Translations under genes and position numbers: made by a program | NCBI GenBank assembly: GCA_017557535.1 | Contig: JAFYYM010000034.1 | Coordinates: forward strand, 123,795-187,794 | Direction of reading: 5' to 3' | Source: Bacteroidales bacterium | GTDB lineage: Bacteria; Bacteroidota; Bacteroidia; Bacteroidales; UBA932 | Length of the DNA: 64,000 nt | Shown: one piece after another, positions 1 through 64,000 of the stretch | How the letters are laid out: every line of letters begins with the position of its first letter | Numbering within the stretch: position 1 is the first letter of the stretch | Notes under the pieces: generated by a model | The model's database searches: none | Seen by the model: only the letters and a program-made list of their open reading frames with translations | What the model was told of the DNA's origin: nothing

Positions 1-1572
1 TGCTACCGAGACGTCGCCAGGAGGATTGAGAAGCTGCACATCGCTTTTGAGAAGTGCTTCCTCCACAAGGGTGACAAGGTGGCTATCTGCGCCCGCAACC
101 AGGTCAACTGGGCTGTGAGTTATCTCGCCGCCATGACCTACGGGGCCGTGGTGGTGCCCATCCTCCACGAGTTCAAGCCCGGGAATATCCACTATCTCGT
201 CAACCACTCCGACGCGAAGGTCTTGTTCGTGGACGACGTGATCTGGGAGGGTTTGAGCCCCGAGGAGATGCCCGGTGTCTATGCGGTGGTGAGAATCAAC
301 ACTTTCCAGCTCCTCTATGCCAAGAATGACCGTATTGTCGAGGCTCGTGAGCACATGAACGAGTATTTCGGAAAGCGCCACCCGAACACCTTCGGACCCG
401 AGGACTTGAATTACTATAAGGATTCGCCCAACGAGCTGGCGATGATCAACTACACCTCTGGGACCTCCGGGTTCTCAAAGGGTGTCATGATCCCCTACAG
501 GGCCCTCTGTTCCAACATACAGTTCGCCAAGCATGTTCTTCCGGAGCTGAACAACAAATCAAACGTTGTCTCCATGCTTCCGACCGCGCACATGTACGGT
601 ATGATGTTCGAGTTCCTGTTCGAGATGTCCATTGGAATGCATGTCCATTTCCTGACCAGGATTCCGAGCCCGAAAATCATCACCCAGGCACTTCAGGAGG
701 TCAAGCCCAACATCATCATAGCCGTTCCCCTCATCATCGAGAAGGTGTACAAGTCCAAGATCCAGAAGACTATCGAGAAAGGTAGCATAAAGACCATGCT
801 CAGGATTCCAGTCTTGAACGAGATGGTGCGCAAGAAGATACGCACCGAGCTTGTCACCGCATTCGGAGGGAGCTTCGTCGAGGTTATCATGGGAGGAGCC
901 GCTTTCAACAAGGAGGTGGAGAAGTTCTTCTGGGACATTGACTTCCCTTACACCGTCGGCTACGGCATGACAGAGTGCGCCCCGATCATCACCTACGCCC
1001 ATTTCAACGACAAGAAGCTTTATTCTTGCGGTAAGGCGGCCTATAATATGAAGATAAGGATTGATTCCGAGGATCCTGAGAGGATTGAGGGTGAGATACA
1101 GTGCAAGGGACCTAACATGGCCCTGGGATATTTCAAGAACGATGAGGCCACCGCGAGCCTGTTCACCGAGGACGGTTGGATGAGGACCGGAGACATGGGT
1201 ATCATCGATAAGGATGGCTACCTCTTCATCAGGGGGCGCAGCAAGTGCATGATCCTTGGTCCCAACGGCCAGAACATCTATCCAGAGGAGTTGGAATCCG
1301 TCATCAATGCCGTGTCTTATGTGGTTGATTCCCTGGTCATAGAGGATAATGGCGGGCTGACTGCCCTCATCTATCCGGACTACCATCAAGCGGAGCTGGA
1401 CGGACTGACCCGTGACCAGCTTGAGAAGACTTTGAACGATCTCCTCCCCGACATCAACAAAGAGATTCCCGGCTACGCCCAGATCCGCAAGATTGAGTTC
1501 ATGCCGGAAGATTTCGAGAGGACACCCAAGCGTTCAATCAAGAGATATCTTTACCAGAGAAACGCCAAATAA
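1..1572 (+). CDS. Long-chain fatty acyl-CoA synthetase (AMP-binding), 5'-truncated by the window edge
   Basis: Frame open from base 1 (CYRDVARRIEKLH...); AMP-binding motifs YTSGTSG, GYGMTE, RTGDMG, GQNIYPEE. Confidence 0.9.
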   Translation, partial: CYRDVARRIEKLHIAFEKCFLHKGDKVAICARNQVNWAVSYLAAMTYGAVVVPILHEFKPGNIHYLVNHSDAKVLFVDDVIWEGLSPEEMPGVYAVVRINTFQLLYAKNDRIVEAREHMNEYFGKRHPNTFGPEDLNYYKDSPNELAMINYTSGTSGFSKGVMIPYRALCSNIQFAKHVLPELNNKSNVVSMLPTAHMYGMMFEFLFEMSIGMHVHFLTRIPSPKIITQALQEVKPNIIIAVPLIIEKVYKSKIQKTIEKGSIKTMLRIPVLNEMVRKKIRTELVTAFGGSFVEVIMGGAAFNKEVEKFFWDIDFPYTVGYGMTECAPIITYAHFNDKKLYSCGKAAYNMKIRIDSEDPERIEGEIQCKGPNMALGYFKNDEATASLFTEDGWMRTGDMGIIDKDGYLFIRGRSKCMILGPNGQNIYPEELESVINAVSYVVDSLVIEDNGGLTALIYPDYHQAELDGLTRDQLEKTLNDLLPDINKEIPGYAQIRKIEFMPEDFERTPKRSIKRYLYQRNAK

Positions 1573-1976
1573 TGGAGAAATTCGACCATAGATACCTTGA
1601 GATGGCCGGTGTTTGGGCCAAGAACTCATATTGCAAGAGACGTCAGGTCGGAGCCTTGATAGTCAAGGACCGAATGATCATCTCAGACGGTTACAACGGC
1701 ACTCCTTCCGGTTTTGAGAACATTTGCGAGGACGAAAACGGTGTGACAAAGCCGTATGTCCTGCACGCTGAGGCGAACGCCATCACCAAGGTGGCAAAAT
1801 CCGGCAACAGCAGTGAGGGGGCGACTCTTTATGTGACCGCGTCTCCCTGCCTGGAGTGCTCTAAATTGATCATCCAATCCGGCATCAAGAGAGTTGTGTA
1901 TAAGGACGAATATCGCCTGACGGACGGTATTGACCTATTGCGAAGGGCTGGGATTGAGGTTGAGAAGGTAGATTAA
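1572..1976 (+). CDS. dCMP deaminase family protein
   Basis: HAEANAI and SPCLEC zinc motifs; SYCKRRQVGA N-terminus. Confidence 0.9.
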   Translation: MEKFDHRYLEMAGVWAKNSYCKRRQVGALIVKDRMIISDGYNGTPSGFENICEDENGVTKPYVLHAEANAITKVAKSGNSSEGATLYVTASPCLECSKLIIQSGIKRVVYKDEYRLTDGIDLLRRAGIEVEKVD

Positions 1977-1978
1977 GA

Positions 1979-3553
1979 ATGAGAAAGATTTCCCCCATCC
2001 TGATAGCTGTCCTGGGCATCATCGTCGGTGCCCTCGCCGTCACTACATATAATGCTTACCGCCAGAAGAAACATTATCTCAATGTCCAATACGGTCAATG
2101 GCGCAAGCTCAACTTGATCCTGGACCAGATTGACAAGAATTATGTCGACACTGTGGACAACGAGAGTGTGACCGAGGCCGCTATTGTGGCGGCCCTCTCC
2201 AGGCTTGACCCTCACTCAGTCTACATGCCACCCGTGGAACTAAATGAAGCTGAGACGGATTTGGCCGGCAATTTCGATGGGATAGGAATACAGTTCAATG
2301 TCCCTAACGACACGGCCACCGTAATCGAGGTCATCCAAGGTGGCCCTTCGGAGAAAGCCGGATTGCAGCAGGGTGACAGGATCCTGAAAGTTGACGACAA
2401 GGTCATCGCCGGCGTCAAATTCCCGCAAGACAGCATGGTGAGAAGGATGAAGGGACCCGCCGGATCGAAAGTTAAGATAACTGTGGGCAGAGGCAAAGAG
2501 AACATTGTCTTCGACATCACCAGAGGGAAGATTCCGGTTCACTGTGTGGATGCCGCTTTCATGGCGAACGACACGACAGGATACATAAAACTGGCGAAGT
2601 TCTCCAAGACAACTTTCAGCGAGGTCAGCAACGCTTCCATGAAACTCCTGTCCCAAGGCATGAAGAAGCTAATCCTGGATCTCAGGGATAATTCCGGCGG
2701 ATATTTTGACCAGGCGCTCCTACTAAGCGACATGTTCCTCGAAAAGGGAGATGAGATCGTCTACATGCAAGGTCTCCACCGAAAGAAGGAAGACTACAAG
2801 GCGGACGGGAAAGGCATTCTTAAGAATGTCTCGCTCATGGTATTAATCAATGAATCAACAGCTTCCTCAAGTGAGATTTTCGCCGGAGCCATCCAGGACA
2901 ATGACAGGGGGACCATCATCGGAAGACGTTCCTTTGGAAAGGGGTTAGTCCAAGAGCCACTCTATTTCAGCGACGGATCAGGAGTCAGGTTGACAGTGGC
3001 AAGATTCTACACCCCCTCCGGAAGATGCATTCAGAAGCCATATTCCGATGACTACCGCTACGACATTTACAAGCGATACTCCGAAGGGGAGATGTACGAT
3101 GCGGACAGCATCAAGGTCGACTCCACCGCCGCTTATAAGACTGTCGCCGGAAGGACAGTCTACGGAGGGGGTGGTATTATCCCCGACATCTTCGTCCCTG
3201 TGGACACTACAAGGGCTACGGATTTCTATATCGCCTGTAACAGGAAAGCCACACAGATGAGGTTCTCGTCAACCATATTTGACAAGTACAGGAGCACTAT
3301 CTCCGGAATCGAGGACTTTGACGAGTTGAACCGCACTCTTGACAAGATGGATATTCCCACCAAGTTCCGCGAATATGCGTCAAGAGTGGACGGGATCTCT
3401 TGTTCCACGCAGGAGTGGGAACAGACTAAGGAATACCTGCTCCCGCAGTTACGGGCGCTGATAGGTCGATATTCAAAACTTGGAGAAAACGCTTTCTACA
3501 AGATGTACCTCGATGTGGACACCACGATTCGCAAGGCTATTGAACAGGAATGA
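1979..3553 (+). CDS. S41 family C-terminal processing protease (PDZ + S41)
   Basis: N-terminal TM; GIG/PDZ region, LDLRDNSGG, TASSSEI, SFGKGLVQ. Confidence 0.9.
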   Translation: MRKISPILIAVLGIIVGALAVTTYNAYRQKKHYLNVQYGQWRKLNLILDQIDKNYVDTVDNESVTEAAIVAALSRLDPHSVYMPPVELNEAETDLAGNFDGIGIQFNVPNDTATVIEVIQGGPSEKAGLQQGDRILKVDDKVIAGVKFPQDSMVRRMKGPAGSKVKITVGRGKENIVFDITRGKIPVHCVDAAFMANDTTGYIKLAKFSKTTFSEVSNASMKLLSQGMKKLILDLRDNSGGYFDQALLLSDMFLEKGDEIVYMQGLHRKKEDYKADGKGILKNVSLMVLINESTASSSEIFAGAIQDNDRGTIIGRRSFGKGLVQEPLYFSDGSGVRLTVARFYTPSGRCIQKPYSDDYRYDIYKRYSEGEMYDADSIKVDSTAAYKTVAGRTVYGGGGIIPDIFVPVDTTRATDFYIACNRKATQMRFSSTIFDKYRSTISGIEDFDELNRTLDKMDIPTKFREYASRVDGISCSTQEWEQTKEYLLPQLRALIGRYSKLGENAFYKMYLDVDTTIRKAIEQE

Positions 3554-4694
3554 CGTACATCTTCACGTCTTCCGCGCTGATAGGATTGCCGCCGAAAATC
3601 AACAGCCTCTCAACGACATTGCATAGCTCCCTTATGTTTCCTGGCCATGACTTCTCTTGAAGAAGCTTGATGGCCTCAGGAGAGAACGGCCTTGATAGCA
3701 AGCCTTTCTCCGTGCTGAGCTGCTCCACGAAATAGTCCACCAATAGCGGGATGTCATCTTTCCTCTCATCAAGGGAGGGCACTTTTATGACAATCACACT
3801 TAGACGGTAATACAGGTCCTCCCTGAAATTACCCTTCTCAATCTCTTTGCGAAGATCCTTGTTCGTGGCCGCCACAACCCTAACATCGACAATGATGTCC
3901 TTGTCACTTCCCACTCTAGAGAGTTTCTTCTCCTGAAGCACCCTCAGCACCTTGGCCTGGGCGGCGAGACTCATATCGCCTATCTCGTCGAGGAACAATG
4001 TCCCGCCATCAGCTTGCTCGAACTTTCCCTTATGCTGTTTAATAGCCGAGGTGAAAGAACCTTTCTCATGACCAAAAAGCTCGCTTTCAATTAGTTCCGA
4101 AGGAATAGCCGCACAGTTGACCTCGATGTAAGGCATAGCGCTCCTGGCGCTCTGCTCGTAAAGGCTTCTCGCGACGAGCTCCTTTCCGGATCCGTTAGGT
4201 CCCATTATCAGCACCCTCGAATCGGTAGGAGCGACCTTGGTGATCATATCCCATATGTGACGTATTGGCTCAGACTCACCTATCATCTTCTGGCCATAGA
4301 CCTTTTTCTTGAGCTGACGATTTTCCTTGACTATGCTCACCTTGTCGGTGGCGTTCTTGATGGTAATGAGTATCCTATTGAGATCCAACGGCTTCTGAAT
4401 GAAATCGAACGCTCCTTTCTTTATGCACTCGACAGCCGTGTCAATGTCTCCGTGACCGGAGATCATCACGATGGCGGAGTCAATCCCATCGGCGACAAGC
4501 TTGTCCAATACCTCAGTGCCGTCCATCCCTGGCATCTTGATGTCACAGAAGATAACATCAAAACGCTCTTTGTCAACTTTAGCCAGAGCGGAAGACCCGT
4601 CCTCAGCGGTATCGACCTCATAACCCTCGTCAGAAAGGATCTCACCCAAAGAGTTCCTTATGGCTCTCTCGTCATCTACAATAAGAATCTTCAT
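3537..4694 (-). CDS. Sigma-54-type response regulator (REC + AAA+), no C-terminal HTH
   Basis: Start re-assigned to MKILIVDD (ATG 4694); Walker A GPNGSGKE, GSFTSA loop, LFLDEI, DLYYRL, WPGNIREL; ends soon after AAA+ domain. Confidence 0.85.
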   Translation of the reverse strand: MKILIVDDERAIRNSLGEILSDEGYEVDTAEDGSSALAKVDKERFDVIFCDIKMPGMDGTEVLDKLVADGIDSAIVMISGHGDIDTAVECIKKGAFDFIQKPLDLNRILITIKNATDKVSIVKENRQLKKKVYGQKMIGESEPIRHIWDMITKVAPTDSRVLIMGPNGSGKELVARSLYEQSARSAMPYIEVNCAAIPSELIESELFGHEKGSFTSAIKQHKGKFEQADGGTLFLDEIGDMSLAAQAKVLRVLQEKKLSRVGSDKDIIVDVRVVAATNKDLRKEIEKGNFREDLYYRLSVIVIKVPSLDERKDDIPLLVDYFVEQLSTEKGLLSRPFSPEAIKLLQEKSWPGNIRELCNVVERLLIFGGNPISAEDVKMYVIPVQ

Positions 4695-4754
4695 AAAGGC
4701 TGTCTTTTCAATCACATCTTTACGCGAATATCGGACTTTTTCCCGGAATTTTGA

Positions 4755-4762
4755 TATTTTTG
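4755..4762 (+). promoter_or_regulatory. Bacteroidota -7 promoter box for cmk
   Basis: TATTTTTG matches TAnnTTTG, 4 nt before ATG 4767. Confidence 0.6.
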
Positions 4763-4766
4763 TCAT

Positions 4767-5453
4767 ATGAACATACCTGACATTATCATAGCCATTGACG
4801 GCTACTCTTCAACCGGAAAAAGCACGCTCGCGAAACTGATAGCCGAGCAATATTCATTCCTCTATCTGGACTCCGGAGCAATGTACCGCGGAGTCACTCT
4901 CCACGCCCTGGAGAACGGGATCATAGACGAGTCCGGAACAATCGATGAGGCACGCCTCAAAACAGCTCTGGAGACCCTGGACCTCGATTTCCGGATTGAC
5001 GGGACATATATCGGAGACCGCCGTGTGGAACAAGAGATCCGCACCCTCGAGGTCTCCAGTCACGTCAGCCCGATCTCAGCCATTCCTTTTGTCAGAGTCT
5101 TTGTGGATGAGAAGCTCCACGCTTTCGGACAACGCAAAAGGGTTGTCATGGACGGCCGAGACATCGGTACCACGGTTTTTCCAAGCGCCGAGGTGAAGAT
5201 ATTCATGACTGCCACTCCTGAGGTCAGAGCCCAGAGACGTTTCGACGAGATGAAAGCGAAGGGGCAGGAGCCGGTCATGGAAGAGGTCATGAAGAACCTC
5301 CTTGAGAGGGATTACATCGATTCCCACAGGGAAGTCTCTCCCCTTTCCCGCGCGGCCGACGCTTATGTCCTGGACAACTCTGACATGACTCTCCATGAGG
5401 AGACCGTCTGGTTCCAAGGACTCTGCCAAGGCAAGTTCGGGATTCTGGAGTAA
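4767..5453 (+). CDS. cmk: Cytidylate kinase
   Basis: IAIDGYSSTGKST P-loop, LDSGAMYR, VMDGRDIGT, RDYIDSHREVSPL. Confidence 0.95.
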   Translation: MNIPDIIIAIDGYSSTGKSTLAKLIAEQYSFLYLDSGAMYRGVTLHALENGIIDESGTIDEARLKTALETLDLDFRIDGTYIGDRRVEQEIRTLEVSSHVSPISAIPFVRVFVDEKLHAFGQRKRVVMDGRDIGTTVFPSAEVKIFMTATPEVRAQRRFDEMKAKGQEPVMEEVMKNLLERDYIDSHREVSPLSRAADAYVLDNSDMTLHEETVWFQGLCQGKFGILE

Positions 5454-6478
5454 TGGCCCTCACTGTCGAGATAGACAAGCGTTCCGGTTTCTGTGGCGGG
5501 GTTATCCGCGCCATCAGCAAAGCCGAGGAGTTCCTGGACTCACACCCCGGGAAGAAGCTTTATTCCCTCGGGGCGATAGTCCACAATGAAGCCGAACTGG
5601 AAAGACTTGGCCGGAAGGGACTCGTGACCATCGGCCATGACGACATCGGCAATATTCAAGCCCCTGAGAATGAAACGGTTCTGATTAGGGCGCACGGCGA
5701 GCCGCCATCCACTTATAAGCTCACCCGAGAGGCTGGGATCAACCTCATAGATTGCACCTGCCCTGTCGTCCTGAAACTCCAGAAAGACATCCGCGACGTT
5801 TATTCACGCCTCAATGGCGGCGTGACCCGCTCCAGCGGCTCGACCGCCTCGCTTCGCTCGGCCCCACCGCTCGCTTCGCAAAGCGAAGCTCCGGTCCCCC
5901 CTCTTAACGTGCCGAGGGTGGCAATGGTCTCGCCATCTGGACAGGCCACGCCGCCGAGAGGGCAGATCATCATCTATGGGAAGATCGGTCATGCGGAGGT
6001 GCTGGGGCTGCTGGGGCAGGTAGGAGGTGACGCGGTGGTGATTGAGAATATGGACATGCTTCTCTCAGCGCTGGAGTCCGGGACTATCAGGACGGATGTC
6101 CCGCTGGAGATATTCTCACAGACAACAAAGAGTCCGACCGAATATTCCGAGATCTGCTCTGTCTTGTCCGAGAGGGCCAAAGCCGGACTGACCGTCCACA
6201 ACACGATTTGCAAGCAGGTCGCATCGAGGCATGAGGAACTCGCCGAGTTCGCCTCATCACACGACATAATCATTTTTGTGTCAGGAGTTTCCAGTTCCAA
6301 CGGAAAAGTCCTCTGCGACCTATGCCGCTCCAGGAATCCCAGAACCTATCACATCTCAGACCCGAAGGAGATAGATCCCTCCTGGTTCGGTCCAGATGAA
6401 AGCGTTGGTGTGTGTGGCGCCACCTCCACCCCCCACTGGCTTCTAGAGGAAGTCGCCCAGACAATATTATTTGCATGA
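5453..6478 (+). CDS. ispH: 4-hydroxy-3-methylbut-2-enyl diphosphate reductase with ~47-aa in-frame insertion
   Basis: GFCGGV, IVHN, RAHG, DCTCPVV, GHAEV, FSQTT, NTIC, SSNG, GATSTP motifs. Confidence 0.95.
   Translation: MALTVEIDKRSGFCGGVIRAISKAEEFLDSHPGKKLYSLGAIVHNEAELERLGRKGLVTIGHDDIGNIQAPENETVLIRAHGEPPSTYKLTREAGINLIDCTCPVVLKLQKDIRDVYSRLNGGVTRSSGSTASLRSAPPLASQSEAPVPPLNVPRVAMVSPSGQATPPRGQIIIYGKIGHAEVLGLLGQVGGDAVVIENMDMLLSALESGTIRTDVPLEIFSQTTKSPTEYSEICSVLSERAKAGLTVHNTICKQVASRHEELAEFASSHDIIIFVSGVSSSNGKVLCDLCRSRNPRTYHISDPKEIDPSWFGPDESVGVCGATSTPHWLLEEVAQTILFA
5816..5955. repeat. 140-nt palindromic element with terminal inverted repeats, in-frame in ispH
   Basis: Left GGCGGCGTGACCCGCTCCAG (5816-5835) pairs imperfectly with right CTGGACAGGCCACGCCGCC (5937-5955); internal perfect hairpin GCTTCGC-AAA-GCGAAGC (5873-5889). 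Confidence 0.8.
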
Positions 6479-6501
6479 AAAAAGTCAATTAGTTAAATTT
6501 G
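6470..6501 (+). promoter_or_regulatory. Full Bacteroidota promoter (-33/-7) for efp
   Basis: TTTG (6470-6473), 20-nt spacer, TAAATTTG (6494-6501). Confidence 0.75.
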
Positions 6502-6539
6502 CATGATTGATGGTTATTGATTTTTAATTCATTCAGTAT

Positions 6540-7106
6540 ATGGCAACAACAGCAGATTTCAAGAACGGACTGTTCATCAGCTACAACGGCAAGCCTTGCC
6601 AGGTAGTCTATTTCCAGCATGTCAAACCCGGAAAGGGCCCCGCTTTCGTCAAGACAAAGCTCCGCAACCTCGAGAACGGAAGGATCCTTGAGAACACTTT
6701 CACCGCTGGCATGAAGATCGACGTCATCACTGTTGAGAGACGTCCCTACCAGTTCCTCTATTCCGATGAGGACGGTTTCAACTTCATGCATGAGGAGACC
6801 TTCGAGCAGATCCACCTGCCTCACGACGTGGTCGAGAATTCCGACCTAATGAAAGAGGGACAGCATGTGGAGATGATGTTCGTCGTCGAGCCTGAGGAGA
6901 AGTGCCTGACCTGCGAGCTTCCAACTTATGTGACTCTTGAGGTCACCTATGCCGAGCCCGCGGTGAAGGGTAACACCGCTTCAACAAGCGCCCTTAAGGA
7001 GGTCACTCTCGAGACCGGCGCTAAGGTGATGGTTCCCCTCTTCATCAACCAGGGAGAGAAGATCACTGTCAACACCACCGACCGCAGCTACGGGCAGAGG
7101 GTGTAG
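6540..7106 (+). CDS. efp: Elongation factor P
   Basis: HVKPGKGPAFV loop, VKGNT, VPLFI motifs, 188 aa. Confidence 0.97.
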   Translation: MATTADFKNGLFISYNGKPCQVVYFQHVKPGKGPAFVKTKLRNLENGRILENTFTAGMKIDVITVERRPYQFLYSDEDGFNFMHEETFEQIHLPHDVVENSDLMKEGQHVEMMFVVEPEEKCLTCELPTYVTLEVTYAEPAVKGNTASTSALKEVTLETGAKVMVPLFINQGEKITVNTTDRSYGQRV

Positions 7107-7129
7107 CCCTATTCTCATCATTATCAAGT

Positions 7130-7169
7130 AAAGAAAAACGGACAGCCGAATGACTGTCCGTTTTTCTTT
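7130..7169. terminator. Intrinsic terminator after efp (bidirectional architecture)
   Basis: Perfect 16-bp inverted repeat AAAGAAAAACGGACAG / CTGTCCGTTTTTCTTT, 8-nt loop. Confidence 0.85.
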
Positions 7170-7183
7170 ACGGGAAATAATGC

Positions 7184-7191
7184 TAAATTTG
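7184..7191 (+). promoter_or_regulatory. -7 promoter box for dnaX
   Basis: TAAATTTG, 6 nt before ATG 7198. Confidence 0.6.
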
Positions 7192-7197
7192 TATGTT

Positions 7198-8880
7198 ATG
7201 TCAGAATATATCGTATCAGCGAGAAAATACCGCCCGGATTCATTTGAGACACTGATCGGGCAGGACACTATAGCCCAGACCCTGAAGAACTCCATCATCA
7301 GGGGAAAACTGGCGCACGCCTACCTGTTCTGCGGCCCCCGCGGCGTCGGGAAGACGACGACAGCGAGGATATTCGCGAAAGCCATCAACTGTTCCAATCC
7401 ATCCCCTGAGATGGAACCTTGCGGACAGTGTGAGTCCTGCATCTCTTTCCAGGAAGGACGGTCATACTGCATCCATGAACTTGACGCCGCGTCGAACAAC
7501 GGAGTCGAGGACATAAAAAACCTGATGGACCAGGTGCAAATTCCACCGCAGGTCGGGAAATATAGCGTCTACATCATAGACGAGGTCCACATGCTCTCGA
7601 CCGCCGCCTTCAACGCCTTCCTCAAAACTTTGGAGGAGCCCCCGGCACACGCCATATTCATCCTGGCCACCACAGAGAAGCACAAGATACTCCCCACTAT
7701 CCTCTCAAGGTGCCAGACCTACGACTTCAACAGGATATCAATCCCTGACATGGTCTTCAACCTGAGGAATATAGCCGCGAAGGAGGGTGTAAAGATAGAC
7801 GACGAGTCGCTGCATGTCATCGCCCAAAAAGCCGACGGCGCCATGAGAGACGCTCTCACGATTTTCGACCAGACGGTGGCGTTTTGCGGCACGGACGTGA
7901 AATATGAGGACGTGATCCGGAATCTGGGTGTCCTGGACTATGACTATTCTTTCGCCCTCGTGGATGACTTCCTCGCAGGGGATTACGGTAAGGCTCTCCT
8001 GACCTTTGACGAGATCCTTTCCAAAGGTTTCAACGCCTTGCACTTCTGCTCCGCTCTCAGCTCACACCTCAGGGACCTGATGGTTACTAAGAACGGAGGA
8101 TTGGAAGCTTTGCTTGAGCTCCCTGAATCCCTTAAAAGCCGGTATGTGGAGCAGGCGACCCGCTGCTCCCTCAAATTCCTTTACGACGCGCTCAGCGTGA
8201 CCACAGCCTGCGAGGCTGGTTACAAGCAGGCAGTCAATCCCAGACTGCACATAGAGTTCGCCCTGATGAAGCTCAGCTTCCTGATGAAGGCTCCGGGGAC
8301 GGCCGATCAGATCGGCCATGACGTGAAAGTGGCGGCAGGAGCTGAAGGGAGGGAGATCAGCAAACCCGCGGAACCAACTCAAGCTTTGCCTCGGGAGCGG
8401 AAACGTCCGGCTAAGACTGGCTCCGCCCTGTCGCTGAATGCGATCCTGGAAGAGGAAGAAACCAAGAAAGTCGAGAAAAAAGCCCCGGTCATCTCTGATG
8501 AGATGCCTGATGATGAGACCATTTTGAGTGCCTGGAAAGCGATTCCCGAGGAATTCAAGGCGATGAGCCAGATCCGCCTTGCCAACACACTGGAAAACGC
8601 CGAGGTCGAGATCGAGACCACCGGGGATGGCAAGACGGTCACATTCAAGGTCAGTAACGAGGCCCAGAGGAAATGGATTCAGGAGAACAGGCTCCTTTCT
8701 CTGGAAGGAAATTTGCAGAAGAAAACCGGATCCTCCAAGATCCGCCTTGAGGTAGGTGTGATTCCCATGGAGGAGAAAGAGGCCCAGCCCTATACGGATC
8801 AGGAGAAGGCCTCCGCCCTCATGGGACAGAACGGAGAACTGAGGAACCTTGTGAAGGATTTCGGGTTGGAGACAAGATAA
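7198..8880 (+). CDS. dnaX: DNA polymerase III subunit gamma/tau
   Basis: Start re-assigned to MSEYIVSARKYRP; GPRGVGKTT, CGQCESC, DEVHML, FLKTLEEPP, ILSRC. Confidence 0.95.
   Translation: MSEYIVSARKYRPDSFETLIGQDTIAQTLKNSIIRGKLAHAYLFCGPRGVGKTTTARIFAKAINCSNPSPEMEPCGQCESCISFQEGRSYCIHELDAASNNGVEDIKNLMDQVQIPPQVGKYSVYIIDEVHMLSTAAFNAFLKTLEEPPAHAIFILATTEKHKILPTILSRCQTYDFNRISIPDMVFNLRNIAAKEGVKIDDESLHVIAQKADGAMRDALTIFDQTVAFCGTDVKYEDVIRNLGVLDYDYSFALVDDFLAGDYGKALLTFDEILSKGFNALHFCSALSSHLRDLMVTKNGGLEALLELPESLKSRYVEQATRCSLKFLYDALSVTTACEAGYKQAVNPRLHIEFALMKLSFLMKAPGTADQIGHDVKVAAGAEGREISKPAEPTQALPRERKRPAKTGSALSLNAILEEEETKKVEKKAPVISDEMPDDETILSAWKAIPEEFKAMSQIRLANTLENAEVEIETTGDGKTVTFKVSNEAQRKWIQENRLLSLEGNLQKKTGSSKIRLEVGVIPMEEKEAQPYTDQEKASALMGQNGELRNLVKDFGLETR
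8299..8323 (-). repeat. CGTC-tagged REP-like palindrome inside dnaX
   Basis: Minus strand CGTC-ATGGCCGATC-T-GATCGGCCGT; perfect core GGCCGATC-A-GATCGGCC at 8301-8317. Confidence 0.6.
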
Positions 8881-8892
8881 AGCGTATTCGAA

Positions 8893-9714
8893 ATGAAACT
8901 TCATTGCGAGAATCTCGTCAAGAAATACGGCATCAGAACTGTCGTCAAAGGTGTCTCTATGGAAATCAACCAGGGAGAGATCGTAGGCTTCCTTGGACCT
9001 AACGGAGCCGGCAAGACCACCAGCTTCTATATGATCACAGGACAGATTGTGCCTAATGGCGGCAGGGTGTTCCTGGACGACGAGGACATCACTGAGCTCC
9101 CCATGTACAAGAGAGCCCAAAAGGGTATAGGCTATCTTCCCCAGGAAGCTTCAGTCTTCCGTAAGATGTCTGTTGAAGACAATATCATGTCCGTGATGGA
9201 GATGTCTGACATGAAAAAGGAGGAAAGGAAGGAAAGGTTAGAGAGCCTGATCAGTGAGTTCAATCTCTCAAAAGTGAGAAAGAGCCTCGGTATCCAGCTC
9301 TCAGGAGGTGAGAGGCGCCGTTGCGAGATAGCGAGGGCGCTTGCCATTGATCCGAAGTTCATCCTTCTTGACGAGCCTTTCGCCGGAGTCGACCCTATCG
9401 CCGTGGAAGACATCCAGTTCATCATCGCCAAGCTTAAGTACAAGGACATCGGAGTCATTATCACTGATCACAATGTCGGCGAGACGCTGGCCATCACCGA
9501 TAGGGCTTACCTGTTGTACGAAGGATCCATCCTTCAGCAAGGTACTCCTGAGTCGCTCGCGTCTGACGAGGATGTGCGCACTAAATACCTTGGATCCGGA
9601 TTCATCCTGAAGAAATCCGTCTCCGTTGAGCGGGCAAAGGCCGAGCATCAGGCCTTGGAGGAGGCTAAGGCCAAAGCCCTGGAGGAGACGATGGTTGAGA
9701 ACCCCTTAAACTAA
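8893..9714 (+). CDS. lptB: LPS export ABC transporter ATP-binding protein
   Basis: [44 protein letters not shown]. Confidence 0.93.
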
Positions 9715-9722
9715 AAAATATC

Positions 9723-10580
9723 ATGAGACGGACTTTATTAATATCCCTGCTGGCCTTGATGGCAGCCCTAATGATTCCATCAGACCTTTTTGGACAAGCC
9801 CAGATATTCACCAGGAAAGAGAAGCTTAAGGACCTGACCGCCAAGACTGTGAAGGTTGTCTTGAGCGGCGACGAGATTTTCGACGAAGCCTTGAAGCAAG
9901 CTGTCACCACATCATGGACAATCTCTCCTTATGAGTTCTGCACCAGTGAGGAATTCCAAAAGATAAAGACTGACAGCAAGTTCTACTTCCTTATTGTCGT
10001 GAAAGGACAGCAAAGAAAAGAAGCGGAGCCAGGCATCGACCTGCTCACCTTCGTCAAAGGTGGGGAAGGTGCCGACAAGTCCATCGAAGACATGCTTGAG
10101 GTTGTGACCTTCCCTCTCCGTTCCGCCGTGGATCCTTCCGGAAGGGAGTTCCTTCTCCTTCCCGCCTTCCTGACGATCATGCAGGAACACGCCCAAAACC
10201 TGACAAGTTCCGAGGTCAAGGCGTACACACCTCTTGGGGCAAATGACTCCAAGAAATTGAGGATGAAACAGATCTATTTCTGCGAGGAAGACTTCGCCCC
10301 TCAAGTGGACGATAAGACAGTGAGTTCGCTGGATGAGGATATATTCGTGAAAGAAGACGAGGAAGAAGTCGATGAGGTGTTCTCGAATGGCGTTTTCAAC
10401 GCCGTTGTGAGCTATGTTGTCGCCCCTTCCGAACCTGTCAATGGATCAGTTTGCTATAAGATGCTCATTGGCGCTGACAACCATAAGCTGTATTGGTACA
10501 AGAAGCATAAGATCTCTCCTCGTCAAGGTGCGGGATTCCTCGACAGCGACCTGAAAGCCATTAAACTTCTGAGGAAATAA
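9723..10580 (+). CDS. Hypothetical exported protein
   Basis: 285-aa ORF, hydrophobic signal-peptide-like N-terminus, coupled to neighbours; no motif recognised. Confidence 0.75.
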   Translation: MRRTLLISLLALMAALMIPSDLFGQAQIFTRKEKLKDLTAKTVKVVLSGDEIFDEALKQAVTTSWTISPYEFCTSEEFQKIKTDSKFYFLIVVKGQQRKEAEPGIDLLTFVKGGEGADKSIEDMLEVVTFPLRSAVDPSGREFLLLPAFLTIMQEHAQNLTSSEVKAYTPLGANDSKKLRMKQIYFCEEDFAPQVDDKTVSSLDEDIFVKEDEEEVDEVFSNGVFNAVVSYVVAPSEPVNGSVCYKMLIGADNHKLYWYKKHKISPRQGAGFLDSDLKAIKLLRK

Positions 10581-11809
10581 TGCTCGTTGGCAAAGCCCCT
10601 TGCGGGTTGCGATACGCTGTGAGAAGGAGCGGAAGAGCTGTAGGCTACTGCTCCCTGACTATCAAATGCGGAACCAGGGACGAAGGTTCCCACCACAGTG
10701 GTATCGCCCACTTCACCGAGCACACAATATTCAAAGGCACATCTAAAAAGAGCGCCAAAGTCATCAACAGTTATCTTGATCGGCTTGGGGGCGATCTGAA
10801 CGCGTTCACCACCAAAGAGGAGATTGTACTCCACTCCACAGTATTGAAAGAGGACCTCGGGAAAGCAGCCGCATTGCTGCTGGAGCTAGCCACATGCCCC
10901 ATATTCCCGGAGGAGGAAATCTCGATAGAGAAAGGAGTCGTGATCGACGAGATAAGCTCTTACAAAGACTCCCCCGCCGATGATGTGTTCGACAAATTCG
11001 AAGAGACCCTTCTGGCTGGTCATCCCCTTGGGAGACCTATCCTCGGAACCGCTGCTAGCGTGAGGAAAATCTCCGCTGAAGAGCTGAGGGCATTTGTCAA
11101 AGAGCGTTTCACTCCCGGGAACATGGCTCTCGCGATTGTCGCTGACATTGATGAGAAAAAGATGGAGCAAGGGGTGCTGAGACTCTCCGAAAAAGTATTT
11201 GACGGCTCCTGGTCCGAATCACCAGAGCGTATTCTCTGCCCGGTGGACACCCCCGCCTTGTTCAAAAAGACCGTGGATAAAAGGCACCATGAGGTCAATG
11301 CGGTGATCGGAGGATTGGCTCCTTCCCTTTATGACCAGGAAGGTCGATTCGCGGCCATTCTCCTGGCCAACATTGTCGGGGGACCTGCCTCGAATTCCAA
11401 ACTCAATGAACTCTTGAGGGAAAGGAACGGATGGGTGTACGGTGTCGAGACCTCTTACACCCAATACTCCGACACTGGTGTGATGGCAATATCGATGGGC
11501 TGCGACCGTTCCAATCTGGAGAAATGCTTGAGAGGTGTGGATAAAGTGATAAAGAGAATACAAGACGAGCTTTTGTCAGACTCGGCCATGAGAGCAGCCA
11601 AGAAGCAGCTTCTTGGTCAACTGGCTATCAGCTCAGACAACGGAGAGACCCAATGCCTCTCCATGGGGAAAAGCCTTATTTCTTTTGGAAACGTTTCCAC
11701 TGACCTTCAGAACAAGGAAGCTATAGAGGCGGTCACGGCCGATCGTGTACGTGAATCCGCCATGAGAATATTCAACCCGGAAACTTTATCATCCTTGATT
11801 TTTTTATGA
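10580..11809 (+). CDS. M16 family (pitrilysin-like) zinc peptidase
   Basis: HFTEH inverted zinc motif, LNAFTTKE, VIDEI. Confidence 0.9.
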   Translation: MLVGKAPCGLRYAVRRSGRAVGYCSLTIKCGTRDEGSHHSGIAHFTEHTIFKGTSKKSAKVINSYLDRLGGDLNAFTTKEEIVLHSTVLKEDLGKAAALLLELATCPIFPEEEISIEKGVVIDEISSYKDSPADDVFDKFEETLLAGHPLGRPILGTAASVRKISAEELRAFVKERFTPGNMALAIVADIDEKKMEQGVLRLSEKVFDGSWSESPERILCPVDTPALFKKTVDKRHHEVNAVIGGLAPSLYDQEGRFAAILLANIVGGPASNSKLNELLRERNGWVYGVETSYTQYSDTGVMAISMGCDRSNLEKCLRGVDKVIKRIQDELLSDSAMRAAKKQLLGQLAISSDNGETQCLSMGKSLISFGNVSTDLQNKEAIEAVTADRVRESAMRIFNPETLSSLIFL

Positions 11810-13248
11810 GACATTATCTTGATTTGGCGGCAGTAGCCGGATTGTTGGCACTGGCCGGATGCGGCAAGGTCGCTCCTCCTGAGCCGTACGGAGCCATTCC
11901 CTCCCCTCAGCAGGTTGAGTGGCAGAAAATGGAGATGAACATGTTCGCCCATTTCGGGCCAAACACGTTCACGGGCCTCGAGTGGGGTCTCGGAACCGAG
12001 GCTGAGGACATATTCAATCCGTCAGCACTCGATTGCGGACAGTGGGCATCCATAGCAAAAGCCGCTGGGTTCAAAGGGATAATAATCACCGGCAAGCACC
12101 ACGATGGTTTTTGCCTGTGGCCAAACCCGGTCAGCACCCACACGGTGGCCCAGAGTCCCTGGAAAGACGGTAAGGGAGACGTCTTGAAAGAGCTCTCAGA
12201 GGCATGCGCCGCTGAAGGGGTGAAATTCGGAGTGTACGTTTCTCCTTGGGACCGCAATGATCCCCACTACGGCACCCCTGAATACAATGATGTCTTTGTC
12301 AAAACCTTGGAGAGCGTCCATGACGGCAGGTACGGGACTGTATTTGAGCAATGGTTCGATGGAGCAAACGGTGAAGGGCCCAATGGGAAAAAGCAGGTCT
12401 ACAACTGGCCTCTGTTTCACGAGACAGTGCTGAAATATCAGCCTGAGGCCATCATGTTCAGCGACACCGGCCCTGGTTGCCGTTGGGTTGGAAATGAGAG
12501 TGGAGTTGCCGGAAAGACCAACTGGAGCACATTGAATATCAAGGGGCATACCCCGGGGGCAGGCGCTCCGCCAAGGGAGAGTCTCAACTGCGGAGATGTC
12601 CATGGAGAGAACTGGCATCCTGCCGAGACAGATGTCTCAATCCGTCCTGGCTGGTTCTGGAGAGAGAGCGAAAATGACAAGGTCAAATCGTTGAACCAGC
12701 TTTTGGGCATATATTACACAAGCGTCGGGCGGAATTCCCTGCTGCTGCTTAATGTCCCCCCGGATGATAGGGGCCTTATCAATGAGGCGGACTCCACGAG
12801 GCTGATGGAATTCCGGAAAGCTCTTGATGAGATATTCAAGGACAACCTCGCGGATGGGGCCAAAGTAAAGGCATCCGATGTGAGAGGACGCGGTTTCTCA
12901 GCCGCTAACATTCTGGATGGGAATTATGATTCATATTGGGCCACCAAGGATGGAATCACTGAGGCTTCCGTGACTTTCGACCTCGCTGGTGAAAAAACAT
13001 TCAACAGGGTTCTCCTACAGGAATACATTCCTCTGGGACAACGCGTTAACTCATTCACCGTCGAGGCGGAAGGCCCTGACGGACAATGGAAAGAGATCGC
13101 GAGCGAAACCACTATCGGCTACAAGAGAATAGTCCCCACAGAGAAGGTCACGACTTCACGGGTACGGGTGAATCTAGTAGCCTTCGCTCCATTGACGATT
13201 AACGGATTCGGGTTGTATATGGACAATATTTCAGATTATTCGGAATAA
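11806..13248 (+). CDS. GH29 alpha-L-fucosidase with C-terminal F5/8-like module, lipoprotein
   Basis: Lipobox LLALAGC; HFGPNTF, KHHDGF, YVSPWDRN, WFDGA, RWVGNE, SIRPGWF, SVGRNS. Confidence 0.88.
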   Translation: MRHYLDLAAVAGLLALAGCGKVAPPEPYGAIPSPQQVEWQKMEMNMFAHFGPNTFTGLEWGLGTEAEDIFNPSALDCGQWASIAKAAGFKGIIITGKHHDGFCLWPNPVSTHTVAQSPWKDGKGDVLKELSEACAAEGVKFGVYVSPWDRNDPHYGTPEYNDVFVKTLESVHDGRYGTVFEQWFDGANGEGPNGKKQVYNWPLFHETVLKYQPEAIMFSDTGPGCRWVGNESGVAGKTNWSTLNIKGHTPGAGAPPRESLNCGDVHGENWHPAETDVSIRPGWFWRESENDKVKSLNQLLGIYYTSVGRNSLLLLNVPPDDRGLINEADSTRLMEFRKALDEIFKDNLADGAKVKASDVRGRGFSAANILDGNYDSYWATKDGITEASVTFDLAGEKTFNRVLLQEYIPLGQRVNSFTVEAEGPDGQWKEIASETTIGYKRIVPTEKVTTSRVRVNLVAFAPLTINGFGLYMDNISDYSE

Positions 13249-13252
13249 TTGC

Positions 13253-13260
13253 TATTTTTG
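13253..13260 (+). promoter_or_regulatory. -7 promoter box upstream of GH109 gene
   Basis: TATTTTTG in the intergenic gap. Confidence 0.5.
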
Positions 13261-13313
13261 GAATGATGTCTGTCATTCAGTGCGAAACAAAGAATTAATA
13301 TTACCATAACATC

Positions 13314-14699
13314 ATGAGAATCAAGAGTTTCCTTGCAACCTCGCTGCTAATATTCGCAGTGGCTTGCACATCTAACAAGACCGCTGGTCCTATCAAGGTG
13401 AAGGTTCCCGCCCGCCCCGCCGGACAGGAAAATGCGATCGCTCTTACAGTTCCGGCTATGGATACTGTCCGAGTCGGATTCGTGGGCCTCGGAATGAGAG
13501 GCTCCGGGGCTGTCCCCCGCTTCACATACATCCCTGGTGTCAAAATCGTCGCCTTGTGCGATGTCGTTCCCGAGAATGTTGAAAGATCACAGAAGACATT
13601 GGAGGACAGGGGTTTCCCGAGGGCTGCGGAGTATTCAGGTGACACTGAGGCGTACAAACAGCTCTGCGAGAGGGACGATGTGGACCTCGTCTACATCTGT
13701 ACCGACTGGGTGCATCACATCCCCGTGGCTTTATACGCATTGGAGCATGGCAAGAACGTCGCTTGCGAAGTACCATCAGCGACTAACTTGCAGGAAATCT
13801 GGGATGTGATCAATATGGTCGAGAAGACACGCAAGCATTTCATCATGCTTGAGAACTGCTGCTATGACTTTTTCGAGCTTTCTTGCCTGTCAATGGCCCA
13901 GGCCGGCGTATTCGGCGAGATTCTTCATGTTGAAGGATCCTACCTCCACAACCTGGATCCTTTCTGGGACGCTTATTGGAACAATTGGAGGCTTGACTTC
14001 AATGAGAAACACAAGGGTGACCTTTATGCCACCCATGGCCTGGGTCCTGTGGCTCAGGTGCTTAACATCCATCGTGGTGACCGCTTCAAGACCCTCGTGG
14101 CGATGGAGACCAAAGCCGTCAACGGCCCTCGCAATGTAGAGAAGAGGCAGGGACGCAAGAGTGAGGACTTCCAGAACGGAGACGAGACCAGCACCATGAT
14201 CAGCACAGAGCTTGGCAAAACCATCCTGATCGAGCACGATGTCATGACTCCGAGGCCTTACAGCAGGATGTACCAGCTCGTTGGCACCGAGGGTTATGCC
14301 GGGAAATATCCGATTCAGCAGATTATTCTTCGCGGCGACCAGTTCACTGAGACCCCCAGCATCGAGGACTTCAACACCGAGAAGCGTCTTTCCAGAGAGG
14401 AAATAGCTGAGTATCAAGAGAAATACCGCAACCCGATCCTGACTCCGGAGCTTGAGGCCCTTGCCAAGGAGGTTGGCGGACACGGTGGAATGGACTTCAT
14501 TATGGATTACCGTCTCATCTACTGCCTGCGCAACGGTTTGCCTCTCGACATGGATGTCTATGACATGGCTGAGTGGTGCTGCCTCGCGGAGCTTGGTGAG
14601 ATCTCTATCAAGAACGGCAACATGCCCGTCGAAGTCCCTGATTTCACCCGCGGCGCCTGGAACCAGCTCAAGGGCTTCTCCTACGCCTTTGCGAAGTAG
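13314..14699 (+). CDS. Gfo/Idh/MocA oxidoreductase, GH109-like (NAD+-dependent alpha-N-acetylgalactosaminidase family), lipoprotein
   Basis: Lipobox FAVAC; VGLGMRG Rossmann motif, ACEVP, MLENCCY, YATHGLGP, GHGGMD, PDFTRG. Confidence 0.8.
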   Translation: MRIKSFLATSLLIFAVACTSNKTAGPIKVKVPARPAGQENAIALTVPAMDTVRVGFVGLGMRGSGAVPRFTYIPGVKIVALCDVVPENVERSQKTLEDRGFPRAAEYSGDTEAYKQLCERDDVDLVYICTDWVHHIPVALYALEHGKNVACEVPSATNLQEIWDVINMVEKTRKHFIMLENCCYDFFELSCLSMAQAGVFGEILHVEGSYLHNLDPFWDAYWNNWRLDFNEKHKGDLYATHGLGPVAQVLNIHRGDRFKTLVAMETKAVNGPRNVEKRQGRKSEDFQNGDETSTMISTELGKTILIEHDVMTPRPYSRMYQLVGTEGYAGKYPIQQIILRGDQFTETPSIEDFNTEKRLSREEIAEYQEKYRNPILTPELEALAKEVGGHGGMDFIMDYRLIYCLRNGLPLDMDVYDMAEWCCLAELGEISIKNGNMPVEVPDFTRGAWNQLKGFSYAFAK

Positions 14700-14703
14700 A
14701 TAG

Positions 14704-15705
14704 TTATAATACTTCCAGAGTCTTTCCCGTGTCTTTCAGGGAAAGGATGACCGGGTGACTGAAACCAGAATTAGGCCGGTGGAACACTAATTTGATATTC
14801 CCGTAAAAGTCACGGAATAACATTGAGTGTCCACCGTCCTCTTCGATTATCGGCTCATCATCGCATGTCCATGGACCTGCGAGCTTGCCTGAAGCTGAAC
14901 GGGCTATACCGACACAGTACGTGTCCTTGAAAGAGGACCATAGCATCACCAACTCACCACCGCTAGTACGGTACAGGAATGGCCCGTCAGATACATAAGA
15001 CTTCCGGATACCGCCATTCTCGTCTTTCCAGTCAGAAAGCCCTTTTGTCCACTTGGCGTCAGAAGCCTTGAACAAGACGGAGGGCTCGCCAATGGTTCCA
15101 GACAAGTCTTCTTTCAGTCTTATCACCTCATAAGTTCCATCGACAATTTGGACCCATTCATGGCAGAATACCATGAATGGGACTCCATCCTCTACCCATA
15201 GAGTCCCGTCCAAGGCCATATAATCCTTGGGAGTAGTGACATCTTTCCCCAGCGGGAGAAAAGGACCGGAGGGACTGTCCGCACGGAATATCTGTGTCCC
15301 ACGATATGTGAAAGACGGCCAACCTTCCACCTTATCTGCCCAAGTCTTATCAGTATTGAGGGTCGCGAAGAGGTACCACTTCCCTTTATAGTAGTGAACT
15401 TCTGGAGCCCATACCACACCGGTAAGTGAATTATCCTCCGGAACGGTGAACACCCTCTCAGGGCCATACCATTTCTCAAGGTCGCCGCTCCGGAACACTT
15501 CCACGCCTCCCAATCCCTCAGCAGTCGTCGAACTTCGATAGAGATAATAAGTCTTCGTGTTTTTGTCAGCCACTATGAACGGATCCCTGCAGTAGATGCT
15601 GTCAAGGACAAGATAATCACCTGTTTCCCATGATTGATGTCCCCGGCCACAACTAGCCAGGGACAAAACCAACAAAATAGATGGAATGATTCTGCTTAAA
15701 GACAT
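14704..15705 (-). CDS. GH43 family glycoside hydrolase, lipoprotein
   Basis: Lipobox LSLASC; RDPF, WAPEV, LDGT, HEW, SDGP, GGH; last gene of arabinose operon. Confidence 0.85.
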   Translation of the reverse strand: MSLSRIIPSILLVLSLASCGRGHQSWETGDYLVLDSIYCRDPFIVADKNTKTYYLYRSSTTAEGLGGVEVFRSGDLEKWYGPERVFTVPEDNSLTGVVWAPEVHYYKGKWYLFATLNTDKTWADKVEGWPSFTYRGTQIFRADSPSGPFLPLGKDVTTPKDYMALDGTLWVEDGVPFMVFCHEWVQIVDGTYEVIRLKEDLSGTIGEPSVLFKASDAKWTKGLSDWKDENGGIRKSYVSDGPFLYRTSGGELVMLWSSFKDTYCVGIARSASGKLAGPWTCDDEPIIEEDGGHSMLFRDFYGNIKLVFHRPNSGFSHPVILSLKDTGKTLEVL

Positions 15706-17336
15706 TGTTCAGTGAAGTTACCAAGGACAGTGTATTTCTTAAACAACTCAGAGTAGACTTCCCCACGAGCCGGGTCTGGAATATACTCTTTAGAGAACCC
15801 GGAATTCATTGCATCAATAGCATCTTCTACCTTGTCATAAACGCCTGCGGCAGTCGCGGCGAACATGGCGGCTCCAAGGGCACAAGCTTGCATGGTCTTG
15901 CAGACCTTGATCGGCTTACCGAGAACATCACTCATGACCTGCATCACGAATGGCGACTTCAAGGCGATTCCACCAATACCGATAACCTCTTCTATATGAA
16001 TACCTTCCTCAACAAAACGGTCATGGATGGCCTTCGTGCCGAATGCCGTGGCCTCGACAAGGGCCCTGAAAATCATCGGAGCGGTCGTGCCAAGAGTGAA
16101 GCCAGTGATGGCTCCCTTGACAAGAGGATTGGCGTCCGGGGTACGACGTCCGTTGACCCAATCAGTGGCCAGCATGGCGCTCTCAGAGATCGGAACCTGC
16201 TCTGCCTCAATCGTCAATGACGGTATTATATTCTCACAAGCCTCTGTCAAAGCCTCTCCATCAAGTCCAGAGACGGTCTTAAGAGGCCACTCCAGAACTT
16301 TCCGGAACATGGCATAAACATCCCCGAAACTGGACTGACCGGCCTCTAAGCCCACCATTCCAGGGATAACAGACCCGTCGACCTGGCCGCATATTCCCCT
16401 GATACATTTGTCTCCTATCTCCTCATAGGGAACCACCATCACATCGCAAGTCGAGGTGCCTATCACCCTAACTAGAGAACCAGGCTTTACTCCCGCACCA
16501 ACAGCACCCATATGGCAGTCGAAGGCTCCCCCTGCCACAACGACACTCACGCTGAGGCCCAGTCTCGCCGCCCATTCAGGACAGAGGTAACCAACTGGCT
16601 TATCGGCTGTCTCAGTCTTGTCGAAGAGCTTTCCCCTCCAACCTGCCAGAAGCGGATCCACACCAGCGAGGAACTCCTCCGGAGGAAGTCCACCCCACTT
16701 CTCGCTCCACATTGACTTATGTCCCTGAGCGCAACGGCTACGGATGATGTCCCTATGGTTGGTTACCCCAGTCAACACCGCCGGAAGCCACTCGCAACAC
16801 TCCACGATGGTGCTGGCTTTTGATGCGATCTCAGGAGAGTTCCTAAGGATATGCAATGCCTTGGCCCAGAACCACTCGGAGCTGTATATGCCGCCTTCAA
16901 ACATAGAATAATCCACATCGGAAGCTTTGCAAGCCTCATTGATCTCAGCAGCCTCCTGGATCGCTGTGTGATCCTTCCAAAGCACGAACATCGCATCCGG
17001 ATCGGATGAATATTCCTCGCTCATAGCAAGCGGTGTTCCGGTCCAGTCCGCGAACGCAGGAGTGGAACCAGTTGTGTCAAAGGCGATTCCGACCACGTTG
17101 GGAGCCACCTCTGGAGAGCATTTGGCCAAGGCGTCTTTGACGGTGAATTCCAACACCTCAAGATAGTCCTTGGGATGCTGACGCCACTGATTTGCCTGCG
17201 GGTCACAGTAAAGGCCCCTAGACCAACGAGGATAATTCTTGACGCTGGAGGCGAGGATCTCCCCTGTCTCAGCATTGACTACGAGAGCCCTCGCGGAATC
17301 GGTGCCGTAGTCCAATCCTATGACGTATCTTGCCAT
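15696..17336 (-). CDS. araB: L-ribulokinase (FGGY)
   Basis: GLDYGTDSAR, VLWKDHTA, YSSEWFW, GTSTC, LEAGQS, NGRRTP; adjacent araA/araD. Confidence 0.93.
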   Translation of the reverse strand: MARYVIGLDYGTDSARALVVNAETGEILASSVKNYPRWSRGLYCDPQANQWRQHPKDYLEVLEFTVKDALAKCSPEVAPNVVGIAFDTTGSTPAFADWTGTPLAMSEEYSSDPDAMFVLWKDHTAIQEAAEINEACKASDVDYSMFEGGIYSSEWFWAKALHILRNSPEIASKASTIVECCEWLPAVLTGVTNHRDIIRSRCAQGHKSMWSEKWGGLPPEEFLAGVDPLLAGWRGKLFDKTETADKPVGYLCPEWAARLGLSVSVVVAGGAFDCHMGAVGAGVKPGSLVRVIGTSTCDVMVVPYEEIGDKCIRGICGQVDGSVIPGMVGLEAGQSSFGDVYAMFRKVLEWPLKTVSGLDGEALTEACENIIPSLTIEAEQVPISESAMLATDWVNGRRTPDANPLVKGAITGFTLGTTAPMIFRALVEATAFGTKAIHDRFVEEGIHIEEVIGIGGIALKSPFVMQVMSDVLGKPIKVCKTMQACALGAAMFAATAAGVYDKVEDAIDAMNSGFSKEYIPDPARGEVYSELFKKYTVLGNFTEQCL

Positions 17337-17337
17337 A

Positions 17338-18879
17338 TTACTTCAAAGCTTTTCCGAGGAGGTAATATATCTCATTGATTTTCAAATCCTTCTTAACTCC
17401 CTCGAGGGTGGTGTCCGCACCGATTTTGACCATCTCGATGTCGGCGATCTCGGCGTAATCCTCCCAATACTCGGGAGTGAGGTCATAGGAGAAGCAAGAG
17501 TGATGGGTTCCACCGGCCATCATCCAAGCGGCGGCTCCTATCTCAAAACTCGGCCTCGGAATCCATAACGCTGAAGCGACAGGCAGTTTAGGGAGAGGTT
17601 TGGGCTTGATGCAATCCACCTCGTTAACCACAAGGCGGAAACGCCCGCCCATGTCGACCACGGTGGCTGCGACTCCATAACCGGTCTTACTTGTGAACAC
17701 GAGACGGGCGGTAGGGGTCTTGCGGATGCCGATTCCCAACTCATGGACCTCCAGTTTGGGTCTATGGGCGGCTATCAGAGGGCAGATCTCAAGCATGTGG
17801 GCCTGAAGGATAGCTGAAGACGGACCGTCAAAATTGAGGGTGTAGTCCTCAAGGAAGGAACATCCCTCTGACAATCCTCTTGTCATGAACCAAACAGTCC
17901 TGTACAAGGCGGCGGACTTCCAGTCACCCTCTGCTCCAAAACCATAACCCTCTTCCATAAGGCGCTGTGAGGCAAGGCCGGGAATCTGGTCGAAACCTCT
18001 TCCGGTCTCCTCAACATTGACATCCCCAAGATCGTCGAAATTGGTCGTGAAACCCTTCGCCTTCTTGTCTTCGAGAATGGCCCTCAGAGTCAGCTCGGCC
18101 TTGGCGGATCTCCAAATCTTGCAGTAAGGAAGGGAGCCTTTCTCCTCAAGAGAGGAATCATGGTCATACAGTTTGAAATAATCCCCGACAAGAGCGTCAA
18201 CTTCAGAATCGGCGACCTTGTCGAAATAGGTCATAAGCTCGCTGAAAGGCACATAGTCAACGTGATAGCCGAGTCTCATCTCCGCCTCTACCTTGTCACC
18301 GTCAGTGACAGCCACATTATTCATCTGGTCGCCGAACCGTAGGATTCTCATGTCTTTCGCATCGGCCCATGCGGCAGCCACCCTCTCCCATACGGCGATA
18401 TGACCAAGAGTCGCGGGATCTTTCCAATAACCCACCACGGTCTTGTGGTTCTTACGCATGCGGGCGAGTATATGAGCATATTCCCTATCTCCATGAGCAC
18501 TCTGGTTGAGATTCATGAAATCCATATCCATGGTCTCCCAAGGAATCTCCTTGTTGTACTGGGTGTGGAGATGGAGAAGAGGCTTACGGAGCGCCTGAAG
18601 CCCATGAATCCACATCTTGGCTGGGGAGAAAGTGTGCATCCAGGTGATGACACCCACGCACCTGGGATCGCTTTCCGCCCTGGACATCACATCCAGGACT
18701 TCGGTTGAAGAGTTGGCGGTGCCTTTATAAACGACCTTCACCGGCAGTAGGCCGGAGGCGTTCATCCCTGCCACCATCTCATTGGAGTGACCGTCCACTT
18801 GGACCACAGCGTCACCACCGTAGAGCAGCTGCGCTCCAGTGACGAACCAGACTTCGTAGTTTTCGAATTGCTTTATCAT
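17338..18879 (-). CDS. araA: L-arabinose isomerase
   Basis: WMHTFSPAKMW, MNLNQSAHGDRE, GFGAEGDWK, AHMLE, AGGTHH. Confidence 0.96.
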   Translation of the reverse strand: MIKQFENYEVWFVTGAQLLYGGDAVVQVDGHSNEMVAGMNASGLLPVKVVYKGTANSSTEVLDVMSRAESDPRCVGVITWMHTFSPAKMWIHGLQALRKPLLHLHTQYNKEIPWETMDMDFMNLNQSAHGDREYAHILARMRKNHKTVVGYWKDPATLGHIAVWERVAAAWADAKDMRILRFGDQMNNVAVTDGDKVEAEMRLGYHVDYVPFSELMTYFDKVADSEVDALVGDYFKLYDHDSSLEEKGSLPYCKIWRSAKAELTLRAILEDKKAKGFTTNFDDLGDVNVEETGRGFDQIPGLASQRLMEEGYGFGAEGDWKSAALYRTVWFMTRGLSEGCSFLEDYTLNFDGPSSAILQAHMLEICPLIAAHRPKLEVHELGIGIRKTPTARLVFTSKTGYGVAATVVDMGGRFRLVVNEVDCIKPKPLPKLPVASALWIPRPSFEIGAAAWMMAGGTHHSCFSYDLTPEYWEDYAEIADIEMVKIGADTTLEGVKKDLKINEIYYLLGKALK

Positions 18880-18886
18880 GTTGATA

Positions 18887-19600
18887 CTATTTTTTTTGTC
18901 CGTAATATGCGTCGGGACCGTGTTTACGGCTATAATGTTTCTCTATAAGATGCTTGTTCATCGAAGGTTCATGGTCGATGACATCAAGTGTGGGTAACTG
19001 CAGGGTCGAGGAGATGAACGCCATCTTGGCCACTTCCTCGAGCACCACGGCGTTATGGACAGCGTTGAACACGTCGGCCCCCCAGGTGAAAGGCCCATGG
19101 TTCCTGACAAGGACAGCGGGAGTGTCATCGGGAGACATATTCCTGAAACGCTCCACTATCACATTGCCAGTCTCCTTCTCGTACTCCCCGAACACCTCCG
19201 CCTTCTTCATGTCGCGGGTGCAAGGGATGTCGTCATGGAAATAATCGGAATGGGTCGTCCCTATGTTAGGGATATTCCTGCCCACCTGCGCCCATGCCGT
19301 GGCATAAGTAGAGTGGGTATGAACCACCCCTCCGATATTCGGAAACGACTTGTAGAGAACAAGATGCGTCGGAGTGTCCGAGGATGGTCTCAACGATCCT
19401 TCCACTATATTCCCCTCCAAATCGACCACTACCATGTCTTCCGGCTTCATCGCATCATAGGCGACTCCGCTGGGTTTGATCACCACAAGTCCGGACTCCC
19501 GGTCAATCGCCGAGGCGTTGCCCCAAGTGAAAAGGACCAGGCCGCTTTTGACGAGATCAAGATTAGCTTGCCAGACTTTTGTTTTCAGTTCTTCCAACAT
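18887..19600 (-). CDS. araD: L-ribulose-5-phosphate 4-epimerase
   Basis: [36 protein letters not shown]. Confidence 0.95.
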
Positions 19601-19607
19601 AATAATC

Positions 19608-19634
19608 AGATTCTTCGCTTAGCTCAGAATGACA
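19608..19634 (-). repeat. TGTC/CGTC-tagged REP-like palindrome between the SSS transporter gene and araD
   Basis: Minus strand TGTC-ATTCT-GAGCTAAGCGA-AGAAT-CT; begins 2 nt after the transporter stop. Confidence 0.65.
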
Positions 19635-19635
19635 G

Positions 19636-21330
19636 TTACCAGAAATAGATGTAAAAAGCGACTGTGACAGCCAGGATAATGCAGGAGTGGACGATATCCC
19701 ATGCGCCCCAAGATGCTCTCGTGGCGGCTTTCTGTTCCGGAGTGGCCGTGCCGAAGCATAGTCCCCGTACTTGCTCATCGGAGGGTTTCGGAGTCAACAT
19801 GGTCACCACAAAAGCTAGCGCCACACAGAAGAGGAACATCCAAACACAGAATGCGTAGACATTCATCTCATTGAAAATGAATGTGAAAGCGTTGTGGGCC
19901 TCGGGATTGATTATCATCGTGACCAAACGAGTCAAGCCAAGCGCCAGGCCGGCGATCAAGGTCCACATACCAGCCTTGGGCGAAGTCCTTTTCCAGCATA
20001 CTCCCAGAAGGAACACTGCGGCGATGGACGGGGCGACAAGGCTCTGGACGCTCTGGATGTAGTTATACAGACTTTTACCCATCTTCTGGATCACCAGGAT
20101 CCAGAGAACTCCGAAGACAACCACTATCACTGTGGCCAACCTGCCGATACGGACCAGTTTCTTCTCCGGGGTGTCAGGGTTGCGACGCTTATAGATGTCA
20201 ATCGTGTAAAGCATCGCTGATGAGTTGTACAGCGAAGCTAGTGAACTCATCAGCGCGGCGAGAACACCGCAGATCACTACTCCCTTGAGACCGACAGGCA
20301 ACAATGTGTTGACCAACATCGGGAAAGCGAGATCAGGATTGGCGAGAGTGCCGTCCGCCTGCAAACCGAGGGCAGAAGCGAGCATCTGGCCGGTCTGGGA
20401 ATCAGGAGTCTTAGTCAGGGCAAATGCTATCATTCCAGGGATCAGGAACAAAAACACCGGAAGGAGTTTGAGATATGCCCCGAATATCGTTCCTCTGCGA
20501 GACTCCTTCTGATCCTTGCCGGAAAGGACTCTCTGGACGATGAATTGGTCTGTACACCAGTACCAGAAGCCAATGATGGCTGATCCGAACAAGGCTCCAT
20601 ACCAAGGGAACTCGGTATCCTTCCCGCTACGCATCAGAGTTGTCATCGAGTCTCCGTATTCATTGACCGGTTGCGCCGCACAGATATCCATCATCGCATT
20701 CCACCCTCCCAGTTCCTTGAGGCCGATCCAAAGGATGACCAGAGAGCCTAACAACAAAATAGGGGTTTGAAGGACCGAGGTCTTCAGGACGGACTCCATG
20801 CCTCCTATGATCGTGTAGATAGCTGTGATTACCACCAGAGCCAACGCCGCTACCCAGAAATTGATACCCAGTAACGCGTTAAGCGCCAGACCTCCGGCCA
20901 TGACGGTCACGGAGACTTTTGTGAGGACATAACTCGCTAGCGAGAGGTATGTCAATATTCCACGGCTTTCCTTGTTGTAGCGCTTCTCCAGGAACTCCGG
21001 CATCGTGTAGACCATACTCCTCTGGTAGAAGGGCACGAACACCCAGCCGAGAATCAGGATCATCCAACCCTGGATCTCCCAGTGGGCCTGGGCCATTCCG
21101 GCCGAGGCACCGGTGCCCGCAAGACCGATAAGGTGCTCGGAGCCTATGTTGGAAGCGAATATTGACGCGCCTATCGCAAGCCATGTAGCCGAACGCCCGT
21201 CAAGGAAATAGTCGCCGGACGTCTCCTTCTTCTTCCGGAAGACGTCCACGACAATCCAGACCATCGCCGCGAAGAATATGGCGATGACAATCCAGTCCCA
21301 AGACTGGAGGGTGATTCGGTTCAGATCCAT
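19636..21330 (-). CDS. Sodium:solute symporter (SGLT-like), probable arabinose transporter
   Basis: ASIFASNIGSEH, TMPEFLEKRY, WYWCTDQFIVQR, many TM helices; operon context. Confidence 0.88.
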   Translation of the reverse strand: MDLNRITLQSWDWIVIAIFFAAMVWIVVDVFRKKKETSGDYFLDGRSATWLAIGASIFASNIGSEHLIGLAGTGASAGMAQAHWEIQGWMILILGWVFVPFYQRSMVYTMPEFLEKRYNKESRGILTYLSLASYVLTKVSVTVMAGGLALNALLGINFWVAALALVVITAIYTIIGGMESVLKTSVLQTPILLLGSLVILWIGLKELGGWNAMMDICAAQPVNEYGDSMTTLMRSGKDTEFPWYGALFGSAIIGFWYWCTDQFIVQRVLSGKDQKESRRGTIFGAYLKLLPVFLFLIPGMIAFALTKTPDSQTGQMLASALGLQADGTLANPDLAFPMLVNTLLPVGLKGVVICGVLAALMSSLASLYNSSAMLYTIDIYKRRNPDTPEKKLVRIGRLATVIVVVFGVLWILVIQKMGKSLYNYIQSVQSLVAPSIAAVFLLGVCWKRTSPKAGMWTLIAGLALGLTRLVTMIINPEAHNAFTFIFNEMNVYAFCVWMFLFCVALAFVVTMLTPKPSDEQVRGLCFGTATPEQKAATRASWGAWDIVHSCIILAVTVAFYIYFW

Positions 21331-21331
21331 G

Positions 21332-22471
21332 TTACCTTACGGAGAAGGCGAAGACGCAATGGCTTGTGTACTTCTCCCCGGGTTTCAACAGGGCTGAGGG
21401 CCACTCAGGTTTGTTGGGAGTGTCAGGGTATTTCTGAGTCTCAAGGCAGATGGCGTGACGGAAGTTGTAAACAACACCCTTCTTCCCAGTCACGGTGCCG
21501 TCGAGGAAGTTACCCGCATAAATCTGGACACCAGGCTCATTTGTGTATTCTTTCAGGGTAATGCCGGTCTCCGGGCAATAGAGCTCAGCGGCCAGTACAG
21601 TGTCATCGCAACCGGTGTCCAAGACCCAGTTGTGGTCATATCCCTTTCCATTGTGAAGCTGGTCATAATCGGCATTGATATCCTTACCCACGAGTTTGGC
21701 GGTACGGAAATCCATCGGGGTACCCTCGACAGGAGCAATCTCACCCGTCGTCATGAAGGTGTCATCAACAGGGGTGAAATTGGCGGCGTTGATATAGAGT
21801 TCATCCGCCTCGACACTGTGGTTGGCCGGATCACCGGAAAGGTTGAAATAAGAGTGGTTGGTCATATTGATGACCGTTGTCTTGTCCGTGGTGGCCTCGT
21901 AGAGGATGTCGATGGCGTTGTCCTCTGTCAGGGTGAAAGTGACAAAAGCGGTCACGGTTCCCGGGAAGTTGGCGTCGCCGTCAGGGGATACGGTCTTGAT
22001 TTTCAAGTGGTTCCCATCAGCCTCAACGGTTTCCCAGACCTTGTACTGCCAGCCGTTGGGACCACCATGGAGGCAATGCCCATAGTTATTCTGAGGGAGC
22101 TGATACTCAACGCCTTCCACAGTGATTTTACCCTGGGCGATACGATTGGCGTAGCGACCGATTGTGGCGCCAAAATCAGTCTGGTTATTCTCCGGGAAAT
22201 AATCCTTGACGGTGTCGAAGCCAAGGACTACATCCTTATACTCACCATTCTTGTCTGGAACCATGACAGAGACGATACGTCCACCGAAATTGGTGATGCA
22301 GACCTCCATACCGGACTTGTTGGTGAGAGTGTAAAGGGCGGTGACTCCACCATCCCTCTCCGCATTGAAATCCTCGGGGTTCAGACCCGACTTCGTGAGC
22401 TTGGGAGCTTTATCAGCGCAGCCCATAACCATCAGGGCAGCGGCACAGATAACAAACAACTTTTTAACCAT
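21332..22471 (-). CDS. galM: Aldose 1-epimerase (mutarotase), lipoprotein signal
   Basis: GRYANRI, HCLHGG, NMTNHSYFNL, YDHN, CLETQ. Confidence 0.92.
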   Translation of the reverse strand: MVKKLFVICAAALMVMGCADKAPKLTKSGLNPEDFNAERDGGVTALYTLTNKSGMEVCITNFGGRIVSVMVPDKNGEYKDVVLGFDTVKDYFPENNQTDFGATIGRYANRIAQGKITVEGVEYQLPQNNYGHCLHGGPNGWQYKVWETVEADGNHLKIKTVSPDGDANFPGTVTAFVTFTLTEDNAIDILYEATTDKTTVINMTNHSYFNLSGDPANHSVEADELYINAANFTPVDDTFMTTGEIAPVEGTPMDFRTAKLVGKDINADYDQLHNGKGYDHNWVLDTGCDDTVLAAELYCPETGITLKEYTNEPGVQIYAGNFLDGTVTGKKGVVYNFRHAICLETQKYPDTPNKPEWPSALLKPGEKYTSHCVFAFSVR

Positions 22472-22494
22472 AGCAGTTTAATATTTTAAAACAA

Positions 22495-24507
22495 TCATAT
22501 CAATAATTCACAAGGGGCCACCTCAACAGCGTTGAAGTCCTTAGCCAGCCAGACTGACATATATCCCGCGCCTCTATGGCACCAGGCATAATACGGTATC
22601 AGAGTAGCTGTCACATCCCTGATCATCATCTCACCGCGATTCAGGCCGTGGGTGAAATACTTACCTTCCAACGTTATCTTCTTGATAGGATGGCCAACTA
22701 TGTCACCATCAGTCACTTTCAATTCCTGATCCTCCCCGACCAGCAGACCGGACACACGGAAATTATTGTCAGGTTGTTCGGCGCAATAGACTATCGGACC
22801 TCGTTCGACCGTGATCTTGCCCCGGTCTGCCTCAACTTCTTCCCTGGCCGCCACGATCCTGGGCTCCATGTCCAGATGAAGGGAGACCTTGTCACCCTTT
22901 TTCCATTTCCTGGTGATAGTGAAATAGCCTTTGTCGAGGTCTGACGAGAGCTCCTCTCCATTGACCAAAACCTTATAACTCAACGACTTCCCGTCAGCAT
23001 AAGAATACAGTCCCCCAGGAGCCACCTCGCCTCTGACCCATCCTGGTATGCGGAGTTTCAAAGAGAACTCCTTGGCCGCATTCTTGTCGATGGATATCTC
23101 CACATCCCCGTTCCAAGGATAAGAGGTCTCCTGGCGCAGGACCACATCCTTTCCCTTGACCTTCTGGGTCAATGTGTTGGACATATAAAGGTTGACATAA
23201 AGATTATCATCCTTCACGGCGTAGACGTATCCAGGAACTGACGGTATGAAGCGGCATATGTTCGACGGGCAACAGGCGCAGCCGAACCAAGGCTTACGCT
23301 CATAACCTCCTTCCGTGGCGAGAGGATTGGGATAGAAGAATCCGTCCCCCTGGAGTGACACCCCGGATAGAAGACCATTATAAAGAGTGCGCTCAAGGAC
23401 ATCGTAGTACTTCGACTCACCATGAAGCAGGAACATCCTATGGTTGACATAGACGTTGCCTATCGCGGCGCAAGTCTCACAATAGGCTTCCGCATTCGGG
23501 AGCTCGTAATTCTTACCGAAAGCCTCTCCCCGACGGGAAGCGCCTATTCCCCCGGTTATATAATACTTATTGCTCACGATATTATCCCAGATCCTGTCTA
23601 TAGCGTCGATGTACGCCTGGTCGCCTGTCAAGGCGGCCACATCGGCTATTCCGGAATACATGTATGTCGCCCTCACCGCATGGCCGACAGCCTCGTCCTG
23701 CTCGACTATCGGAACGTGGGTCTGATTATACGAATCCCGATTCACGGTCTTTCCCCTCCGATCGAGGAAATACTTGGCCTGGTCGAGATATTTCTTGTCT
23801 CCAGTCACAAGATAGAGACGGCAAAGAGCCATCTCGGCGATTTGATGACCCGGCACCCTATCCACCTGACCGGGGCCGGAACCAACTTCACGGATAACAC
23901 AATCGGCATATCTGATGGCTATGTCAAGGAAATTCCTTTTCCCCGTGGCTTGATAATGGGCTATCGCTCCGTCAAGCATGTGCCCAAGGTCATAAAACTC
24001 ATGGCTGTTGACCTCGACGAGCTCCCAGCGATGATCCCCGGCCCAGCGGTGTGGATGCTTGGGATTCATCGTCCTGGCGGTATACAGGTATCCATCAGGT
24101 TCCTGGCCACCAGCGACAATCACCAGGACACTGTCTATGTACGCCTCTAACTTTTTGTCGGGATAGGTCTGGAGAACATAACTGGCACCCTCGATGGTCT
24201 TGTAGACATCCGTGTCGTCGAAAGAGAAACCGCCTACTTTATAATCATCGCTTGGATGGGCAGCCTTGACAAAGTTCTCGTATCGGCCCGTCTCCTCACA
24301 CTTGCTGAAAGCCAGAGGGATGGTCACTTCCCTGGAAGCCTTCAGTCGCTGACCCCAGAAATCGTTTTCATACACCTTGACAGCTGTGAACTGCACGGGA
24401 GTGATCGGGTATCCGGCACTTTGGTTCTTGCCTGAAGGAGCCTTGTCAGCCGATGTCAGGAGAATGGCCGCACATATCGCGAACAGAATGGTGAAAACTC
24501 GTCTCAT
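22495..24507 (-). CDS. GH127 beta-L-arabinofuranosidase
   Basis: Start re-assigned to MRRVF; DDTDVYK, HEFY, GHQIAE, GHAVRA, ETCAAIG, LERTLYN, CACCP. Confidence 0.9.
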   Translation of the reverse strand: MRRVFTILFAICAAILLTSADKAPSGKNQSAGYPITPVQFTAVKVYENDFWGQRLKASREVTIPLAFSKCEETGRYENFVKAAHPSDDYKVGGFSFDDTDVYKTIEGASYVLQTYPDKKLEAYIDSVLVIVAGGQEPDGYLYTARTMNPKHPHRWAGDHRWELVEVNSHEFYDLGHMLDGAIAHYQATGKRNFLDIAIRYADCVIREVGSGPGQVDRVPGHQIAEMALCRLYLVTGDKKYLDQAKYFLDRRGKTVNRDSYNQTHVPIVEQDEAVGHAVRATYMYSGIADVAALTGDQAYIDAIDRIWDNIVSNKYYITGGIGASRRGEAFGKNYELPNAEAYCETCAAIGNVYVNHRMFLLHGESKYYDVLERTLYNGLLSGVSLQGDGFFYPNPLATEGGYERKPWFGCACCPSNICRFIPSVPGYVYAVKDDNLYVNLYMSNTLTQKVKGKDVVLRQETSYPWNGDVEISIDKNAAKEFSLKLRIPGWVRGEVAPGGLYSYADGKSLSYKVLVNGEELSSDLDKGYFTITRKWKKGDKVSLHLDMEPRIVAAREEVEADRGKITVERGPIVYCAEQPDNNFRVSGLLVGEDQELKVTDGDIVGHPIKKITLEGKYFTHGLNRGEMMIRDVTATLIPYYAWCHRGAGYMSVWLAKDFNAVEVAPCELLI

Positions 24508-24529
24508 CTCGTGATTGGTTATAATCAAT

Positions 24530-24537
24530 CAAATTTA
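24530..24537 (-). promoter_or_regulatory. -7 promoter box for the arabinose operon
   Basis: TAAATTTG on minus strand, 22 nt before ATG 24507. Confidence 0.6.
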
Positions 24538-24654
24538 AAGATTATTCACCGAAAAGACAAGTGTTTAGATTGCCTGGAATTGGATAGGGATAAATAGTGG
24601 TTTTAAAAGCCGGTTTCCGGATTATTTTGTATCTTGCGAAAAAGAAATAAGCTT

Positions 24655-25242
24655 ATGGACAAACTAGTATCGGATCTCCTGGGCGGTCTTGGACGCCTTT
24701 TCAAGAACAAAGTCAGCCAGAAAGTGACTACGGCATTGACTGGAAAAAGCAAAACCTACACATTCGAGACTCTCCCGCAGACAGTCGACGAGCTGAAAGC
24801 TTTACCTGAGGCCGCACTGACAGATGTCTATGCTGTCGCGGCGTTATCCTTGCTTGCCCTGACCCGATTTGAAACGGACAAAGAAGAATCAACAAGGATG
24901 CTGAACTTCCTCAAAGGGCCAGATCCCTTGACTCCAATGGCCCTGCAGCAGATCTCCGACCGGTTCATGGACGAGAAGTTCTACAAGGTCCGTTCTTACT
25001 TCGAGGGTGCTACTCCGGCCAATAATTACACGCCTTCCCAGCCCTATAAGGTGAAGGTCTCTTCCACCCCGTATTCGTTTGACAATGAGAATTGGGCGAC
25101 GCTATACCTACACTCGGGCGGAGCAGACAACCCCCGCCCGGTGAAGCTGAGAAAGAAGCCCAGCACCGGGCAGTGGTTTATCGTTGAGATCCAATATCTC
25201 AGTGACGTGCGCCCTCCCGTCGCAGCCGACAAGTGGGCCTGA
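24655..25242 (+). CDS. Conserved hypothetical protein, DUF6935-like
   Basis: Clean ORF; SYFEGATPANNYTP and SGGADNPRPVKL resemble DUF6935 as recalled (not searched). Confidence 0.6.
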   Translation: MDKLVSDLLGGLGRLFKNKVSQKVTTALTGKSKTYTFETLPQTVDELKALPEAALTDVYAVAALSLLALTRFETDKEESTRMLNFLKGPDPLTPMALQQISDRFMDEKFYKVRSYFEGATPANNYTPSQPYKVKVSSTPYSFDNENWATLYLHSGGADNPRPVKLRKKPSTGQWFIVEIQYLSDVRPPVAADKWA

Positions 25243-25246
25243 CGGC

Positions 25247-26488
25247 TTAGTCCAGCGAGTGGATGAAGAGGCCTGAGCGGAGTTTGGGTTCGAACCAGGT
25301 GGTCTTCGGTGGCATGATGTTGCCGGTGTCGGCAATATCGATCAGCTGCTTCATCGAGACTGGATAAAGGGCGAAAGCCACCTTCATCTCACCGGAATCG
25401 ACCCTGCGTGAAAGCTCTCCGAGCCCACGGATTCCTCCGACGAAATCAATCCTTTTGTCGGTGCGCAAGTCTTTAATACCAAGGATGGCATCCAGCACCA
25501 GGCTGGACAGGATGGTCACGTCAAGCACACCAATCGGATCCTTGTCGTCGTAACGTCCAGGGAGAGCCTCAAGGGAATACCACATGCCATCAAGATACAT
25601 CGAGAAGTTGTGGAGATGGTCCGGATGATATATCTCGGCACCCATCTCCTTGACAGCGAAGTCCTTCTCAACAGCTTTCAGGAATTCATCCTTGGACAGG
25701 CCGTTAAGATCCTTGACGACACGGTTGTAGTCCAGGATCTTGAGCTGGCTCTCGGGGAAGCAGACAGCCATGAAGAAGTTGTACTCCTCATCGCCTGTGT
25801 GATCCGGGTTCTGGCTCCTCTTCTCGGCCCCTACACGAGCGGCTGCGGCGGTACGATGGTGGCCATCAGCGACATAAAAGGCCTCGACATCCCCCGTGAA
25901 CAGACGGGTTATCTGATCGACAGTCTTGTCATCATCAATGACCCAGAATTTATGGCCGAAGTTGTTCTCGTCCACGAAGTTATATTCCGGCTCACGGGTA
26001 ATGGTCTGGGCGACGATCTTGTTCAGGATGTCATTGTCCTTGTAGGCGAAGAAGACAGGCTCAATGTTGGCGTTCTGGATGCGGACATGAATCATGCGGT
26101 CATCCTCCTTGTCCTTACGGGTGAGCTCATGCTTCTTGATCTTGCCAGAAGCGTAGTCGTCCGTGTGCGCGCAGAGGACGAGACCATACTGGGTACGGCC
26201 TTCCATCGTCTGGGCATAGACATAATAGCACTCCTTAGGGTCACGGCGAAGCCATCCCTTGGACTGCCACGCCTTGAAATTCTCGACAGCCTTGTCATAG
26301 ACCCTCTGGTCATGATCCTCAAGCATCGGATCGAAATCAATCTCAGGCTTGGTGATATGAAGCAGGGACTTCTCGCCAGCCATCTCCTTGGCCTCGGCGG
26401 AATTGAGCACGTCGTACGGCGGAGCCGCGACCTCAGTGACAATATCTTTTGGCGGACGAATCGCCGCGAAGGGTTTTACTCTTACCAT
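25247..26488 (-). CDS. DUF1015 family protein (commonly cotranscribed with serC/serA)
   Basis: Start MVRVKPF; APPYDV, KKHELT, IEPVFF, VADGHHR, MPPKTTWFEPKL. Confidence 0.88.
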   Translation of the reverse strand: MVRVKPFAAIRPPKDIVTEVAAPPYDVLNSAEAKEMAGEKSLLHITKPEIDFDPMLEDHDQRVYDKAVENFKAWQSKGWLRRDPKECYYVYAQTMEGRTQYGLVLCAHTDDYASGKIKKHELTRKDKEDDRMIHVRIQNANIEPVFFAYKDNDILNKIVAQTITREPEYNFVDENNFGHKFWVIDDDKTVDQITRLFTGDVEAFYVADGHHRTAAAARVGAEKRSQNPDHTGDEEYNFFMAVCFPESQLKILDYNRVVKDLNGLSKDEFLKAVEKDFAVKEMGAEIYHPDHLHNFSMYLDGMWYSLEALPGRYDDKDPIGVLDVTILSSLVLDAILGIKDLRTDKRIDFVGGIRGLGELSRRVDSGEMKVAFALYPVSMKQLIDIADTGNIMPPKTTWFEPKLRSGLFIHSLD

Positions 26489-26492
26489 GACA

Positions 26493-27413
26493 CTACTTGT
26501 TGACTTGGAAACGGGTGTTGCCGGTGGCGAAGAAGTCCACAATCTGACGGGCGGCGGCAAGGCCGGCGTTCATGTTAGCCTCAGCTGTCTGGGCGCCCAT
26601 CTTCTTGGGAGTAGCGAACACACGGAGACCGAATTTCTCCTTAAGAGCCTCATAGTTGTCCGGCATGACGTCGGTGACGTACTTAAGGTCCGGGCGCTCC
26701 TCAAGGGCCTTCATAAGTCCTTCCTCGTCAATGACTTCCTTCCTGGCGGTATTCACGAGGGTCGCTCCTTTCGGCATCTTGGTCACGAGATCATAACCGA
26801 TGCTCTTTATAGTGGAAGGCAGGGCGGGAATATGGATGGAGACATAGTCAGAGTTGGAATAAAGCTCTTCCAGGTTGAAGACGGGCTTGGCTCCGCCAGC
26901 CTCGATCTGCTCAGGAGTGAGGAAGGGGTCGAGAGCGAGGATATCCATTCCGAGCGCCTTCGCCTTGGCGCCCACGAGACGGCCCACATTACCGAAGGCC
27001 TGGATTCCGAGGCGTTTGCCTTGGACCTCACTTCCGGTGGCGGGAGTGAACTGTGTACGGGCCATGAATATCATCATGGCGACGGCCAGCTCGGCCACGG
27101 CGTTGGAGTTCTGTCCGGGAGTGTTCATCACAACCACATTATGGGCGGTGGCAGCGGCCAAGTCAACATTATCAAAACCCGCTCCAGCGCGGACGACTAT
27201 CTTCAGACTCTTGGCGGCGTCGAGAACATCGGCAGTCACCTTATCTGAACGGATAATCAGAGCGTCCACATCAGCGACAGCAGCGATGAGCTCGGATGCG
27301 TCGGCATATTTCTCAAGGGCGGCGAACTCATGTCCGGCACCAGTCACAATCTCCTTGATCCCTGCTACAGCGGCAGCGGAGAAAGGCTTTTGGGTGGCAA
27401 CTAATACCTTCAT
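26493..27413 (-). CDS. serA: D-3-phosphoglycerate dehydrogenase (short type)
   Basis: IIRSDK, VRAGAGFDN, NTPGQNSNAVAE, VNTAR; follows serC. Confidence 0.88.
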   Translation of the reverse strand: MKVLVATQKPFSAAAVAGIKEIVTGAGHEFAALEKYADASELIAAVADVDALIIRSDKVTADVLDAAKSLKIVVRAGAGFDNVDLAAATAHNVVVMNTPGQNSNAVAELAVAMMIFMARTQFTPATGSEVQGKRLGIQAFGNVGRLVGAKAKALGMDILALDPFLTPEQIEAGGAKPVFNLEELYSNSDYVSIHIPALPSTIKSIGYDLVTKMPKGATLVNTARKEVIDEEGLMKALEERPDLKYVTDVMPDNYEALKEKFGLRVFATPKKMGAQTAEANMNAGLAAARQIVDFFATGNTRFQVNK

Positions 27414-27419
27414 ATCCAA

Positions 27420-28493
27420 TTACTTCTTAAGAGTCTCGAATTCCTTCATGCAGTCCACAAGGGCCTGGACATCCTCAAGGGTGCAAGCGTTGTAGAGAGA
27501 AGCCCTGAAGCCCCCGACGGAGCGGTGGCCCTTGATGCCGATCATGCCGCGCTCCTTGGCGAACGTGAGGAACTCATCCTGGAGCGCCTCATATCCGGGA
27601 GCCATGACGAAGCAGACGTTCATGATGGAGCGGTCCTCCTTGGCGGCGGTGCCGACGAACAGAGGATTGCGGTCTATTTCGCCATAGAGAAGGTTCGCCT
27701 TCTCGGTGTCGATCTTGTGGATAGCCTCGATTCCACCGATTCCCTTGAGCCACTTGAGAGTCTCGTTCATCATGAAGATGGAGAACACGGGAGGGGTATT
27801 GAACATGGAAAGCTTGTCGAGGTGCACGCGGTAGTCCAGCATTGTGGGAATGTACCTGGAGACCCTACCGAGGGAGTCCTTCTTGATGATGGCGAAGATC
27901 ACACCTGCGGGGCCGACGTTCTTCTGGGCGCCACCGTATATGAGATCGTATTTGGACACATCCACAGGACGGCTCATGATGTCTGAGCTCATGTCGGCGA
28001 TGAGGGGAACCGGGCAGTCGATATCTTCCTTTATCTCAGTACCATAAATGGTGTTGTTGGTCGTGATGTGGAAGTAATCGATGTCGGTCGGAATCTCGTA
28101 TCCCTTAGGAATATATGAATAGTTCTTGTCGGCGGAACTAGCAAGGGCGTAAGCGTCGCCAAGGCCTTTCGCTTCCTTCAGAGCCTTCTTAGCCCAGACT
28201 CCGGTCTCAAGGTAGGCCGCCTTCTTCTCAAGATAATTCATCGCCACATAGAGGAACTGTAGTGAGGCACCACCGCCAAGGAACACGACCTCGTGGGTGT
28301 CGGGAATATGAAGCAACTCCCTCCAGAGGGCGCGGCACTCATCCATGGTCTCATCCCACTCCTTGGTGCGATGGGAGATGCTGAGCACGGAAACACCGGT
28401 GCCTTTGAAGTCCTTCAAGGCCTCGATGGCATTGTCGATGGCTACCTGCGGCAGAAGGCAGGGGCCTGCGTTGAAAACATGAACTTTTTTCAT
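27420..28493 (-). CDS. serC: Phosphoserine aminotransferase
   Basis: [47 protein letters not shown]. Confidence 0.96.
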
Positions 28494-28571
28494 TTCGTTT
28501 ATATAACTTTTTAACCGTTATTAATACTGTGATTAGGAATCAAAACCAAATCGGAGGTAAAGATAGCCAAA

Positions 28572-29480
28572 TTATAAGGAATAACCCAACAAATAAGATA
28601 TTATCGCCATCCTGACATACATTCCGCCTCCGGCTTGCTGGAAATAGTAGGCGTAAGGGGTGTTGTCCACATCCTCGGAGATCTCGCCGACCCTCGGGAG
28701 CGGATGCATGACCTTCATCCCTGGTCTGACGGAACCAAGCATGGATGCAGTCAACTTGTAGACATCTTTCACCTTCTCATATTCAGCCATATCCGGGAAT
28801 CTCTCCTGCTGGACGCGGGTCATGTACAAGATGTCGCAGTCATCGAGTCCATCCTCAATCCTGGAGACCTGGCGGTAAGGGATTCCGTCCCTATCCAACA
28901 TCTCGATATATTTCCTGGGCATCTCAAGTTCCTCGGGAGCGGTAAAGGTGAATCTGGGACTGAAATGTCTCAAGGCATCCACAAGGGAATGGACTGCCCG
29001 GCCATATTTGAGGTCTCCTACCATATTGATGTCCAGACCTTCCAAACGTCCCTGGGTTTTCTTGATGGCATAAAGGTCAAGCAGGGTCTGGCTGGGATGC
29101 TGGTTCGCTCCATCGCCAGCGTTCACGACCGGCACGGAAGCCACAGAAGCGGCTATGTCGGCCGCCCCCGCCATGGGATGCCTCATGACGATCATATCCA
29201 CATAATTGGAGACTATCCTGATGGTATCCTCGAGGGTTTCCCCTTTCGTCTGGCTGGTGTTACGGTTATCCGGGAAACCTATTACCCTAGCCCCAAGCCT
29301 ATTGACCGCGGTCTCAAAGGAGAGCCTGGTCCTGGTCGAAGGCTCAAAGAAAAGGCAGGCGACCACTTTGCCGGACAGAAAGGACCTCTCACGGTCTTTC
29401 TCGAATTCACCGGCCATGTCCAGGATGTGAAGGATCTCCTCCTTCGTCAAGTCCTGGATTGAAATCAAACTTTTTGGCAT
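28572..29480 (-). CDS. pyrB: Aspartate carbamoyltransferase catalytic subunit
   Basis: FFEPSTRTRLSF, NAGDG..HPSQ, YMTRVQ.ER, HPLPR. Confidence 0.96.
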   Translation of the reverse strand: MPKSLISIQDLTKEEILHILDMAGEFEKDRERSFLSGKVVACLFFEPSTRTRLSFETAVNRLGARVIGFPDNRNTSQTKGETLEDTIRIVSNYVDMIVMRHPMAGAADIAASVASVPVVNAGDGANQHPSQTLLDLYAIKKTQGRLEGLDINMVGDLKYGRAVHSLVDALRHFSPRFTFTAPEELEMPRKYIEMLDRDGIPYRQVSRIEDGLDDCDILYMTRVQQERFPDMAEYEKVKDVYKLTASMLGSVRPGMKVMHPLPRVGEISEDVDNTPYAYYFQQAGGGMYVRMAIISYLLGYSL

Positions 29481-29493
29481 AATATAAAGTGAA

Positions 29494-30099
29494 TTATTGT
29501 ATTTCCTCCACTACAGCGCTATCTATACCCGACAACCTGTCAAGCATGTCAGCCTCGGCGGAAAGCCTGACCCACGCCTTCAACGAGCAGTCCACGCCGA
29601 AATCCTGGTCTTTCTGACGCAAGTCCATGTCTTTCAAGATCCGCATCACCTGATTCATGTCCTGGTAGCCGAATCTCACACCGTACCATTTCCCTGCCAC
29701 CTTCTCAATCGTCCCCGCCTTGTCCAGAGCCTCAGCCGTGGAAGTCTTGTAGGCCCTGATAAGACCCGGTATACCCAACTTGATCCCCCCGAAATACCTA
29801 ACGACGACCACAAGGGTGTCGCTCAGGTTTCTGGAATCAATCTGCCCCAGTATGGGTCTCCCTGCGGAAGAAGAAGGTTCCCCGTCATCGTTGGCCCTGA
29901 ACCTGTCGCCAAGATGCCCTAGCCTGTAGGCGTAGCAATGGTGGCGGGCATCATGGTATTTTTTCTTGAGGTCAGACACGATGTCTTTCACTTCCTCCTC
30001 AGTCTCAACCGGATAGGCGAATGAGATGAAACGGCTGCCGTTGTCCTTGAACAGTCCTTCGGCAGGAGCGGAAACGCTCAGGTAAGTGTCTTGTATCAT
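29494..30099 (-). CDS. yigZ: IMPACT/YigZ family protein
   Basis: Start re-assigned to MIQDTY; ARHHCYAY, DDGEPSSSAG, VVRYFGGIKLG. Confidence 0.88.
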   Translation of the reverse strand: MIQDTYLSVSAPAEGLFKDNGSRFISFAYPVETEEEVKDIVSDLKKKYHDARHHCYAYRLGHLGDRFRANDDGEPSSSAGRPILGQIDSRNLSDTLVVVVRYFGGIKLGIPGLIRAYKTSTAEALDKAGTIEKVAGKWYGVRFGYQDMNQVMRILKDMDLRQKDQDFGVDCSLKAWVRLSAEADMLDRLSGIDSAVVEEIQ

Positions 30100-30104
30100 A
30101 TCCA

Positions 30105-30112
30105 CGAAATTA
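30105..30112 (-). promoter_or_regulatory. -7 box variant for yigZ
   Basis: TAATTTCG on minus strand, 5 nt before ATG 30099. Confidence 0.45.
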
Positions 30113-30152
30113 ACGTTTTTCACATAATTTTGCAACGGGGCGGGATTTTTTG

Positions 30153-30160
30153 TATTTTTG
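30153..30160 (+). promoter_or_regulatory. -7 box for the hypothetical-miaA unit
   Basis: TATTTTTG, 17 nt before ATG 30178. Confidence 0.5.
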
Positions 30161-30177
30161 AATACTATTTGAGTCAT

Positions 30178-30753
30178 ATGGTTTATCAATTCAGAGTCAC
30201 TTTAGCTGGAATCAAAGGATTCTACAGGGTCTACCGGATGGATTCCGGGACCTCTCTTTACGAGTTCCACAAGCAGATGAGGGCGGACATGGAGTTCCCC
30301 CAAGACCAATTGATTATGTTCAAGGCGATGGACGCCGAGGGCGGAGTCGTAGCCCGTTATGGCCTTTTCGATCTTGGCTCCGGGACCGTGGACAACATCA
30401 CCGTCAAGGACACGGTCGACGCCGGTGTCGCTTCCTACATATATTTCTATGATGTACCGAACAGGAAAAGCGTCATTATAACGTTTGAGGGTGCCGAAGA
30501 AGGAAGAGGTCCTTCTCCGGTCATAGTCGATGCCAAAGGGCCCAACCCGATTGAGTTCGAGAACGGGTATGTCGCCTTCGAGGACCTTCCCGACTCCCAG
30601 CGCCACCTTCCGGGACAGAAGCCTGACTGGCTCAGTGAACTTGGATCCGGAGGGGACGACGACAAGTCGGACGGGGATGAAGAGGACGAGGAAGATGACG
30701 ACGACGAGGACGGCAAGGAGGTCTTCGACGGCACTGAGGACCTCGATTTCTAG
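30178..30753 (+). CDS. Hypothetical protein with acidic tail (pRiA4b ORF3-like)
   Basis: MVYQFRVTL start; Asp/Glu-rich C-terminus; directly upstream of miaA as recalled for other Bacteroidales. Confidence 0.65.
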   Translation: MVYQFRVTLAGIKGFYRVYRMDSGTSLYEFHKQMRADMEFPQDQLIMFKAMDAEGGVVARYGLFDLGSGTVDNITVKDTVDAGVASYIYFYDVPNRKSVIITFEGAEEGRGPSPVIVDAKGPNPIEFENGYVAFEDLPDSQRHLPGQKPDWLSELGSGGDDDKSDGDEEDEEDDDDEDGKEVFDGTEDLDF

Positions 30754-30756
30754 CAG

Positions 30757-31614
30757 ATGTCTCGCCGGCTCGTCATCATTCTCGGGCCGACGGCCGTGGG
30801 GAAAACCGAGTACAGTGTCCGGAAGGCCCTGGAATACGGTTCCCCTATCATCTCTTGCGACTCACGCCAGATCTACAAGGGCATGACGATTGGCACGGCT
30901 GCCCCTGACAAGGAACAGCTGGAGGCTGTCAAGCATTATTTCATACAGACTATCCCCGTAACCCAGCCCTACACCGCGGGAGACTATGAGCGGGACGCTC
31001 TCGCATTGATAGAGCGGCTTTTCGGGGAAGGACATGAGACCCTGGTCATGACTGGCGGCTCCATGTTCTATCTCGACGCTGTCTGCAACGGCTTGGACGA
31101 TCTCCCGGACGGAGATCCGGCGCTACGGAAAGCCCTATGGGAAAGAGTTGATTCAGAAGGGCTTGAGAGCCTTGTTGAAGAATTGGGCAAAAGGGATCCA
31201 ATCACATATTCCCGAATCGACAAGCAAAATAGCCAGAGGGTGGTGAGGGCATTGGAGGTCTGCCTGGTATCCGGCAGGCCGCTATCTTCCTTCAAGTCCG
31301 GACGGAAGAAAAGGGATTTCGAGATCGAGAAAATAGGGCTTGAGCGCCCGAGGGAGGAACTGTACGCCAGGATCGACCGGAGGGTACTGAAGATGATGGA
31401 TGAAGGACTCGTGGATGAGGTCCGCTCTCTTCTCCCCTACCGGGACTGTCAGGCCCTGCAAACGGTAGGTTATAAGGAAACATTTGATTATCTGGACAAT
31501 AAGATTCCCCTTAACGAGGCTGTCCGCCTCATTCAGCGGAACACCCGCCACTACGCGAAAAAACAAATGACCTGGTGGCGACGCGACCAATCCATCAAAT
31601 GGATATGTCTTTGA
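30757..31614 (+). CDS. miaA: tRNA dimethylallyltransferase
   Basis: GPTAVGKT, DSRQIYK, GGSMFY, RVVRALEV, QTVGYKE, TRHYAKKQ. Confidence 0.96.
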   Translation: MSRRLVIILGPTAVGKTEYSVRKALEYGSPIISCDSRQIYKGMTIGTAAPDKEQLEAVKHYFIQTIPVTQPYTAGDYERDALALIERLFGEGHETLVMTGGSMFYLDAVCNGLDDLPDGDPALRKALWERVDSEGLESLVEELGKRDPITYSRIDKQNSQRVVRALEVCLVSGRPLSSFKSGRKKRDFEIEKIGLERPREELYARIDRRVLKMMDEGLVDEVRSLLPYRDCQALQTVGYKETFDYLDNKIPLNEAVRLIQRNTRHYAKKQMTWWRRDQSIKWICL

Positions 31615-31646
31615 TTAGAACCTGATTCCTATCCCGCATTTTTTAT

Positions 31647-31654
31647 TATATTTG
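31647..31654 (+). promoter_or_regulatory. -7 box for the SAS-SAH-partner-switch operon
   Basis: TATATTTG in AT-rich gap, 19 nt before ATG 31674. Confidence 0.6.
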
Positions 31655-31673
31655 TGTTTTAAGGTTAATCCGC

Positions 31674-32738
31674 ATGACCAACGAAAGACATCTTGACCCA
31701 CACTGCGAGTCCATCCTTCAGGAGTATCGCGACAACCTGCCCTGGTTCAAGGACGAGGCGTGGAAGGTGTATTCACGTCTCAAGGAGACTCTGGACAAGG
31801 CCGGTCTGCTCACCGCCGCCCTGGAATACAGGGTCAAAGAAGAGGACTCCTTGGCCGGCAAGCTCGAACTAAAAGGAGGGAAGTATCAGTCCCTCAAGGA
31901 TATAACCGACATAATCGGACTCAGGGTGATCACCTTTTACACCGACGATGTGGACAAGGTGGCGTCTGCGGTGGAAAGGCTTTTCGAGGTGGACTGGGAG
32001 AATTCCGTGGACAAGCGCAAGGCCCTTGAGATCGATAGCTTCGGGTACCTGTCCCTGCATTATGTGTGCAGGATCCCCGGTTCAGAGTACAAGATGGAGA
32101 TCCAGATGAGGACTGTTCTGCAGCACGCTTGGGCTAACATGAACCATGACACCGGATACAAGTCCGGCGTCGAGGTGCCTCCGAGGTACTTGCGCAACCT
32201 CAGCCGTCTGGCCGGAATGCTTGAGCTTGTCGACGACGAGTTCAGCCGGATCCGCTCTGAGCTTACGAACTACCGCAGGCAGGTCAAATCGCTTGTGGCG
32301 TCAGGGAACCTGGATGACGTTCCTCTCGACGGAGACACTTACAGGAGCTTCCTGGAAATGAATCCATTCGACGCGCTAAACCAAAGAATCGCATCTGTCA
32401 ACCAGGCAGAGGTGCACGAGGTCTCCCTCATGCCTTTCCTGACATTATTCAAAGGACTTGGATGCAAGACCCTGGGCGACATCGTGAATATGATTCGGGA
32501 TTATTCGGAAGGGGCATTTCAGATCGCCACGTTCCAGATTGGTCTGACAGACCTGGACATTGTCTCTTCTTCCATAGGACCTCAGGACCTTTGCATCGCC
32601 TACCTTCTCAAGCAAGGCAGCGGAAAGGCGGGAATCAGACTTATGTTCGACACTCTTAACGGCAAATCGGAAAGCAACGACATGATCGCGGACCTGATCA
32701 TGGAACAAGCTAAAGACCTGCCATTCATGAACCAATAA
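31674..32738 (+). CDS. Small alarmone synthetase (RelA/SpoT synthetase domain) with uncharacterised C-terminal domain
   Basis: RVKEEDSLAGK, DIIGLRV, GYLSLH, EIQMRT, HDTGYK; no HD/TGS/ACT domains seen. Confidence 0.88.
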   Translation: MTNERHLDPHCESILQEYRDNLPWFKDEAWKVYSRLKETLDKAGLLTAALEYRVKEEDSLAGKLELKGGKYQSLKDITDIIGLRVITFYTDDVDKVASAVERLFEVDWENSVDKRKALEIDSFGYLSLHYVCRIPGSEYKMEIQMRTVLQHAWANMNHDTGYKSGVEVPPRYLRNLSRLAGMLELVDDEFSRIRSELTNYRRQVKSLVASGNLDDVPLDGDTYRSFLEMNPFDALNQRIASVNQAEVHEVSLMPFLTLFKGLGCKTLGDIVNMIRDYSEGAFQIATFQIGLTDLDIVSSSIGPQDLCIAYLLKQGSGKAGIRLMFDTLNGKSESNDMIADLIMEQAKDLPFMNQ

Positions 32739-32739
32739 T

Positions 32740-33318
32740 ATGGCAAACAATCCTCTCGACACGACTCTGCTTGACAGGGCGATTATCTTCGCCGTCAAGG
32801 CTCATTCCGGGACAGAACGTAGGGGGAAGGGATTCCCCTACATAGTCCACCCGATGGAGGCCATGGAGATTGTCGCCACGATCACAAATGACCAGGAATT
32901 GCTCGCCGCTGCCGCCCTGCACGACACTGTGGAAGACACTCTCGTCACAATCGGGATTATACGGGAGGAATTCGGAGACAGGATAGCGGACCTTGTGGAA
33001 GCCGAGAGCGACGTGTTTATGGAGGGGGTTAGTGAGGAGGATAGTTGGCATGAGAGGAAGAAGGCTGCTTTGGAGCGGCTCGCGAAAGCGACTCGAGATG
33101 TCAAAATAGTAGCCATGGGGGACAAGCTCTCCAACATGAGAGCCATCGCGAGGGACTACGCTGAACAAGGGGATGAGTTTTGGAACTTATTCCACGTGAA
33201 AAAGAAGTCAGACCATGCCTGGCGTTACAGGGGGCTATTGGAAGCCTTACGGGATCTTAGCGGAACAGCTGCGTTCAAGGAATTTGAACATCTTGTGAAT
33301 CAGGTGTTTAATGAATAA
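32740..33318 (+). CDS. HD-domain small alarmone hydrolase (Mesh1/SpoT-HD like)
   Basis: AH..TERRG..PYIVHP, LHDTVEDT, GDKLSN. Confidence 0.85.
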   Translation: MANNPLDTTLLDRAIIFAVKAHSGTERRGKGFPYIVHPMEAMEIVATITNDQELLAAAALHDTVEDTLVTIGIIREEFGDRIADLVEAESDVFMEGVSEEDSWHERKKAALERLAKATRDVKIVAMGDKLSNMRAIARDYAEQGDEFWNLFHVKKKSDHAWRYRGLLEALRDLSGTAAFKEFEHLVNQVFNE

Positions 33319-34153
33319 ACCGATGGAAGCGCTCAAAATCTCTCTTGACGACTACATCCTCTCCGGCGGAGGCGCTAACGGGGAAAGTTTCGACCACAAG
33401 TCCGATCCGTCGGTCATGTTGAAGCTATATTTCCCGGGCAAAATCCAACAGCCTCTGGATGAGATGATTCTCGCCAGGAAGGTTTACGATCTTGGAATAC
33501 CAACCCCTGAGCCTGGTGAATATGTCGTCACTGAGGACGGCCGTTACGGCATACGATTCCACAGGATACTCGGGAAGAAATCCTACTCCAGAGCCACGGG
33601 AGACAATCCGGAGAAGGTGGCATATTACGCCGCCGAGTTCGCCGGGATGTGCCTCCAACTGCACTCGACCCATGTGGACACGACCATGTTCGAGAATGTC
33701 AAGGACAGGTACTTCCGTTTGCTGGAGGCAAATCCTTTCTTCACGACCTCGGAAAAGGACAAACTCGGAAGATTCATCGCAGATACCCCAGAGGAGGACA
33801 CCGCCATCCACGGAGACCTTCAGTACAGCAATGCGATATTCGCCGGGGACAAGAACTATTTCATCGACCTCGGGGATTTCTGCTACGGCAACCATCTGTT
33901 CGATGTTGGGATGGTCTACCTTTGCTGCTGCCTTAGCGGCGAGGGTTTTATCCAGGAGACTTTCCATATGCCCAAATCCCTGGCGAAGAGGTTTTGGGAA
34001 GAGTTCGCCCCGGTCTATTTCGGGAAAGACCGTCCTCTCAGAGAGATAGAGGAGGAGATACGGCCATACGCCGGTCTCAAGACCATAATAGTAGAACGTG
34101 ACACAAACTGCCCGATGCCTGAGTTCAGGGCGGCGCTATCCTCAATATTATGA
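33311..34153 (+). CDS. APH-fold phosphotransferase (TIGR02172-like)
   Basis: GGGANG glycine loop, MLKLY, HGDLQYSN catalytic loop, FIDLGDF. Confidence 0.8.
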   Translation: MNKPMEALKISLDDYILSGGGANGESFDHKSDPSVMLKLYFPGKIQQPLDEMILARKVYDLGIPTPEPGEYVVTEDGRYGIRFHRILGKKSYSRATGDNPEKVAYYAAEFAGMCLQLHSTHVDTTMFENVKDRYFRLLEANPFFTTSEKDKLGRFIADTPEEDTAIHGDLQYSNAIFAGDKNYFIDLGDFCYGNHLFDVGMVYLCCCLSGEGFIQETFHMPKSLAKRFWEEFAPVYFGKDRPLREIEEEIRPYAGLKTIIVERDTNCPMPEFRAALSSIL

Positions 34154-36345
34154 ATGCGAAAGCCAAATTAGAAGAAAGGTTCAAGAGGAGTTCCATGGTC
34201 GCCGCCTTGCTGCTGGTAGTCGTGGCGGCATTGACCCTTGAAGCCACGTCGCTGATACAGTATTATTACGCCGAGAAAGGGTTAAAGGAGGAGGCCACAA
34301 AACGGGCTGAGAGCCAGCTTGAGAACACCAAATTCAAGATAGAAGGTGTATTAGACCAGGTGGAGGCCACAATCCGGAACAATGTCAGGCTCACCCAGTG
34401 GGGATTCGGACATTTGGACAGCCTCCACATGATAACCGCTATCATAGTCCGTGAGAACCCGGTGGTAAGCGGATCCACGATCGCTCTCGTTCCGGGGTAC
34501 AGCCGGAAGTATCCGCTATTCGCCCCCTACTCATACATTGACCAGGAAACCGGGGAACTCCTGTCGAGCTCACTGGCGACAGAGGAATACGACTACCCAT
34601 CTAAGGAATGGTTCACAAAACCTATCGAGCTCGATGCCGGCTATTGGTCGGAGCCATACGTGGATGTCGGAGGTGGCGAAGTCCTGATGACAACATATTC
34701 AGTACCCATAAGGGATGCGAAAGGAAACGTCGGCGCTGTACTCACTGCCGACGTGGCGTTGGACTGGCTGACCAATTATGTCGGCGGCAGCAAAGTCTAT
34801 CCCGACGCTTTCAACCTCGTGGTCAGCCGAAAAGGAGAGATCATGGTCGCCCCGATCGAGACCCTGGTCATGCGCAAGACTCTCCAGGAAGCTTCCAAAG
34901 ATTTTGAGAACCAGGATAAGGTGAAAGCCATCACCGAATCCATGCTCAACGGAGAGTCAGGCATGAGGGTGGTCCAGGGAAAGACCAATAGCAGTCATGT
35001 TTATTTCGCTCCGGTGGAACGAACAGGATGGTCCATGTCCGTCGTTATTCCAGACAAAGAGATATTCGGAGAAATCAAGAGTATCAGGAGACTGGTGGAA
35101 TTACTTCAGGTCCTCGGTCTTTTAATGCTGGTGCTCATCCTTAGTTTCGCTGCCAAAAGCCAGAGCCAGTACAGGGTTATGTCTGAGAAGAAGGAGAAGA
35201 TGGAGAATGAGCTGACCATCGCGAGGGGCATACAGATGTCAATGATACCCAAGACCTTCCCTCCTTTCCCGGATCGAAACGACCTGGACATATCCGCCAT
35301 GGTTGTACCGGCCAAAGAAGTCGGCGGGGACCTTTACGACTACTTCATCCGAGACGGCAGGTTATATTTCTGCATAGGGGATGTGTCCGGGAAGGGTGTG
35401 CCGGCGGCGTTGGTCATGGCCGTCACCAGAAGCTTGTTCCGCTCCGTAGCCAATCATGAGCACACCTCATCACATATCGTGAACATCATGAACAAGAGCA
35501 TGGCCGAGATGAACGACAACAACATGTTCGTCACGTTCTTCTGCGGTATCCTTAACCTTGAGGATGGCCATCTCGACTATTGTAACGCCGGACACAACAC
35601 GCCGATAATCCTCTCCGGAATCAGGAGAATGCTGGACGTCATCCCCAATCTGCCACTCGGGATTGTCGCGGACTTCGCATTCAAATCCCAAAAAACAGTA
35701 CTGAAAAACGACGATGGCTTATTCCTCTATACTGATGGACTAACCGAGGCGGAGAATATCAACCACGAGTTGTTCGGGGAGGAAAGGATGATTGAGATAC
35801 TTTCGACAAGAAGAGATGCCTCAGGCCATCTCGCGGCCATGGAGAAAGCTGTCAACCAGTTCGTGGGTGACGCCCCGAGGAGTGATGACCTCACAATGCT
35901 TTTCATACATTACATTATGACTGAGCCAGGAGTTATAAAACGCCATCTTACGCTTGAGAATGATTTAGAACAGATTCCCAGGCTCTCGAAGTTCATAAAC
36001 GGCATCGCTGAGAGCAAGAATCTCGATGAGGATCTGGCCATGAATATCCACCTCGCCATGGAAGAGGCGGTTACAAACTCTATTATGTACGCCTATCCAG
36101 AAGGTGTCTCTGGCGATATTGAGGTTGGCGCCATTGTAAATGACAGCACTATCGAGTTCACTATCTCGGACCATGGCATGGAGTTTGACCCGACAGCCAG
36201 GCCAGAACCCGACCTCACAACCGGAGTGGAGGATAGACCCATCGGAGGTCTTGGCATATTCTTGATAAAGAAGATCATGGATTCTGTCACGTACCGGAGG
36301 GAGAAGGGTGTTAATATATTGAAATTGATCAAAAACATTAAATGA
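34150..36345 (+). CDS. Membrane Cache sensor - SpoIIE/PP2C phosphatase - RsbW-like HATPase kinase fusion
   Basis: Two TMs flanking WSEPYVD Cache region; VGGDLYD, GDVSGKG, LYTDGLTEA, SDDLT; EEAVTN, DHG.EFDP, IGGLGIFL. Confidence 0.88.
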   Translation: MNAKAKLEERFKRSSMVAALLLVVVAALTLEATSLIQYYYAEKGLKEEATKRAESQLENTKFKIEGVLDQVEATIRNNVRLTQWGFGHLDSLHMITAIIVRENPVVSGSTIALVPGYSRKYPLFAPYSYIDQETGELLSSSLATEEYDYPSKEWFTKPIELDAGYWSEPYVDVGGGEVLMTTYSVPIRDAKGNVGAVLTADVALDWLTNYVGGSKVYPDAFNLVVSRKGEIMVAPIETLVMRKTLQEASKDFENQDKVKAITESMLNGESGMRVVQGKTNSSHVYFAPVERTGWSMSVVIPDKEIFGEIKSIRRLVELLQVLGLLMLVLILSFAAKSQSQYRVMSEKKEKMENELTIARGIQMSMIPKTFPPFPDRNDLDISAMVVPAKEVGGDLYDYFIRDGRLYFCIGDVSGKGVPAALVMAVTRSLFRSVANHEHTSSHIVNIMNKSMAEMNDNNMFVTFFCGILNLEDGHLDYCNAGHNTPIILSGIRRMLDVIPNLPLGIVADFAFKSQKTVLKNDDGLFLYTDGLTEAENINHELFGEERMIEILSTRRDASGHLAAMEKAVNQFVGDAPRSDDLTMLFIHYIMTEPGVIKRHLTLENDLEQIPRLSKFINGIAESKNLDEDLAMNIHLAMEEAVTNSIMYAYPEGVSGDIEVGAIVNDSTIEFTISDHGMEFDPTARPEPDLTTGVEDRPIGGLGIFLIKKIMDSVTYRREKGVNILKLIKNIK

Positions 36346-36346
36346 T

Positions 36347-36649
36347 ATGGAAGTAAAGATTAACAAGCAAGATGATGTGACCACGATCCGTCTTATCGGA
36401 CGGCTGGACACTCCCGCCGCACAGGAGGTCGGCAAAGAACTCACTCCTCTCCAAGAGAACGCCAACGGCACCATTATCCTTGACTGCGAGGATCTTAGCT
36501 ATATTTCCAGCTCGGGCTTGAGAATATTCCTGTCTCTGCGGAAGGCGGCTGCGGTTAAAGGAGGTAAGGTGATTGTGAAAAACATTAATGACAGCATACG
36601 GAACGTGTTCATGATGACCGGGTTCCTTAACCTTTTCGAAGTTGAGTGA
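36347..36649 (+). CDS. STAS domain anti-anti-sigma protein (SpoIIAA/RsbV-like)
   Basis: GRLDT, LSYISSSGLR phospho-Ser motif, 100 aa. Confidence 0.9.
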   Translation: MEVKINKQDDVTTIRLIGRLDTPAAQEVGKELTPLQENANGTIILDCEDLSYISSSGLRIFLSLRKAAAVKGGKVIVKNINDSIRNVFMMTGFLNLFEVE

Positions 36650-38148
36650 TGCCTCTCTCGGTATTCTCAATAAACATCCTGTCTGAGAACCTGCTCCTGC
36701 TGGTGTCGGTACTGGTGTTCTGTGCCATCCTTTTCACGAAGATCGGGACACGGTTTGGAATGCCATCCCTGCTCCTTTTCCTCATCATAGGAATGATCGC
36801 CGGAGCCGACGGGATAGGTATACGCTTTGAGGATTACCACCTGGCCGAGTCGATCGGCCATTTCGCCATGACCATAATCCTGTTCACCGGCGGACTCCAG
36901 ACTTCCCTCTCCGAGTCCAAGCCTGTGATGCGGCAAGGTGTGCTACTCTCCTCTTTGGGAGTGTTCATAACCGCATTGCTCACGGGATTATTCATTTATC
37001 TTGTCACAGGAAGCCTCATAGGCCAGATAGGAGGCACTTTTCTCGGATGCCTGCTTCTGGCGTCTGTTATGGGTCCCACGGATTCCGCATCCGTGTTCTC
37101 CATACTGAGAGGCAAGAAAATGCACCTTAGGGAACGCATAGGAACCATGCTGGAGCTTGAATCCGGTAGTAACGACCCCATGGCGTATATACTCACGATC
37201 ATCATGGTCCAGATCCTGACCTCCCCCGAGAAGATGAGCGGCAGCGCCTGGGGGATGATCTGGACGGGAACGTGGATACTGGTAGTGCAAATGGTTATTG
37301 GGTTTTTGGTGGGTATAGCCGTAGGTTACGGGGCGAAACTCCTGTTGGAGAAAGTCCCCCTGCCCGGAAACTCCCTGTATTCAATCCTGATCCTGAGCAT
37401 CGGATTCTTCTCGAACGGCATAGCGACTGTTCTTTTCGGAAACGGACTCCTCGCCCTGTACGTGACCGCCGTCATTATTGGCAACAAGGCCAAGATCCCC
37501 AACGAGAGGGATGTGCTTAAGTTTTTCGACGGGATGACATGGCTGATGCAGCTGGTGATGTTCCTGATGCTGGGGCTTCTCGCCAGGCCGTCACAGATGG
37601 CTCACTCCCTGTTGCCGGCAGTGCTGATCGCCCTGTTCATGATGTTCGTTGCGCGTCCGGCGAGTGTATTCACCTGTCTCGCTCCATTTAAGGGGATCTC
37701 CACAAAATCAAAGTTTTTCGTGTCATGGGTGGGCCTCAAGGGAGCTGGCCCGATCCTGTTCGCCCTCTATCCTGTCATCTCTGGACTGGAAGGCTCTGAT
37801 GACATGTTCAACATAGTGTTCATCATCACCCTTCTGTCACTTGTGGCGCAAGGGATGACACTCTCCCCTATAGCCAGGAAGCTTGATCTGAGCTATGAGG
37901 AGGATCCGGTAATCGAGACCTTCGGAATGGAGATACCGGAGGAAATGGGAATGCTCCGCGACCACACTGTCTCGGAGGATGACTTGCGTGAGGGATCCAC
38001 ATTAAGGGATCTGCATCTACCTCACGGAATACGAGTATTGATGGTCAGGCGCGGCGAGCGTTTCCTTGTCCCTCACGGGAGCATGGAGCTGGCCGTGGGC
38101 GACCATCTTGTGATTATAATGGGAGAGAGCGACGACGACCTCAACTAA
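36646..38148 (+). CDS. cvrA: K+/H+ antiporter (CvrA/NhaP2-like) with C-terminal RCK_C domain
   Basis: ILFTGGL, PTDSASVF, LELESGSNDP, WVGLKGA; RCK_C-like tail (VRRGERFLVPHG..GDHL). Confidence 0.82.
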   Translation: MMPLSVFSINILSENLLLLVSVLVFCAILFTKIGTRFGMPSLLLFLIIGMIAGADGIGIRFEDYHLAESIGHFAMTIILFTGGLQTSLSESKPVMRQGVLLSSLGVFITALLTGLFIYLVTGSLIGQIGGTFLGCLLLASVMGPTDSASVFSILRGKKMHLRERIGTMLELESGSNDPMAYILTIIMVQILTSPEKMSGSAWGMIWTGTWILVVQMVIGFLVGIAVGYGAKLLLEKVPLPGNSLYSILILSIGFFSNGIATVLFGNGLLALYVTAVIIGNKAKIPNERDVLKFFDGMTWLMQLVMFLMLGLLARPSQMAHSLLPAVLIALFMMFVARPASVFTCLAPFKGISTKSKFFVSWVGLKGAGPILFALYPVISGLEGSDDMFNIVFIITLLSLVAQGMTLSPIARKLDLSYEEDPVIETFGMEIPEEMGMLRDHTVSEDDLREGSTLRDLHLPHGIRVLMVRRGERFLVPHGSMELAVGDHLVIIMGESDDDLN

Positions 38149-38525
38149 AAAGGGAGGTCGCTTGATAAATCTTCCACAGACGGCATGTCAACCGGAATGT
38201 CATCGAGGGAAGGGGACGGAGCAGGTGCCTGCTCCTGAACGGGAGACAAGGGAGAGATACGCCATACACGCACATCATTGTACCAACGGCCATTATATTC
38301 CCTGGCTCTCAAATTGAAAGACACTTTAACAAGGTCGCCGACCTGGAACTTGTCCAGTTCGGCGACTCTATCATTTCCAAATGAAGTGAAGCAGACCTCC
38401 GCGGGGAAGTTACCATCCTGATACTCAAGGATGAAATCTTGCTTAACCCAGGAACCTCTGGGACTCTGGCCACTTTGCTTGGCCTCTTTCCGGGAGATGC
38501 GCCCCTCCAATTCAAGCGCAGCCAT
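38145..38525 (-). CDS. DUF3127 domain protein (SSB-like OB fold)
   Basis: W.KQDFIL, VSFNLRAREYNGRWYND, acidic DLPF tail. Confidence 0.85.
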   Translation of the reverse strand: MAALELEGRISRKEAKQSGQSPRGSWVKQDFILEYQDGNFPAEVCFTSFGNDRVAELDKFQVGDLVKVSFNLRAREYNGRWYNDVRVWRISPLSPVQEQAPAPSPSLDDIPVDMPSVEDLSSDLPF

Positions 38526-38536
38526 CAGCTTTTTTC

Positions 38537-39298
38537 TTACTTCTTGGCAGGCTCCTGGACCGGCTCAACAAAAGGCTTGACTGAATCCAGGGTGATGTCG
38601 AACACCAGAGGAGTGTTGGGCTCGATGGCGTTGGAGCCACGCTCTCCGTAACCGAGCTCAGCGGGAACATAGAGGACAGCCTTTCCACCCTCGCCGAGGA
38701 GCTGGAGACCCTCAGTCCAACCAGGGATAACCCTGTTTAGAGTCAACATGACAGAAGGCTCGCCTTCGGGGACCTCCTCGATGACGGTACCATCCTTGAG
38801 GGTGAGCTTGTAGTGGACGTAGACAGTGTCCTTGGGACCGGGTTTGGTGTCATTGCCGGGCTCTTTGATGAGATAGCAAAGACCTGACTCGGAAGCCTCG
38901 ACTCCAGCCTGCTTCTTCACCTCATCGAAGAACTTGTTCTGCTCCGCTTTGTTGATGGCGGCGGTGTAAGCGGCTCTCTTCTCGATGAAACCACTGATTA
39001 CCGCATTCATCAGCTCAGGATTGACTTTGAACTGCTTGACGAAGTCGGTGTCACGCTGGTTACCCTTGGCATGCACGAAATCATCGATACCCCTCTTGAT
39101 CTCGGAGAAATTGAGGTCGCCCATGTTGTAACCTTTGATCATGGAACCGAAATTAATACCGAGGAGGTAACTGACTGAGTCAATCTCACCCTTTGAAGGA
39201 ACAAGCTCCTTAGCCACGCCGGCCGGCCTGGCGGAGTTGCATGCCACGGCCGAAATCACCATGGCCGCGATAGCGAAAAACTTGATTACTCTTTTCAT
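38537..39298 (-). CDS. FKBP-type peptidyl-prolyl isomerase, lipoprotein
   Basis: Lipobox SAVAC; DSVSYLLG, VHY, VIPGWTEGL, LGYG. Confidence 0.92.
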   Translation of the reverse strand: MKRVIKFFAIAAMVISAVACNSARPAGVAKELVPSKGEIDSVSYLLGINFGSMIKGYNMGDLNFSEIKRGIDDFVHAKGNQRDTDFVKQFKVNPELMNAVISGFIEKRAAYTAAINKAEQNKFFDEVKKQAGVEASESGLCYLIKEPGNDTKPGPKDTVYVHYKLTLKDGTVIEEVPEGEPSVMLTLNRVIPGWTEGLQLLGEGGKAVLYVPAELGYGERGSNAIEPNTPLVFDITLDSVKPFVEPVQEPAKK

Positions 39299-39340
39299 AT
39301 TTATAGCTTTTATGAGTTATCACTTAGGCCGCGAATATCG

Positions 39341-39348
39341 CAAAAATA
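39341..39348 (-). promoter_or_regulatory. -7 box for FKBP-DUF3127 unit
   Basis: TATTTTTG on minus strand. Confidence 0.5.
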
Positions 39349-39429
39349 ATTGAGATTTACATTATTAATATTGATTTGGCTTGCCATTTACAAAATCTTT
39401 GACTATATTTATGAAAACCACATCCAATC

Positions 39430-41637
39430 ATGGAGATTGATTCCGCTCTACTGCACTCAAAACTGAAGACCTTCTTCGGCTACGATGCCTTCAAAGGTGA
39501 CCAGGAAGCCATTATACGCAACCTGATCGAGGGGAAGGATGCGTTCGTGCTTATGCCGACAGGCGGCGGGAAGTCCCTGTGCTTCCAGTTGCCGGCGCTG
39601 GTCATGCCTGGTACAGCGATCGTGATCTCCCCCCTCATCGCGTTGATGAAAAACCAAGTGGATGTAATACGCGGTTTCGAGGAAAAAACAATAGGTATAG
39701 CCCATTTCCTCAACTCCTCACTAGGCAAAGCGCAGATCCAAGAGGTCCGTCAGGACCTGTTGTCGGGAGTCACCAAACTCCTTTATGTGGCGCCGGAATC
39801 CTTGACAAAAGAAGAGAATATCGATCTTCTGAAAGAGATCAAAATCTCCTTCTACGCTGTGGATGAGGCTCATTGTATCTCGGAATGGGGACATGATTTC
39901 CGACCGGAATACCGCAGGATCAGGGATATGATCCAGACCATCGGGAAAGCCCCGGTGATAGCTTTGACCGCGACGGCGACTCCAAAGGTGCAGAGTGACA
40001 TCCAGAAGAACCTCGGCATCATGGATGCCACGGTGTTCAAGTCCTCCTTCAACAGGCCCAATCTCTATTATGAGGTCAGGGATAAAGTGGATGCCGAGAA
40101 AGACATCATACGCTACATCAAACAACACCCCGGCAAGTCCGGAATCATCTACTGTCTGAGCCGCAAGAAAGTGGAAGAGACAGCCAGCCTCTTGAGTATC
40201 AACGGTATAAAAGCCCTTCCATACCATGCCGGACTGGATGCCAAGACAAGGGCCGAGAACCAGGATCGCTTCCTGATGGAAGATGTGGACGTGATAGTGG
40301 CAACCATCGCCTTCGGCATGGGTATTGACAAACCGGACGTCAGGTTCGTGATCCACTACGACATTCCAAAAAGCATAGAGGGATATTATCAGGAGACCGG
40401 ACGCGCCGGAAGGGACGGTGAGGCGGCGGACTGCATCACATACTATAGTTATAAGGATATCCAGAAACTCGAGAAATTCATGCTCGGGAAACCCATCTCC
40501 GAGCAGGAGATAGGAAGGCAGCTGCTGATGGAGACCGTGGCTTACGCCGAGACCAGTCAATGCCGCAGGAAAATGCTGCTCAATTACTTCGGGGAGGACT
40601 ATCCGAAAGAGAATTGCGGTGTGTGCGACAACTGTGTCAATCCTAAACCCACCTTTGATGGACGCAAAGAGATGTGCCTGGCGATCAGGCTGATTAAATC
40701 ACTCCCGGAGCATTTCAAGATAGAGCATTTGGCGATGGTCCTCTCTGGGCGGTCCAACGCCATGGTGAAGTCCTACAAGCATGACACCCTACCTTTGTTT
40801 GGGGAGGGCAAAGACCATAGCGACAGGTTCTGGAGCGCCGTCATCCACCAGGGACTTCTCCTCCATCTGCTGGGCAAAGAGATTGAGTCTTACGGTCTTA
40901 TTTATGTCACAGAGAAGGGGGAGGAATTCTACTCGAACCCTTGGGAGATCAGGCTTGTGGAAGACCGTGTATTCGTGGGCAAGGACAGCGACGATGACGA
41001 CGACGATGCCGCCTCCGACAAAGCCGCCATGAGAGGAGGCGGTGGAGATTCGGTCTTGCTGTCGATGCTGAAAAACTTGAGGAAAGACATGTCCAAGAGG
41101 CTGAACTTGCAGCCTTGGATCATCTTTGGTGATCCTGCCCTGGAAGACATGTCAATACTCTATCCAATCACTTTCAACGAGTTGCATAGCTGCCAGGGTG
41201 TGGGGGAAGGAAAGGCCAGGAAGTATGGCAAGGAGTTCATCGAGTTGATCAAGGCCTATGTGGAGGAGAATGACATCACAAGGCCCGCGGAGTTCGTGGT
41301 CAAGTCCGCCCCGACAAAGTCAGCGGACAAGATATTCATCATCCAAAGCGTGGACCGCAAGCTTTCACTCGAGGACATCGCTGACGCCAGGAGCATGGAC
41401 ATGGATAAGTTGATCGAGGACATAGAGGGCATCGTCTCCACGGGCACGAAGTTGGATCTCAACTATTATATCCGTCAAGTCATCGACGACGACATCGTCG
41501 AAGAGATATTCGATTACTTCAAGAATGAGGCGTCTTCCGATTCCCTCGAGGAGGCTCGGGCGGCCTTGGAGCCGGATTATGATGAATTGGAGATAAGGCT
41601 TGTCAGGATCAAGTTCCTCTGCGAGGTCGCTTCCTAG
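39430..41637 (+). CDS. recQ: ATP-dependent DNA helicase RecQ (helicase-RQC-HRDC)
   Basis: [52 protein letters not shown] region. Confidence 0.95.
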
Positions 41638-42485
41638 ATCGTCACCATCTTAAGGCGGCGGTTCTCGAAATGTCCCAGCCGCCGGAAACCGAACATTTTC
41701 ACATACTGGGCGAAATAATCGAACTTCATCCCCACCTGTTCTGGATTGTGTGAATCGGAACCCAGGCAGATGATGTCCCCTCCAAGCTCCATGTACCTGA
41801 TAAGGATGTCACGGTCAAGCTCAGGTGTCCTGAGCCCATACTGCTTATATGTCTTGGTATTGATCTCAAGCCCTTTACCGTTCTCTATCAGATATTTCAA
41901 TATCTCGTCAATAAGGCCGGGGAAATCCCTGTACTGGATACTTTCCTTAGGATAAGGGGCATACCGGACAACATAATCGAAATGACCCATGATGTCGAAA
42001 TCGCCCAACTTCCTCATCTCACGCAATAAAGTCTCAAGATAACGGCCATAGGCTTCCTTCCAATTCTTGCCCTTGTAATAAGGTCCGAAATAGGGATCCG
42101 TGTCCTCAAGATAATGTACAGAGGCGATGACCTGGTCAAATGTCTGGGCGGCGAGGATATTCCTGTTGAGCTCACGGCTATCCTCGTAAAGGCCTATCTC
42201 TATCCCCTTGAGAACCTTGAACTTCTTCGCGGCGGCCCTTCCAAAAGCCCCTTCGGCCACAAGGCCGCTGACCCGGTCAATCTCCGCCTGCTGGGCTTTC
42301 ACGTCAAAGACCTCGCAGACTATTGGCTCGAACTCCTCTTTCATCTTGGGGACAAAGTAATCGCAATGGTCGGTGAAACAAATCCCTCCAAAACCTTTAT
42401 CCACCGCCGCCTTAACGCTTTTCTCTACTGTGGTGGCGCCTCCGTCAAAAGAAAACTGGCTATGGTTGTGTGTGTCGAAAAACAT
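41634..42485 (-). CDS. PHP-domain histidinol-phosphatase family protein
   Basis: [28 protein letters not shown]. Confidence 0.8.
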
Positions 42486-42490
42486 ATTCA

Positions 42491-42518
42491 CGAATATAGC
42501 GTTTTTTTATTAATTTTG
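42491..42518. promoter_or_regulatory. Back-to-back -7 boxes for two divergent genes
   Basis: Minus TATATTCG (42498-42491) 5 nt before ATG 42485; plus TAATTTTG (42511-42518) 5 nt before ATG 42524. Confidence 0.55.
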
Positions 42519-42523
42519 TGTTT

Positions 42524-43186
42524 ATGATTACCCTGGGATATAAAACAAAGTTCGACAGCGTCACCAGAGCCGCCGCTGCCATAGGTATCGGACTGGTGAT
42601 GGCCTTCGGAGGCAACGCCCCCGCTTTAGTTGTTAAGATCATAGCGATCCTGCTTGTCGTGGCGGGTGTCGCCTCTTTGATTTACGGATTGGTGAAAAGC
42701 AAGGAGAATGGTGTTTACCAATTGCTTCTGATTAACGCCGGTCTGGACATCGCGCTTGGCCTTCTGTTGTTCTTCAACCCGCAATGGATAGCTGGAGTGA
42801 TAGTATATGCGATAGGTATCGTCCTCATCCTTTTCGGAGGTCTTCAGCTTATCGCTTTAGCAGGAGCCATGAGCCTTCTGGGAGCGGGCTTCTCATCCCT
42901 CCTCCTTTCGGTCCTGGCTGTCGTGGGAGGTGCCTTCCTACTATTCAACCCGTTCACGATCAATGTGATGAGCGTAATAGCCGGATGTCTTCTGATAGTT
43001 TATGGAGTCGCTGAGCTGATCTCCGCTTTCCGTATGCAGAAAGCCAGGGAGGAATTCGAGATAAGACGGGCCGCGACACCTTCTGGTCCGAACGTCCGAG
43101 AGACAGGGTCAACCAGTCTGGCTGACGCCAAAGAAGTCAATTACGAGAAGATAGAAGAGCCTGAGGACCAGGACGACATGAACTGA
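42524..43186 (+). CDS. DUF308/HdeD-like membrane protein
   Basis: About six short TM segments with repeated LLFFNP/LLFNP motif; polar tail. Confidence 0.75.
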   Translation: MITLGYKTKFDSVTRAAAAIGIGLVMAFGGNAPALVVKIIAILLVVAGVASLIYGLVKSKENGVYQLLLINAGLDIALGLLLFFNPQWIAGVIVYAIGIVLILFGGLQLIALAGAMSLLGAGFSSLLLSVLAVVGGAFLLFNPFTINVMSVIAGCLLIVYGVAELISAFRMQKAREEFEIRRAATPSGPNVRETGSTSLADAKEVNYEKIEEPEDQDDMN

Positions 43187-43188
43187 TC

Positions 43189-45285
43189 ATGATTCCACGG
43201 GAGACGGTACAGAAGATTCTGGACACCGCGCAAGTCGAGGAAGTGGTGGCCGATTTCGTCTCGCTTAAGAAGCGCGGGGCGGAATGGTGGGGCTGTTGTC
43301 CTTTCCACAACGAGAAGACCCCCTCCTTCCATGTCGTTCCCGCGAGAGGAATATACTACTGCTTCGGTTGCCACAAAGGAGGATCCGCCGTGGGTTTCGT
43401 GATGGACCATGAGCACATGTCTTATCCGGATGCCCTGAGATATCTGGCAAAGAAATATAATATCGAGGTGGTTGAGGAAGAGCAGAGCGCCGAGGAACTA
43501 GCCGCCCGACAAAGAAACGAGAGCCTCTACCTCGTCTCGGAATTCGCCGAGGAATTCTTCAAGGAACAGCTCTCGAAAGGAGAGGGCAAAGCCGTGGGAC
43601 TCAATTATTTCCACAGCAGAGGTCTGGAGGATGCCACCATTGGGAAATATGGCCTGGGATGGGCTCCGTCCGACCGACACGCCTTCACAGACGCCGCCAA
43701 GGCTAAAGGATATAAGGACGAATATCTCCTTGAGACAGGACTCTGCGCCAAATACGACGACAAGCCCGACATCCATGACAGGTTTGTCGAAAGGGTCACC
43801 TTCCCTATCCATTCGATTAGCGGCAGGATCATCGGTTTCGGAGCAAGGACACTTAAATCAAAAGAGGAAGGGAAACCCTACGCCAAATACGTCAACTCCA
43901 AGGAGAGCGCCATCTATGTCAAGAATCAATCATTGTACGGAATATGGTTCGCTAAGGGCGAGATGGCCAAGAAAGACAAGTGTTTCCTTGTCGAAGGATA
44001 CCTGGATGTTCTCTCCATGCATCAGCTGGGAATCACCAACGTGGTGGCTTCCAGCGGTACCGCATTGACTGACGGGCAGATACGCCTTATAGGACGTTTC
44101 ACGAAGAACGTCACCATCATGTATGACGGTGACGAGGCCGGCGTCAAGGCCGCCCTTAGAGGTATCGACATGTTCCTACGCCAAGGAATGAACGTCAAGG
44201 TCGTGTTGATCCCGGACGGGGATGACCCTGACTCATACGCCCGGAAACACACTTTGGAGGAAGTGGAGGACTTCATCTCTGGCAACGAGCAGGATTTCGT
44301 GGACTTCCAGAGTTCCCTACTGCTAAGGGACACGGAGAATGATCCTCTCCGGCGCGCTGACGCGATAAATGAGATAGCCGACACTGTGGCCCAGATTTCG
44401 GACGGAGTCAAAAGGGAAACCTATATCGACTTCCTCAGTCGCAAGTTCGACATCCGGAGGACCGTCCTGGAGGATAGGGTCGGCTTGACAAGGACGAAAC
44501 TCTTAACCCAGACCGGACAGCAGTCCGAGCCTGACCGAGTCCATCCTCGCCCCACTGCGGCTGAGTACGGCCTAGGCTCGACTGCTGCTCCGGCTATCAC
44601 GCAAGATTCGGAGCGAAGCGACGCAGGGAGTCTGAGGGGAACGCCCCTCAGTCCCCCTAGGGGGCAAGGGGGGTTGACGTTTTCTTCCAGTGACGACCTA
44701 TCGTCACTGGAAGAGAACCCGATAATGGCAAAGGCTGAGCGGGATCTGCTGAGCTTCATCCTGACCTATGGCACCACCAGACTTGAGTTCCAAAGTGACT
44801 CTGAATTCTACACCGAGGATGAGGAAGATGTCCAGACAGTGTTCGAGTTCATTGGCCAAGCCATAGAGGCAGACGGTACCGTATTCGCCAACAAGGCTTA
44901 CCAGGACACCTATGACGCCTATTCGGAAGAGTATTATAATGGCTATTCCCAGAATGATATCGTGAGACATCTCATGGACGGCGAGGATAGGACGGTGGCA
45001 TTCGTCGCGGCTCAACTCTCGACAGAAGAGAGATACGACTTGTCCATCAAGAATCTCCGCGACGCCATGATGTCAAAGGGGTCATGGCTGACGAAATTCG
45101 TCCCCAAGTCAATCCTCGTATTCCAAGTCTGCCGCCTCGAGGACAAAGAGCACTCCCTTAAAGAAGAGCTTAGAGAAGCACAGGACATCGGGGACCAGAA
45201 CCGTGAGATGGAGATATTGAAGAGCCTGGTGAATCTGCGCAAAGCCATCAAAACCGTCAAAGTTCGCCTCGGACGGGAAAAATAG
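43189..45285 (+). CDS. dnaG: DNA primase with palindromic insertion in the linker
   Basis: CPFHNEKTPSF, CFGC, FGARTL, KYVNS, VEGYLDV, YDGDEAG, DPD. Confidence 0.96.
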   Translation: MIPRETVQKILDTAQVEEVVADFVSLKKRGAEWWGCCPFHNEKTPSFHVVPARGIYYCFGCHKGGSAVGFVMDHEHMSYPDALRYLAKKYNIEVVEEEQSAEELAARQRNESLYLVSEFAEEFFKEQLSKGEGKAVGLNYFHSRGLEDATIGKYGLGWAPSDRHAFTDAAKAKGYKDEYLLETGLCAKYDDKPDIHDRFVERVTFPIHSISGRIIGFGARTLKSKEEGKPYAKYVNSKESAIYVKNQSLYGIWFAKGEMAKKDKCFLVEGYLDVLSMHQLGITNVVASSGTALTDGQIRLIGRFTKNVTIMYDGDEAGVKAALRGIDMFLRQGMNVKVVLIPDGDDPDSYARKHTLEEVEDFISGNEQDFVDFQSSLLLRDTENDPLRRADAINEIADTVAQISDGVKRETYIDFLSRKFDIRRTVLEDRVGLTRTKLLTQTGQQSEPDRVHPRPTAAEYGLGSTAAPAITQDSERSDAGSLRGTPLSPPRGQGGLTFSSSDDLSSLEENPIMAKAERDLLSFILTYGTTRLEFQSDSEFYTEDEEDVQTVFEFIGQAIEADGTVFANKAYQDTYDAYSEEYYNGYSQNDIVRHLMDGEDRTVAFVAAQLSTEERYDLSIKNLRDAMMSKGSWLTKFVPKSILVFQVCRLEDKEHSLKEELREAQDIGDQNREMEILKSLVNLRKAIKTVKVRLGREK
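44512..44594. repeat. 83-nt hairpin element, copy 1 (in dnaG)
   Basis: 71/83 nt identical, ungapped, to 47938-48020; 18-bp outer stem with two single-base bulges. Confidence 0.9.
44611..44718. repeat. Cluster of hairpins in dnaG following the 83-nt element
   Basis: GAGCGAAGCGA (44611-44621); CTGAGGGG-AACG-CCCCTCAG (44632-44651); CCCCCTAGGGGG (44653-44664); perfect 14-bp stem 44683-44714. Confidence 0.75.
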
Positions 45286-45413
45286 CCGACCTTGGGTGTC
45301 ACAGCGGCCGGAGATGTGTATCCATTGAATATCAATTGTTTATCTTTCTGATTATCAACAACGAAACGTCTCCCGCTTGAATGACGGGCAGTCCAAAGAG
45401 TCAGGGGCGAGGG

Positions 45414-46178
45414 TCAGAACTTGAAGGAGAGGCCGCCGGTGAAGGAAAAGAACCAGCGGAGGGGCTGCTTTAAAGAGGTTTTGGTCCCAATGTCAGAGCC
45501 GTTCTCGAACCGTACGGATTCGGTGTTGACGATGTAATTCCTGGTCAGGTTGTAGTGGATGGCCGGACTGAGTTTCAGGTCAAACCGCCAGAGGCGATAG
45601 TTCAGGCAAGTTCCGGCATCAAGGGTGAGGGAAAAGCGTCCGTTCCTCTCAGTCCATGTCCGGTCGGTATTCAAATAACCCGGTCCCCAACTGGCCGTCG
45701 AGACCGGAGAACTCTCTCCGGACACATAACCCGGTGTCACCCCTGTGAAGAACTCAGCTTGGCTGAACAAGTTGGCGATGAAAGCGGCCAGCGCTCCCCG
45801 AAGAGGGTTGGAATATCCCATAATGGCCTCATAACCAAAAGTTTCTCCAGCAGCGATCGCTCCGCTTCTCACCCGTCCGTCCGTGTTTCTGGCCGGAGTG
45901 CGATAGGCGAAGGCTATCGGTATTCCGAAAGCATTGTCAACTTCGGCAACACGGGAAGCCAGTTGAAATCCCGTCCGGTATCCTATTCCGGTCGAGTAAA
46001 AATGCCCGTAACTCACCCCAAACAATACATCTGATTCCTGTCCTTTGTACATGGGAGTATAGACACCGGCATAGAAGCCGATGTCATCCGACAAGTTCGA
46101 GCGCTTTTCTGCCGCGGTCTGGGCATTGGCGCAGAAGGAAAGAATCAGCAAAGACGGGATAATAATGAGGTGTCTCAT
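45414..46178 (-). CDS. Hypothetical outer-membrane beta-barrel-like protein
   Basis: Signal peptide, alternating aromatic/glycine strands, C-terminal ...GGLSFKF. Confidence 0.65.
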   Translation of the reverse strand: MRHLIIIPSLLILSFCANAQTAAEKRSNLSDDIGFYAGVYTPMYKGQESDVLFGVSYGHFYSTGIGYRTGFQLASRVAEVDNAFGIPIAFAYRTPARNTDGRVRSGAIAAGETFGYEAIMGYSNPLRGALAAFIANLFSQAEFFTGVTPGYVSGESSPVSTASWGPGYLNTDRTWTERNGRFSLTLDAGTCLNYRLWRFDLKLSPAIHYNLTRNYIVNTESVRFENGSDIGTKTSLKQPLRWFFSFTGGLSFKF

Positions 46179-46262
46179 ATCGTTTTGACTTGTGAACTTG
46201 CTTTATGCAGATGCGTGAGGCAACAAATAGTGTTCCATGTCAAAACATCCGAGTGTTTTTGC

Positions 46263-46270
46263 TACCTTTG
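46263..46270 (+). promoter_or_regulatory. -7 box for metG
   Basis: TACCTTTG, 20 nt before ATG 46291. Confidence 0.6.
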
Positions 46271-46290
46271 CAGTTTGAAGTCAATTGTAT

Positions 46291-48570
46291 ATGGAAAAGA
46301 ATTTCAAGAGAACGCTTGTGACCTGCGCGTTGCCGTACGCCAACGGCCCCGTGCATATCGGCCATCTGGCCGGAGTCTATGTGCCTGCCGACATATTCGT
46401 GAGATACAAGAGGATGAAGGGCGAGGATGTCCTTTTCATCTGCGGCTCAGACGAGCATGGTGTGCCGATCACAATCAAGGCAAGGGCTAATGGTGTGACT
46501 CCGCAGGATATCGTGGACAAGTACCACGGCATCATAAAGGACTCGTTCACAAGGCTGGGGATCAATTTCGACATTTATTCCCGCACCACCTCCAAGGTGC
46601 ATCACAAGAACGCCTCTGAGTTCTTCCGCGAGCTCTACGACAAGGGCAAGTTCATCACCAAGGAGAGCGAGCAGTACTATGACCCTGAGGCCAAGACTTT
46701 CCTGGCCGACAGGTACATTGTCGGCACTTGCCCCAAGTGCGGCAATCCGAACGCCTATGGCGACCAGTGCGAGAAGTGCGGAAGCACCCTTAGTCCCGAG
46801 GAACTCCTCAACCCGAAGTCCAAACTCAGCGGCGCCGAGCCGATAAAGAAGAAGACCACACACTGGTATCTTCCTCTGGACAAGTACGAGCCTTGGCTCC
46901 GTGAATGGATTCTCGATAACCACAAGGAGTGGAGGTCCAATGTCTACGGCCAGTGCAAGTCATGGCTGGATGGCGGACTTCAGCCTAGAGCCGTCAGCCG
47001 CGACCTGGACTGGGGTGTCCCAGTGCCTGTGGAGGGTGCGGAAGGCAAGGTACTCTATGTATGGTTTGACGCCCCGATTGGCTATATATCCAACACTCAG
47101 GAGCTTCTGCCACAGAGTTGGGAGAAATGGTGGAAGGATGATGACACCCGTCTCATCCATTTCATCGGCAAGGACAATATCGTCTTCCATTGCATCGTCT
47201 TCCCTTCGATGCTGAAGGCCCGCGAAAACTACATCCTTCCGGACAATGTGCCTTCCAATGAGTTCCTCAACCTCGAGAGCGACAAGATCTCGACCTCCCG
47301 CAACTGGGCTGTCTGGCTCAATGAATATGTCGACGACTTCCCCGGCCAGGAGGACACCCTTCGTTACGTTCTCTGCGCCAATGCTCCCGAGACCAAGGAT
47401 AATGACTTCACCTGGAAGGATTTCCAGCAGAGGAACAACAGCGAGCTGGTGGCCATCCTGGGCAATTTCGTCAACAGGGCAGTTGTCCTGACACAGAAAT
47501 ATTTCGGAGGCAAGGTGCCGGAGAACCTGAAGCCGGAAGCTATTGATGCTGAGACACTCTCGCAACTTCCCGAGCTTCGCCGAAGCCTCGAGGCTAATCT
47601 TGAAGGCTTCCATTTCAGGGAGGCTCTGAAAGACGCCATGAACATAGCCCGCATTGGTAACAAATACATCTCTGACACCGAACCTTGGAAGGTCGCCAAG
47701 TCCGACATGGACAGGACCGCCTCGATCCTCTACACCTCGCTGCAGATATGCGCCAATCTCGCTATCGCATTTGAGCCGTTCACTCCGTTCTCGGCAGAGA
47801 AACTGAGAGGGATACTGAAGGTTGGATTGGACGCTGGTTTCGACCATCGCTCCGGCGAGGGTGAGCCAACGGTGAACTTCTACAAGCCAGGCGAATGCCG
47901 CGCACTCCATACGGCCGGACAGCCGCTAACTGAAACGGCCGGACAGCCGTTCGAGCACGGCCGCGTCCATCCTCGCTACGCTGCGGCTGAGTACGGCCTA
48001 AGCTCGACGGCTGCTCCGGCCAACTCGGCTGAATGTCCGGTGCTGACATGGGACGACTTGGGACGTGGGGATATCCTGCCGGTCGGACATGAGCTCGGTG
48101 AGGCTGTCCTGCTGTTCAGCAAGATCGAGGATAATGTCATCGATGCCCAGATCGACAAATTGAACGCCACCAAGCAAGCCAATGAGGCTGCCGCCAAGGC
48201 CGCTGAGGCGGAGGAAGCCGCCCATAAGGTCGAGCCTCAGAAGCCTGAGGTCACCTTTGAGGACTTCGGAGCTATGGATATCCGTACCGCCACCGTGCTA
48301 GAGGCTGAACGGGTTCCCAAAACTGACAAGCTCCTCAAACTCACGATCGACACCGGTATTGACCAAAGGACGATAGTCTCGGGCATAGCCGAGTACTATT
48401 CCCCGGAAGACATGCTCGGAAAGCAAATCTGCATCCTGGCTAACCTGAAGCCCAGGATGATCCGCGGCATCGAGTCCAAGGGAATGATCCTTATGGCAAA
48501 ACAGGGTGACGGGACAATGCGTCTCGTCACCCCGAGTGAAGCCGTGTCAAACGGCGCTGTTATCGGCTGA
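46291..48570 (+). CDS. metG: Methionyl-tRNA synthetase with ~70-aa insertion and C-terminal tRNA-binding domain
   Basis: [11 protein letters not shown] (HIGH), GSDEHG, CPKC..CEKC knuckle, YVWFDA, KISTS (KMSKS-like), GIESKGMIL. Confidence 0.96.
47938..48020. repeat. 83-nt hairpin element, copy 2 (in metG)
   Basis: GCCGGACAGCCGTTCGAGC ... GCTCGACGGCTGCTCCGGC arms; 71/83 identical to dnaG copy; same reading frame. Confidence 0.9.
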
Positions 48571-48571
48571 T

Positions 48572-49720
48572 TTATTTCTTAATCAAGCTCTTGACATATT
48601 CATAGAACTCAGGATCCTCGCCCACGATGGTCTTGTTGATCGTGCCGTCGGGGTTGAGGATGATCTTCGTGGGATAACCCTGGATAGCATAAGTCATCGA
48701 GACATCCATCTTCTCATTTCCGGGATTATAAACATGGAGCCAAGGAAGCTCATGCTCCTTGATGGCTTTCTTCCACACTTCCTCAGTGTCCCTGCAATCA
48801 ATGCTGAGAATCTCAATCTTGCCCTTGGCATCCTTGTAAAGCTGTTTCATGTCAGGAATGCCCTTCTTGCACCAGTAGCACCACTCACCCCAGAAATCGA
48901 GGATGATGTACTTGCCCTGATTGTAGAGGGATGACAGGGTGAAGTCCTCGCCCTTTTCGTTCTTCAGGGTGAAATCAGGAGCCATCATATTGTCCTGGAC
49001 ATTCTTTGAAGCTTCTGACCTCTGATAAACGCGCCTGGCGTTTTGCTCGGTCTGGTCGACAATCGACTTGAGGGGTCCATTCTTGACATTTTCAGGAAGG
49101 AGAGCGATGAGCTCAAGAGCGTCTTTGCCGTCATCTCCCACGGTCTTTCCGATGATTGAAGCCGAATACTGACTATTCGGATGGGTCCTGACGAACTCTT
49201 TAGCAACCTCGGAGATATGCGCGTTAACCTGCGAGAAAACCTCTGTCAAAGAGTCAGCTTTCGCCTGGTCGCTAGCGGCCATAGCGGCTTTGTACTCCTC
49301 TCCTATGGCGTCTATCTTATCCAGGTCCTCACGGCACATGGCATCGTAGACCTTCTTGTCTTTGTAATATGAACTGCCGTCAAAGACCGGCTTGGCAAGA
49401 GTACCACTGATCTTGGCGTGTTCCCCGGGAACATAGATGAAAGATGTTGAGCCATATTGCCGGCCATATTTGTCATCCGGGAGATAAATCAATATTCCAC
49501 GGGCCACGGAATCATTCACTTCGAAGGAGAACTTTCCTCCTGGAGCCGGGATTACCATTGAGGAAAGAGGTTCCCTCATGTCGTGAACATTCAACACCTC
49601 GACAAGCAATGAATCACCCGCCAAGTCAGCGAAGCGACCGGAGAAGGTGTTCTTTTTCGCGCAAGAAGCGCACACGAGCGGCAATAGAGCCACACAGAGA
49701 TAGATAATCGCTTTTTTCAT
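48572..49720 (-). CDS. TlpA/AhpC-TSA redoxin lipoprotein
   Basis: Lipobox-like VCASC; APDFTL, LDFWGEWCYWC CxxC, IQGYPT. Confidence 0.88.
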   Translation of the reverse strand: MKKAIIYLCVALLPLVCASCAKKNTFSGRFADLAGDSLLVEVLNVHDMREPLSSMVIPAPGGKFSFEVNDSVARGILIYLPDDKYGRQYGSTSFIYVPGEHAKISGTLAKPVFDGSSYYKDKKVYDAMCREDLDKIDAIGEEYKAAMAASDQAKADSLTEVFSQVNAHISEVAKEFVRTHPNSQYSASIIGKTVGDDGKDALELIALLPENVKNGPLKSIVDQTEQNARRVYQRSEASKNVQDNMMAPDFTLKNEKGEDFTLSSLYNQGKYIILDFWGEWCYWCKKGIPDMKQLYKDAKGKIEILSIDCRDTEEVWKKAIKEHELPWLHVYNPGNEKMDVSMTYAIQGYPTKIILNPDGTINKTIVGEDPEFYEYVKSLIKK

Positions 49721-49743
49721 ATTTGATAATTGTTAAGAATCGT

Positions 49744-50901
49744 CTAATTGGAGAAGGCTCCGAGAATTGAGGTTACCGGTGAGAAAACGGTCCCGCTACT
49801 TGTGAAGGCGCCCATGTCGTATGCACCCCATCCATTGCAGACAAGCCCCGCCTTGCTGTAAATCGCCGGTTTCCATTTGCCGTCAACCTCGGGCTCCCAG
49901 TACAAGACCCCAGCGCAGACATCAGGACCCAAACCCTTGACGGAGTCGAGAAAAGACTTAAGGCAGGCTCCGGCCTCAGAAGAGGCGGGGCGAACCCCCA
50001 CTTCACAGATCATGACCTTGCAGGAATTCTTGACGGCAAGCGTCTTTATCGATGATACAGCCTTTGAGTTCAATTGCTGCCATGTGGCTTTCTGGCCATC
50101 TATCTTCACATCAGTCATAGGGTAATGTGAGAGACCGATGATATCGAATTTTCCTCCAGCTTCCTTAAACTCCTTGAAAAACCATCCGTCATAATCGCCG
50201 GCTTTGTAGGCGTTTGATATGTGAATAATCACAGGAGTACTCGGAAACACTTGTTTCACAGCGTCATAGCCAGCGTTACTGACCTTCACATAGTCCGAGT
50301 ATCGAGCCGAACCGCTCTTATTCCAGTCGATTTTACCCGTGTCCCAGACCATGCCGTTGTCGGTCTCGTTTCCGACTTGGACCCACGCCGGGACGACTCC
50401 CGCCGACTTCAAGGCATTCAAGACAGTAACGGTGTGCGAAGATACGGCTAAGGCCACCTTGGAGACATCTTTGGAATATGAAGCCCATGATGAGGGAATG
50501 GTCTGCCTCCCAGGATCCGCGAATATATCACTGTAATGGAAGTCAATCATTATAGCCATCCCAGCGTCCCTGGCCCTTTTGGCCATATTAACGACATCGT
50601 CCTGCCCACTCCATCCGTTTTGATCAAAAGGGTTGACCCAAACCCGGAAACGTACGGAATTCATCCCGGTATTCTTGAGGACCCGGAATATGTCCGAGCC
50701 ACCCTTGTCATCCTTGAAAGATATGCCGCCGCGCTCCATCTCAGAGGCCCAGCTTATGTCAGCGCCTTTCGCGAAGGACACATTCGTGACCGGATCGGGC
50801 GTGACATCCTCCACGTCCACAACAGGATCTTTCTCACGTCCGCACGCGGCCGTAAGAGCGAGAAACGACAACGACAAAAAGTATAATAATACCCTATTCA
50901 T
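49744..50901 (-). CDS. GH53 arabinogalactan endo-beta-1,4-galactanase, lipoprotein
   Basis: Start re-assigned to MNRVLL; lipobox LTAAC; GADISW, RFRVWVNP, IDFHYSD..ADPG, VQVGNE, GLSHYP, YWEP. Confidence 0.9.
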   Translation of the reverse strand: MNRVLLYFLSLSFLALTAACGREKDPVVDVEDVTPDPVTNVSFAKGADISWASEMERGGISFKDDKGGSDIFRVLKNTGMNSVRFRVWVNPFDQNGWSGQDDVVNMAKRARDAGMAIMIDFHYSDIFADPGRQTIPSSWASYSKDVSKVALAVSSHTVTVLNALKSAGVVPAWVQVGNETDNGMVWDTGKIDWNKSGSARYSDYVKVSNAGYDAVKQVFPSTPVIIHISNAYKAGDYDGWFFKEFKEAGGKFDIIGLSHYPMTDVKIDGQKATWQQLNSKAVSSIKTLAVKNSCKVMICEVGVRPASSEAGACLKSFLDSVKGLGPDVCAGVLYWEPEVDGKWKPAIYSKAGLVCNGWGAYDMGAFTSSGTVFSPVTSILGAFSN

Positions 50902-51529
50902 CAATATGATGGACCTCGGGGAAGAGGCCGAACAGTTCGGCGTCGATCCTGTCCGTGATGACTTGGAAGTCCTCAGGGCGGTTCTCGAACTTGATCTCGT
51001 CCACATTGATGATCAGGAGATGACCGTCATATTCCTTAATCCAATCCTCATAGCGCTTGTTAAGGCCGGTGAGGTAGTCGATCCTGATGCTGCTCTCGTA
51101 GTCACGGCCTCTCTTCTGGATCTGGGCGACAAGGTTGGGAATTGTGGAACGTAGATAAATCAGGAGATCCGGCTTGCTCACAAGCGACATCATGAGATCG
51201 AAAAGATCCGAGTAATTCTCAAAATCCCTAGTGCTCATCAGACCCATGGAATGGAGGTTGGGAGCGAATATTCTCGCATCCTCATAGATAGTCCTGTCCT
51301 GAATGATGACGTCGTCGCAGCGGGAGATGTCCACCACGTCCTTAAACCTCTTGTTCAGGAAATAGATCTGAAGGTTGAAAGACCAGCGCTCCATGTCAGC
51401 GTAGAAATCCGCCAGATAGGGGTTGAAATCAACTGACTCGAATTTGGGAGTCCAGCCGTAATGGGCCGCGAGCATCTTGGTCAGCGTGGTCTTGCCACTT
51501 CCTATGTTACCTGCTACCGCAATATGCAT
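50894..51529 (-). CDS. Deoxynucleoside kinase (dAK/dCK-like)
   Basis: AGNIGSGKTT, LQIYFL, QDRTIYED, RGRDYE. Confidence 0.9.
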   Translation of the reverse strand: MHIAVAGNIGSGKTTLTKMLAAHYGWTPKFESVDFNPYLADFYADMERWSFNLQIYFLNKRFKDVVDISRCDDVIIQDRTIYEDARIFAPNLHSMGLMSTRDFENYSDLFDLMMSLVSKPDLLIYLRSTIPNLVAQIQKRGRDYESSIRIDYLTGLNKRYEDWIKEYDGHLLIINVDEIKFENRPEDFQVITDRIDAELFGLFPEVHHIDE

Positions 51530-51546
51530 ATCTTTATGATTTTTAG

Positions 51547-52170
51547 TTATTTCTCCATTGGGAACAAGCCGTAAAGACCGGCATCTATCTTGTCCGTTAT
51601 ATATTCAAAATCCTCGGGACGGCTCTCGAAATCGAGATTGTCAGTCTCAATCGTGAGCACCTTGCCCTTATACTCAGCTATCCACTTGTCGTAGCGTTCG
51701 TTTAGACCTGCGAGGTAATCGAGCCCTATGGTCTGTTCGTAATCCCTGCCCCTCTTCTGGATCTGGGCGACAAGATGTGGTATGGAGCATTTCAGGTATA
51801 TCAGCAAATCGGGCATCCCCGCCATCGAGGACATGACCCCGAAAAGATCCATGTAGGTCTCATAGTCCCTCTTGGAAAGGTTACCCATGGCGTAGTTGTT
51901 GGCCACGAAAATGTATACGCCCTCATAGAGAGTCCTGTCCTGGATGATGACATCCTTGCTTTTAGATATCTCCAGCACATCCTTGAAACGCTGGGCAAGG
52001 AAATATGTCTCGAGGTTGTACGACCAGCGTGGGATGTCCTTATAGTAGTCCTCGAGATACGGGTTATAAGTGACAGACTCATATTTAGGAGTCCATCCGT
52101 AGTGTTTGGCGAGCATCCTGGTGAGAGTGGTCTTACCGCTGCCGATATTTCCCGCTATACCTATGTGCAT
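51547..52170 (-). CDS. Deoxynucleoside kinase paralog
   Basis: AGNIGSGKTT, LETYFL, QDRTLYEG, RGRDYE. Confidence 0.9.
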   Translation of the reverse strand: MHIGIAGNIGSGKTTLTRMLAKHYGWTPKYESVTYNPYLEDYYKDIPRWSYNLETYFLAQRFKDVLEISKSKDVIIQDRTLYEGVYIFVANNYAMGNLSKRDYETYMDLFGVMSSMAGMPDLLIYLKCSIPHLVAQIQKRGRDYEQTIGLDYLAGLNERYDKWIAEYKGKVLTIETDNLDFESRPEDFEYITDKIDAGLYGLFPMEK

Positions 52171-52179
52171 ATACTCAAT

Positions 52180-52872
52180 CTAATAAAGGTCTGTATCATT
52201 CTCCCATGGCTCGTTAAAGGGCTGGAGAAAAGGGTTGGAGGTCCTCTCAACAGCTATGGAAGTGATCGGGCCGTGACCTGGATAGACCTCCACATCTCCG
52301 GGAAGGACCATCAGCTTCTCCATCACGCTGACTATCTCCTTGTCATAGTCTCCGCCCTCGAGATCCGTTCGGCCTATTGACCCGGCGAAAAGGGTATCCC
52401 CGCTGAAAAGCGCCTTAGCGGCCTCGCAGTAGAAACACACGCAACCAGGGGTGTGACCAGGTGTCGCTATTACCTGAAAGGAGAACCCGCCATCTTGAGC
52501 GATGCGAAGAATCTGTCCATCAACGAGTTCCATTGTCTCAAAAGACATATCCGGCCGTTTTAACCCGAAACTGAGTGTGATGTCATTATTGCTCCCGAGA
52601 GTAATCCTGTCCTCAGAGGAAAGATACACCGGAACGGAATACTCCCCACTAAGGTCAGAGACTCCGAAAATATGGTCAAGATGACCATGGGTCAGCCAAA
52701 TGGCTTTCGGCGACAATCTCTCCGAGGCAATGAACCCTTTGAGGGCTGAAACCTCAGAAGCCTCATAACAACCTGGATCGATTATCACACAATCGAGTCC
52801 CTCATCCCAGACGAGATAACAATTCTCCCGAAAAGGATTGAAGTGAAAAGACTTGATATTAATACGATCCAT
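52180..52872 (-). CDS. MBL-fold metallo-hydrolase (glyoxalase II-like)
   Basis: Start re-assigned to MDRINIK; THGHLDH, PGHTPG, FSGDTLF, PGHG. Confidence 0.88.
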   Translation of the reverse strand: MDRINIKSFHFNPFRENCYLVWDEGLDCVIIDPGCYEASEVSALKGFIASERLSPKAIWLTHGHLDHIFGVSDLSGEYSVPVYLSSEDRITLGSNNDITLSFGLKRPDMSFETMELVDGQILRIAQDGGFSFQVIATPGHTPGCVCFYCEAAKALFSGDTLFAGSIGRTDLEGGDYDKEIVSVMEKLMVLPGDVEVYPGHGPITSIAVERTSNPFLQPFNEPWENDTDLY

Positions 52873-52877
52873 TCCTA

Positions 52878-52916
52878 CAAATTTACTGAAATTATCGTAA
52901 AATTCACCTAACTTCG
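52878..52916. promoter_or_regulatory. Back-to-back -7 boxes for MBL hydrolase and uvrA
   Basis: Minus TAAATTTG (52885-52878) 5 nt before ATG 52872; plus TAACTTCG (52909-52916) 6 nt before ATG 52923. Confidence 0.55.
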
Positions 52917-52922
52917 CGTATA

Positions 52923-55745
52923 ATGAGCGAGAACAAGAAGGAATATATCGAGATACGGAAAGCGGAGGCTCACAATCTGGCTGGCGCCAATGTCGACATC
53001 CCGAGAAACGAGTTTGTCGTGGTGACCGGCTTAAGCGGAAGCGGAAAATCATCATTGGCTTTTGACACTATCTACGCCGAAGGTCAAAGACGATACATGG
53101 ACACTTTGTCCACGTACGCTAAGCATTTCATGGGTATACTCGAGAAACCTGAGGTTGAGAGCATCGACGGTCTCAGTCCCATTATCGCCATCGAGCAAAA
53201 GACGACCGGCAACAACCCCCGCTCCACGGTGGGCACCATCACCGAGATATTCGACTTCCTGCGACTCCTCTATGCAAGGGCCTCCAGGGCATATTCCCCG
53301 GTGACGGGCAAGGAGATGGTCCGGTACACCGACGAGCAGATAGTTGACCTCATAATGGATGGTTACAAAGGGAAAAGATGCTACCTGCTCGCTCCGCTGG
53401 TCAGAGGCCGTAAAGGTCATTACAAGGAGCTGTTCGACCAACTCCGCCGGCGCGGATACACCGAGGTCAGAGTTGACGGGGAGATTCATCCGCTAAGCGA
53501 GATGGACACTCTTGACAGGTATAAAGGCCATTTCATAGAGCTGGTGGTTGACAAACTCAAACCCGCGGAGGGAGACACGAAAAGGGTCCGGGACTCCGTG
53601 ATGACGGCCCTGAACATCGGGAAGGGATCCATTGCCATGCTAGAGAGTGGAGACGACACTTTGCGTCATTTCTCCAAACACCTGGTAGATCCCGACTCCG
53701 GTCTCTCCCTCCAGGAACCCGCACCCCATTCATTCTCATTCAATTCCCCCGAGGGATATTGCCCCCACTGCAAAGGGCTTGGGATGATTGTGGATGTGAA
53801 TATGGACACTATCATTCCTGACAGGAGCCTCTCAATCGCGGATGGAGGAATCATACCCCTGGGTAAAGTCCGGGAGACCAAGAAGTTCGCAATCATACGA
53901 TCGATAGCACGTAAATACAATTTCTCCCTTTACGACCCGATAGCGACCATTCCTGACGAGGCTATCTCACACATCATTTTCGGAAGTGAGGAGATGTTCA
54001 GGATCGGCGAGGGCAACCTGTCCGAAATGGTCTCATTCGAGGGTGTGGTAGAGGACATCGATGATAAGATCGTGTGCCCCGTTTGCCATGGAACCCGCCT
54101 AAACCAGAACACAAACTGCTTCAAGATTGACGGGAAGACTATCTCCGAAGTCGCCAGCATGGAAATGACAGAACTGAAAGAGTGGCTGTCTTCCCTTCCC
54201 GGCAAGCTTTCCGTGAGAGAGAATAATATCGCTAGAGACATCCTGAAGGAACTCGACGAGAGGGTACGGTTCATGTTGGATGTGGGTTTGGACTATCTCT
54301 CACTCGACCGTCCCACTGGGTCGCTCTCTGGAGGTGAGAGTCAGAGAATCAGACTCGCCACCCAGATAGGGTCGAAACTTGTCGGAGTTCTTTATATTCT
54401 TGACGAGCCGTCCATAGGTCTCCATCAAAGAGACAACCGGAAATTAATCACCTCTCTCAAAGAGCTCAGGGATGAGGGCAACTCTGTCATGGTCGTGGAA
54501 CATGACTTGGAGACCATGATGAGTGCCGACTGGCTGGTGGATGTCGGACCCGGAGCCGGGGAGAAAGGAGGAAGGATATGCCTGAACGCCCCATTGCAGG
54601 CGTTGCTGGATTACTCACCAAAGAGTGGCGAAATACCTTCTTCGGTAGACAAGTCCACCGCCAATCATTGCGTATTCGGAGACTCGCTCACTCTTGAGTA
54701 TCTTCAAGGGAGGAGGAAGATTGAGGTTCCACGCTATCGCAGGAAGGGTAACGGGCTTACCTTGAGATTGACCGGAGCGCGGGGAAACAATCTCAAGAAT
54801 GTCGACGTGACATTCCCTTTGGGATGCTTCATTGGAGTGGCAGGGGTCAGCGGAAGCGGCAAGTCCTCACTTATCAATGAGACTTTGATGCCTATTCTGA
54901 AGAATAAGATCCACAGGGCGAAGCTCCGTCCACTCCCCTACGGGACGATAGAAGGCGTAAAGAATATCGACAAGCTTATCGAAATCGACCAGAGTCCGAT
55001 CGGGCGCTCACCAAGATCCAATCCAGCGACATTCACCGGAGTGATGGGAGATATCCGTAACCTATTCGAGGAAACTCCCGACGCCAAGGTGAGAGGATTC
55101 AAGGCCGGAAGATTCTCATTCAATGTGCCTGGAGGACGCTGCGAGGCCTGCAACGGGGCCGGAATCAAGGTCATCGAAATGAACTTCCTACCGTCCGTCA
55201 ATGTTATTTGTGATGAGTGCAGGGGAAGACGATACAAGGAAGACACCCTGGCCGTTCATTACAAAGGCAAGAACATCAACGATGTCCTGGAGATGCCCAT
55301 CAGCGAGGCCTATGAGTTTTTCAAGCCGATCCCGTCCATAGCCAGAAAGCTTAAAGCGCTGGTGGATGTGGGTTTGGGATATGTCCACCTCGGCCAAAGC
55401 GCGGTTACCTTGTCTGGAGGTGAGAGTCAGAGGATGAAACTCGCCGCGGAGCTCTTCCGCAAAGCCACCGGCAACACCCTGTATATCCTTGACGAACCCA
55501 CCACGGGCTTGCATTTTGAGGACATAAAAGTCCTTCTACAAGTTCTACAGGAGATTGTAGACCAAGGTAACACCGTGATTATCATCGAGCATAACCTGGA
55601 TATTCTCAAAAGCGTGGACTACATCTTCGATCTGGGTCCGGACGGAGGCCAGGGAGGTGGCAGGATAGTAGCCCAGGGCACTCCTGAGGAACTGGCAGAT
55701 AATCCTCTCTCGGTGACGGGCCCCTATCTGAAGAATCTACTATAG
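52923..55745 (+). CDS. uvrA: Excinuclease ABC subunit A
   Basis: Two Walker A (GLSGSGKSS, GVSGSGKSS), two LSGGE, YAEGQRRY, zinc-finger Cys pairs. Confidence 0.96.
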   Translation: MSENKKEYIEIRKAEAHNLAGANVDIPRNEFVVVTGLSGSGKSSLAFDTIYAEGQRRYMDTLSTYAKHFMGILEKPEVESIDGLSPIIAIEQKTTGNNPRSTVGTITEIFDFLRLLYARASRAYSPVTGKEMVRYTDEQIVDLIMDGYKGKRCYLLAPLVRGRKGHYKELFDQLRRRGYTEVRVDGEIHPLSEMDTLDRYKGHFIELVVDKLKPAEGDTKRVRDSVMTALNIGKGSIAMLESGDDTLRHFSKHLVDPDSGLSLQEPAPHSFSFNSPEGYCPHCKGLGMIVDVNMDTIIPDRSLSIADGGIIPLGKVRETKKFAIIRSIARKYNFSLYDPIATIPDEAISHIIFGSEEMFRIGEGNLSEMVSFEGVVEDIDDKIVCPVCHGTRLNQNTNCFKIDGKTISEVASMEMTELKEWLSSLPGKLSVRENNIARDILKELDERVRFMLDVGLDYLSLDRPTGSLSGGESQRIRLATQIGSKLVGVLYILDEPSIGLHQRDNRKLITSLKELRDEGNSVMVVEHDLETMMSADWLVDVGPGAGEKGGRICLNAPLQALLDYSPKSGEIPSSVDKSTANHCVFGDSLTLEYLQGRRKIEVPRYRRKGNGLTLRLTGARGNNLKNVDVTFPLGCFIGVAGVSGSGKSSLINETLMPILKNKIHRAKLRPLPYGTIEGVKNIDKLIEIDQSPIGRSPRSNPATFTGVMGDIRNLFEETPDAKVRGFKAGRFSFNVPGGRCEACNGAGIKVIEMNFLPSVNVICDECRGRRYKEDTLAVHYKGKNINDVLEMPISEAYEFFKPIPSIARKLKALVDVGLGYVHLGQSAVTLSGGESQRMKLAAELFRKATGNTLYILDEPTTGLHFEDIKVLLQVLQEIVDQGNTVIIIEHNLDILKSVDYIFDLGPDGGQGGGRIVAQGTPEELADNPLSVTGPYLKNLL

Positions 55746-55773
55746 CGGTATCCGCAGGTTGTTTATCCTCATT

Positions 55774-57186
55774 TTAGTCTCCAAGCCTTGACATCCCAGA
55801 CAGGCTCACGGACTTGACACCCGTTACTGACAGCAACGGGGACAGAAGGAGGTGATTTCGAAGAGGTTCCATTCCCTTTATCATTGACATCGGAACCTTG
55901 AAATAAAGCGTTTGCCCATCTTTCGTCTCGAAAATGGCGTATAACTCCAATCCTTTTGAGAAGAGGGATGGATCTGTTCGCTTATCAATCCGCATGAAAA
56001 CTTGCGAATTCTTATCATAAGGCACAAACACGCAGTCCAATAAACCTATGCCTCCAGCGTTAGTCTTCCCGGATATCAAAAGATTTATGTTATCATTCTG
56101 ATCTGGGGAATAATTCTCAAAAAAACCGGCCTCACCGTAAAACAGTCTACGCCAATCCTCGGACTGATACCTGTGGGGAAGGTTAACCTTAATCATATCG
56201 ACAAGGAAAGACGCCAGCTTATAATCCGCCTTAAGAGCCCCTTGGGCAGTCATGTGCTGATTGGAATCGCGGGTGTTCTCAAAGCACTCCTTCGTGAAGA
56301 CATCATAGTCATAGGGCTCTTGAAGATCAAGATAATCATATCCCAGACCTATCACCCTGGAAATGATGGTGTGCCATGAGGAGTAGTTCTCAACGTGCTT
56401 GTGATACATCGGAAGGGTCAGGAAAACGACTCTGATACCCTTCCTGTCGCACAAGCGCTGAATCTTTCTGACAGAATCAAAATTCTCCCGGTTGACCTTG
56501 AAGCCGTTGCCATCCACCACCGCCCCTTTCTCGTCATATTCCTTGTCCGTGGTTTCAGTGATACCAGTCACAAAACGAGTGAAACGTCCTAATTCCAAAT
56601 CGTCCTTTTTCGCTGGGAGATTCTTTCCTTCCAGGTTCTTCTTAATCTGGTCCGGATCCCTGAATATCATGTCATGACCCCGCACAGATGATGACCAGGC
56701 CGAAAGATAATTGTCCGGTGAGAAAAGTACTGGAGTGGAAACCAGCTTCTTCAAAATGTTTTTCCTGCTGGAGAAACTCCTGAACTGACTCGTCAAATCG
56801 CCTCCGGTCAGATCTCGGACTCTGGTGGAGGATATCCCATAAGTCTCCACGACCACGACTTTGGGATCGCATCTCGTCAATCCTTCCTTGAGAGCGTGAT
56901 ACGAGTCTGTTATCGTGGTCCCTGGCGAGGCCAGAATGAAGCAATTCGCCCCAAGAGCGCAAGAAAGGTGATTCGGGTTAATCCCGGTGTAAAGATGCGA
57001 ATTGCCCACCAGGAGGACATCCACTTCGTTGGACCTCGTGAAATCGTAGAAAGAATCCCACTGGAGCTTTTCATGGAAATTGGCCATGTCCGGATTAAAC
57101 ATCCCCGACCGATCAACAGAGACGATGACAGCTCCTATGATGGCCATGAACAGAACCGCTTTAAGATAGAGTCTTTTCATAGCCAT
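55774..57186 (-). CDS. SGNH-like membrane-anchored protein, probable MBOAT partner
   Basis: N-terminal TM; LLVGNSH block-I motif, QHM-type late His; 1-nt overlap with MBOAT stop. Confidence 0.6.
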   Translation of the reverse strand: MAMKRLYLKAVLFMAIIGAVIVSVDRSGMFNPDMANFHEKLQWDSFYDFTRSNEVDVLLVGNSHLYTGINPNHLSCALGANCFILASPGTTITDSYHALKEGLTRCDPKVVVVETYGISSTRVRDLTGGDLTSQFRSFSSRKNILKKLVSTPVLFSPDNYLSAWSSSVRGHDMIFRDPDQIKKNLEGKNLPAKKDDLELGRFTRFVTGITETTDKEYDEKGAVVDGNGFKVNRENFDSVRKIQRLCDRKGIRVVFLTLPMYHKHVENYSSWHTIISRVIGLGYDYLDLQEPYDYDVFTKECFENTRDSNQHMTAQGALKADYKLASFLVDMIKVNLPHRYQSEDWRRLFYGEAGFFENYSPDQNDNINLLISGKTNAGGIGLLDCVFVPYDKNSQVFMRIDKRTDPSLFSKGLELYAIFETKDGQTLYFKVPMSMIKGMEPLRNHLLLSPLLSVTGVKSVSLSGMSRLGD

Positions 57187-58622
57187 CAGAATTGGAAATA
57201 AATGAATGAGTTGTCGTTAGCTCCATAAACGCCGAGATAGAGTATGGAGAGAGCGACAACTATGTACACAGCCCAACGGAAAACTGTCGGGAAAGAGAGT
57301 ATCCTGTTCTCAAGACTCTTCTGGCTCCTTTCCGAAAGGACTTCCAATATCACAAGGCCTACTATGAGGATAAGTGAGAGGCGAAACTCGGCCACTCCCA
57401 TCCCACAGGTCTTCATCAGCCCGTCCCCGGAGAAACCCAACCCTGAGAAAACCGACATGGCATCTGAGAACGTCGCCGCCCGGAAAAACACGAGCGACAG
57501 GGCCCAGACAGAGAACACCAACAAGCAGGAAATGACCTTTGCGAAAGCTCCTTCCGGCTTCATATTGAATATCTTGCTGGTGAATACGAGGAACAGTCCA
57601 TTAATGCATCCCCAGATCACGAAATTCCATGATGCCCCATGCCATAGGCCACTCACGGCGAAAACAATCATGACATTCAGTATAGTCCTCAACTTCCCTT
57701 TCCTGTTGCCCCCAAGAGGGATGTACAGATAATCCATGAACCAGGATGTCAAGGTGATATGCCATCTTTTCCAGAATTCTTTGAAAGAAACTGCCAGATA
57801 CGGTCGCTTGAAGTTGTCATGGAGACGGAAACCAAAGAGTCTTGCCGTACCTATGGCGATCTGTGAATATGCTGAGAAGTCAAGATACAACTGGAAGGCG
57901 AAGAAAAGGACCGCCACGACTACAGGAAGCCCTTGGTGAGAAGCAGGTTCCGAATAGACAGTATCGACAAGGACAGCAAGCCTGTCCGCTATGACCATCT
58001 TCTTGAAGAGACCTATCGCTATCATCAACAACCCCCAACGGGCCTCTTCATAAATGAATTCCTTTTTCTCCGAGAACTGCGGAAGCAAATCCTTGGATCT
58101 CTCGATAGGGCCTGCTACCAACTGGGGGAAGAAAGATATGAAAGCAAAGAAGGCAATCGAATCCCTAGTGGGACTTGTTTTCTTGTAATAAATGTCCAGA
58201 ACATAACTCAACCCCTGGAAGGTGTAGAAACTGATACCCACCGGCAGGACTATGTCCAAGGGATTGAAGCCGGAACCATGTCCGGACAGGAATCCGAAAG
58301 CGGCCGCGAAACTCGCAGCGAAAAAATTGAAATACTTGAAAAAGCCCAATGCCCCGAGATTCAGGATGAGAGCGACGAGGAGTATCCCCTTGCCGCTCTC
58401 CCCCATATCCTGCTTCCTTCTGATGTACATTCCGGAGAAATAGTCGACCGCTGAGATCCCGGCGATCAGTGGAAGAAGTCTCCAATTCCACCACCCATAG
58501 AAGAAATAGCTGGCGATCAGGAGAAAGATATTCCTATAACCTACGTTCTTTCTGAAGAAAGTCCAGTAAAGAACGTAGGTTATAATAAGGAATATCCCGA
58601 AAGTCAGGGAATTGAAAAGCAT
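57186..58622 (-). CDS. MBOAT family O-acyltransferase (AlgI/DltB-like)
   Basis: LPVGISFYTFQ, FPQLVAGPIER, DFSAYS, FWKRWHITL, SGLWHGA. Confidence 0.92.
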   Translation of the reverse strand: MLFNSLTFGIFLIITYVLYWTFFRKNVGYRNIFLLIASYFFYGWWNWRLLPLIAGISAVDYFSGMYIRRKQDMGESGKGILLVALILNLGALGFFKYFNFFAASFAAAFGFLSGHGSGFNPLDIVLPVGISFYTFQGLSYVLDIYYKKTSPTRDSIAFFAFISFFPQLVAGPIERSKDLLPQFSEKKEFIYEEARWGLLMIAIGLFKKMVIADRLAVLVDTVYSEPASHQGLPVVVAVLFFAFQLYLDFSAYSQIAIGTARLFGFRLHDNFKRPYLAVSFKEFWKRWHITLTSWFMDYLYIPLGGNRKGKLRTILNVMIVFAVSGLWHGASWNFVIWGCINGLFLVFTSKIFNMKPEGAFAKVISCLLVFSVWALSLVFFRAATFSDAMSVFSGLGFSGDGLMKTCGMGVAEFRLSLILIVGLVILEVLSERSQKSLENRILSFPTVFRWAVYIVVALSILYLGVYGANDNSFIYFQF

Positions 58623-58623
58623 G

Positions 58624-59586
58624 CTACCAGGCTAGTGCGGATGCACCGAGGATGGCGGCGTCTGACTCCTTTAGAGCTGAATAGACCAACTTGACCTTAC
58701 CTCTCCACAAAGGAAGGACATTGGCATTCATCGACCTCTCGATAGGCTCGGTCAAGAACTCCTTGCTCTTAGCCATACCTCCAAACAGAACAATGGCCTC
58801 AGGAGAGGAGAACTCGATAAAGTCAGCGAATGCCATTCCGAGCATGGTGCCTGTGTAGTCAAATAGCTTCAAGGCGATAGCGTCACCTTCTTTAGCGGCC
58901 TCGTAAATGTCCTTGGCGGTAATCTTGTCAAGCTTCCTCAAGAGAGAAGGCTCATCCGTCATATCCAGCCACTCACGAGCTGTCCTGGCGATACCTATAG
59001 CTGAGCAATATGCTTCAAGACAACCGTTCTTACCGCAGTTGCACAAACGGCCGTTATTACGGACAAGTGTCGTGTGGCCAAGCTCTCCGGCGAAACCATC
59101 ATGTCCGTAAACCATCTCTCCGTTGATCACAATACCGCTTCCGACTCCGGTGCCCAAGGTGATCATGATGAAATTCTTCATTCCCCTGGCAGCTCCATAG
59201 GTCATCTCACCCATGGCGGCAGCGTTGGCGTCATTAGTCAGGGTCACAGGAATACCACCCATGGCATCCTTCAGCAGGGCCGCGAAATGAATGGATCCGG
59301 AGCGTCCCCATGAGAGATTCACGGCATTCTCGATGTCACCCGTGTAATAATTGGCATTAGGAGCACCCACACCGATACCACGGATCTTGCCCTCAGCGCC
59401 CACCTCCGCGATGAGCTTCTTCAATGCCTCTGCCAGTTCGGCGATATAGGGTTCCACTGTGCCATGGCTGTCTGTCCTTATAACAGTCTGCGCCACCACT
59501 GTGCCACGGGTGTCCACAATACCACACTTGGACGTCTGTCCACCTACATCGACACCAATAACGAGGTTCTGATCAAAATTCTCCAT
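58624..59586 (-). CDS. ROK family sugar kinase (glucokinase)
   Basis: GVDVGG, NDANAAA, TLGTGVGSG, GELGH, CNCG..GCLE. Confidence 0.92.
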   Translation of the reverse strand: MENFDQNLVIGVDVGGQTSKCGIVDTRGTVVAQTVIRTDSHGTVEPYIAELAEALKKLIAEVGAEGKIRGIGVGAPNANYYTGDIENAVNLSWGRSGSIHFAALLKDAMGGIPVTLTNDANAAAMGEMTYGAARGMKNFIMITLGTGVGSGIVINGEMVYGHDGFAGELGHTTLVRNNGRLCNCGKNGCLEAYCSAIGIARTAREWLDMTDEPSLLRKLDKITAKDIYEAAKEGDAIALKLFDYTGTMLGMAFADFIEFSSPEAIVLFGGMAKSKEFLTEPIERSMNANVLPLWRGKVKLVYSALKESDAAILGASALAW

Positions 59587-59602
59587 CGCAAGTCACTGTT
59601 TA

Positions 59603-60889
59603 TTAGTCAACGGGTATGTCCTTATTGACATTCTTGCAACCGACAAGGGCATAGTAGAGGAGGTAGCAGAGCATCGCGATGACGAGCCAGTAGCTGTTCA
59701 TGTAACCGGCGCCCTTGGCGATGAAGTCCTGGATGAACGGCATGATACCACCACCAACGACAAGCATCATGAATATTCCGGAAGCGGCCTCGGTGTATTT
59801 GCCGAGTCCCTCAACGGCCAGGTTGAAGATAGCTCCCCACATGAGGGAAGTGCAAAGACCGCAAAGAACGAGGAACAAGCAGCTGAGAGGAACCTGGAAC
59901 ATAGAGAATCCTTCGGCGGCGCTGTAACCAGGCATATTGATGGTGACGCTCTTAGGGATGAAAATCGCGATGAGAACAAGGACAATAGCCAAAGACGTCA
60001 CTGAAATCATCTGGGTCCTTGTGCTGACCTTGCCAGAAATGAATGTGCTGCAAAGACGTCCGACCATCATAAGCAGCCAATAGATTGCCGCGATAGCGCC
60101 TCCAATAGCGGCGGCTCCTGCGAATCCGGCAGGGAAAGCGCCCTTACCGGTGGCATCGGCCAGGTAGAAGTTGACCTGTGAAGGGATACCGATCTCAATA
60201 CCCACATAGAAGAAGATAGCTATGGCGCCGAGAACGAAGTGGCGGAAATTCCATGCGCTGTGTTCATAGACTGTGGCGTTACGCTCCTTGGCAGGCTCCG
60301 GAATCTTCAGGAGGGAAATGATAATGAAAGCCAAGGCGAAGACACCCATCGCGATGAAGAGCAGGGGAGCCACATCAGACATCGAAGTGCTGGCGGTAAC
60401 AGTACCGATGAGAGCACCGACGAGGAGCGGAGTGAGAGTACCGGTCAATGAGTTCAGGGTTCCACCGATCTGGATGTACTGGTTACCCTTGTTGCCACCG
60501 CCGCCCAGGATGTTGAGCATAGGGTTCACAACGGTGTTGAGCATGCAGACGCAGAATCCGCAGACAAAAGCACCGAGAAGGTAGACATAAATGGCGGAAC
60601 CACCTCCGACCTTGCTGGAAAGCCACTGGATGACGACGCCGATGAAACCGGTGGCGAGAGCGACCAACGTAGTGTTCTTGTAACCGATCTTAAGGAGCAT
60701 CTTACCCGCGGGAATACCCATGAATAGGTAAGCCACGAAGTTCATCAGGTTTCCGGCCATCTTGGACCAAGGATACTGGTTACCCCAGATGTTGCCGAAC
60801 GGGGCGGCCATGTTGGTGACAAATGAAATCATCGCGAAGATGAAGCACATTGTCACGATTGCCACCATGTTAGTTTTTTTCTTTTCCAT
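59603..60889 (-). CDS. MFS sugar transporter (FucP/GluP-like)
   Basis: About 12 TM; LNTVVNP, FFYVGIEIG, SLMWG, VVGGG. Confidence 0.85.
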   Translation of the reverse strand: MEKKKTNMVAIVTMCFIFAMISFVTNMAAPFGNIWGNQYPWSKMAGNLMNFVAYLFMGIPAGKMLLKIGYKNTTLVALATGFIGVVIQWLSSKVGGGSAIYVYLLGAFVCGFCVCMLNTVVNPMLNILGGGGNKGNQYIQIGGTLNSLTGTLTPLLVGALIGTVTASTSMSDVAPLLFIAMGVFALAFIIISLLKIPEPAKERNATVYEHSAWNFRHFVLGAIAIFFYVGIEIGIPSQVNFYLADATGKGAFPAGFAGAAAIGGAIAAIYWLLMMVGRLCSTFISGKVSTRTQMISVTSLAIVLVLIAIFIPKSVTINMPGYSAAEGFSMFQVPLSCLFLVLCGLCTSLMWGAIFNLAVEGLGKYTEAASGIFMMLVVGGGIMPFIQDFIAKGAGYMNSYWLVIAMLCYLLYYALVGCKNVNKDIPVD

Positions 60890-60941
60890 GTGTGATTGAT
60901 TTATGTTGTTAGTTTAATGTGTCCATTGGTGGTACATTACA

Positions 60942-60949
60942 CAAAGCTA
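60942..60949 (-). promoter_or_regulatory. -7 box for MFS-ROK operon
   Basis: TAGCTTTG on minus strand. Confidence 0.5.
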
Positions 60950-60994
60950 AGAAAAAAACACGAAATTTGAACCGTAAGGAAATAATTCTTTAAT

Positions 60995-61028
60995 AAAAAG
61001 GGCCGGCGCTTTCCCCAAAGCGTCGGCC
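60995..61028 (-). terminator. Intrinsic terminator
   Basis: Minus GGCCGACGCTTT-GGGG-AAAGCGCCGGCC (11/12 paired) followed by CTTTTT. Confidence 0.75.
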
Positions 61029-61084
61029 TGTTGTATATAAAACGAACTTAACAAATAGACAACAAAAAGAACTTTTGTCTGTCT
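60995..61084 (-). ncRNA. Candidate ~90-nt small RNA
   Basis: Consensus promoter upstream, 5' hairpin at predicted start, terminator at 3' end, no ATG. Confidence 0.5.
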
Positions 61085-61089
61085 GGGGG

Positions 61090-61120
61090 CAAATATATCA
61101 AGAAAAACTCAATTTGCAAA
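61090..61120 (-). promoter_or_regulatory. Full Bacteroidota promoter (-33/-7)
   Basis: TTTG (61120-61117), 19-nt spacer, TATATTTG (61097-61090). Confidence 0.7.
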
Positions 61121-61200
61121 TTATTTTTATTAATATTTTAAAACGATTTGGTTAAAACTTATTAAAATTAGCAACGTTTTTTCTTTAAAATTTTAACAAA

Positions 61201-62112
61201 TCAACCATTCCTGTACTCGCTGGGCGTCATCCCTGTCTGAGCCTTGAAAAACTTGTAAAAGACGGAGGCGTTCACAAAGTTCAGCTTATAGACGATCTCC
61301 TTTATGCTCTCATCTGTGTACTTGAGCATGCTCTTGGCTTCCTGGATGACGAAAGAGTCTATCCACTCCGGAGCGGAACGACCGCTGACCTGTTTAATCA
61401 ACCTTGACAGATACTTTGGAGTCATCCCGAGACGTTGGGCGTAAAAGGCCATGCCTCGCTCGGATGTGTGGAACTCGGAGACAAGTGACATGAATCTCTC
61501 GAAGAGTAAATTGAGGCGGGTCTGGGAGGTTTTACTTCCTTCCAGGGACTTTGCCGAGCTTTTCTTTATCAACCCGGACAAGACATATAAAAGGGACTCC
61601 ACCAAAGGCTCCACTACCTCATTCTTCCCCTGTATATCAGATTTTATCACCTCTTTTATAAGATGGAAGTAATGGGAGCAGAAGAAAACCTCCAATTCTC
61701 CGAGTTTAACGCGGGGATCATGTAAAAACAACAGGTGGGAATCAAACAATCTCGCGAAATCAAACCTGAGGTCGGAAATGAAACTCCTGGACACGGCGAA
61801 TGTCACAATTCGACCCGAAGGGGAATCTGCTTGGTGGGAAGGTTCGATTTTAATGATGTTGCCAGGGATACAGAACGTCAAAGACCTGTCCTCGATGTGG
61901 TACTTCTTCAAATTGATCTCAACGTCAAATCCTCCCCTCTCGCAAAAGATCACCAAAAACGCATCTGCCCGGAAAGGATACCTGAGAAATCCATGGGCAC
62001 TGCTATCATTGATATCAACGATGAAAAAATCATCTCCTATATGGATATCTTCTCCCGGTGGCAGAAACTTCTTGATCTGCGCCAAGCCTATATTCTGTAA
62101 CGTATCACTCAT
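61201..62112 (-). CDS. AraC family transcriptional regulator
   Basis: C-terminal double HTH (FYAQRLGMTPKYLS...IKEI..LNF...FYKFFKAQTGMTPSEYR); divergent from TolC. Confidence 0.9.
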   Translation of the reverse strand: MSDTLQNIGLAQIKKFLPPGEDIHIGDDFFIVDINDSSAHGFLRYPFRADAFLVIFCERGGFDVEINLKKYHIEDRSLTFCIPGNIIKIEPSHQADSPSGRIVTFAVSRSFISDLRFDFARLFDSHLLFLHDPRVKLGELEVFFCSHYFHLIKEVIKSDIQGKNEVVEPLVESLLYVLSGLIKKSSAKSLEGSKTSQTRLNLLFERFMSLVSEFHTSERGMAFYAQRLGMTPKYLSRLIKQVSGRSAPEWIDSFVIQEAKSMLKYTDESIKEIVYKLNFVNASVFYKFFKAQTGMTPSEYRNG

Positions 62113-62274
62113 GTATGCAATTTAACACAAATCTTTCAGAGTATTCGCAATAATGGACAAAATTCGACCTTTTGATAATAGAATCCACCATTATTAAGAT
62201 AATTATGGGCAGTTTGGCAACTATTTTGCAACATCGACCGTCGCCAACAAAGAGAATAGTAATATATAATATTT

Positions 62275-63819
62275 ATGAAAAAAATACTGATCACATTCCT
62301 GGCAGCGACTTCCCTATCATGTGCCGTGACCATGGCGCAAACAGTCTTATCGCTGGATGAGTGCCGCGAGATGGCGGTCAAGAGCGACAACGAGCTTGAA
62401 CAGGCCAGGACAAAGATGGAGATGGCCGGGTATGACAGGAAGATAGCCAGGGCTAATTATTTTCCGAACGTATCCGCCACCGGAGCTTACCTTTACAACC
62501 CGAATGATGTGTCAATCATAAGTGACGCCACATCAGCCACACTCACAAACATGGGGACAACCATCCACGGGATGTCGCAGCAGTACCAACAGAAAGTGAT
62601 GTCGGACATAACCGCATACATCCAGCAATTAGCCGCGACCGACCCTGCCAGCGCGATGAAATACATGCAGTTGATGCAGGATCCCCTTCTTCAGATGTTG
62701 ATAGGGAAACTCCAATCCACTGACTTATCAGCCACAATTAACGCCATCGGGCAAGAAATTGATGACGCTTTGCACCCTGATCTCGAAAACATACTGGTCG
62801 GATCTGTTACTGTCCAGCAGCCAATATTCATGGGAGGGAAAATCGTGGCTGCCAACAAGATTGCCAAATTGGCAGAACAATTGTCAGAGGCGAGGTACGA
62901 TCAGCAGTACCAGCAGACTATAGTTGACGTGGACCAGGCATATTGGCAAATCGTCTCAATCGCCGCTAAGAAGAAACTGGCTGATTCTTATGCCGACCTG
63001 CTTCACAGCATGGAGCATGATGCGGATATCGCTGTGAAAGAAGGTGTCGCGACAGAATCTGACGCTCTTCAGATCAAGGTTAAGGCAAACGAGGCCGACA
63101 TGCTCAGGACAAAATCCGAAAATGGGCTGACCCTGGCCAAGATGCTGCTTTGCAAGAGGATAGGAATGCCGCTTGACTCGGAAATCACTCTCGCTGATGA
63201 GGGCCTCGACAATATTCCTGTCGCCAGGATCGAGTCCGGAAAAAGCATGGATGAGATATTCGCTGACAGACCCGAGACTAGAAGTCTTGAGCTCGCTTCG
63301 AGAATATATGACAAGAAAGTCGCTGTCGCCAGGGCTGACATGCTTCCGAAAGTAGCCGCCATGGGAGGCTACATGATCTCCAACCCTAGCCTCAAGAATG
63401 GCTTTGAGAAGCAATGGAACGGATACTGGGGAGTGGGAGTCGTGGTCAATGTGCCGATATTCCATGGCTTCGAAGCCCTCAACAAGACCCGTAAGGCTAA
63501 GGCCGAAGCCACTCTGTACCGTAGCCAACTGGAAGATGCCAAGGAATTGATCAATCTCCAGGTGACTCAGTTGCGAAAGCAGGAGACAGAGGCTCTTGAG
63601 AAACTTGGAATGGCTGAGAGCAACCTCTCGAGCGCGGAGGAGAATCTCCGTTCCGCGACTATCGGATTCAACGAGGGCGTGATCACAGCCAACACTGCCA
63701 TGGCAGCCCAGACAGCGTGGCTCCAGGCTCATTCCGAATACATCGATGCGGGAATCGAGCTTCAAATGCTCGCCTCCAACATTGACAAGGCGGAAGGGAA
63801 CCACAAACCAATACAATAA
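62275..63819 (+). CDS. TolC family outer-membrane efflux protein
   Basis: Signal peptide; LSLDECRE, QPIFMGGK, VNVPIFHG helical repeats. Confidence 0.88.
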   Translation: MKKILITFLAATSLSCAVTMAQTVLSLDECREMAVKSDNELEQARTKMEMAGYDRKIARANYFPNVSATGAYLYNPNDVSIISDATSATLTNMGTTIHGMSQQYQQKVMSDITAYIQQLAATDPASAMKYMQLMQDPLLQMLIGKLQSTDLSATINAIGQEIDDALHPDLENILVGSVTVQQPIFMGGKIVAANKIAKLAEQLSEARYDQQYQQTIVDVDQAYWQIVSIAAKKKLADSYADLLHSMEHDADIAVKEGVATESDALQIKVKANEADMLRTKSENGLTLAKMLLCKRIGMPLDSEITLADEGLDNIPVARIESGKSMDEIFADRPETRSLELASRIYDKKVAVARADMLPKVAAMGGYMISNPSLKNGFEKQWNGYWGVGVVVNVPIFHGFEALNKTRKAKAEATLYRSQLEDAKELINLQVTQLRKQETEALEKLGMAESNLSSAEENLRSATIGFNEGVITANTAMAAQTAWLQAHSEYIDAGIELQMLASNIDKAEGNHKPIQ

Positions 63820-63842
63820 GGAAATAATAAAAAATCAATATC

Positions 63843-64000
63843 ATGGAAAAGCAAAAGAAAAGCTACAATCTCGTGATCGGGATAGCCGCCCTGATCGCGA
63901 TAATCCTGGCTATCGCTATTATCGGCTACTTTGTCTCAAAACCCAAGCCACTGGTTATCCAAGGTGAGGCGGAAGCAAGCGAGTACAGGGTGTCCGGCAA
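63843..64000 (+). CDS. HlyD-family efflux adaptor, 3'-truncated by the window edge
   Basis: MEKQKKSYNLVIGIAALIAIILAIAIIGYFVSKPKPLVIQGEAEASEYRVSG; TM followed by QGEAE..EYRVS; follows TolC. Confidence 0.75.
   Translation, partial: MEKQKKSYNLVIGIAALIAIILAIAIIGYFVSKPKPLVIQGEAEASEYRVSG

Follow-up and report, generated by a model that had tools for sequence, protein, structure and literature searches.

In-frame hairpin DNA elements, probably mobile and non-autonomous, inside conserved genes of a Bacteroidales genome

The DNA analysed here (the window, 64,000 nucleotides of a Bacteroidales genome) contains the conserved genes ispH (5453-6478), dnaX (7150-8880), dnaG (43189-45285) and metG (46285-48570). 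A first-pass annotation had placed GC-rich hairpin elements, with the reading frame left intact, inside all four of these housekeeping genes; elements were found in ispH, dnaG and metG, and the dnaX assignment did not hold. The elements and hairpins located below by coordinates are all on the + strand.

In ispH, a family A element forms a 140-nt hairpin (5816-5955) built of a left arm (5816-5845), an 84-nt core (5846-5929) and a right arm (5930-5955), the borders of the core being set by comparison of full and arms-only alleles. This member of a 24-copy family adds ~45 amino acids (about residues 121-165), which are missing from all 13 same-genus orthologs aligned, and structure prediction points to disorder in this stretch, with pLDDT values below 50 for residues 123-167. 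In metG, a family B element (47939-48020) lies between the anticodon-binding and tRNA-binding domains. It is 84-87% identical to the family B copy of dnaG and is missing from 13 orthologs; in a close relative, G421, the site is empty and its flanks are 92-93% identical. A 24-nt segment just before this copy (47911-47934) encodes, as read from the sequence, TAGQPLTE, followed by TAGQPFEH, and its first 15 nt (ACGGCCGGACAGCCG, 47911-47925) are repeated at 47935-47949, overlapping the left arm of the element. The dnaG gene carries three features. The first is a family B element in the linker, in sense orientation (44513-44594), which encodes GQQSEPDRVHPRPTAAEYGLGSTAAP. The second, at about 44605-44677, is one of six genomic copies of family C, composed of the box GAGCGAAGCGAC, the hairpin CTGAGGGG/CCCCTCAG and the palindrome CCCCCTAGGGGG; its peptide (SERSD.GSLRGTPLSPPRG) is also found in the IspH loop of other species. 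The third is a core-less perfect hairpin (44679-44718) with a 14-bp stem at 44683-44714 and the loop CCTA, which may be an arms-only remnant, judging by its likeness to an arms-only IspH allele, P0017. The dnaG linker is hypervariable in the ortholog alignment, so the empty site is less clean there than elsewhere.

The dnaX palindrome (8299-8323) was rejected as an inserted element: its stem is only 7 bp long, it belongs to no repeat family, only 19-23-nt matches to it occur at two other genomic places, and it is kept as native sequence in one ortholog. In that ortholog a family A copy directly adjoins the palindrome.

A recurring core among the elements had been proposed, and this was corroborated by the box TCGCTTCGCT, which is common to all families and occurs 55 times in the genome, against an expectation of ~5 and 3-6 occurrences in codon-shuffled genomes; 34 of the 55 fall within or close to an A, B or C copy. 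The core variant that had been assigned to an intergenic REP at 19614-19624 proved to be a member of a mini-family, AGATYCTTCGCTNNGCTCAGRATGACA, of ~10 genomic copies. It is part of an intergenic mini-hairpin, AGATTCTTCGCTTAGCTCAGAATGACA (19608-19634), which holds the shared box in its loop.

The expectation of many more copies beyond the 64 kb was borne out. Over the whole genome, family A, to which the ispH element belongs, has 24 members, family B, the type found in dnaG and metG, has 29 and family C has 6, which makes 59 copies at a density of about one per 57 kb in this rumen-type Bacteroidales genome, whose short-repeat content consists mostly of these families. Several contigs terminate within A/B/C repeats. 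When coding and intergenic copies were counted, 45 of the 59 (~76%) were found inside stop-free frames of at least 200 amino acids, in both orientations and several frames, with unrelated conserved hosts such as FtsK, TruB, TldD, ALDH and MatE among others; A/B/C copies also occupy intergenic sites. Relative to the host gene, family A is in sense orientation in 8 cases and antisense in 9 in genome G000, and across species the numbers are 15 and 27, with five of the six reading frames in use. Every coding copy keeps the frame and has no stop codon in the frame that is read, and the stop-containing frames (23 of 24 and 27 of 29 copies carry the stops) were used in no instance. The frame choice of family A is narrower than avoidance of stop codons alone demands.

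Ortholog alignment, suggested earlier as a check, revealed empty sites in same-genus orthologs for 13 host genes, among them ispH, metG, RsmF, ArgD, GH3, MetH (two sites), MatE, ALDH, AroC and an Fmt fusion. Occupancy differs even among the four closest genomes, where the copy number in KsgA is 2, 1, 0 and 0, G000 alone has a filled ispH site and metG is empty in G421. Beyond these relatives, the family A core was found at more than 113 loci in ~50 uncultured rumen and gut Bacteroidales genomes. Among relatives, the element in the IspH loop may be full, antisense, C-type, arms-only, left-arm-only or missing, and these states need 26 changes on the tree. Two ispH alleles that are 98.0% identical differ by exactly 111 nt, and the arms-only allele P0017 lacks, relative to the full allele, precisely the apical 84-nt core. 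The IspH indel modules, of 84, 111 and 27 nt, are all multiples of three, and a 5-nt direct repeat, CGACC, is present at one polymorphic indel.

The unit contains a conserved structured core of 40-85 nt with the box GAGCGAAGCGAG, which caps a stem of 20-35 bp; the two arms of this stem are complementary to each other and yet differ from copy to copy. Folding energies are -48.5 and -38.4 kcal/mol with native arms, compared with -24.0 and -28.1 kcal/mol with chimeric arms. Conservation of the 20 nt of arm adjoining the core (CCAGCTCYGGYGGCTCGACC) extends across unrelated genes and species, which indicates that the core-proximal arm travels with the element. The idea that one of the arms derives from native target sequence through inverted copying was largely rejected, since these 20 nt recur and since orthologs lack the entire hairpin at the ispH, ALDH, MetH and ArgD sites; the rejection applies to the core-proximal 20 nt, and the distal arms remain compatible with such copying. 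In G000 and in the cross-species copies, the family A core opens with the tetranucleotide CGTC or CGCC. Next come the box hairpin, which has a GC-rich stem of 5-7 bp and the loop TTC, and then CCCC(A/T)CC. The RNAalifold consensus from an alignment of mixed family A copies was poor because the variable hairpin misaligns, and the helices were assessed instead by variant listing and by the folding of chimeric arms. In the variant listing, the box helix and the P3 helix covary across species. Read by eye, the three core variants A, A2 and C9:67187 are all compatible with a pseudoknot (CCCNN/NNGGG plus GTGCC/GGCAC). The G-rich strand has the stabler fold in 45 of 53 copies.

Neither a target-site duplication nor a fixed flanking target motif was found among the B copies, and CGACC at the one indel is the only flanking direct repeat seen. 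No autonomous element with the same ends as A, B or C was found; a candidate in L100, a pair of inverted family A copies separated by 3.2 kb, encloses an amylase gene instead of a transposase and was discarded. The earlier statement that the window holds no transposase stands for the RAYT-like Y1 kind, which is what the screen covered: four RAYT-like (Y1_Tnp) genes are present in the genome, all outside the window. Their products are ~300 amino acids long, with a long C-terminal extension and a weak Y1_Tnp match. A search for such a gene flanked by the same repeats had been suggested; each of the four genes instead has private hairpins on its flanks, which are not related to A or B, and a single C copy is located 94 nt downstream of one gene. 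Across 12 genomes, RAYT-like genes and elements co-occur only loosely.

Two known systems are alike in kind. Rickettsia palindromic elements (RPEs) comprise several families of palindromic repeats, each ~100-150 nt long, that interrupt many unrelated conserved genes without breaking the frame; their peptides are placed where the fold tolerates them, and no transposase is known for them (Ogata et al. 2000, reviewed in PMC10969869). The present elements share this size, the palindromic nature, the division into families and the in-frame position in unrelated conserved genes. The likeness is one of function and not of membership, the host here being a Bacteroidales metagenome-assembled genome (MAG): RPEs reside in an obligate intracellular alphaproteobacterium, whereas the elements described here belong to free-living gut and rumen Bacteroidales, have a conserved structured core at the apex of copy-specific arms, and use both orientations and up to five reading frames. 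CGTC REPs are present in Bacteroidetes, inside replication and repair genes and without a dedicated transposase (Di Nocera et al. 2013, PMC3733652); their tag is the tetranucleotide CGTC, or TGTC/CCTC, right at one end of the stem-loop. In published examples the stem, 8-9 bp long, opens with A-T pairs, the loop measures 4-5 nt and a CCA tail follows; some REP dimers are nested in longer palindromes (PMC3733652). The analogy to RPEs and CGTC REPs drawn in the first-pass annotation fits. The family A core has the tag CGTC (CGCC in many copies) directly before a short stem-loop. This stem-loop, however, has a shorter, GC-rich stem, a 3-nt loop and no such tail, and makes up just the first module within a larger core; moreover, ~76% of the copies are intragenic, compared with a minority of CGTC REPs.

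Three other known classes were compared. As in REPIN/RAYT systems, hairpin repeats and Y1 (HUH) transposase homologs coexist in one genome and the RAYT-like genes are flanked by hairpins, but these are private to each of the four genes and bear no relation to A or B, and REPIN/RAYT repeats are predominantly extragenic, in contrast to the A, B and C copies. Classical MITEs (Correia/NEMIS, ERIC, BOX, Nezha) are likewise small, non-autonomous and multi-copy, with inverted-repeat ends and occasional in-frame fusions; here, neither a target-site duplication nor a related insertion sequence was found, and it is the middle that is conserved between copies while the ends vary. PATEs derived from IS200/IS605 have subterminal hairpins, no terminal inverted repeats or target-site duplications, insertion beside a fixed tetra- or pentanucleotide, and a genomic Y1 TnpA. 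In the present genome no target-site duplication was seen and Y1-like genes exist; no fixed flanking motif was seen in the B copies, the ones searched for it.

We consider A, B and C likely to be hairpin DNA elements that are mobile but non-autonomous, comparable in kind to RPEs and CGTC REPs and predicted to be translated as disordered loops. The 59 copies, the empty sites and the use of both orientations agree with the initial proposal that this lineage has its own non-autonomous hairpin families in coding loops. Copies have spread through the genome, in coding and intergenic DNA, and those in genes survive only where their length keeps the frame, the frame contains no stop and the site is a loop or an inter-domain linker, adding a predicted disordered peptide of ~25-50 amino acids. 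Movement may take place through a folded, single-stranded form of the G-rich strand, with an enzyme acting in trans; the genome's long RAYT-like Y1 (HUH) transposases are possible candidates. The complementarity of the arms may be maintained by template-switch correction of quasi-palindromes, and decay by hairpin-stimulated deletion would leave solo arms or arms-only hairpins. A possible objection to this reading is that the structure of the core, with several covarying helices and a possible pseudoknot, exceeds the obvious needs of a transposase end. The missing target-site duplications and autonomous partner, the private hairpins around the RAYT-like genes, the loose co-occurrence and the narrow frame choice of family A also speak against it.

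A variant of the main mechanism, which we regard as rather unlikely, is that only the core is mobile and either targets the apices of existing hairpins or makes its arms by inverted duplication of the flanks. It would account for the allele P0017, which equals the full allele minus exactly the apical core, for the copy-specific distal arms, and for the net inserts in RsmF and GH3, whose lengths are near that of the core. Some intergenic copies lie within terminator-like A-tract/T-tract hairpins, in the loop of perfect inverted repeats, and REP dimers nested in palindromes provide a precedent (PMC3733652). The arm stretch CCAGCTCYGGYGGCTCGACC, conserved in unrelated genes and species, nevertheless travels with the element, and at the ispH, ALDH, MetH and ArgD sites the orthologs have no part of the hairpin. 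A bolder form, to which we give little credence, would make the family A core an undescribed structured module (tag, box hairpin, variable hairpin and pseudoknot-like 3' box) of ~50 rumen Bacteroidales species that homes to hairpin apices or builds its own arms by inverted flank copying, and excises with hairpin footprints in coding DNA. If true, this would be a transposition chemistry undescribed for bacterial small repeats.

The covariation of the box hairpin, P3 and the arms, the single by-eye pseudoknot that fits all three core variants, the strand asymmetry of folding and the terminator-like setting of some intergenic copies could also suggest that the cores are functional structured RNAs (regulatory, protein-binding or small ribozymes) spread by selection and not by mobility. 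The mixed orientation of family A makes this very improbable, as roughly half of the copies would give an RNA of the wrong polarity; besides, Rfam covariance models gave no match at the gathering score over the window and nothing meaningful on the elements at E values up to 10. It is highly improbable that no transposition is involved, and that inter-strain recombination or gene conversion acts together with local palindrome formation, or that the peptides are selected linker modules. The states of the IspH hotspot could be exchanged by recombination and the arms appear homogenised in place, but dozens of unrelated genes, as well as intergenic sites, carry these cores, in either orientation and several frames; recombination between homologous genes could not have placed them there, and the peptides vary with the frame and are predicted to be disordered. 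Finally, stable GC-rich hairpins within essential genes might be spliced like introns or bypassed like the byp elements of Magnusiomyces mitochondria, but an insert that is removed or bypassed has no need of the frame-keeping, stop-free coding copies and three-fold indel modules observed, and this is scarcely credible.

The repeats have practical consequences: they break MAG assemblies and inflate the apparent divergence of the marker genes ispH, metG and dnaG. To our knowledge, in-frame selfish DNA in essential genes has largely been held to be peculiar to Rickettsia and a few REP-rich genomes. A phenomenon of the Rickettsia type is now found in abundant free-living gut and rumen Bacteroidales, in roughly 50 species, and single sites at which natural alleles range from full through partial to empty constitute a tractable system for asking how such elements move without an evident transposase, how palindromes persist in coding DNA and how much novelty they add to protein loops.

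Four genes in the window, ispH (5453-6478), dnaX (7150-8880), dnaG (43189-45285) and metG (46285-48570), had been named in the first-pass annotation as carriers of in-frame hairpin repeats; the observation stands and the analysis supports the interpretation, dnaX excepted. A repeat scan of the window revealed an 89-nt stretch common to dnaG (44513-44601) and metG (47939-48027) at 84% identity. Against the whole assembly (3.38 Mb in 139 contigs, 51% GC, with the window at C9:123795-187794), the ispH, dnaG and metG elements each gave 25–31 BLAST hits, and iterated nhmmer delimited three families: A (ispH type, 24 copies in the genome), B (dnaG/metG type, 29 copies) and C (a second module in dnaG, 6 copies). 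The predicted abundance of further copies genome-wide is thus borne out. The dnaX palindrome (8299-8323) differs from all three, which leaves three of the four genes confirmed. It has a 7-bp stem and matches only two other genomic sites, over 19–23 nt, and in an ortholog it is conserved as native sequence with a family A copy directly adjoining; the short matches and the native conservation rule it out as a repeat-family member. In this ortholog, DnaX of a related MAG (L095:16752-18509), the family A copy is antisense and lies right behind the short palindrome.

When the genome is compared with itself, most of the short dispersed repeats belong to families A and B. Perfect hairpins with a stem of 12 bp or more are some eight times as frequent genome-wide as expected (204 versus ~25), and through them further A-like variant families were uncovered. 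The box TCGCTTCGCT, a short motif common to the families, is strongly enriched, occurring 55 times compared with 3–6 times in shuffled sequence, and a mini-family of ~10 copies, of which the intergenic site at 19608-19634 is one member, has it in the loop. Two other perfect hairpins were seen in the window. One, of 12 bp (20215-20255; CGCTGATGAGTT ... AACTCATCAGCG), has the box-like AGCGAAGC in its loop and lies within a 564-residue open reading frame (19636-21330, minus strand); the other, of 17 bp (58535-58584; TATAACCTACGTTCTTT / AAAGAACGTAGGTTATA), is AT-rich, unlike families A, B and C, and sits at the 5′ end of a minus-strand open reading frame (57186-58622). Several contigs end in or beside a repeat, a family A copy (C49:210751-210835), a family B copy (C73:67440-67504) or unclassified short repeats (C66:1-57 and C105:1-60), so the repeats probably fragment the assembly.

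Aligned together with their flanking sequence, the copies prove to have a conserved core between two arms, which pair within a copy and differ between copies. With the 35 nt to either side of the core folded, native arms gave −48.5 kcal/mol in family A and −38.4 kcal/mol in family B, against −24.0 and −28.1 kcal/mol when the left arm was joined to the right arm of another copy. Some copies, such as two in MetH and one in an Fmt fusion, have arms in common with compensatory changes, showing that a core can carry its arms along. In 21 of 24 family A and 24 of 29 family B copies, the more stable fold is that of the G-rich strand, the complement of the ispH-coding strand. On this strand the box reads GAGCGAAGCGAG; GCGAAGC is a DNA mini-hairpin of unusual stability. 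The order of the family A core, taken from copies in relatives and the cross-species set, is a CGTC/CGCC tag, the box hairpin, CCCC(A/T)CC, a variable hairpin (P3) and a conserved 3′ box, CCCCYCTCTTANNGTGCCGAGGGTGGCA. Variants of the box hairpin keep their pairing (GCCGC/GCGGC, GTCGC/GCGAC, GTCTCGC/GCGAGAC, GTCGGC/GCCGAC), as do the more than 15 different stems of P3. Three core variants were also read by eye as having covarying pairs, CCCTC/GAGGG, CCCGT/ACGGG and CCCGC/GCGGG, accompanied by GTGCC/GGCAC or GTGGCC/GGCCAC; such pairs would form a pseudoknot. No Rfam family matches the elements.

Coding context was assessed from the longest stop-free frame spanning each copy. Consistent with the proposal that the elements colonise coding loops with the frame kept, 45 of 59 copies (17 A, 25 B and 3 C, in 35 open reading frames) lie in frames of at least 200 residues; one family A copy among them precedes the first start codon in its frame and is therefore probably non-coding. 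The hosts are ordinary conserved genes, checked with Pfam (aldehyde dehydrogenase, a CCG/4Fe-4S protein, MatE, a HAD hydrolase, a transglutaminase-like protein, TruB, FtsK, TldD and a ComEA-like protein) or identified by eye from sequence (AtpG, KsgA, MetH and IspE, with two copies each, and AtpB, PriA, ParC, AroC, ArgD and several glycoside hydrolases). The inserts fall in the gaps between Pfam domains or else interrupt a domain at one of its loops. Both orientations occur (8 sense and 9 antisense in family A, 17 and 8 in family B), and stop-carrying frames are essentially unused. Sense copies of family B are all in the single open frame and antisense copies in three frames. In family A, usage is essentially restricted to one frame per orientation, though four are mostly open. 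AroC (C58:132864-133010) has a nested or clustered insertion of 54 residues, in which an antisense family A copy precedes the partial left end of a second, oppositely oriented family A copy.

Empty sites in orthologs, which the first-pass annotation had proposed looking for, were seen in same-genus genomes. The inserts of ispH (~45 residues) and metG (~29–37 residues) are absent there, and a survey with a concatenated query, followed by retrieval of the ortholog regions, found empty sites in RsmF, ArgD, a GH3 enzyme, MetH (site b), MatE, aldehyde dehydrogenase, a periplasmic binding protein, AroC and the Fmt fusion; the linkers of MetH (site a), E2 and FtsK vary in length among relatives. In one relative, MetH carries a different insert of ~76 residues (L074, G018:C69:79350-80200) at the linker site of our family A copy, which suggests a common hotspot. 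Occupancy was also compared with three other family B-bearing genomes (G268, G366 and G421). KsgA carries two family B copies here and one in G268, and neither G366 nor G421 has any. G421 also lacks the copy at the metG site and at one further site, where its flanks are 82–95% identical. The ispH copy is missing from all three genomes, and the TruB and PriA copies are shared. This mix of shared and private sites is as continuing gain and loss would produce.

The IspH loop provides an allele series. Among 120 IspH homologs from metagenomes, the loop holds family A (sense, antisense or partial), family C, a pair of arms lacking the core (P0017) or the left arm by itself (19 clusters), or is empty, as in P0005, which is 93% identical to the IspH of the window outside the insert. 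Comparison of the nucleotide sequences of three alleles shows that they differ by exact modules, namely a core of 84 nt at the apex of the hairpin and a right arm of 27 nt. The full P0002 and the left-arm-only P0010 are 98.0% identical over the gene; the 111 nt that distinguish them are flanked by a CGACC direct repeat. A loop-masked maximum-likelihood tree needs 26 state changes, with all eight full copies sister to a non-full one. The left-arm-only alleles are read as deletion remnants rather than native sequence, since the 20 nt of the left arm next to the core are found again in family A copies from other species and unrelated genes. An AlphaFold2 model (23-sequence alignment) predicts the IspH fold confidently except for residues 123–167 (pLDDT 21–44), without secondary structure between helix 104–120 and strand 171–175.

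BLAST against 24 same-genus genomes detected family A in 6, as weak relatives only, and did not detect family B; in a separate sampling, the family B core was present in 4 of ~57 same-genus genomes and in none of 36 other genera of the bacterial family. An exact scan for the family A 3′ box, with one genome per GTDB species, returned more than 113 loci. Among the matches listed, every one comes from an uncultured Bacteroidales MAG of the rumen or gut (cattle, goat, sheep, yak, buffalo, deer, reindeer and horse), one of these being labelled Candidatus Cryptobacteroides sp.; the ispH copy of MAG RUG579 (L132) is near-identical to that of the window. Of 79 cross-species copies analysed, all with long copy-specific arms, 42 lie in frames of at least 200 residues (27 antisense, 15 sense), 21 in frames of 100–199 residues and 16 are non-coding, some of these in the loop of A-tract/T-tract inverted repeats resembling bidirectional terminators. 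Five of six frames are used, with preference for an antisense frame rich in Gly, Thr, Ser, Ala and Glu.

The elements are multi-copy, present or absent at orthologous sites, found in both orientations and located in loops or linkers with the frame kept. They would move as DNA, the moving form probably being single-stranded and folded on the G-rich strand, and selection would filter coding insertions for frame, lack of stops and tolerance of the site. Template-switch correction of quasi-palindromes, an established mutational mechanism, may keep the arms complementary, and hairpin-stimulated slippage may cause decay. As for an enzyme, a RAYT gene flanked by the same repeats had been suggested. 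Four RAYT-like genes of ~300 residues were found outside the window (C9:215644-216914, C95:90528-93087, C24:285-2299 and C56:59685-61370), with a weak Y1_Tnp match and H-U-H and Y-x-x-x-N-P-like motifs. Each is bracketed, as RAYTs are, by hairpins, but these are its own private repeats, forming REPtron-like units, and the flanks contain no family A or B repeats; family C is represented by one copy, 94 nt downstream of a single gene. Among 12 genomes, the three without a RAYT-like gene are also without a family A match by same-genus BLAST, and several have RAYT-like genes and no detectable family A.

The closest analogues are the Rickettsia palindromic elements and the CGTC-tagged REPs. The latter are present in Bacteroidetes, including inside genes for replication and repair, can form part of longer palindromes in which they are nested, and have no dedicated transposase (PMC3733652); in-frame MITE fusions have also been reviewed (PMC10969869). 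The Bacteroidales elements work like the first two, yet miss several defining features of each known family: they fail the stem and loop geometry of CGTC REPs, are without the cognate-RAYT flanks typical of REPINs, and do not have the TIR, TSD or parent insertion sequence of MITEs. Compared with all of these, they have in addition a larger structured core, seated at the apex of arms that are specific to each copy. No prior description in Bacteroidales was found in the literature searched, whose coverage is incomplete. The elements matter for their abundance in a major gut lineage, for their structured core, and for an allele series that makes the mechanism testable.

Follow-up and report, generated by a model that had tools for sequence, protein, structure and literature searches.

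The window (the whole 64,000-nucleotide stretch of a Bacteroidales contig that was analyzed) carries an ispH gene with a hairpin element inside its reading frame (Table 1). The gene product matched the Pfam LYTB domain (E = 1e-70) in two stretches interrupted by the insert, and its alignment with PDB 3DNF covered residues 6–110 and 171–337. A single ispH match was found in the genome. Besides the LYTB domain, the protein has the three Fe-S cysteines and the catalytic His/Glu/Thr/Ser-Asn residues of IspH. In the ortholog alignment, C14, C103 and C253 were invariant, as were H44, H180/E182, T224/T225 and S281/S282/N283, so that the Fe-S cysteine motifs are intact, as the initial annotation had read them.

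Table 1 Features of ispH and its hairpin element, with positions in the window
Feature	Position	Strand	Remarks
ispH (4-hydroxy-3-methylbut-2-enyl diphosphate reductase), host gene of the element	5453–6478	+	341 aa
Whole hairpin element, closing stem and core	5816–5955	+	In frame, residues 122–168
Outermost left arm, GGCGGCGTGACC	5816–5827	+	Inverted repeat I1
Left mid and inner stem	5828–5839	+	Part of common stem ..CGCTCCAGCGG CTCGACC
Conserved family core	5840–5928	+	nhmmer match C9:129634–129722, E 2e-24
Middle core hairpin, GCTTCGC-AAA-GCGAAGC	5873–5889	+	Variable module; read from sequence
3' core hairpin, CCCTC-TTAACGTGCC-GAGGG	5899–5918	+	Best-conserved family module; own-genome alignment
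Right inner and mid stem (..ATGGTCTCGCCATCTGGACAG)	5929–5943	+	Pairs with 5828–5842 in the predicted fold
Outermost right arm, GGCCACGCCGCC	5944–5955	+	Inverted repeat I1
Tryptic peptide SAPPLASQSEAPVPPLNVPR			Within the predicted translation of the IspH insert

Anatomy and predicted structure of the IspH insert

The initial annotation had counted 47 extra residues in IspH and put the native loop in Bacteroidota at about 10 residues, and both figures agree well with the orthologs. The 47-aa stretch GGVTRSS...QATPP corresponds to residues 122–168 (window 5816–5956), and the excess length of the gene amounts to about 135–147 bases at 5816–5955. In 40 related genomes, IspH was matched as two adjacent pieces (residues 1 to ~120 and ~166 to 339) with nothing between them. 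Since these orthologs lack the segment, it is not a conserved part of the protein. The loop of the relatives usually has 9 residues (e.g., YARLQGSGGQIVLFGK), and the insert therefore measures 45 aa relative to it, or 49 aa relative to the 5-residue loops in genomes P0005 and P0035. Orthologs in the genus finish the loop with ..GGC GGC CAG (A/S-G-G-Q). The GC content of the insert is 0.67–0.69, compared with 0.51 genome-wide.

The two outermost arms, 12 nt each, are 92% complementary, and pairing runs inward for about 30 nt per side if bulges are allowed. The predicted fold of the whole stretch has a free energy of −78.1 kcal/mol, compared with −63.4 ± 4.3 for dinucleotide shuffles (z −3.4), and none of 200 shuffles was as stable. 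The three small hairpins described previously were found in place, with GCGG/CCGC pairing 5835–5838 to 5844–5847, the second hairpin at 5873–5889, and CCCTC/GAGGG pairing 5899–5903 to 5914–5918. The reading of the element as bounded by terminal inverted repeats has to be revised in part: complementary arms are present, but, unlike the ends of a classical MITE, they are not conserved across the family, and what is conserved is the central core. In other copies the middle hairpin reads GCGTCGC..GCGACGC or CCATCGC..GCGATGG or is absent; the 3' core hairpin is nearly invariant among own-genome copies and also occurs in shorter variants on contigs C52 and C83. The left mid and inner stem is common to the copies on contigs C104 and C42 and to copy L235 of genome G249, and the C104 and C42 copies also have right stems homologous to the right inner and mid stem of the ispH element; both stem parts were inherited with the element, the mid-stem coming from the donor copy. 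The first bases of the left outer arm, GGCGGC (Gly-Gly), look like native loop codons. By analogy with other pairs of occupied and empty sites, the end of the right arm, GCCGCC, may be an inverted copy of this native GGCGGC.

The AlphaFold2 (AF2) model of IspH had pLDDT below 50 at residues 123–167 only, gave TM scores of 0.77–0.81 against IspH structures (normalized to target length), and superposed on IspH crystal structures with an rmsd of 2.6 Å over the remainder outside these residues. Structure modeling, which had been proposed as a check, thus keeps the IspH fold, with the insert alone disordered. Given this prediction, the intact catalytic residues in the sole ispH copy and the strong bias of genic copies towards two benign frames (see below), the element is probably transcribed, and its translation product probably forms a disordered loop of about 45 residues on the protein surface, linking helix 104–120 to strand 171–175. 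The helix after the Fe-S ligand Cys103 carries the insert at its distal end, so that IspH would still be functional. The fold can accommodate the insert at its surface position in the IspH model, and likewise in an E2 acyltransferase, where the copy falls within the linker that joins the lipoyl domain to the E3-binding domain.

The hairpin repeat family and its copies in genes

The IspH insert very probably belongs to a non-autonomous family of hairpin-forming repeats limited to one genus of uncultured Bacteroidales from the rumen and hindgut. The insert had 36 matches in its own genome, 20 of them long, and all 20 long copies were upheld by the family profile (E < 1e-15). These about 20 full copies bear out the initial annotation's view of the insert as a repeated hairpin-forming element, and its distinction from the element in dnaG/metG as a second family also holds, as the profile gave nothing at 44512–44600 or 47930–48020, even at E ≤ 1. 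In each copy, about 85 nt with two or three small hairpins form a conserved, asymmetric core, which is closed by a stem of 25–35 bp that differs between copies. Among 93 copies (21 from the own genome and 72 from further MAGs), hairpins had a median length of 130 nt and closing stems one of 28 bp, and the family is thus a dispersed palindromic repeat of about 100–150 bp with many copies per genome. No longer element bearing the core was found in the genome profile search, among variants or in copy neighborhoods, and the best match in a search of Rfam 15 (E 0.41, 13.8 bits against a cut-off of 80) indicated no known RNA family.

The flanks of the core are unlike between copies yet complementary inside each copy, and a genome search with the arms gave no matches beyond the arms themselves and the partner of each. 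The stem complementarity score was 23 with the own partner and 6 with swapped partners, and it exceeded the 99th percentile of swapped-partner scores in 80 of 82 copies. This comparison took the place of an RNAalifold covariation analysis, which recovered just two conserved small hairpins from a MAFFT alignment of 33 copies and gave no useful covariation count because the variable stems cannot be aligned. The closing stem consists of layers: its inner part is common to most copies, its mid part is shared at the subfamily level, and its outermost 3–17 nt are site-specific. For example, the mid-stem GGCG[AT][TG]ACC.GCTC[CT][GA]GCGGCTCGACC defines a subfamily in the ispH, C104, C42 and G249 copies. 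Mid-arms are likewise common to the two metH copies, and to the C104 and G249 L235 copies.

In the own genome, 16 copies of 20 are read in frame within ORFs of 314–1219 aa, including aroC, argD-like, ispE-like and rsmF-like genes and the E2 acyltransferase gene, and seven host genes were upheld by Pfam. When other MAGs were included, 33 of 82 copies were found in ORFs of at least 200 aa (hereafter genic copies), 14 forward and 19 reverse relative to transcription. The frame is kept in all 33, i.e., the element frequently occupies unrelated protein-coding genes with the ORF preserved. Furthermore, 31 genic copies use two of the five open frames, with the ..PPLNVPRVA.. frame in 12 of 14 forward copies and the ..ATLGTLRGG.. 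frame in 19 of 19 reverse copies. This use of two benign frames, together with the constant retention of frame, indicates that the encoded peptide is under selection. In a search for genes interrupted by out-of-frame copies, tandem genes were indistinguishable from split ones. Intergenic copies occur at gene 3' ends, often between convergent genes, and their stems, with A-runs and T-runs, look like bidirectional terminators.

Turnover across relatives and possible routes of movement

All genomes compared were MAGs. The core was detected in 79 of 401 sampled genomes of the genus, and a search of about 397 genomes representing 235 further genera of the order gave no match. An exact-motif scan matched Bacteroidales MAGs from rumen, omasum, reindeer and horse only, and the family was not found in viral contigs, plasmids or phages. 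The ispH core is 94–99% identical to copies in seven other species. Between the own genome and P0003, the cores are 97.8% identical, compared with 78–80% for the surrounding ispH and 54% at third codon positions; the core of P0006 is 81% identical to the own core, near the value of the host gene. High core identity across species could also mean gene conversion or sequence constraint rather than movement.

The IspH loop itself exists in many states. It is empty in P0005 and P0035, holds the element in the same orientation as the own copy in P0001–P0004, P0006, P0008, P0009 and P0033, in the opposite orientation in P0011, P0014, P0027 and P0060, and in a third frame in P0045 and P0083. Moreover, it is filled by another repeat family in P0007 and P0078, and retains remnants in P0010, P0012 and P0017. 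Other sites show the same mix of empty, occupied, flipped and truncated states. Judging from these alignments, the IspH loop is evidently an insertion hot spot, and the same permissive protein loops have been hit repeatedly and independently. Cores have been lost later by deletion, with stem remnants staying behind as new coding sequence. P0017, in which the arms alone are left, is read as such a deletion product and not as a landing pad because it retains the family's inner stem GGCTCGACC.

A few comparable pairs of occupied and empty sites indicate that the outermost stem is an inverted, not a direct, copy of the adjoining target flank. In ispE (G357 occupied, G249 empty), 17 nt of the left flank are repeated in inverted form to the right of the element, the junction lies at CCCC and the insert is 111 nt; this is the one site with a clean long inverted flank duplication. 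Shorter inverted flank copies of 4–8 nt were seen at C83:31.8k, C9:104k and argD; they overlap short palindromes already present in the target, and insertion into the center of a small palindrome fits them too. The GH3 site was left out since its alignments with G357 and G325 conflict. The copy in the ALDH-like gene on C104, whose right arm (V-S-P-G-E) had been taken as native (V-S-D-G-E), was withdrawn as a target-derived example because the same arm occurs in another G249 gene and is therefore donor-inherited. That arms are carried over from the flank of a parent copy was unsupported within the genome, where they match nothing else. Mid-arms are nonetheless common to copies in different genes and genomes.

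We tentatively favor, at somewhat less than an even chance, movement by insertion of a single-stranded hairpin followed by fold-back synthesis on the flank. The element would enter the target as, or via, a single-stranded hairpin, and the 3' end at the hairpin base would prime fold-back DNA synthesis with the adjoining flank as template, before synthesis rejoined the normal template at a microhomology of a few bases. The product would have the order flank, element, inverted flank copy and other flank, with no direct target duplication. A recopied element would carry part of its own stem along, which could account for a family-wide inner, a subfamily mid and a site-specific outer layer. No transposase, RAYT or reverse transcriptase was linked to any copy, and no reverse transcriptase adjoined one; the four RAYT-like genes present are flanked by their own, different REPs. 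Among ten high-copy and ten low-copy genomes, Y1_Tnp matches occurred in 10 and 6, and RVT_1 matches in 7 and 3, respectively, a link to copy number that is suggestive at most. It is possible, with a lower probability than the route itself, that fold-back insertion is a mechanism undescribed for prokaryotic repeats, with inverted target duplications of 4–17 nt, layered stem growth, and palindromes or remnants as landing pads. If so, it would explain at least five independent insertions in the same 5-residue IspH loop and the steady addition of disordered segments to essential enzymes across the genus.

Several findings would also be expected if no dedicated enzyme were involved and the copies were spread and homogenized by host recombination and replication errors such as gene conversion, template switching and quasi-palindrome correction. 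No transposase is linked to the copies, junctions lie at microhomologies, core deletions coincide with the stem base or are bounded by short direct repeats, and the stems of the own copy and P0003 differ at mirrored positions while the cores are 98% identical. We nevertheless regard this account as rather unlikely, since the same loop is filled in both orientations with unrelated outer stems and unrelated genes are occupied, and both observations require de novo insertion at fresh sites. Moreover, template switching should be rare if unaided, yet there are 20–40 copies per genome and several families. Slightly less probable still is that the element targets the centers of pre-existing palindromes (terminator hairpins, short inverted repeats or old remnants), so that the outer stem is the old target. 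The empty argD (G357) and C83:31.8k sites do hold 4–8 bp inverted repeats around the insertion point, outer stems of intergenic copies are terminator-like, and the same loops are re-hit, with P0011 resembling a new copy beside an old arm remnant. However, the empty ispE site of G249 lacks the 17-nt right arm of G357, native IspH loops of 5–9 residues are too small for a 25–35 bp stem, and the arms-only state of P0017 is a deletion product.

The remaining alternatives concern the element's role and its reality. The core could be a selected structured nucleic acid, such as an RNA element, a protein-binding DNA site or a terminator/attenuator, with the protein insert as a by-product, and its stable fold, the terminator-like intergenic copies at gene 3' ends and the far better conservation of the own/P0003 core than of host-gene synonymous sites would suit this. 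Nevertheless, we judge it improbable: orientation-independent presence (14 forward and 19 reverse genic copies) and free deletion of cores in relatives argue against such a role, as do the patchy presence (79/401 genomes), the merely 81% identity of the own and P0006 cores, close to the host gene, and the lack of any Rfam match better than E 0.41. It is very improbable that RNA excision or an intein-like process strips out the insert ahead of translation or protein maturation and leaves IspH unaltered. The hairpin resembles the intervening sequences that RNase III cuts out of rRNA, which is nothing direct, but the in-frame state of 33/33 genic copies, 31 of them in two benign frames of five open, and the persistence of stem remnants as coding sequence speak against removal, and the segment is without intein motifs and too short. 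To our knowledge, no pathway re-ligating mRNA in such a way exists in bacteria. Finally, the genome is a MAG of 139 contigs with 5% contamination, and a repeat could have been misjoined into ispH during assembly or binning; this can be practically dismissed, as the same in-frame insertion occurs in independent assemblies from other studies and hosts (P0001–P0004, G357 and others), with cmk and efp collinear with the ispH flanks in all of them.

Significance and relation to known repeats

No account of these elements in Bacteroidales was found in literature searches. Selfish DNA of the Rickettsia palindromic element (RPE) type in coding genes has hitherto been viewed largely as a Rickettsia curiosity, and the same phenomenon is now seen in an abundant genus of free-living gut and rumen Bacteroidales, with several families and with copies that number in the dozens in a genome. 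Individual sites are found naturally occupied, empty, flipped or decayed in many instances and so offer a comparative system. This variation raises the questions of how essential enzymes tolerate and then retain an inserted peptide, how hairpin repeats move with no visible transposase, and whether fold-back target copying is an insertion signature. In practice, the inserts lengthen and split domain matches in MAG annotation, and strong hairpins in coding DNA can disturb assembly.

Among known systems, MITEs in genes (ERIC, Correia/NEMIS, BOX and cyanobacterial MITEs; PMC10969869) are similarly small, non-autonomous and repeated, and sometimes form in-frame fusions. MITEs have conserved terminal inverted repeats matching a parent IS, together with direct target-site duplications (PMC10969869). 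In contrast, the termini here are copy-specific, rather than common to the copies and a parent IS, and pairs of occupied and empty sites give an inverted flank copy rather than a direct duplication. The element resembles the REP/REPIN-RAYT system (IS200-like Y1 HUH) in being hairpin-forming and non-autonomous, in its presumably single-stranded DNA form, in having no direct target duplication, and in the presence of distant RAYT-like genes in the own genome. However, REPINs have conserved arms and a variable loop, the reverse of the arrangement here, REPs are extragenic while 16 of the 20 own copies lie within genes, and the four RAYT-like genes are accompanied by unrelated REPs, not by the same repeats as expected of a cognate RAYT. 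Fold-back priming and quasi-palindrome template switching (PMC10622511, PMC7467729, PMC5941160) share the inverted duplication beside a hairpin, the microhomology junctions and the correction of imperfect palindromes towards perfection. They are described as mutational processes at breaks or in quasi-palindromes rather than as a mark left when copies of a dispersed repeat family insert.

The closest likeness is with RPEs, to which the element is compared by description. As summarized in PMC10969869, RPEs (Ogata et al. 2000, 2002) are dispersed palindromic repeats of about 100–150 bp in several families; they lie very often in frame within unrelated housekeeping genes with a peptide that fits the host fold, have no known transposase, and are each limited to one genus, all as here. 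A conserved center with a copy-specific closing stem derived partly from the target flank, as in the present element, was not found in this account of RPEs. Unlike RPEs, which reside in reduced intracellular Alphaproteobacteria, the present element is GC-rich in a genome of 51% GC and belongs to free-living gut Bacteroidales with genomes of 2–3 Mb. Because it is found in one Bacteroidales genus only, it is not assigned to any of RPE-1 to RPE-10 and is RPE-like by its working. By functional class, we therefore regard it as an RPE-like selfish element.

The insert in IspH

The ispH gene is single-copy in its genome, and the Pfam LYTB match of its product (1e-70) is split over two stretches. Alignment with Aquifex IspH (PDB 3DNF) covered residues 6-110 and 171-337, with about 11 crystal residues standing against 60 here. 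The initial annotation had proposed an insert encoded by a palindromic DNA element, and the orthologs agreed: IspH of 40 related genomes aligned as two adjoining pieces (residues 1 to ~120 and ~166 to 339) without the segment. Since the loop usual for the genus has 9 residues (e.g., YARLQGSGGQIVLFGK or YERVKPAGGQIVIFGK), the insert amounts to 45 residues. The Fe-S cysteines, described as intact, were invariant together with the catalytic residues among 22 close homologs. At the DNA level, the expected inverted repeat was present at the insert ends, and the three small hairpins lay where they had been placed. The 160 nt around the insert folded into a single long hairpin with bulges (-78.1 kcal/mol; shuffles, -63.4 +/- 4.3; 0 of 200 as stable), with a GC content of 0.67-0.69 versus 0.51 genome-wide.

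AlphaFold2, run with a 22-sequence alignment, returned a confident IspH fold (TM 0.77-0.81, normalised by target length, and rmsd of ~2.6 A to E. coli, Aquifex, and Plasmodium IspH), in which the insert was the low-confidence part. Only residues 123-167 had pLDDT <50; they lacked secondary structure and lay between helix 104-120, which begins directly after the Fe-S ligand Cys103, and strand 171-175, which runs to the GHAEV motif. From this topology, the insert would hang at the distal end of the helix-strand pair. Bacteroidota make isoprenoids through the MEP pathway and this is the sole ispH in the genome, so the enzyme must work despite the insert. We infer that the element is transcribed, translated, and mobile at present.

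Separately, IspH may have another insertion site near residue 243, where ispH loci of two congeneric species carried ~51 (L054, genome G018) and ~21 (L052, genome G015) extra bases between pieces matching residues 166-243 and 241-338. The C-terminal tail of homolog P0007 (NVILSEARKSNRNVILSEAKNLSDN) looked as if the ORF had taken in a tandem REP-type repeat, now translated.

Copies, core, and distribution of the repeat family

A search with 150 nt of the insert gave 36 matches in the same genome, 20 of them long, and a profile built from the copies recovered the same 20 at E<1e-15. The profile did not match either dnaG/metG element in the window (44512-44600 and 47930-48020), and the ispH family is therefore distinct from that family, as had been suspected. 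Aligned copies shared a core. Flanks were unrelated between copies, while within every copy the left flank was the reverse complement of the right; searched against the genome, arms matched only themselves and their own partner. In a combined set of 93 copies, hairpins had a median length of 130 nt and closing stems one of 28 bp. Median stem complementarity was 23 with the own partner versus 6 after swapping partners between copies, and the own-partner score exceeded the 99th percentile of swapped-partner scores in 80 of 82 copies.

All genomes compared were MAGs. Of 401 congeneric genomes sampled, 79 contained the core (E<=1e-6), with best identities of 94-99% in seven species; it was not found in ~397 genomes from 235 other genera of the order, nor in viral contigs, plasmids, or phages. 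When 185,579 species genomes were scanned for the exact motif, >115 places matched; the MAGs concerned were all of uncultured Bacteroidales, sampled from cattle, goat, yak, buffalo, roe deer, reindeer, and horse. Rfam contained nothing similar to the ispH element.

Coordinates of the ispH insert, related repeats, and candidate mobility genes. C numbers are contigs of the genome under study, G numbers congeneric genomes, L numbers loci fetched from them, and P numbers IspH homologs from related genomes.
Feature	Location	Remarks
ispH ORF	window 5453-6478 (+)	341 aa
Insert GGVTRSS...QATPP	window 5816-5956	47 residues (122-168)
Outer inverted repeat	window 5816-5827 / 5944-5955	12 nt, 92% complementary
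Common core	window 5840-5928	~85 nt
Two copies in metH-like ORF	C97:46776-46862 and 47835-47921	1219 aa; ~1 kb apart
aroC insertion	C58:132820-133019	nested/double, ~55-60 residues
ftsK-like ORF, two families	C127:~100.3k	same linker
Third family	window 44610-44665; C42:~9.8k; IspH of P0007/P0078; L073	window site in dnaG; L073 is argD of G087
Fourth family	L074, L072; L087, L088	argD of G275, G325; MatE gene of G249, G165
RAYT-like (Y1 HUH) genes	C9:216449-216613; C95:90791-91000; C24:991-1140; C56:60325-60531	~300 aa
Retron-like reverse transcriptase	C15:43282-43971	NCBIfam retron St85/Ec67/TIR models, all below cut-offs
Second reverse transcriptase	C83:38677-39303	unclassified; 4 kb from an intergenic copy

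Host genes, reading frames, and turnover

Sixteen of the 20 copies lay, in both orientations, inside ORFs of 314-1219 aa. Pfam confirmed as hosts IspH, a class-III aminotransferase (argD-like), a 2-oxoacid dehydrogenase E2 (copy in the linker from lipoyl to E3-binding domain), an RsmB/F methyltransferase, a GHMP kinase (ispE-like), chorismate synthase, a periplasmic binding protein, and a MatE transporter; sequence resemblance added putative MetH (two copies), FtsK, Fmt fusion, GH3 glycosidase, aldehyde dehydrogenase fusion, CitG-like, and 4Fe-4S proteins. The four intergenic copies and shorter variants sat at gene 3' ends, mostly of convergent pairs. Genic copies made up 33 of 82 well-folded copies. 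Although the core is open in five of its six frames, 31 of these 33 were confined to two: 12 of 14 forward copies read ..STASLRSAPPLAS..PPLNVPRVA.. and all 19 reverse copies ..TTATLGTLRGGTGAERSEASGG.. Both peptides are rich in Ala/Ser/Pro/Gly/Thr, and the avoided frames in Arg/His/Cys/Trp. This bias, in copies that are not all independent, suggests that the peptide is under selection and is therefore translated.

Among close homologs 70-93% identical outside the loop, the IspH loop was empty (P0005, P0035), occupied in the same orientation (P0001-4, 6, 8, 9, 33), in the opposite one (P0011, P0060; P0014, P0027), or in a third frame (P0045, P0083), held a different palindromic family (P0007, P0078), or retained remnants (P0010, P0012, P0017). 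In the DNA, P0017 had lost the core exactly at the inner-stem base (GGCTCGAC/C...G/GTCGAGCC) with both arms kept, and P0012 everything between two direct CGACC repeats. Because their outer stems are unrelated, the elements of P0006 and P0014 represent separate insertions. The same mix (empty, occupied, flipped, truncated, or other family) was found in eight close relatives at the argD-like, CitG-like, ALDH-like, MatE, metH, ispE-like, fmt, and aroC sites. The IspH loop is an insertion hot spot. Compared with P0003, the core was 97.8% identical, surrounding ispH 78-80%, and third codon positions at conserved residues 54%; the core is not universally constrained, because identity to that of P0006 was only 81%. 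The site has apparently been re-occupied or converted by a currently successful subfamily.

The two metH copies had identical mid-stems and different outer stems. The first was occupied in all six relatives examined, while the second was empty in G275, G165, and G087 and a remnant in G357 and G100; given the shared stems and the empty or remnant sites, the second seems to have been copied recently from the first, within the gene. The aroC loop held a reverse copy and a partial forward copy (..SSGGSTASLCEGG..); it was empty in G087 and G165 and held another element in G357.

The permissive loops used by the ispH family also held a third palindromic family, again GC-rich (GGAGCGAAGCGAC..GGGAGTCTGAGGGGAACGCCCCTCAGTCCCCCTAGGGGG, read ..SERSDAGSLRGTPLSPPRG..), and a fourth (GGCGGCAATGCGCCTGGGCGGACATTTACCCGGATAGGGCGCGAAGCGCAGGGAGCCCAGGCGCC) occupied sites holding the ispH-family element in other species, standing in tandem with it in the G249 MatE gene. 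In the ftsK-like ORF, a dnaG/metG-family copy (..GTCCATTCTCGCTCCGCTGCGGCTGAGTACGGCCTAAGCC..) lay ~40 nt upstream of the ispH-family copy. Linkers evidently collect several families.

Origin of the stems and comparison with known elements

The best occupied/empty pair was ispE of G357 and G249. The empty G249 site joins ...GGGGGTACTACTGCCCC to GACGGAG..., and the occupied site reads ...GAGGGCACTACTGCCCC, a 94-nt element, GGGGCAGTAGTACCCCC, and GTCGGAG.... Seventeen left-flank bases are repeated inverted to the right of the element, joining at a CCCC microhomology, so that 111 nt were added without direct duplication; in G087 ispE the inverted arm alone is left, now coding (..GAVVPPS..). Three sites appear to be shorter versions of this pattern: an intergenic C83 site, empty in the genome under study (AGCGGCAT-TA-CGCT) and filled in G357 and a RUG MAG (AGCGGCAT, element, ATGCCGCT); C9:104k, with copied flank GGCGGTA and TACCGCC opposite; and argD, where both arms, in their outer 7-8 nt, agree with the G357 empty site (flanks 95% identical). 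Most of each stem was inherited rather than made at insertion. The two metH copies have ATTGGTGGTCCGGAC...GTCCGGACTCAC in common and differ only outside it, and the ispH, C104, C42, and G249 L235 copies share GGCG[AT][TG]ACC.GCTC[CT][GA]GCGGCTCGACC. In the ispH copy only the outermost GGCGGC/GCCGCC looks target-derived; natively, the loop encodes its Gly-Gly as GGC GGC.

A fold-back model, based on one long and several short junctions, would have the paired 3' end of a hairpin intermediate extended on the adjoining flank before it switched back to the template at microhomology; part of the parental stem would pass to each new copy. Were the element instead inserted into the centre of short palindromes already present, the short cases would be explained just as well, but not the ispE pair. 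As for what might move the element, the genome encodes four distant RAYT-like genes (REP-associated Y1 transposase-like; NCBIfam REP_Tyr_transpos matched at E 2e-8, under the model's cut-off). It also has three reverse transcriptases, including a retron-like one. No ispH-family copy in the genome adjoined any of these genes, and no link between the C15 and C83 reverse transcriptases and the element was found. The RAYT-like genes on C9, C95, and C24 had their own AT-richer repeated hairpins alongside (e.g., CCATGTGTGCCA..TGGCACACATGG), and these flanking REPs were unrelated to the ispH element.

Full-text literature searches turned up no account of such elements in Bacteroidales. Unlike MITEs, the ispH family lacks the defining conserved terminal repeats and direct target duplication, and unlike REPINs, the defining cognate RAYT and extragenic location. 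Its closest analogue, in terms of behaviour, is the Rickettsia palindromic elements, which are ~150 bp long, fall into ten families, and number 44 in R. conorii, where close to half have inserted into ORFs, in frame and at positions compatible with the protein fold (PMC10969869, review). The ispH family works alike; however, it is GC-rich, its host is a free-living gut Bacteroidales genus, and it has a conserved centre and a layered, apparently partly target-derived stem rather than conserved ends.

Follow-up and report, generated by a model that had tools for sequence, protein, structure and literature searches.

An apparently mobile hairpin element carried in frame by dnaG, metG and other genes in a genus of rumen Bacteroidales

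The dnaG and metG genes encode proteins with unrelated functions, primase and methionyl-tRNA synthetase, and yet in the 64,000-nucleotide stretch of Bacteroidales DNA analyzed here (the window) the two genes were found to contain the same 83-nt hairpin. An earlier note on this DNA, made from the sequence alone, had suggested that selection acted on the hairpin itself, as in a mobile or REP-like element, and not on a protein motif. We therefore asked what this shared block is and how it came to lie inside two such genes. Our conclusion is that both hairpins belong to one non-autonomous selfish DNA element that forms a hairpin, is apparently mobile and has increased in copy number in a single genus of rumen Bacteroidales. 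For the core of this reading, a mobile hairpin element that is defined by its structure and resides in frame within genes, we put the probability at about 0.85, a figure that does not extend to the identity of any enzyme that moves it.

The two copies in dnaG and metG

The two copies align without gaps at 71 of 83 positions, with a BLAST E value of 4e-22 against the whole genome, and both begin on a codon boundary (phase 0) of long open reading frames (Table 1), as the earlier note had described. Both fold into long hairpins in which each arm has a bulge of a single base (at about positions 13 to 15 and 77). Whichever strand is folded, the computed energy falls between −44 and −51 kcal/mol (z scores of −4.2 to −5.2), and none of 200 shuffled sequences matched it. 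The base pair that the note had singled out as compensatory, 11:72, is indeed A-T in dnaG and C-G in metG.

Table 1. Positions in the window of the two hairpin copies, their apices, a neighboring relic and the host genes
Feature	Position	Strand	Description
Host gene dnaG (primase)	43189..45285	+	Reading frame intact, 698 aa; Pfam DnaG primase
Hairpin copy in dnaG linker	44512..44594	+	Sense, phase 0, partly decayed; CM R1 85 bits
Apex, dnaG copy	44538..44567	+	Several substitutions; reads CTCGCCCCACTGCGG
Host gene metG (methionyl-tRNA synthetase)	46285..48570	+	Reading frame intact; Pfam
First 12 bases of the element, as a relic or partial duplicate	47914..47925	+	GCCGGACAGCCG
Hairpin copy in metG linker	47938..48020	+	Sense, phase 0, core intact; CM R1 103 bits
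Conserved apex, metG copy	47964..47993	+	Element positions 27-56; reads CGTCCATCCTCGCTACGCTGCGGCTGAGTA

The dnaG copy lies in a hypervariable linker, with the DnaB-binding region on one side and the C-terminal domain on the other, and the same place is occupied by a copy of the element in other species. Its decay is evident at the apex, which reads GCCCCAC where GCTNCGC is expected. The metG block is missing from the metG genes of the closest sampled relative and 11 other relatives; the closest sampled orthologue, at 85% amino acid identity, does not have it. Four other species carry the element at the identical metG nucleotide, one of them in inverted orientation. The relic of the left arm, which precedes the complete metG copy by 12 nt, falls within a 15-nt direct repeat (positions 47911 to 47925 are the same as 47935 to 47949) and is common to one other species (L056). 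Comparable left-arm relics adjoin the copies in a GH2 gene and at C104:16380. The likely start codon of metG is the ATG at position 46291.

At the protein level, the peptide encoded by one of the two copies is TGQQSEPDRVHPRPTAAEYGLGSTAAPA, and alignments place the inserts in linkers or variable loops. The region of MetG that contains the insert may be unstructured, since the pLDDT is below 50 over residues 521 to 582 of an AlphaFold model, a model too poor as a whole (mean pLDDT of 55) to support more than this.

The shared block would be an assembly or binning artefact if either site, or both, held a chimeric join, a concern of the earlier note, or a repeat that had been collapsed, and the genome is indeed a draft of 139 contigs with an estimated contamination of 5%. 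However, both host reading frames are intact across the sites, and the element has the same positions in metG and dnaG of other species whose genomes were assembled independently and in separate studies. We consider the probability of an artefact to be negligible.

Family size and conservation of structure

The dnaG and metG hairpins proved to belong to a large family. With nhmmer we found about 29 copies in the 3.4-Mb genome. Other rumen Bacteroidales contribute at least 127 more, from loci in their genomes, and the core pattern was matched by no fewer than 120 metagenome contigs. Of the 201 species of the genus that were sampled, 20 have the family, which was absent from all 166 other genera sampled. 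Two longer variants, of 92 nt (+9) and 107 nt (+24), both additions being multiples of three, have also multiplied. Nothing in phage, plasmid or viral collections matched the element, and there is therefore no evidence of a phage or plasmid vehicle. No Rfam 15 covariance model matched the dnaG or metG copy down to an E value of 1, and we found no published description of this element in the literature.

The single compensatory pair of the earlier note turned out to be one of many. Across 46 diverse copies, pair 11:72 is CG in 36, AU in 4, UA in 3, GC in 1, UG in 1 and unpaired in 1. In the same copies, 88.5% of cells are paired, compared with 73.9 ± 0.7% in shuffled alignments, and none of 500 shuffles reached the observed value; 21 of 29 pairs vary on both sides, and slid controls pair at no more than 43%. 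The analysis of 121 copies agreed with this result. Compensatory changes were found at all 18 pairs of the outer stem, the columns of which have a mean pairwise identity of 51 to 61%.

Three layers can be distinguished in the element. The outer stem, of about 19 bp, is free in sequence, but its pairing is kept, together with two fixed one-base bulges, and it terminates in covarying ends of the form (G/T/A)CCGG...CCGG(C/A). The inner stem is conserved as GGCCG/CGGCC. It carries an asymmetric, nearly invariant apex of 28 nt (positions 29 to 56), within which only positions 34 and 41 vary, both among 24 of the genome's own copies and among 121 copies overall; positions 27 and 28 are less conserved. 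The arms evolve faster than the flanking genes, whereas conservation of the apex exceeds that of the coding sequence on either side. Read on the opposite strand, the apex of the metG copy contains GCGTAGC, an instance of the GCGNAGC mini-hairpin motif as given in PMC13037366, and the N of the antisense GCG-N-AGC is the only variable apex position inside the motif.

Reading frames, orientation and sites of insertion

The host genes are real genes, as judged from Pfam matches, and include ftsK, parC, priA, atpG, atpB, truB, ksgA and ispE as well as dnaG and metG; they have no function in common. An open frame of at least 150 aa spans 26 of the 29 copies, compared with 91% of random windows, and the intragenic share of about 90% is equal to that of random positions. 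Some copies are intergenic, and no transposase was found among their neighbors.

The earlier note had described the element as occupying the same frame. This holds for dnaG and metG and for 12 of the 13 best copies in the genome, which encode the same peptide in phase 0, but it fails as a rule for the family. Across the genus, five frames and both orientations are used to read the element, and the resulting peptides are unrelated (SILASLRLSTA is one example from an alternative frame); the element lies antisense to the host gene in 58 cases and sense in 49. The wider sample thus rejects a universal sense, phase-0 bias. Since five frames and both orientations are in use, it is a DNA or RNA structure that is conserved and not a peptide. 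Copies have 3.5 of 6 frames free of stop codons, no more than shuffled sequences do (3.4), and so there is no sign of special coding adaptation. It is only in the core that five of the six frames are open. For annotation, the inserts inflate protein lengths in rumen metagenome-assembled genomes and create apparent "shared motifs" between unrelated proteins.

These observations bear on two explanations in which the product of the host gene, and not the DNA, would matter. One is that a conserved 27-residue peptide (…GRVHxRxAAAEYGL…) has been selected as a protein module, for a binding or cleavage site or something similar, as the phase-0 peptide common to the 12 copies might suggest. We regard this as extremely improbable, because the same DNA is read in five frames across the genus, the arms alter the flanking residues freely while complementarity is kept, and Pfam found no domain within the inserts. 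The other, also very improbable, is that the hairpin is a functional RNA structure in host mRNAs (a stability, processing or translation-pausing signal) that hosts have recruited repeatedly. The sense strand does fold strongly, and the apex is conserved beyond the flanking coding sequence; against this, antisense copies are about as frequent as sense copies, orientation varies between species at a single site, Rfam gave no match, the hosts lack a common function and some copies lie between genes.

Evidence that the element inserts comes from comparisons between species. In the one clean filled/empty pair, on which the result for target duplication is based, the difference is an insertion of 81 nt (27 codons) with no target duplication. 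Inspection of the flanks revealed neither a target motif nor a common repeat. Copies at the same site in related species often have opposite orientations and different arms, with the junction at the same base, and 23 of 54 same-site comparisons were inverted. When comparisons with apparent register shifts were set aside, 39 remained, and in these arm identity was 72.8% for inverted copies and 85.8% for co-oriented copies at equal flank identity (p = 0.0008). The finding of different arms in opposite orientation at the same nucleotide suggests that sites are re-used, as "slots".

Simpler origins of the inverted copies were considered. A simple in-place flip as their sole cause is disfavored because inverted same-site copies have the more diverged arms, and a flip of the center alone is excluded because the bulge pattern turns together with the core. 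That the arms are copied from the target, as an inverted target duplication, was rejected because identical arms travel to many unrelated genes.

Templated repair within the palindrome, a process of mutation and not of selection, could be part of what maintains stem complementarity. Taken further, quasipalindrome correction by template switching, together with ectopic gene conversion via the arms, might account for the family with no dedicated enzyme and no structural selection. The arms of one copy can pair with another copy in either orientation, which could explain both the inversions and the homogeneous core, and no transposase partner has been proved. However, gene conversion needs a resident homologous copy and so cannot seed new sites in unrelated genes, as the 81-nt insertion requires; the arms are only about 20 bp long and contain mismatches; and the two bulges are conserved where correction would have removed them. 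Blind repair also accounts less well than recognition of the apex for an apex that is invariant on fast-evolving arms, and we judge the repair-and-conversion alternative to be improbable. The size of the family, its covariation, its use of frames and orientations and the polarity of insertion instead support the proposal of the earlier note that selection has acted on a mobile or REP-like hairpin. Neither of the outcomes that the note had named as fatal to its proposal, a chimeric assembly or a mere pair of copies lacking covariation, was obtained.

Possible mobilization and relation to known systems

If the hairpin is a mobile element, its mobility would require that a single strand fold. An enzyme acting in trans and specific for structure would recognize the invariant apex on whatever stable stem presents it. 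Such an enzyme would account for the fact that the lineages leaving copies are those with compensated stems and intact apices. Genic copies would survive only where 27 extra stop-free residues are tolerated, and translation would turn the insert into a floppy loop. Landing would be favored at sites that are or once were occupied, so that copies at these slots would be replaced over time and not simply inherited.

As to the enzyme, a RAYT-like HUH nuclease is a weak lead as the mobilizer. In raw counts that ignore phylogeny and completeness, a Y1-like match was found in 19 of 20 genomes with the element and 107 of 181 without it, and a C56-type homologue in 11 of 20 and 37 of 181, respectively; a genome that is 98% complete and has seven copies (G199) is a counter-example, with no C56-type homologue. 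The 83-nt element flanks none of the four RAYT-like genes of the present genome, the nearest copy being 3 kb away, and a REPtron arrangement was not found there. Three of the four have their own flanking hairpin repeats, distinct from this element, and a second repeat family lies in the downstream flank of the fourth. That second family, found just downstream of the C56-type gene, has the motif A-GCGNAGC-GA in common with the element. In another genome (L031), two short variants lie 200 nt downstream of a RAYT-like open reading frame. Searches with nhmmer and a covariance model for an autonomous parent element returned short copies only.

It is possible, but rather doubtful, that the enzyme is a RAYT-like HUH (Y1) nuclease and that it recognizes the antisense strand, with the d(GCGNAGC) mini-hairpin at its tip. 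Similarly tentative is the fuller proposal of an active single-strand-hairpin transposon whose d(GCGNAGC) apex is read by an enzyme of the RAYT-like HUH class and which returns to fixed in-frame slots. If this were true, copies would be exchanged in place, rewriting a 27-residue loop in essential genes without the gene ever being broken, which would amount to a natural in-frame cassette-exchange system. The invariant apex is a defined candidate recognition site, which makes the question of what moves such elements testable, as are the repeated use of particular sites and the extent to which insertions have shaped linkers.

Among known systems, the miniature inverted-repeat elements (MITEs) derived from DDE insertion sequences, such as Correia, ERIC and QMITE1 of Coxiella (PMC10969869, PMC5896051), are likewise small non-autonomous repeats with inverted ends that sometimes lie in frame within genes. 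MITEs, however, preserve their terminal inverted repeats in sequence, make a target-site duplication and have a parent insertion sequence (PMC10969869, PMC5896051), whereas for the element described here no conserved terminal repeat sequence, no target-site duplication in the one clean pair and no parent insertion sequence was found.

REPs and REPINs are, like this element, structure-defined palindromic repeats that are thought to act as single-stranded hairpins and make no target duplication, and RAYT-like genes, the partners of REPs in REPtrons, are present in nearly all genomes carrying this element. [quoted passage not shown] REPs, however, are 20 to 40 nt long and mostly extragenic, have a GTAG or CGTC foot tag and flank a RAYT gene (PMC3333891, PMC6006769, PMC8266576, PMC3733652). 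In contrast, the present element is 83 nt long, about 90% intragenic and devoid of either tag, it adjoins no RAYT-like gene in this genome, and its conservation sits in the apex and not in the stem. The d(GCGNAGC) sequence is described in PMC13037366 as an extraordinarily stable DNA mini-hairpin, a structural motif of oligonucleotides and not a genetic element; the antisense apex reads GCG-N-AGC and may form the same mini-hairpin here.

The closest analogue, although the element is probably not a member of the group, is the Rickettsia palindromic elements (RPEs; Ogata et al. 2000, 2002, summarized in PMC10969869), which are in-frame palindromes of about 100 to 150 nt in Rickettsia genes. Coding palindromes inside essential genes have hitherto been treated as a peculiarity of Rickettsia, and the same behavior is now seen in an unrelated, free-living gut lineage, with richer data: hundreds of copies in some twenty species, and occupied, empty, inverted and relic states at individual sites. 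Both are short hairpin-forming repeats, and both lie in frame in many unrelated housekeeping genes that stay intact and gain a peptide, a predicted one in the present case. They differ in host, one rumen Bacteroidales genus as against Rickettsia, and in length, 83 nt as against about 100 to 150. Common descent is unlikely, given that the element is confined to one Bacteroidales genus, a judgment made on distribution and not on a comparison of the sequences. Compared with RPEs, the element is further distinguished by its invariant apex on a free, covarying stem, by its use of both orientations and five frames, and by the re-use of the same site in either orientation by related species.

The hairpin and its conserved structure

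The earlier note had described an 83-nt hairpin shared by dnaG and metG, and this observation was confirmed in all its details. The two copies were identical at 71 of 83 bases with no gaps, and each began on a codon boundary of a long intact ORF. As claimed, pair 11:72 was A-T in dnaG but C-G in metG, and on either strand both copies folded into a hairpin with one single-base bulge per arm (−44 to −51 kcal/mol). Folding z scores were −4.2 to −5.2, and none of 200 shuffles folded equally well.

The dnaG copy encodes the peptide TGQQSEPDRVHPRPTAAEYGLGSTAAPA and lies in a hypervariable linker where DnaG orthologues cannot be aligned. The metG copy encodes 28 residues in the linker joining the anticodon-binding domain to the C-terminal tRNA-binding domain. 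This entire block was missing from MetG of the closest sampled relative (85% identical) and from 11 further MetG orthologues. An AlphaFold model of MetG, with a whole-model mean pLDDT of only 55, fell below 50 at residues 521 to 582 (the insert region), hinting that this region may be unstructured. The same linker holds, 5′ of the element, a 31-residue stretch that is single-copy in the window's genome and absent from three sampled orthologues (genomes G014, G012, and G030); this stretch could represent either an earlier insertion or linker sequence particular to the lineage.

Element positions run from 1 to 83 in the 5′ to 3′ direction of sense copies. Among 24 ungapped copies of the window's genome, chosen independently of the search pattern, positions 29 to 56 were conserved in at least 21, with two exceptions: position 34 was either C or T, and position 41 could be T, C, or A. 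Outer-stem columns were just 51 to 61% identical among copies, yet 81 to 87% of their cells paired. In an alignment of 46 sequences, 88.5% of cells paired versus 73.9 ± 0.7 in shuffles, none of 500 reaching the observed value. Of the 29 pairs, 21 had changed on both sides, among them every one of the 18 outer pairs, although such counts overstate independent events because one evolutionary event is counted through several sequences. Sliding the partner by 1 to 3 columns as a control lowered pairing to 27 to 43%. Given the effect size and these controls, the covariation is hardly in doubt. Entire arms varied among copies yet still paired, for example, GATGGCACACCGCCTGTCCC with GGGACAGCGGCGATGCCATC. 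The antisense apex reads GCG-N-AGC, N corresponding to variable position 41. A DNA mini-hairpin of extraordinary stability has been described for GCGNAGC (PMC13037366), and such a d(GCGNAGC) mini-hairpin may form in the antisense apex of the element.

Copy family, distribution, and host genes

A profile search found about 29 copies in the window's genome, a 3.38-Mb draft of 139 contigs with 51% G+C. We also scanned one genome per prokaryotic species with a 21-base pattern taken from the element's conserved core, which matched at least 109 loci. Nearly all of the matches listed were MAGs of rumen Bacteroidales, one being Candidatus Cryptobacteroides, and the profile confirmed at least 127 copies in the matched loci. 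The profile failed to confirm two matches, in an Arthrobacter and a Thermoanaerobaculia genome, a number close to chance expectation. The core pattern was present in at least 120 metagenome contigs; the element had no match among viral contigs, phage records, or plasmid records and corresponded to no Rfam family. A covariance model trained on 46 diverse copies detected the element in 20 species out of the 201 sampled from the window's genus, three of these genomes carrying at least 22 copies each, whereas 166 other genera of the order yielded no hit. It was not found in the 24 closest sampled relatives of the window's genome. Variants of 92 and 107 nt, with 9 and 24 additional bases in the apex (both multiples of three), had themselves multiplied in some genomes.

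Open frames of at least 150 codons spanned 26 of the 29 copies in the window's genome, and the value for random 83-base windows was 91%, so genes are not avoided at all. By Pfam, the hosts include genes for DNA replication and chromosome handling (primase, PriA, FtsK, and topoisomerase IV subunit A), translation and RNA modification (MetRS, TruB, and two copies in KsgA), and glycoside hydrolases (GH2, GH31, and GH95), together with IspE, TldD, CitX, a CitC/CitG fusion, peptidase U32, an Fe-S oxidoreductase, a HAD hydrolase, and a ComEA-like protein. Among energy genes, that for ATP synthase gamma, an intact frame of 358 codons, carries two oppositely oriented copies, and a third copy lies nearby in the a-subunit gene.

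One copy from another species (L065) was missing from the corresponding site, C104:16380, of the window's genome. The two sites differed by 81 nt (27 codons), and the target was not duplicated in this one clean comparison. The flanks of copies had no common motif.

Reading frames and turnover at shared sites

The orientation was sense and the phase 0 in 12 of the 13 best copies of the window's genome. For copies of other genomes lying in frames of at least 150 codons, counts by phase were 41, 7, and 1 in the sense orientation and 32, 22, and 4 in the antisense orientation. The core TGA closes one sense frame. We rejected a peptide motif because the same DNA is used in several frames and both orientations, giving unrelated peptides (e.g., AVLSRSEARMDAA). 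Stop-free frames numbered 3.5 of 6 per copy versus 3.4 in dinucleotide shuffles, so the counts lend no support to an element specially built for coding. The simplest explanation for in-frame survival is selection against gene disruption. The copy family, compensatory stem changes, varied frames, and 81-nt insertion support the interpretation in the earlier note, a selected hairpin of a mobile or REP-like element rather than a protein motif.

Mapping the flanks of other species' copies onto the window's genome gave 54 same-place comparisons with both genomes occupied. Mean identity was 81% in flanks, 75% in arms, and 90 to 95% in the core, the last figure being raised in part by the use of a core pattern to find the other genomes. 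Orientation was opposite in 23 of the 54 pairs, with junctions at the identical base (examples are in metG and the Fe-S oxidoreductase, GH2, and ComEA-like genes). The bulge pattern reverses together with the core, which means that inversion affects the entire element, not the centre alone. In the 39 comparisons kept once those with apparent register shifts were dropped, arm identity was 72.8% for inverted and 85.8% for co-oriented copies at equal flank identity (p = 0.0008). The more diverged arms of inverted copies suggest that copies at a site are replaced or re-inserted, not simply flipped.

At one "empty" intergenic site of the window's genome, a mini-palindrome, GCCGACCG/TCCGGT, remains, and the same site in three other species holds full copies with different but mutually compensated arms. 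Together with the inverted copies and left-arm relics, this mini-palindrome suggests that such "slots" may be used repeatedly. A partial antisense core, agcgagaatggacgcagcc, about 20 nt 3′ of the full copy in a GH2 orthologue (L052), again suggests that insertions were layered at a single site.

Other repeat families lie close by. A second in-frame family (CGGAGCGAAGCGAC...GAGTCTGAGGGGAACGCCCCTCAGTC) has the motif A-GCGNAGC-GA in common with the 83-nt element, where it lies in the antisense apex. A third, found as an insert in ispH, has more than 25 copies in the window's genome. Several of these adjoin 83-nt copies, so a number of element families share linkers as hot spots.

Coordinates of the element, its hosts, and neighbouring features (C, contigs of the window's genome)
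Feature	Location	Remarks
dnaG (DnaG primase)	window 43189-45285	host ORF, Pfam
dnaG copy	window 44512-44594	(+)
metG (methionyl-tRNA synthetase)	window 46285-48570	host ORF, Pfam
metG copy	window 47938-48020	(+)
metG 31-residue stretch	window 47800-47913	
Outer stem	positions 1-19 with 65-83	single-base bulges at 13 and 77
Inner stem	positions 22-26 with 57-61	GGCCG/CGGCC
Asymmetric apex	positions 27-56	
ATP synthase gamma copies	C31:10443-10525; 10938-11020	
ATP synthase a copy	C31:15188	
Left-arm relic	metG 47914-47925	beside full copy
Left-arm relic	nine bases before GH2 copy	
Left-arm relic	C104:16380	"empty" site
Second family	window 44605-44678	just 3′ of dnaG copy
Second family	C42:9786-9859; C27:25255-25302; C22:8117-8160	
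Second family	C28:8384-8456	in tldD, adjoining an 83-nt copy
Second family	C56:61262-61310	directly downstream of RAYT-like HUH ORF
Third family	window 5816-5955	ispH insert, 140 nt
Third family	C127:100187-100264	beside ftsK copy
RAYT-like HUH/Y1 ORFs	C9:215837-216775; C95:90497-91624; C24:385-1299; C56:60115-61164	~300-376 aa
Repeats of C9 ORF	C9:215701-215787; 216828-216914	

Mobilisation and comparison with known systems

The existence, structure, and in-frame intragenic lifestyle of the element are well supported. It is a multiplied hairpin with compensated structure and an invariant apex, inserted as 81 nt without duplication, tolerated in linkers, found in a single genus, and turned over at shared sites. 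A structure-specific trans-acting enzyme would read the apex on the folded single strand.

Four ORFs of the window's genome resemble RAYT genes (for HUH, or Y1, nucleases): they have the HUH and tyrosine motifs and a long C-terminal tail. On both sides of three of these ORFs lie repeats of ~75 to 90 nt, peculiar to each, with distinct hairpins, none being the 83-nt element (those of the C9 ORF read GCCATGTGTGCCA...TGGCACACATGGC); this is a REPtron-like arrangement of other repeat families. A Y1-like match was present in 19 of 20 element-positive versus 107 of 181 negative genomes (Fisher p = 0.001), and homologues of the C56:60235-61164 subtype in 11 of 20 versus 37 of 181 (p = 0.0015), phylogeny being ignored in both tests. 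The C56 gene is followed by a copy of the second repeat family, which has the motif in common with the 83-nt element. In another Bacteroidales MAG (L031), a RAYT-like ORF (934-1827) is followed after 200 nt by two tandem short variants of the element, intergenic (2043-2163) and with a slightly different core, GTCACTCAGCCGCAGCGAAGCGAGGATTGGACGTAG. Against a HUH nuclease, no REPtron arrangement of the 83-nt element was found in the window's genome, and the nearly complete, element-positive genome G199 is without the C56 subtype. We consider it unlikely that a HUH nuclease is involved in mobilising the 83-nt element.

REPs are short, tagged, and extragenic and flank a RAYT gene, and DDE-type MITEs have conserved terminal repeats, a target duplication, and a parent insertion sequence; the 83-nt element differs from both in these features. 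A full-text literature search found no account of such elements in Bacteroidales. Rickettsia palindromic elements are described as palindromic repeats lying in frame in many housekeeping genes, by a mechanism not known (PMC10969869). The 83-nt element behaves in the same way, although its host group is unrelated and the likeness drawn is one of behaviour. We therefore file it as a probable analogue of the Rickettsia palindromic elements, not as a member.
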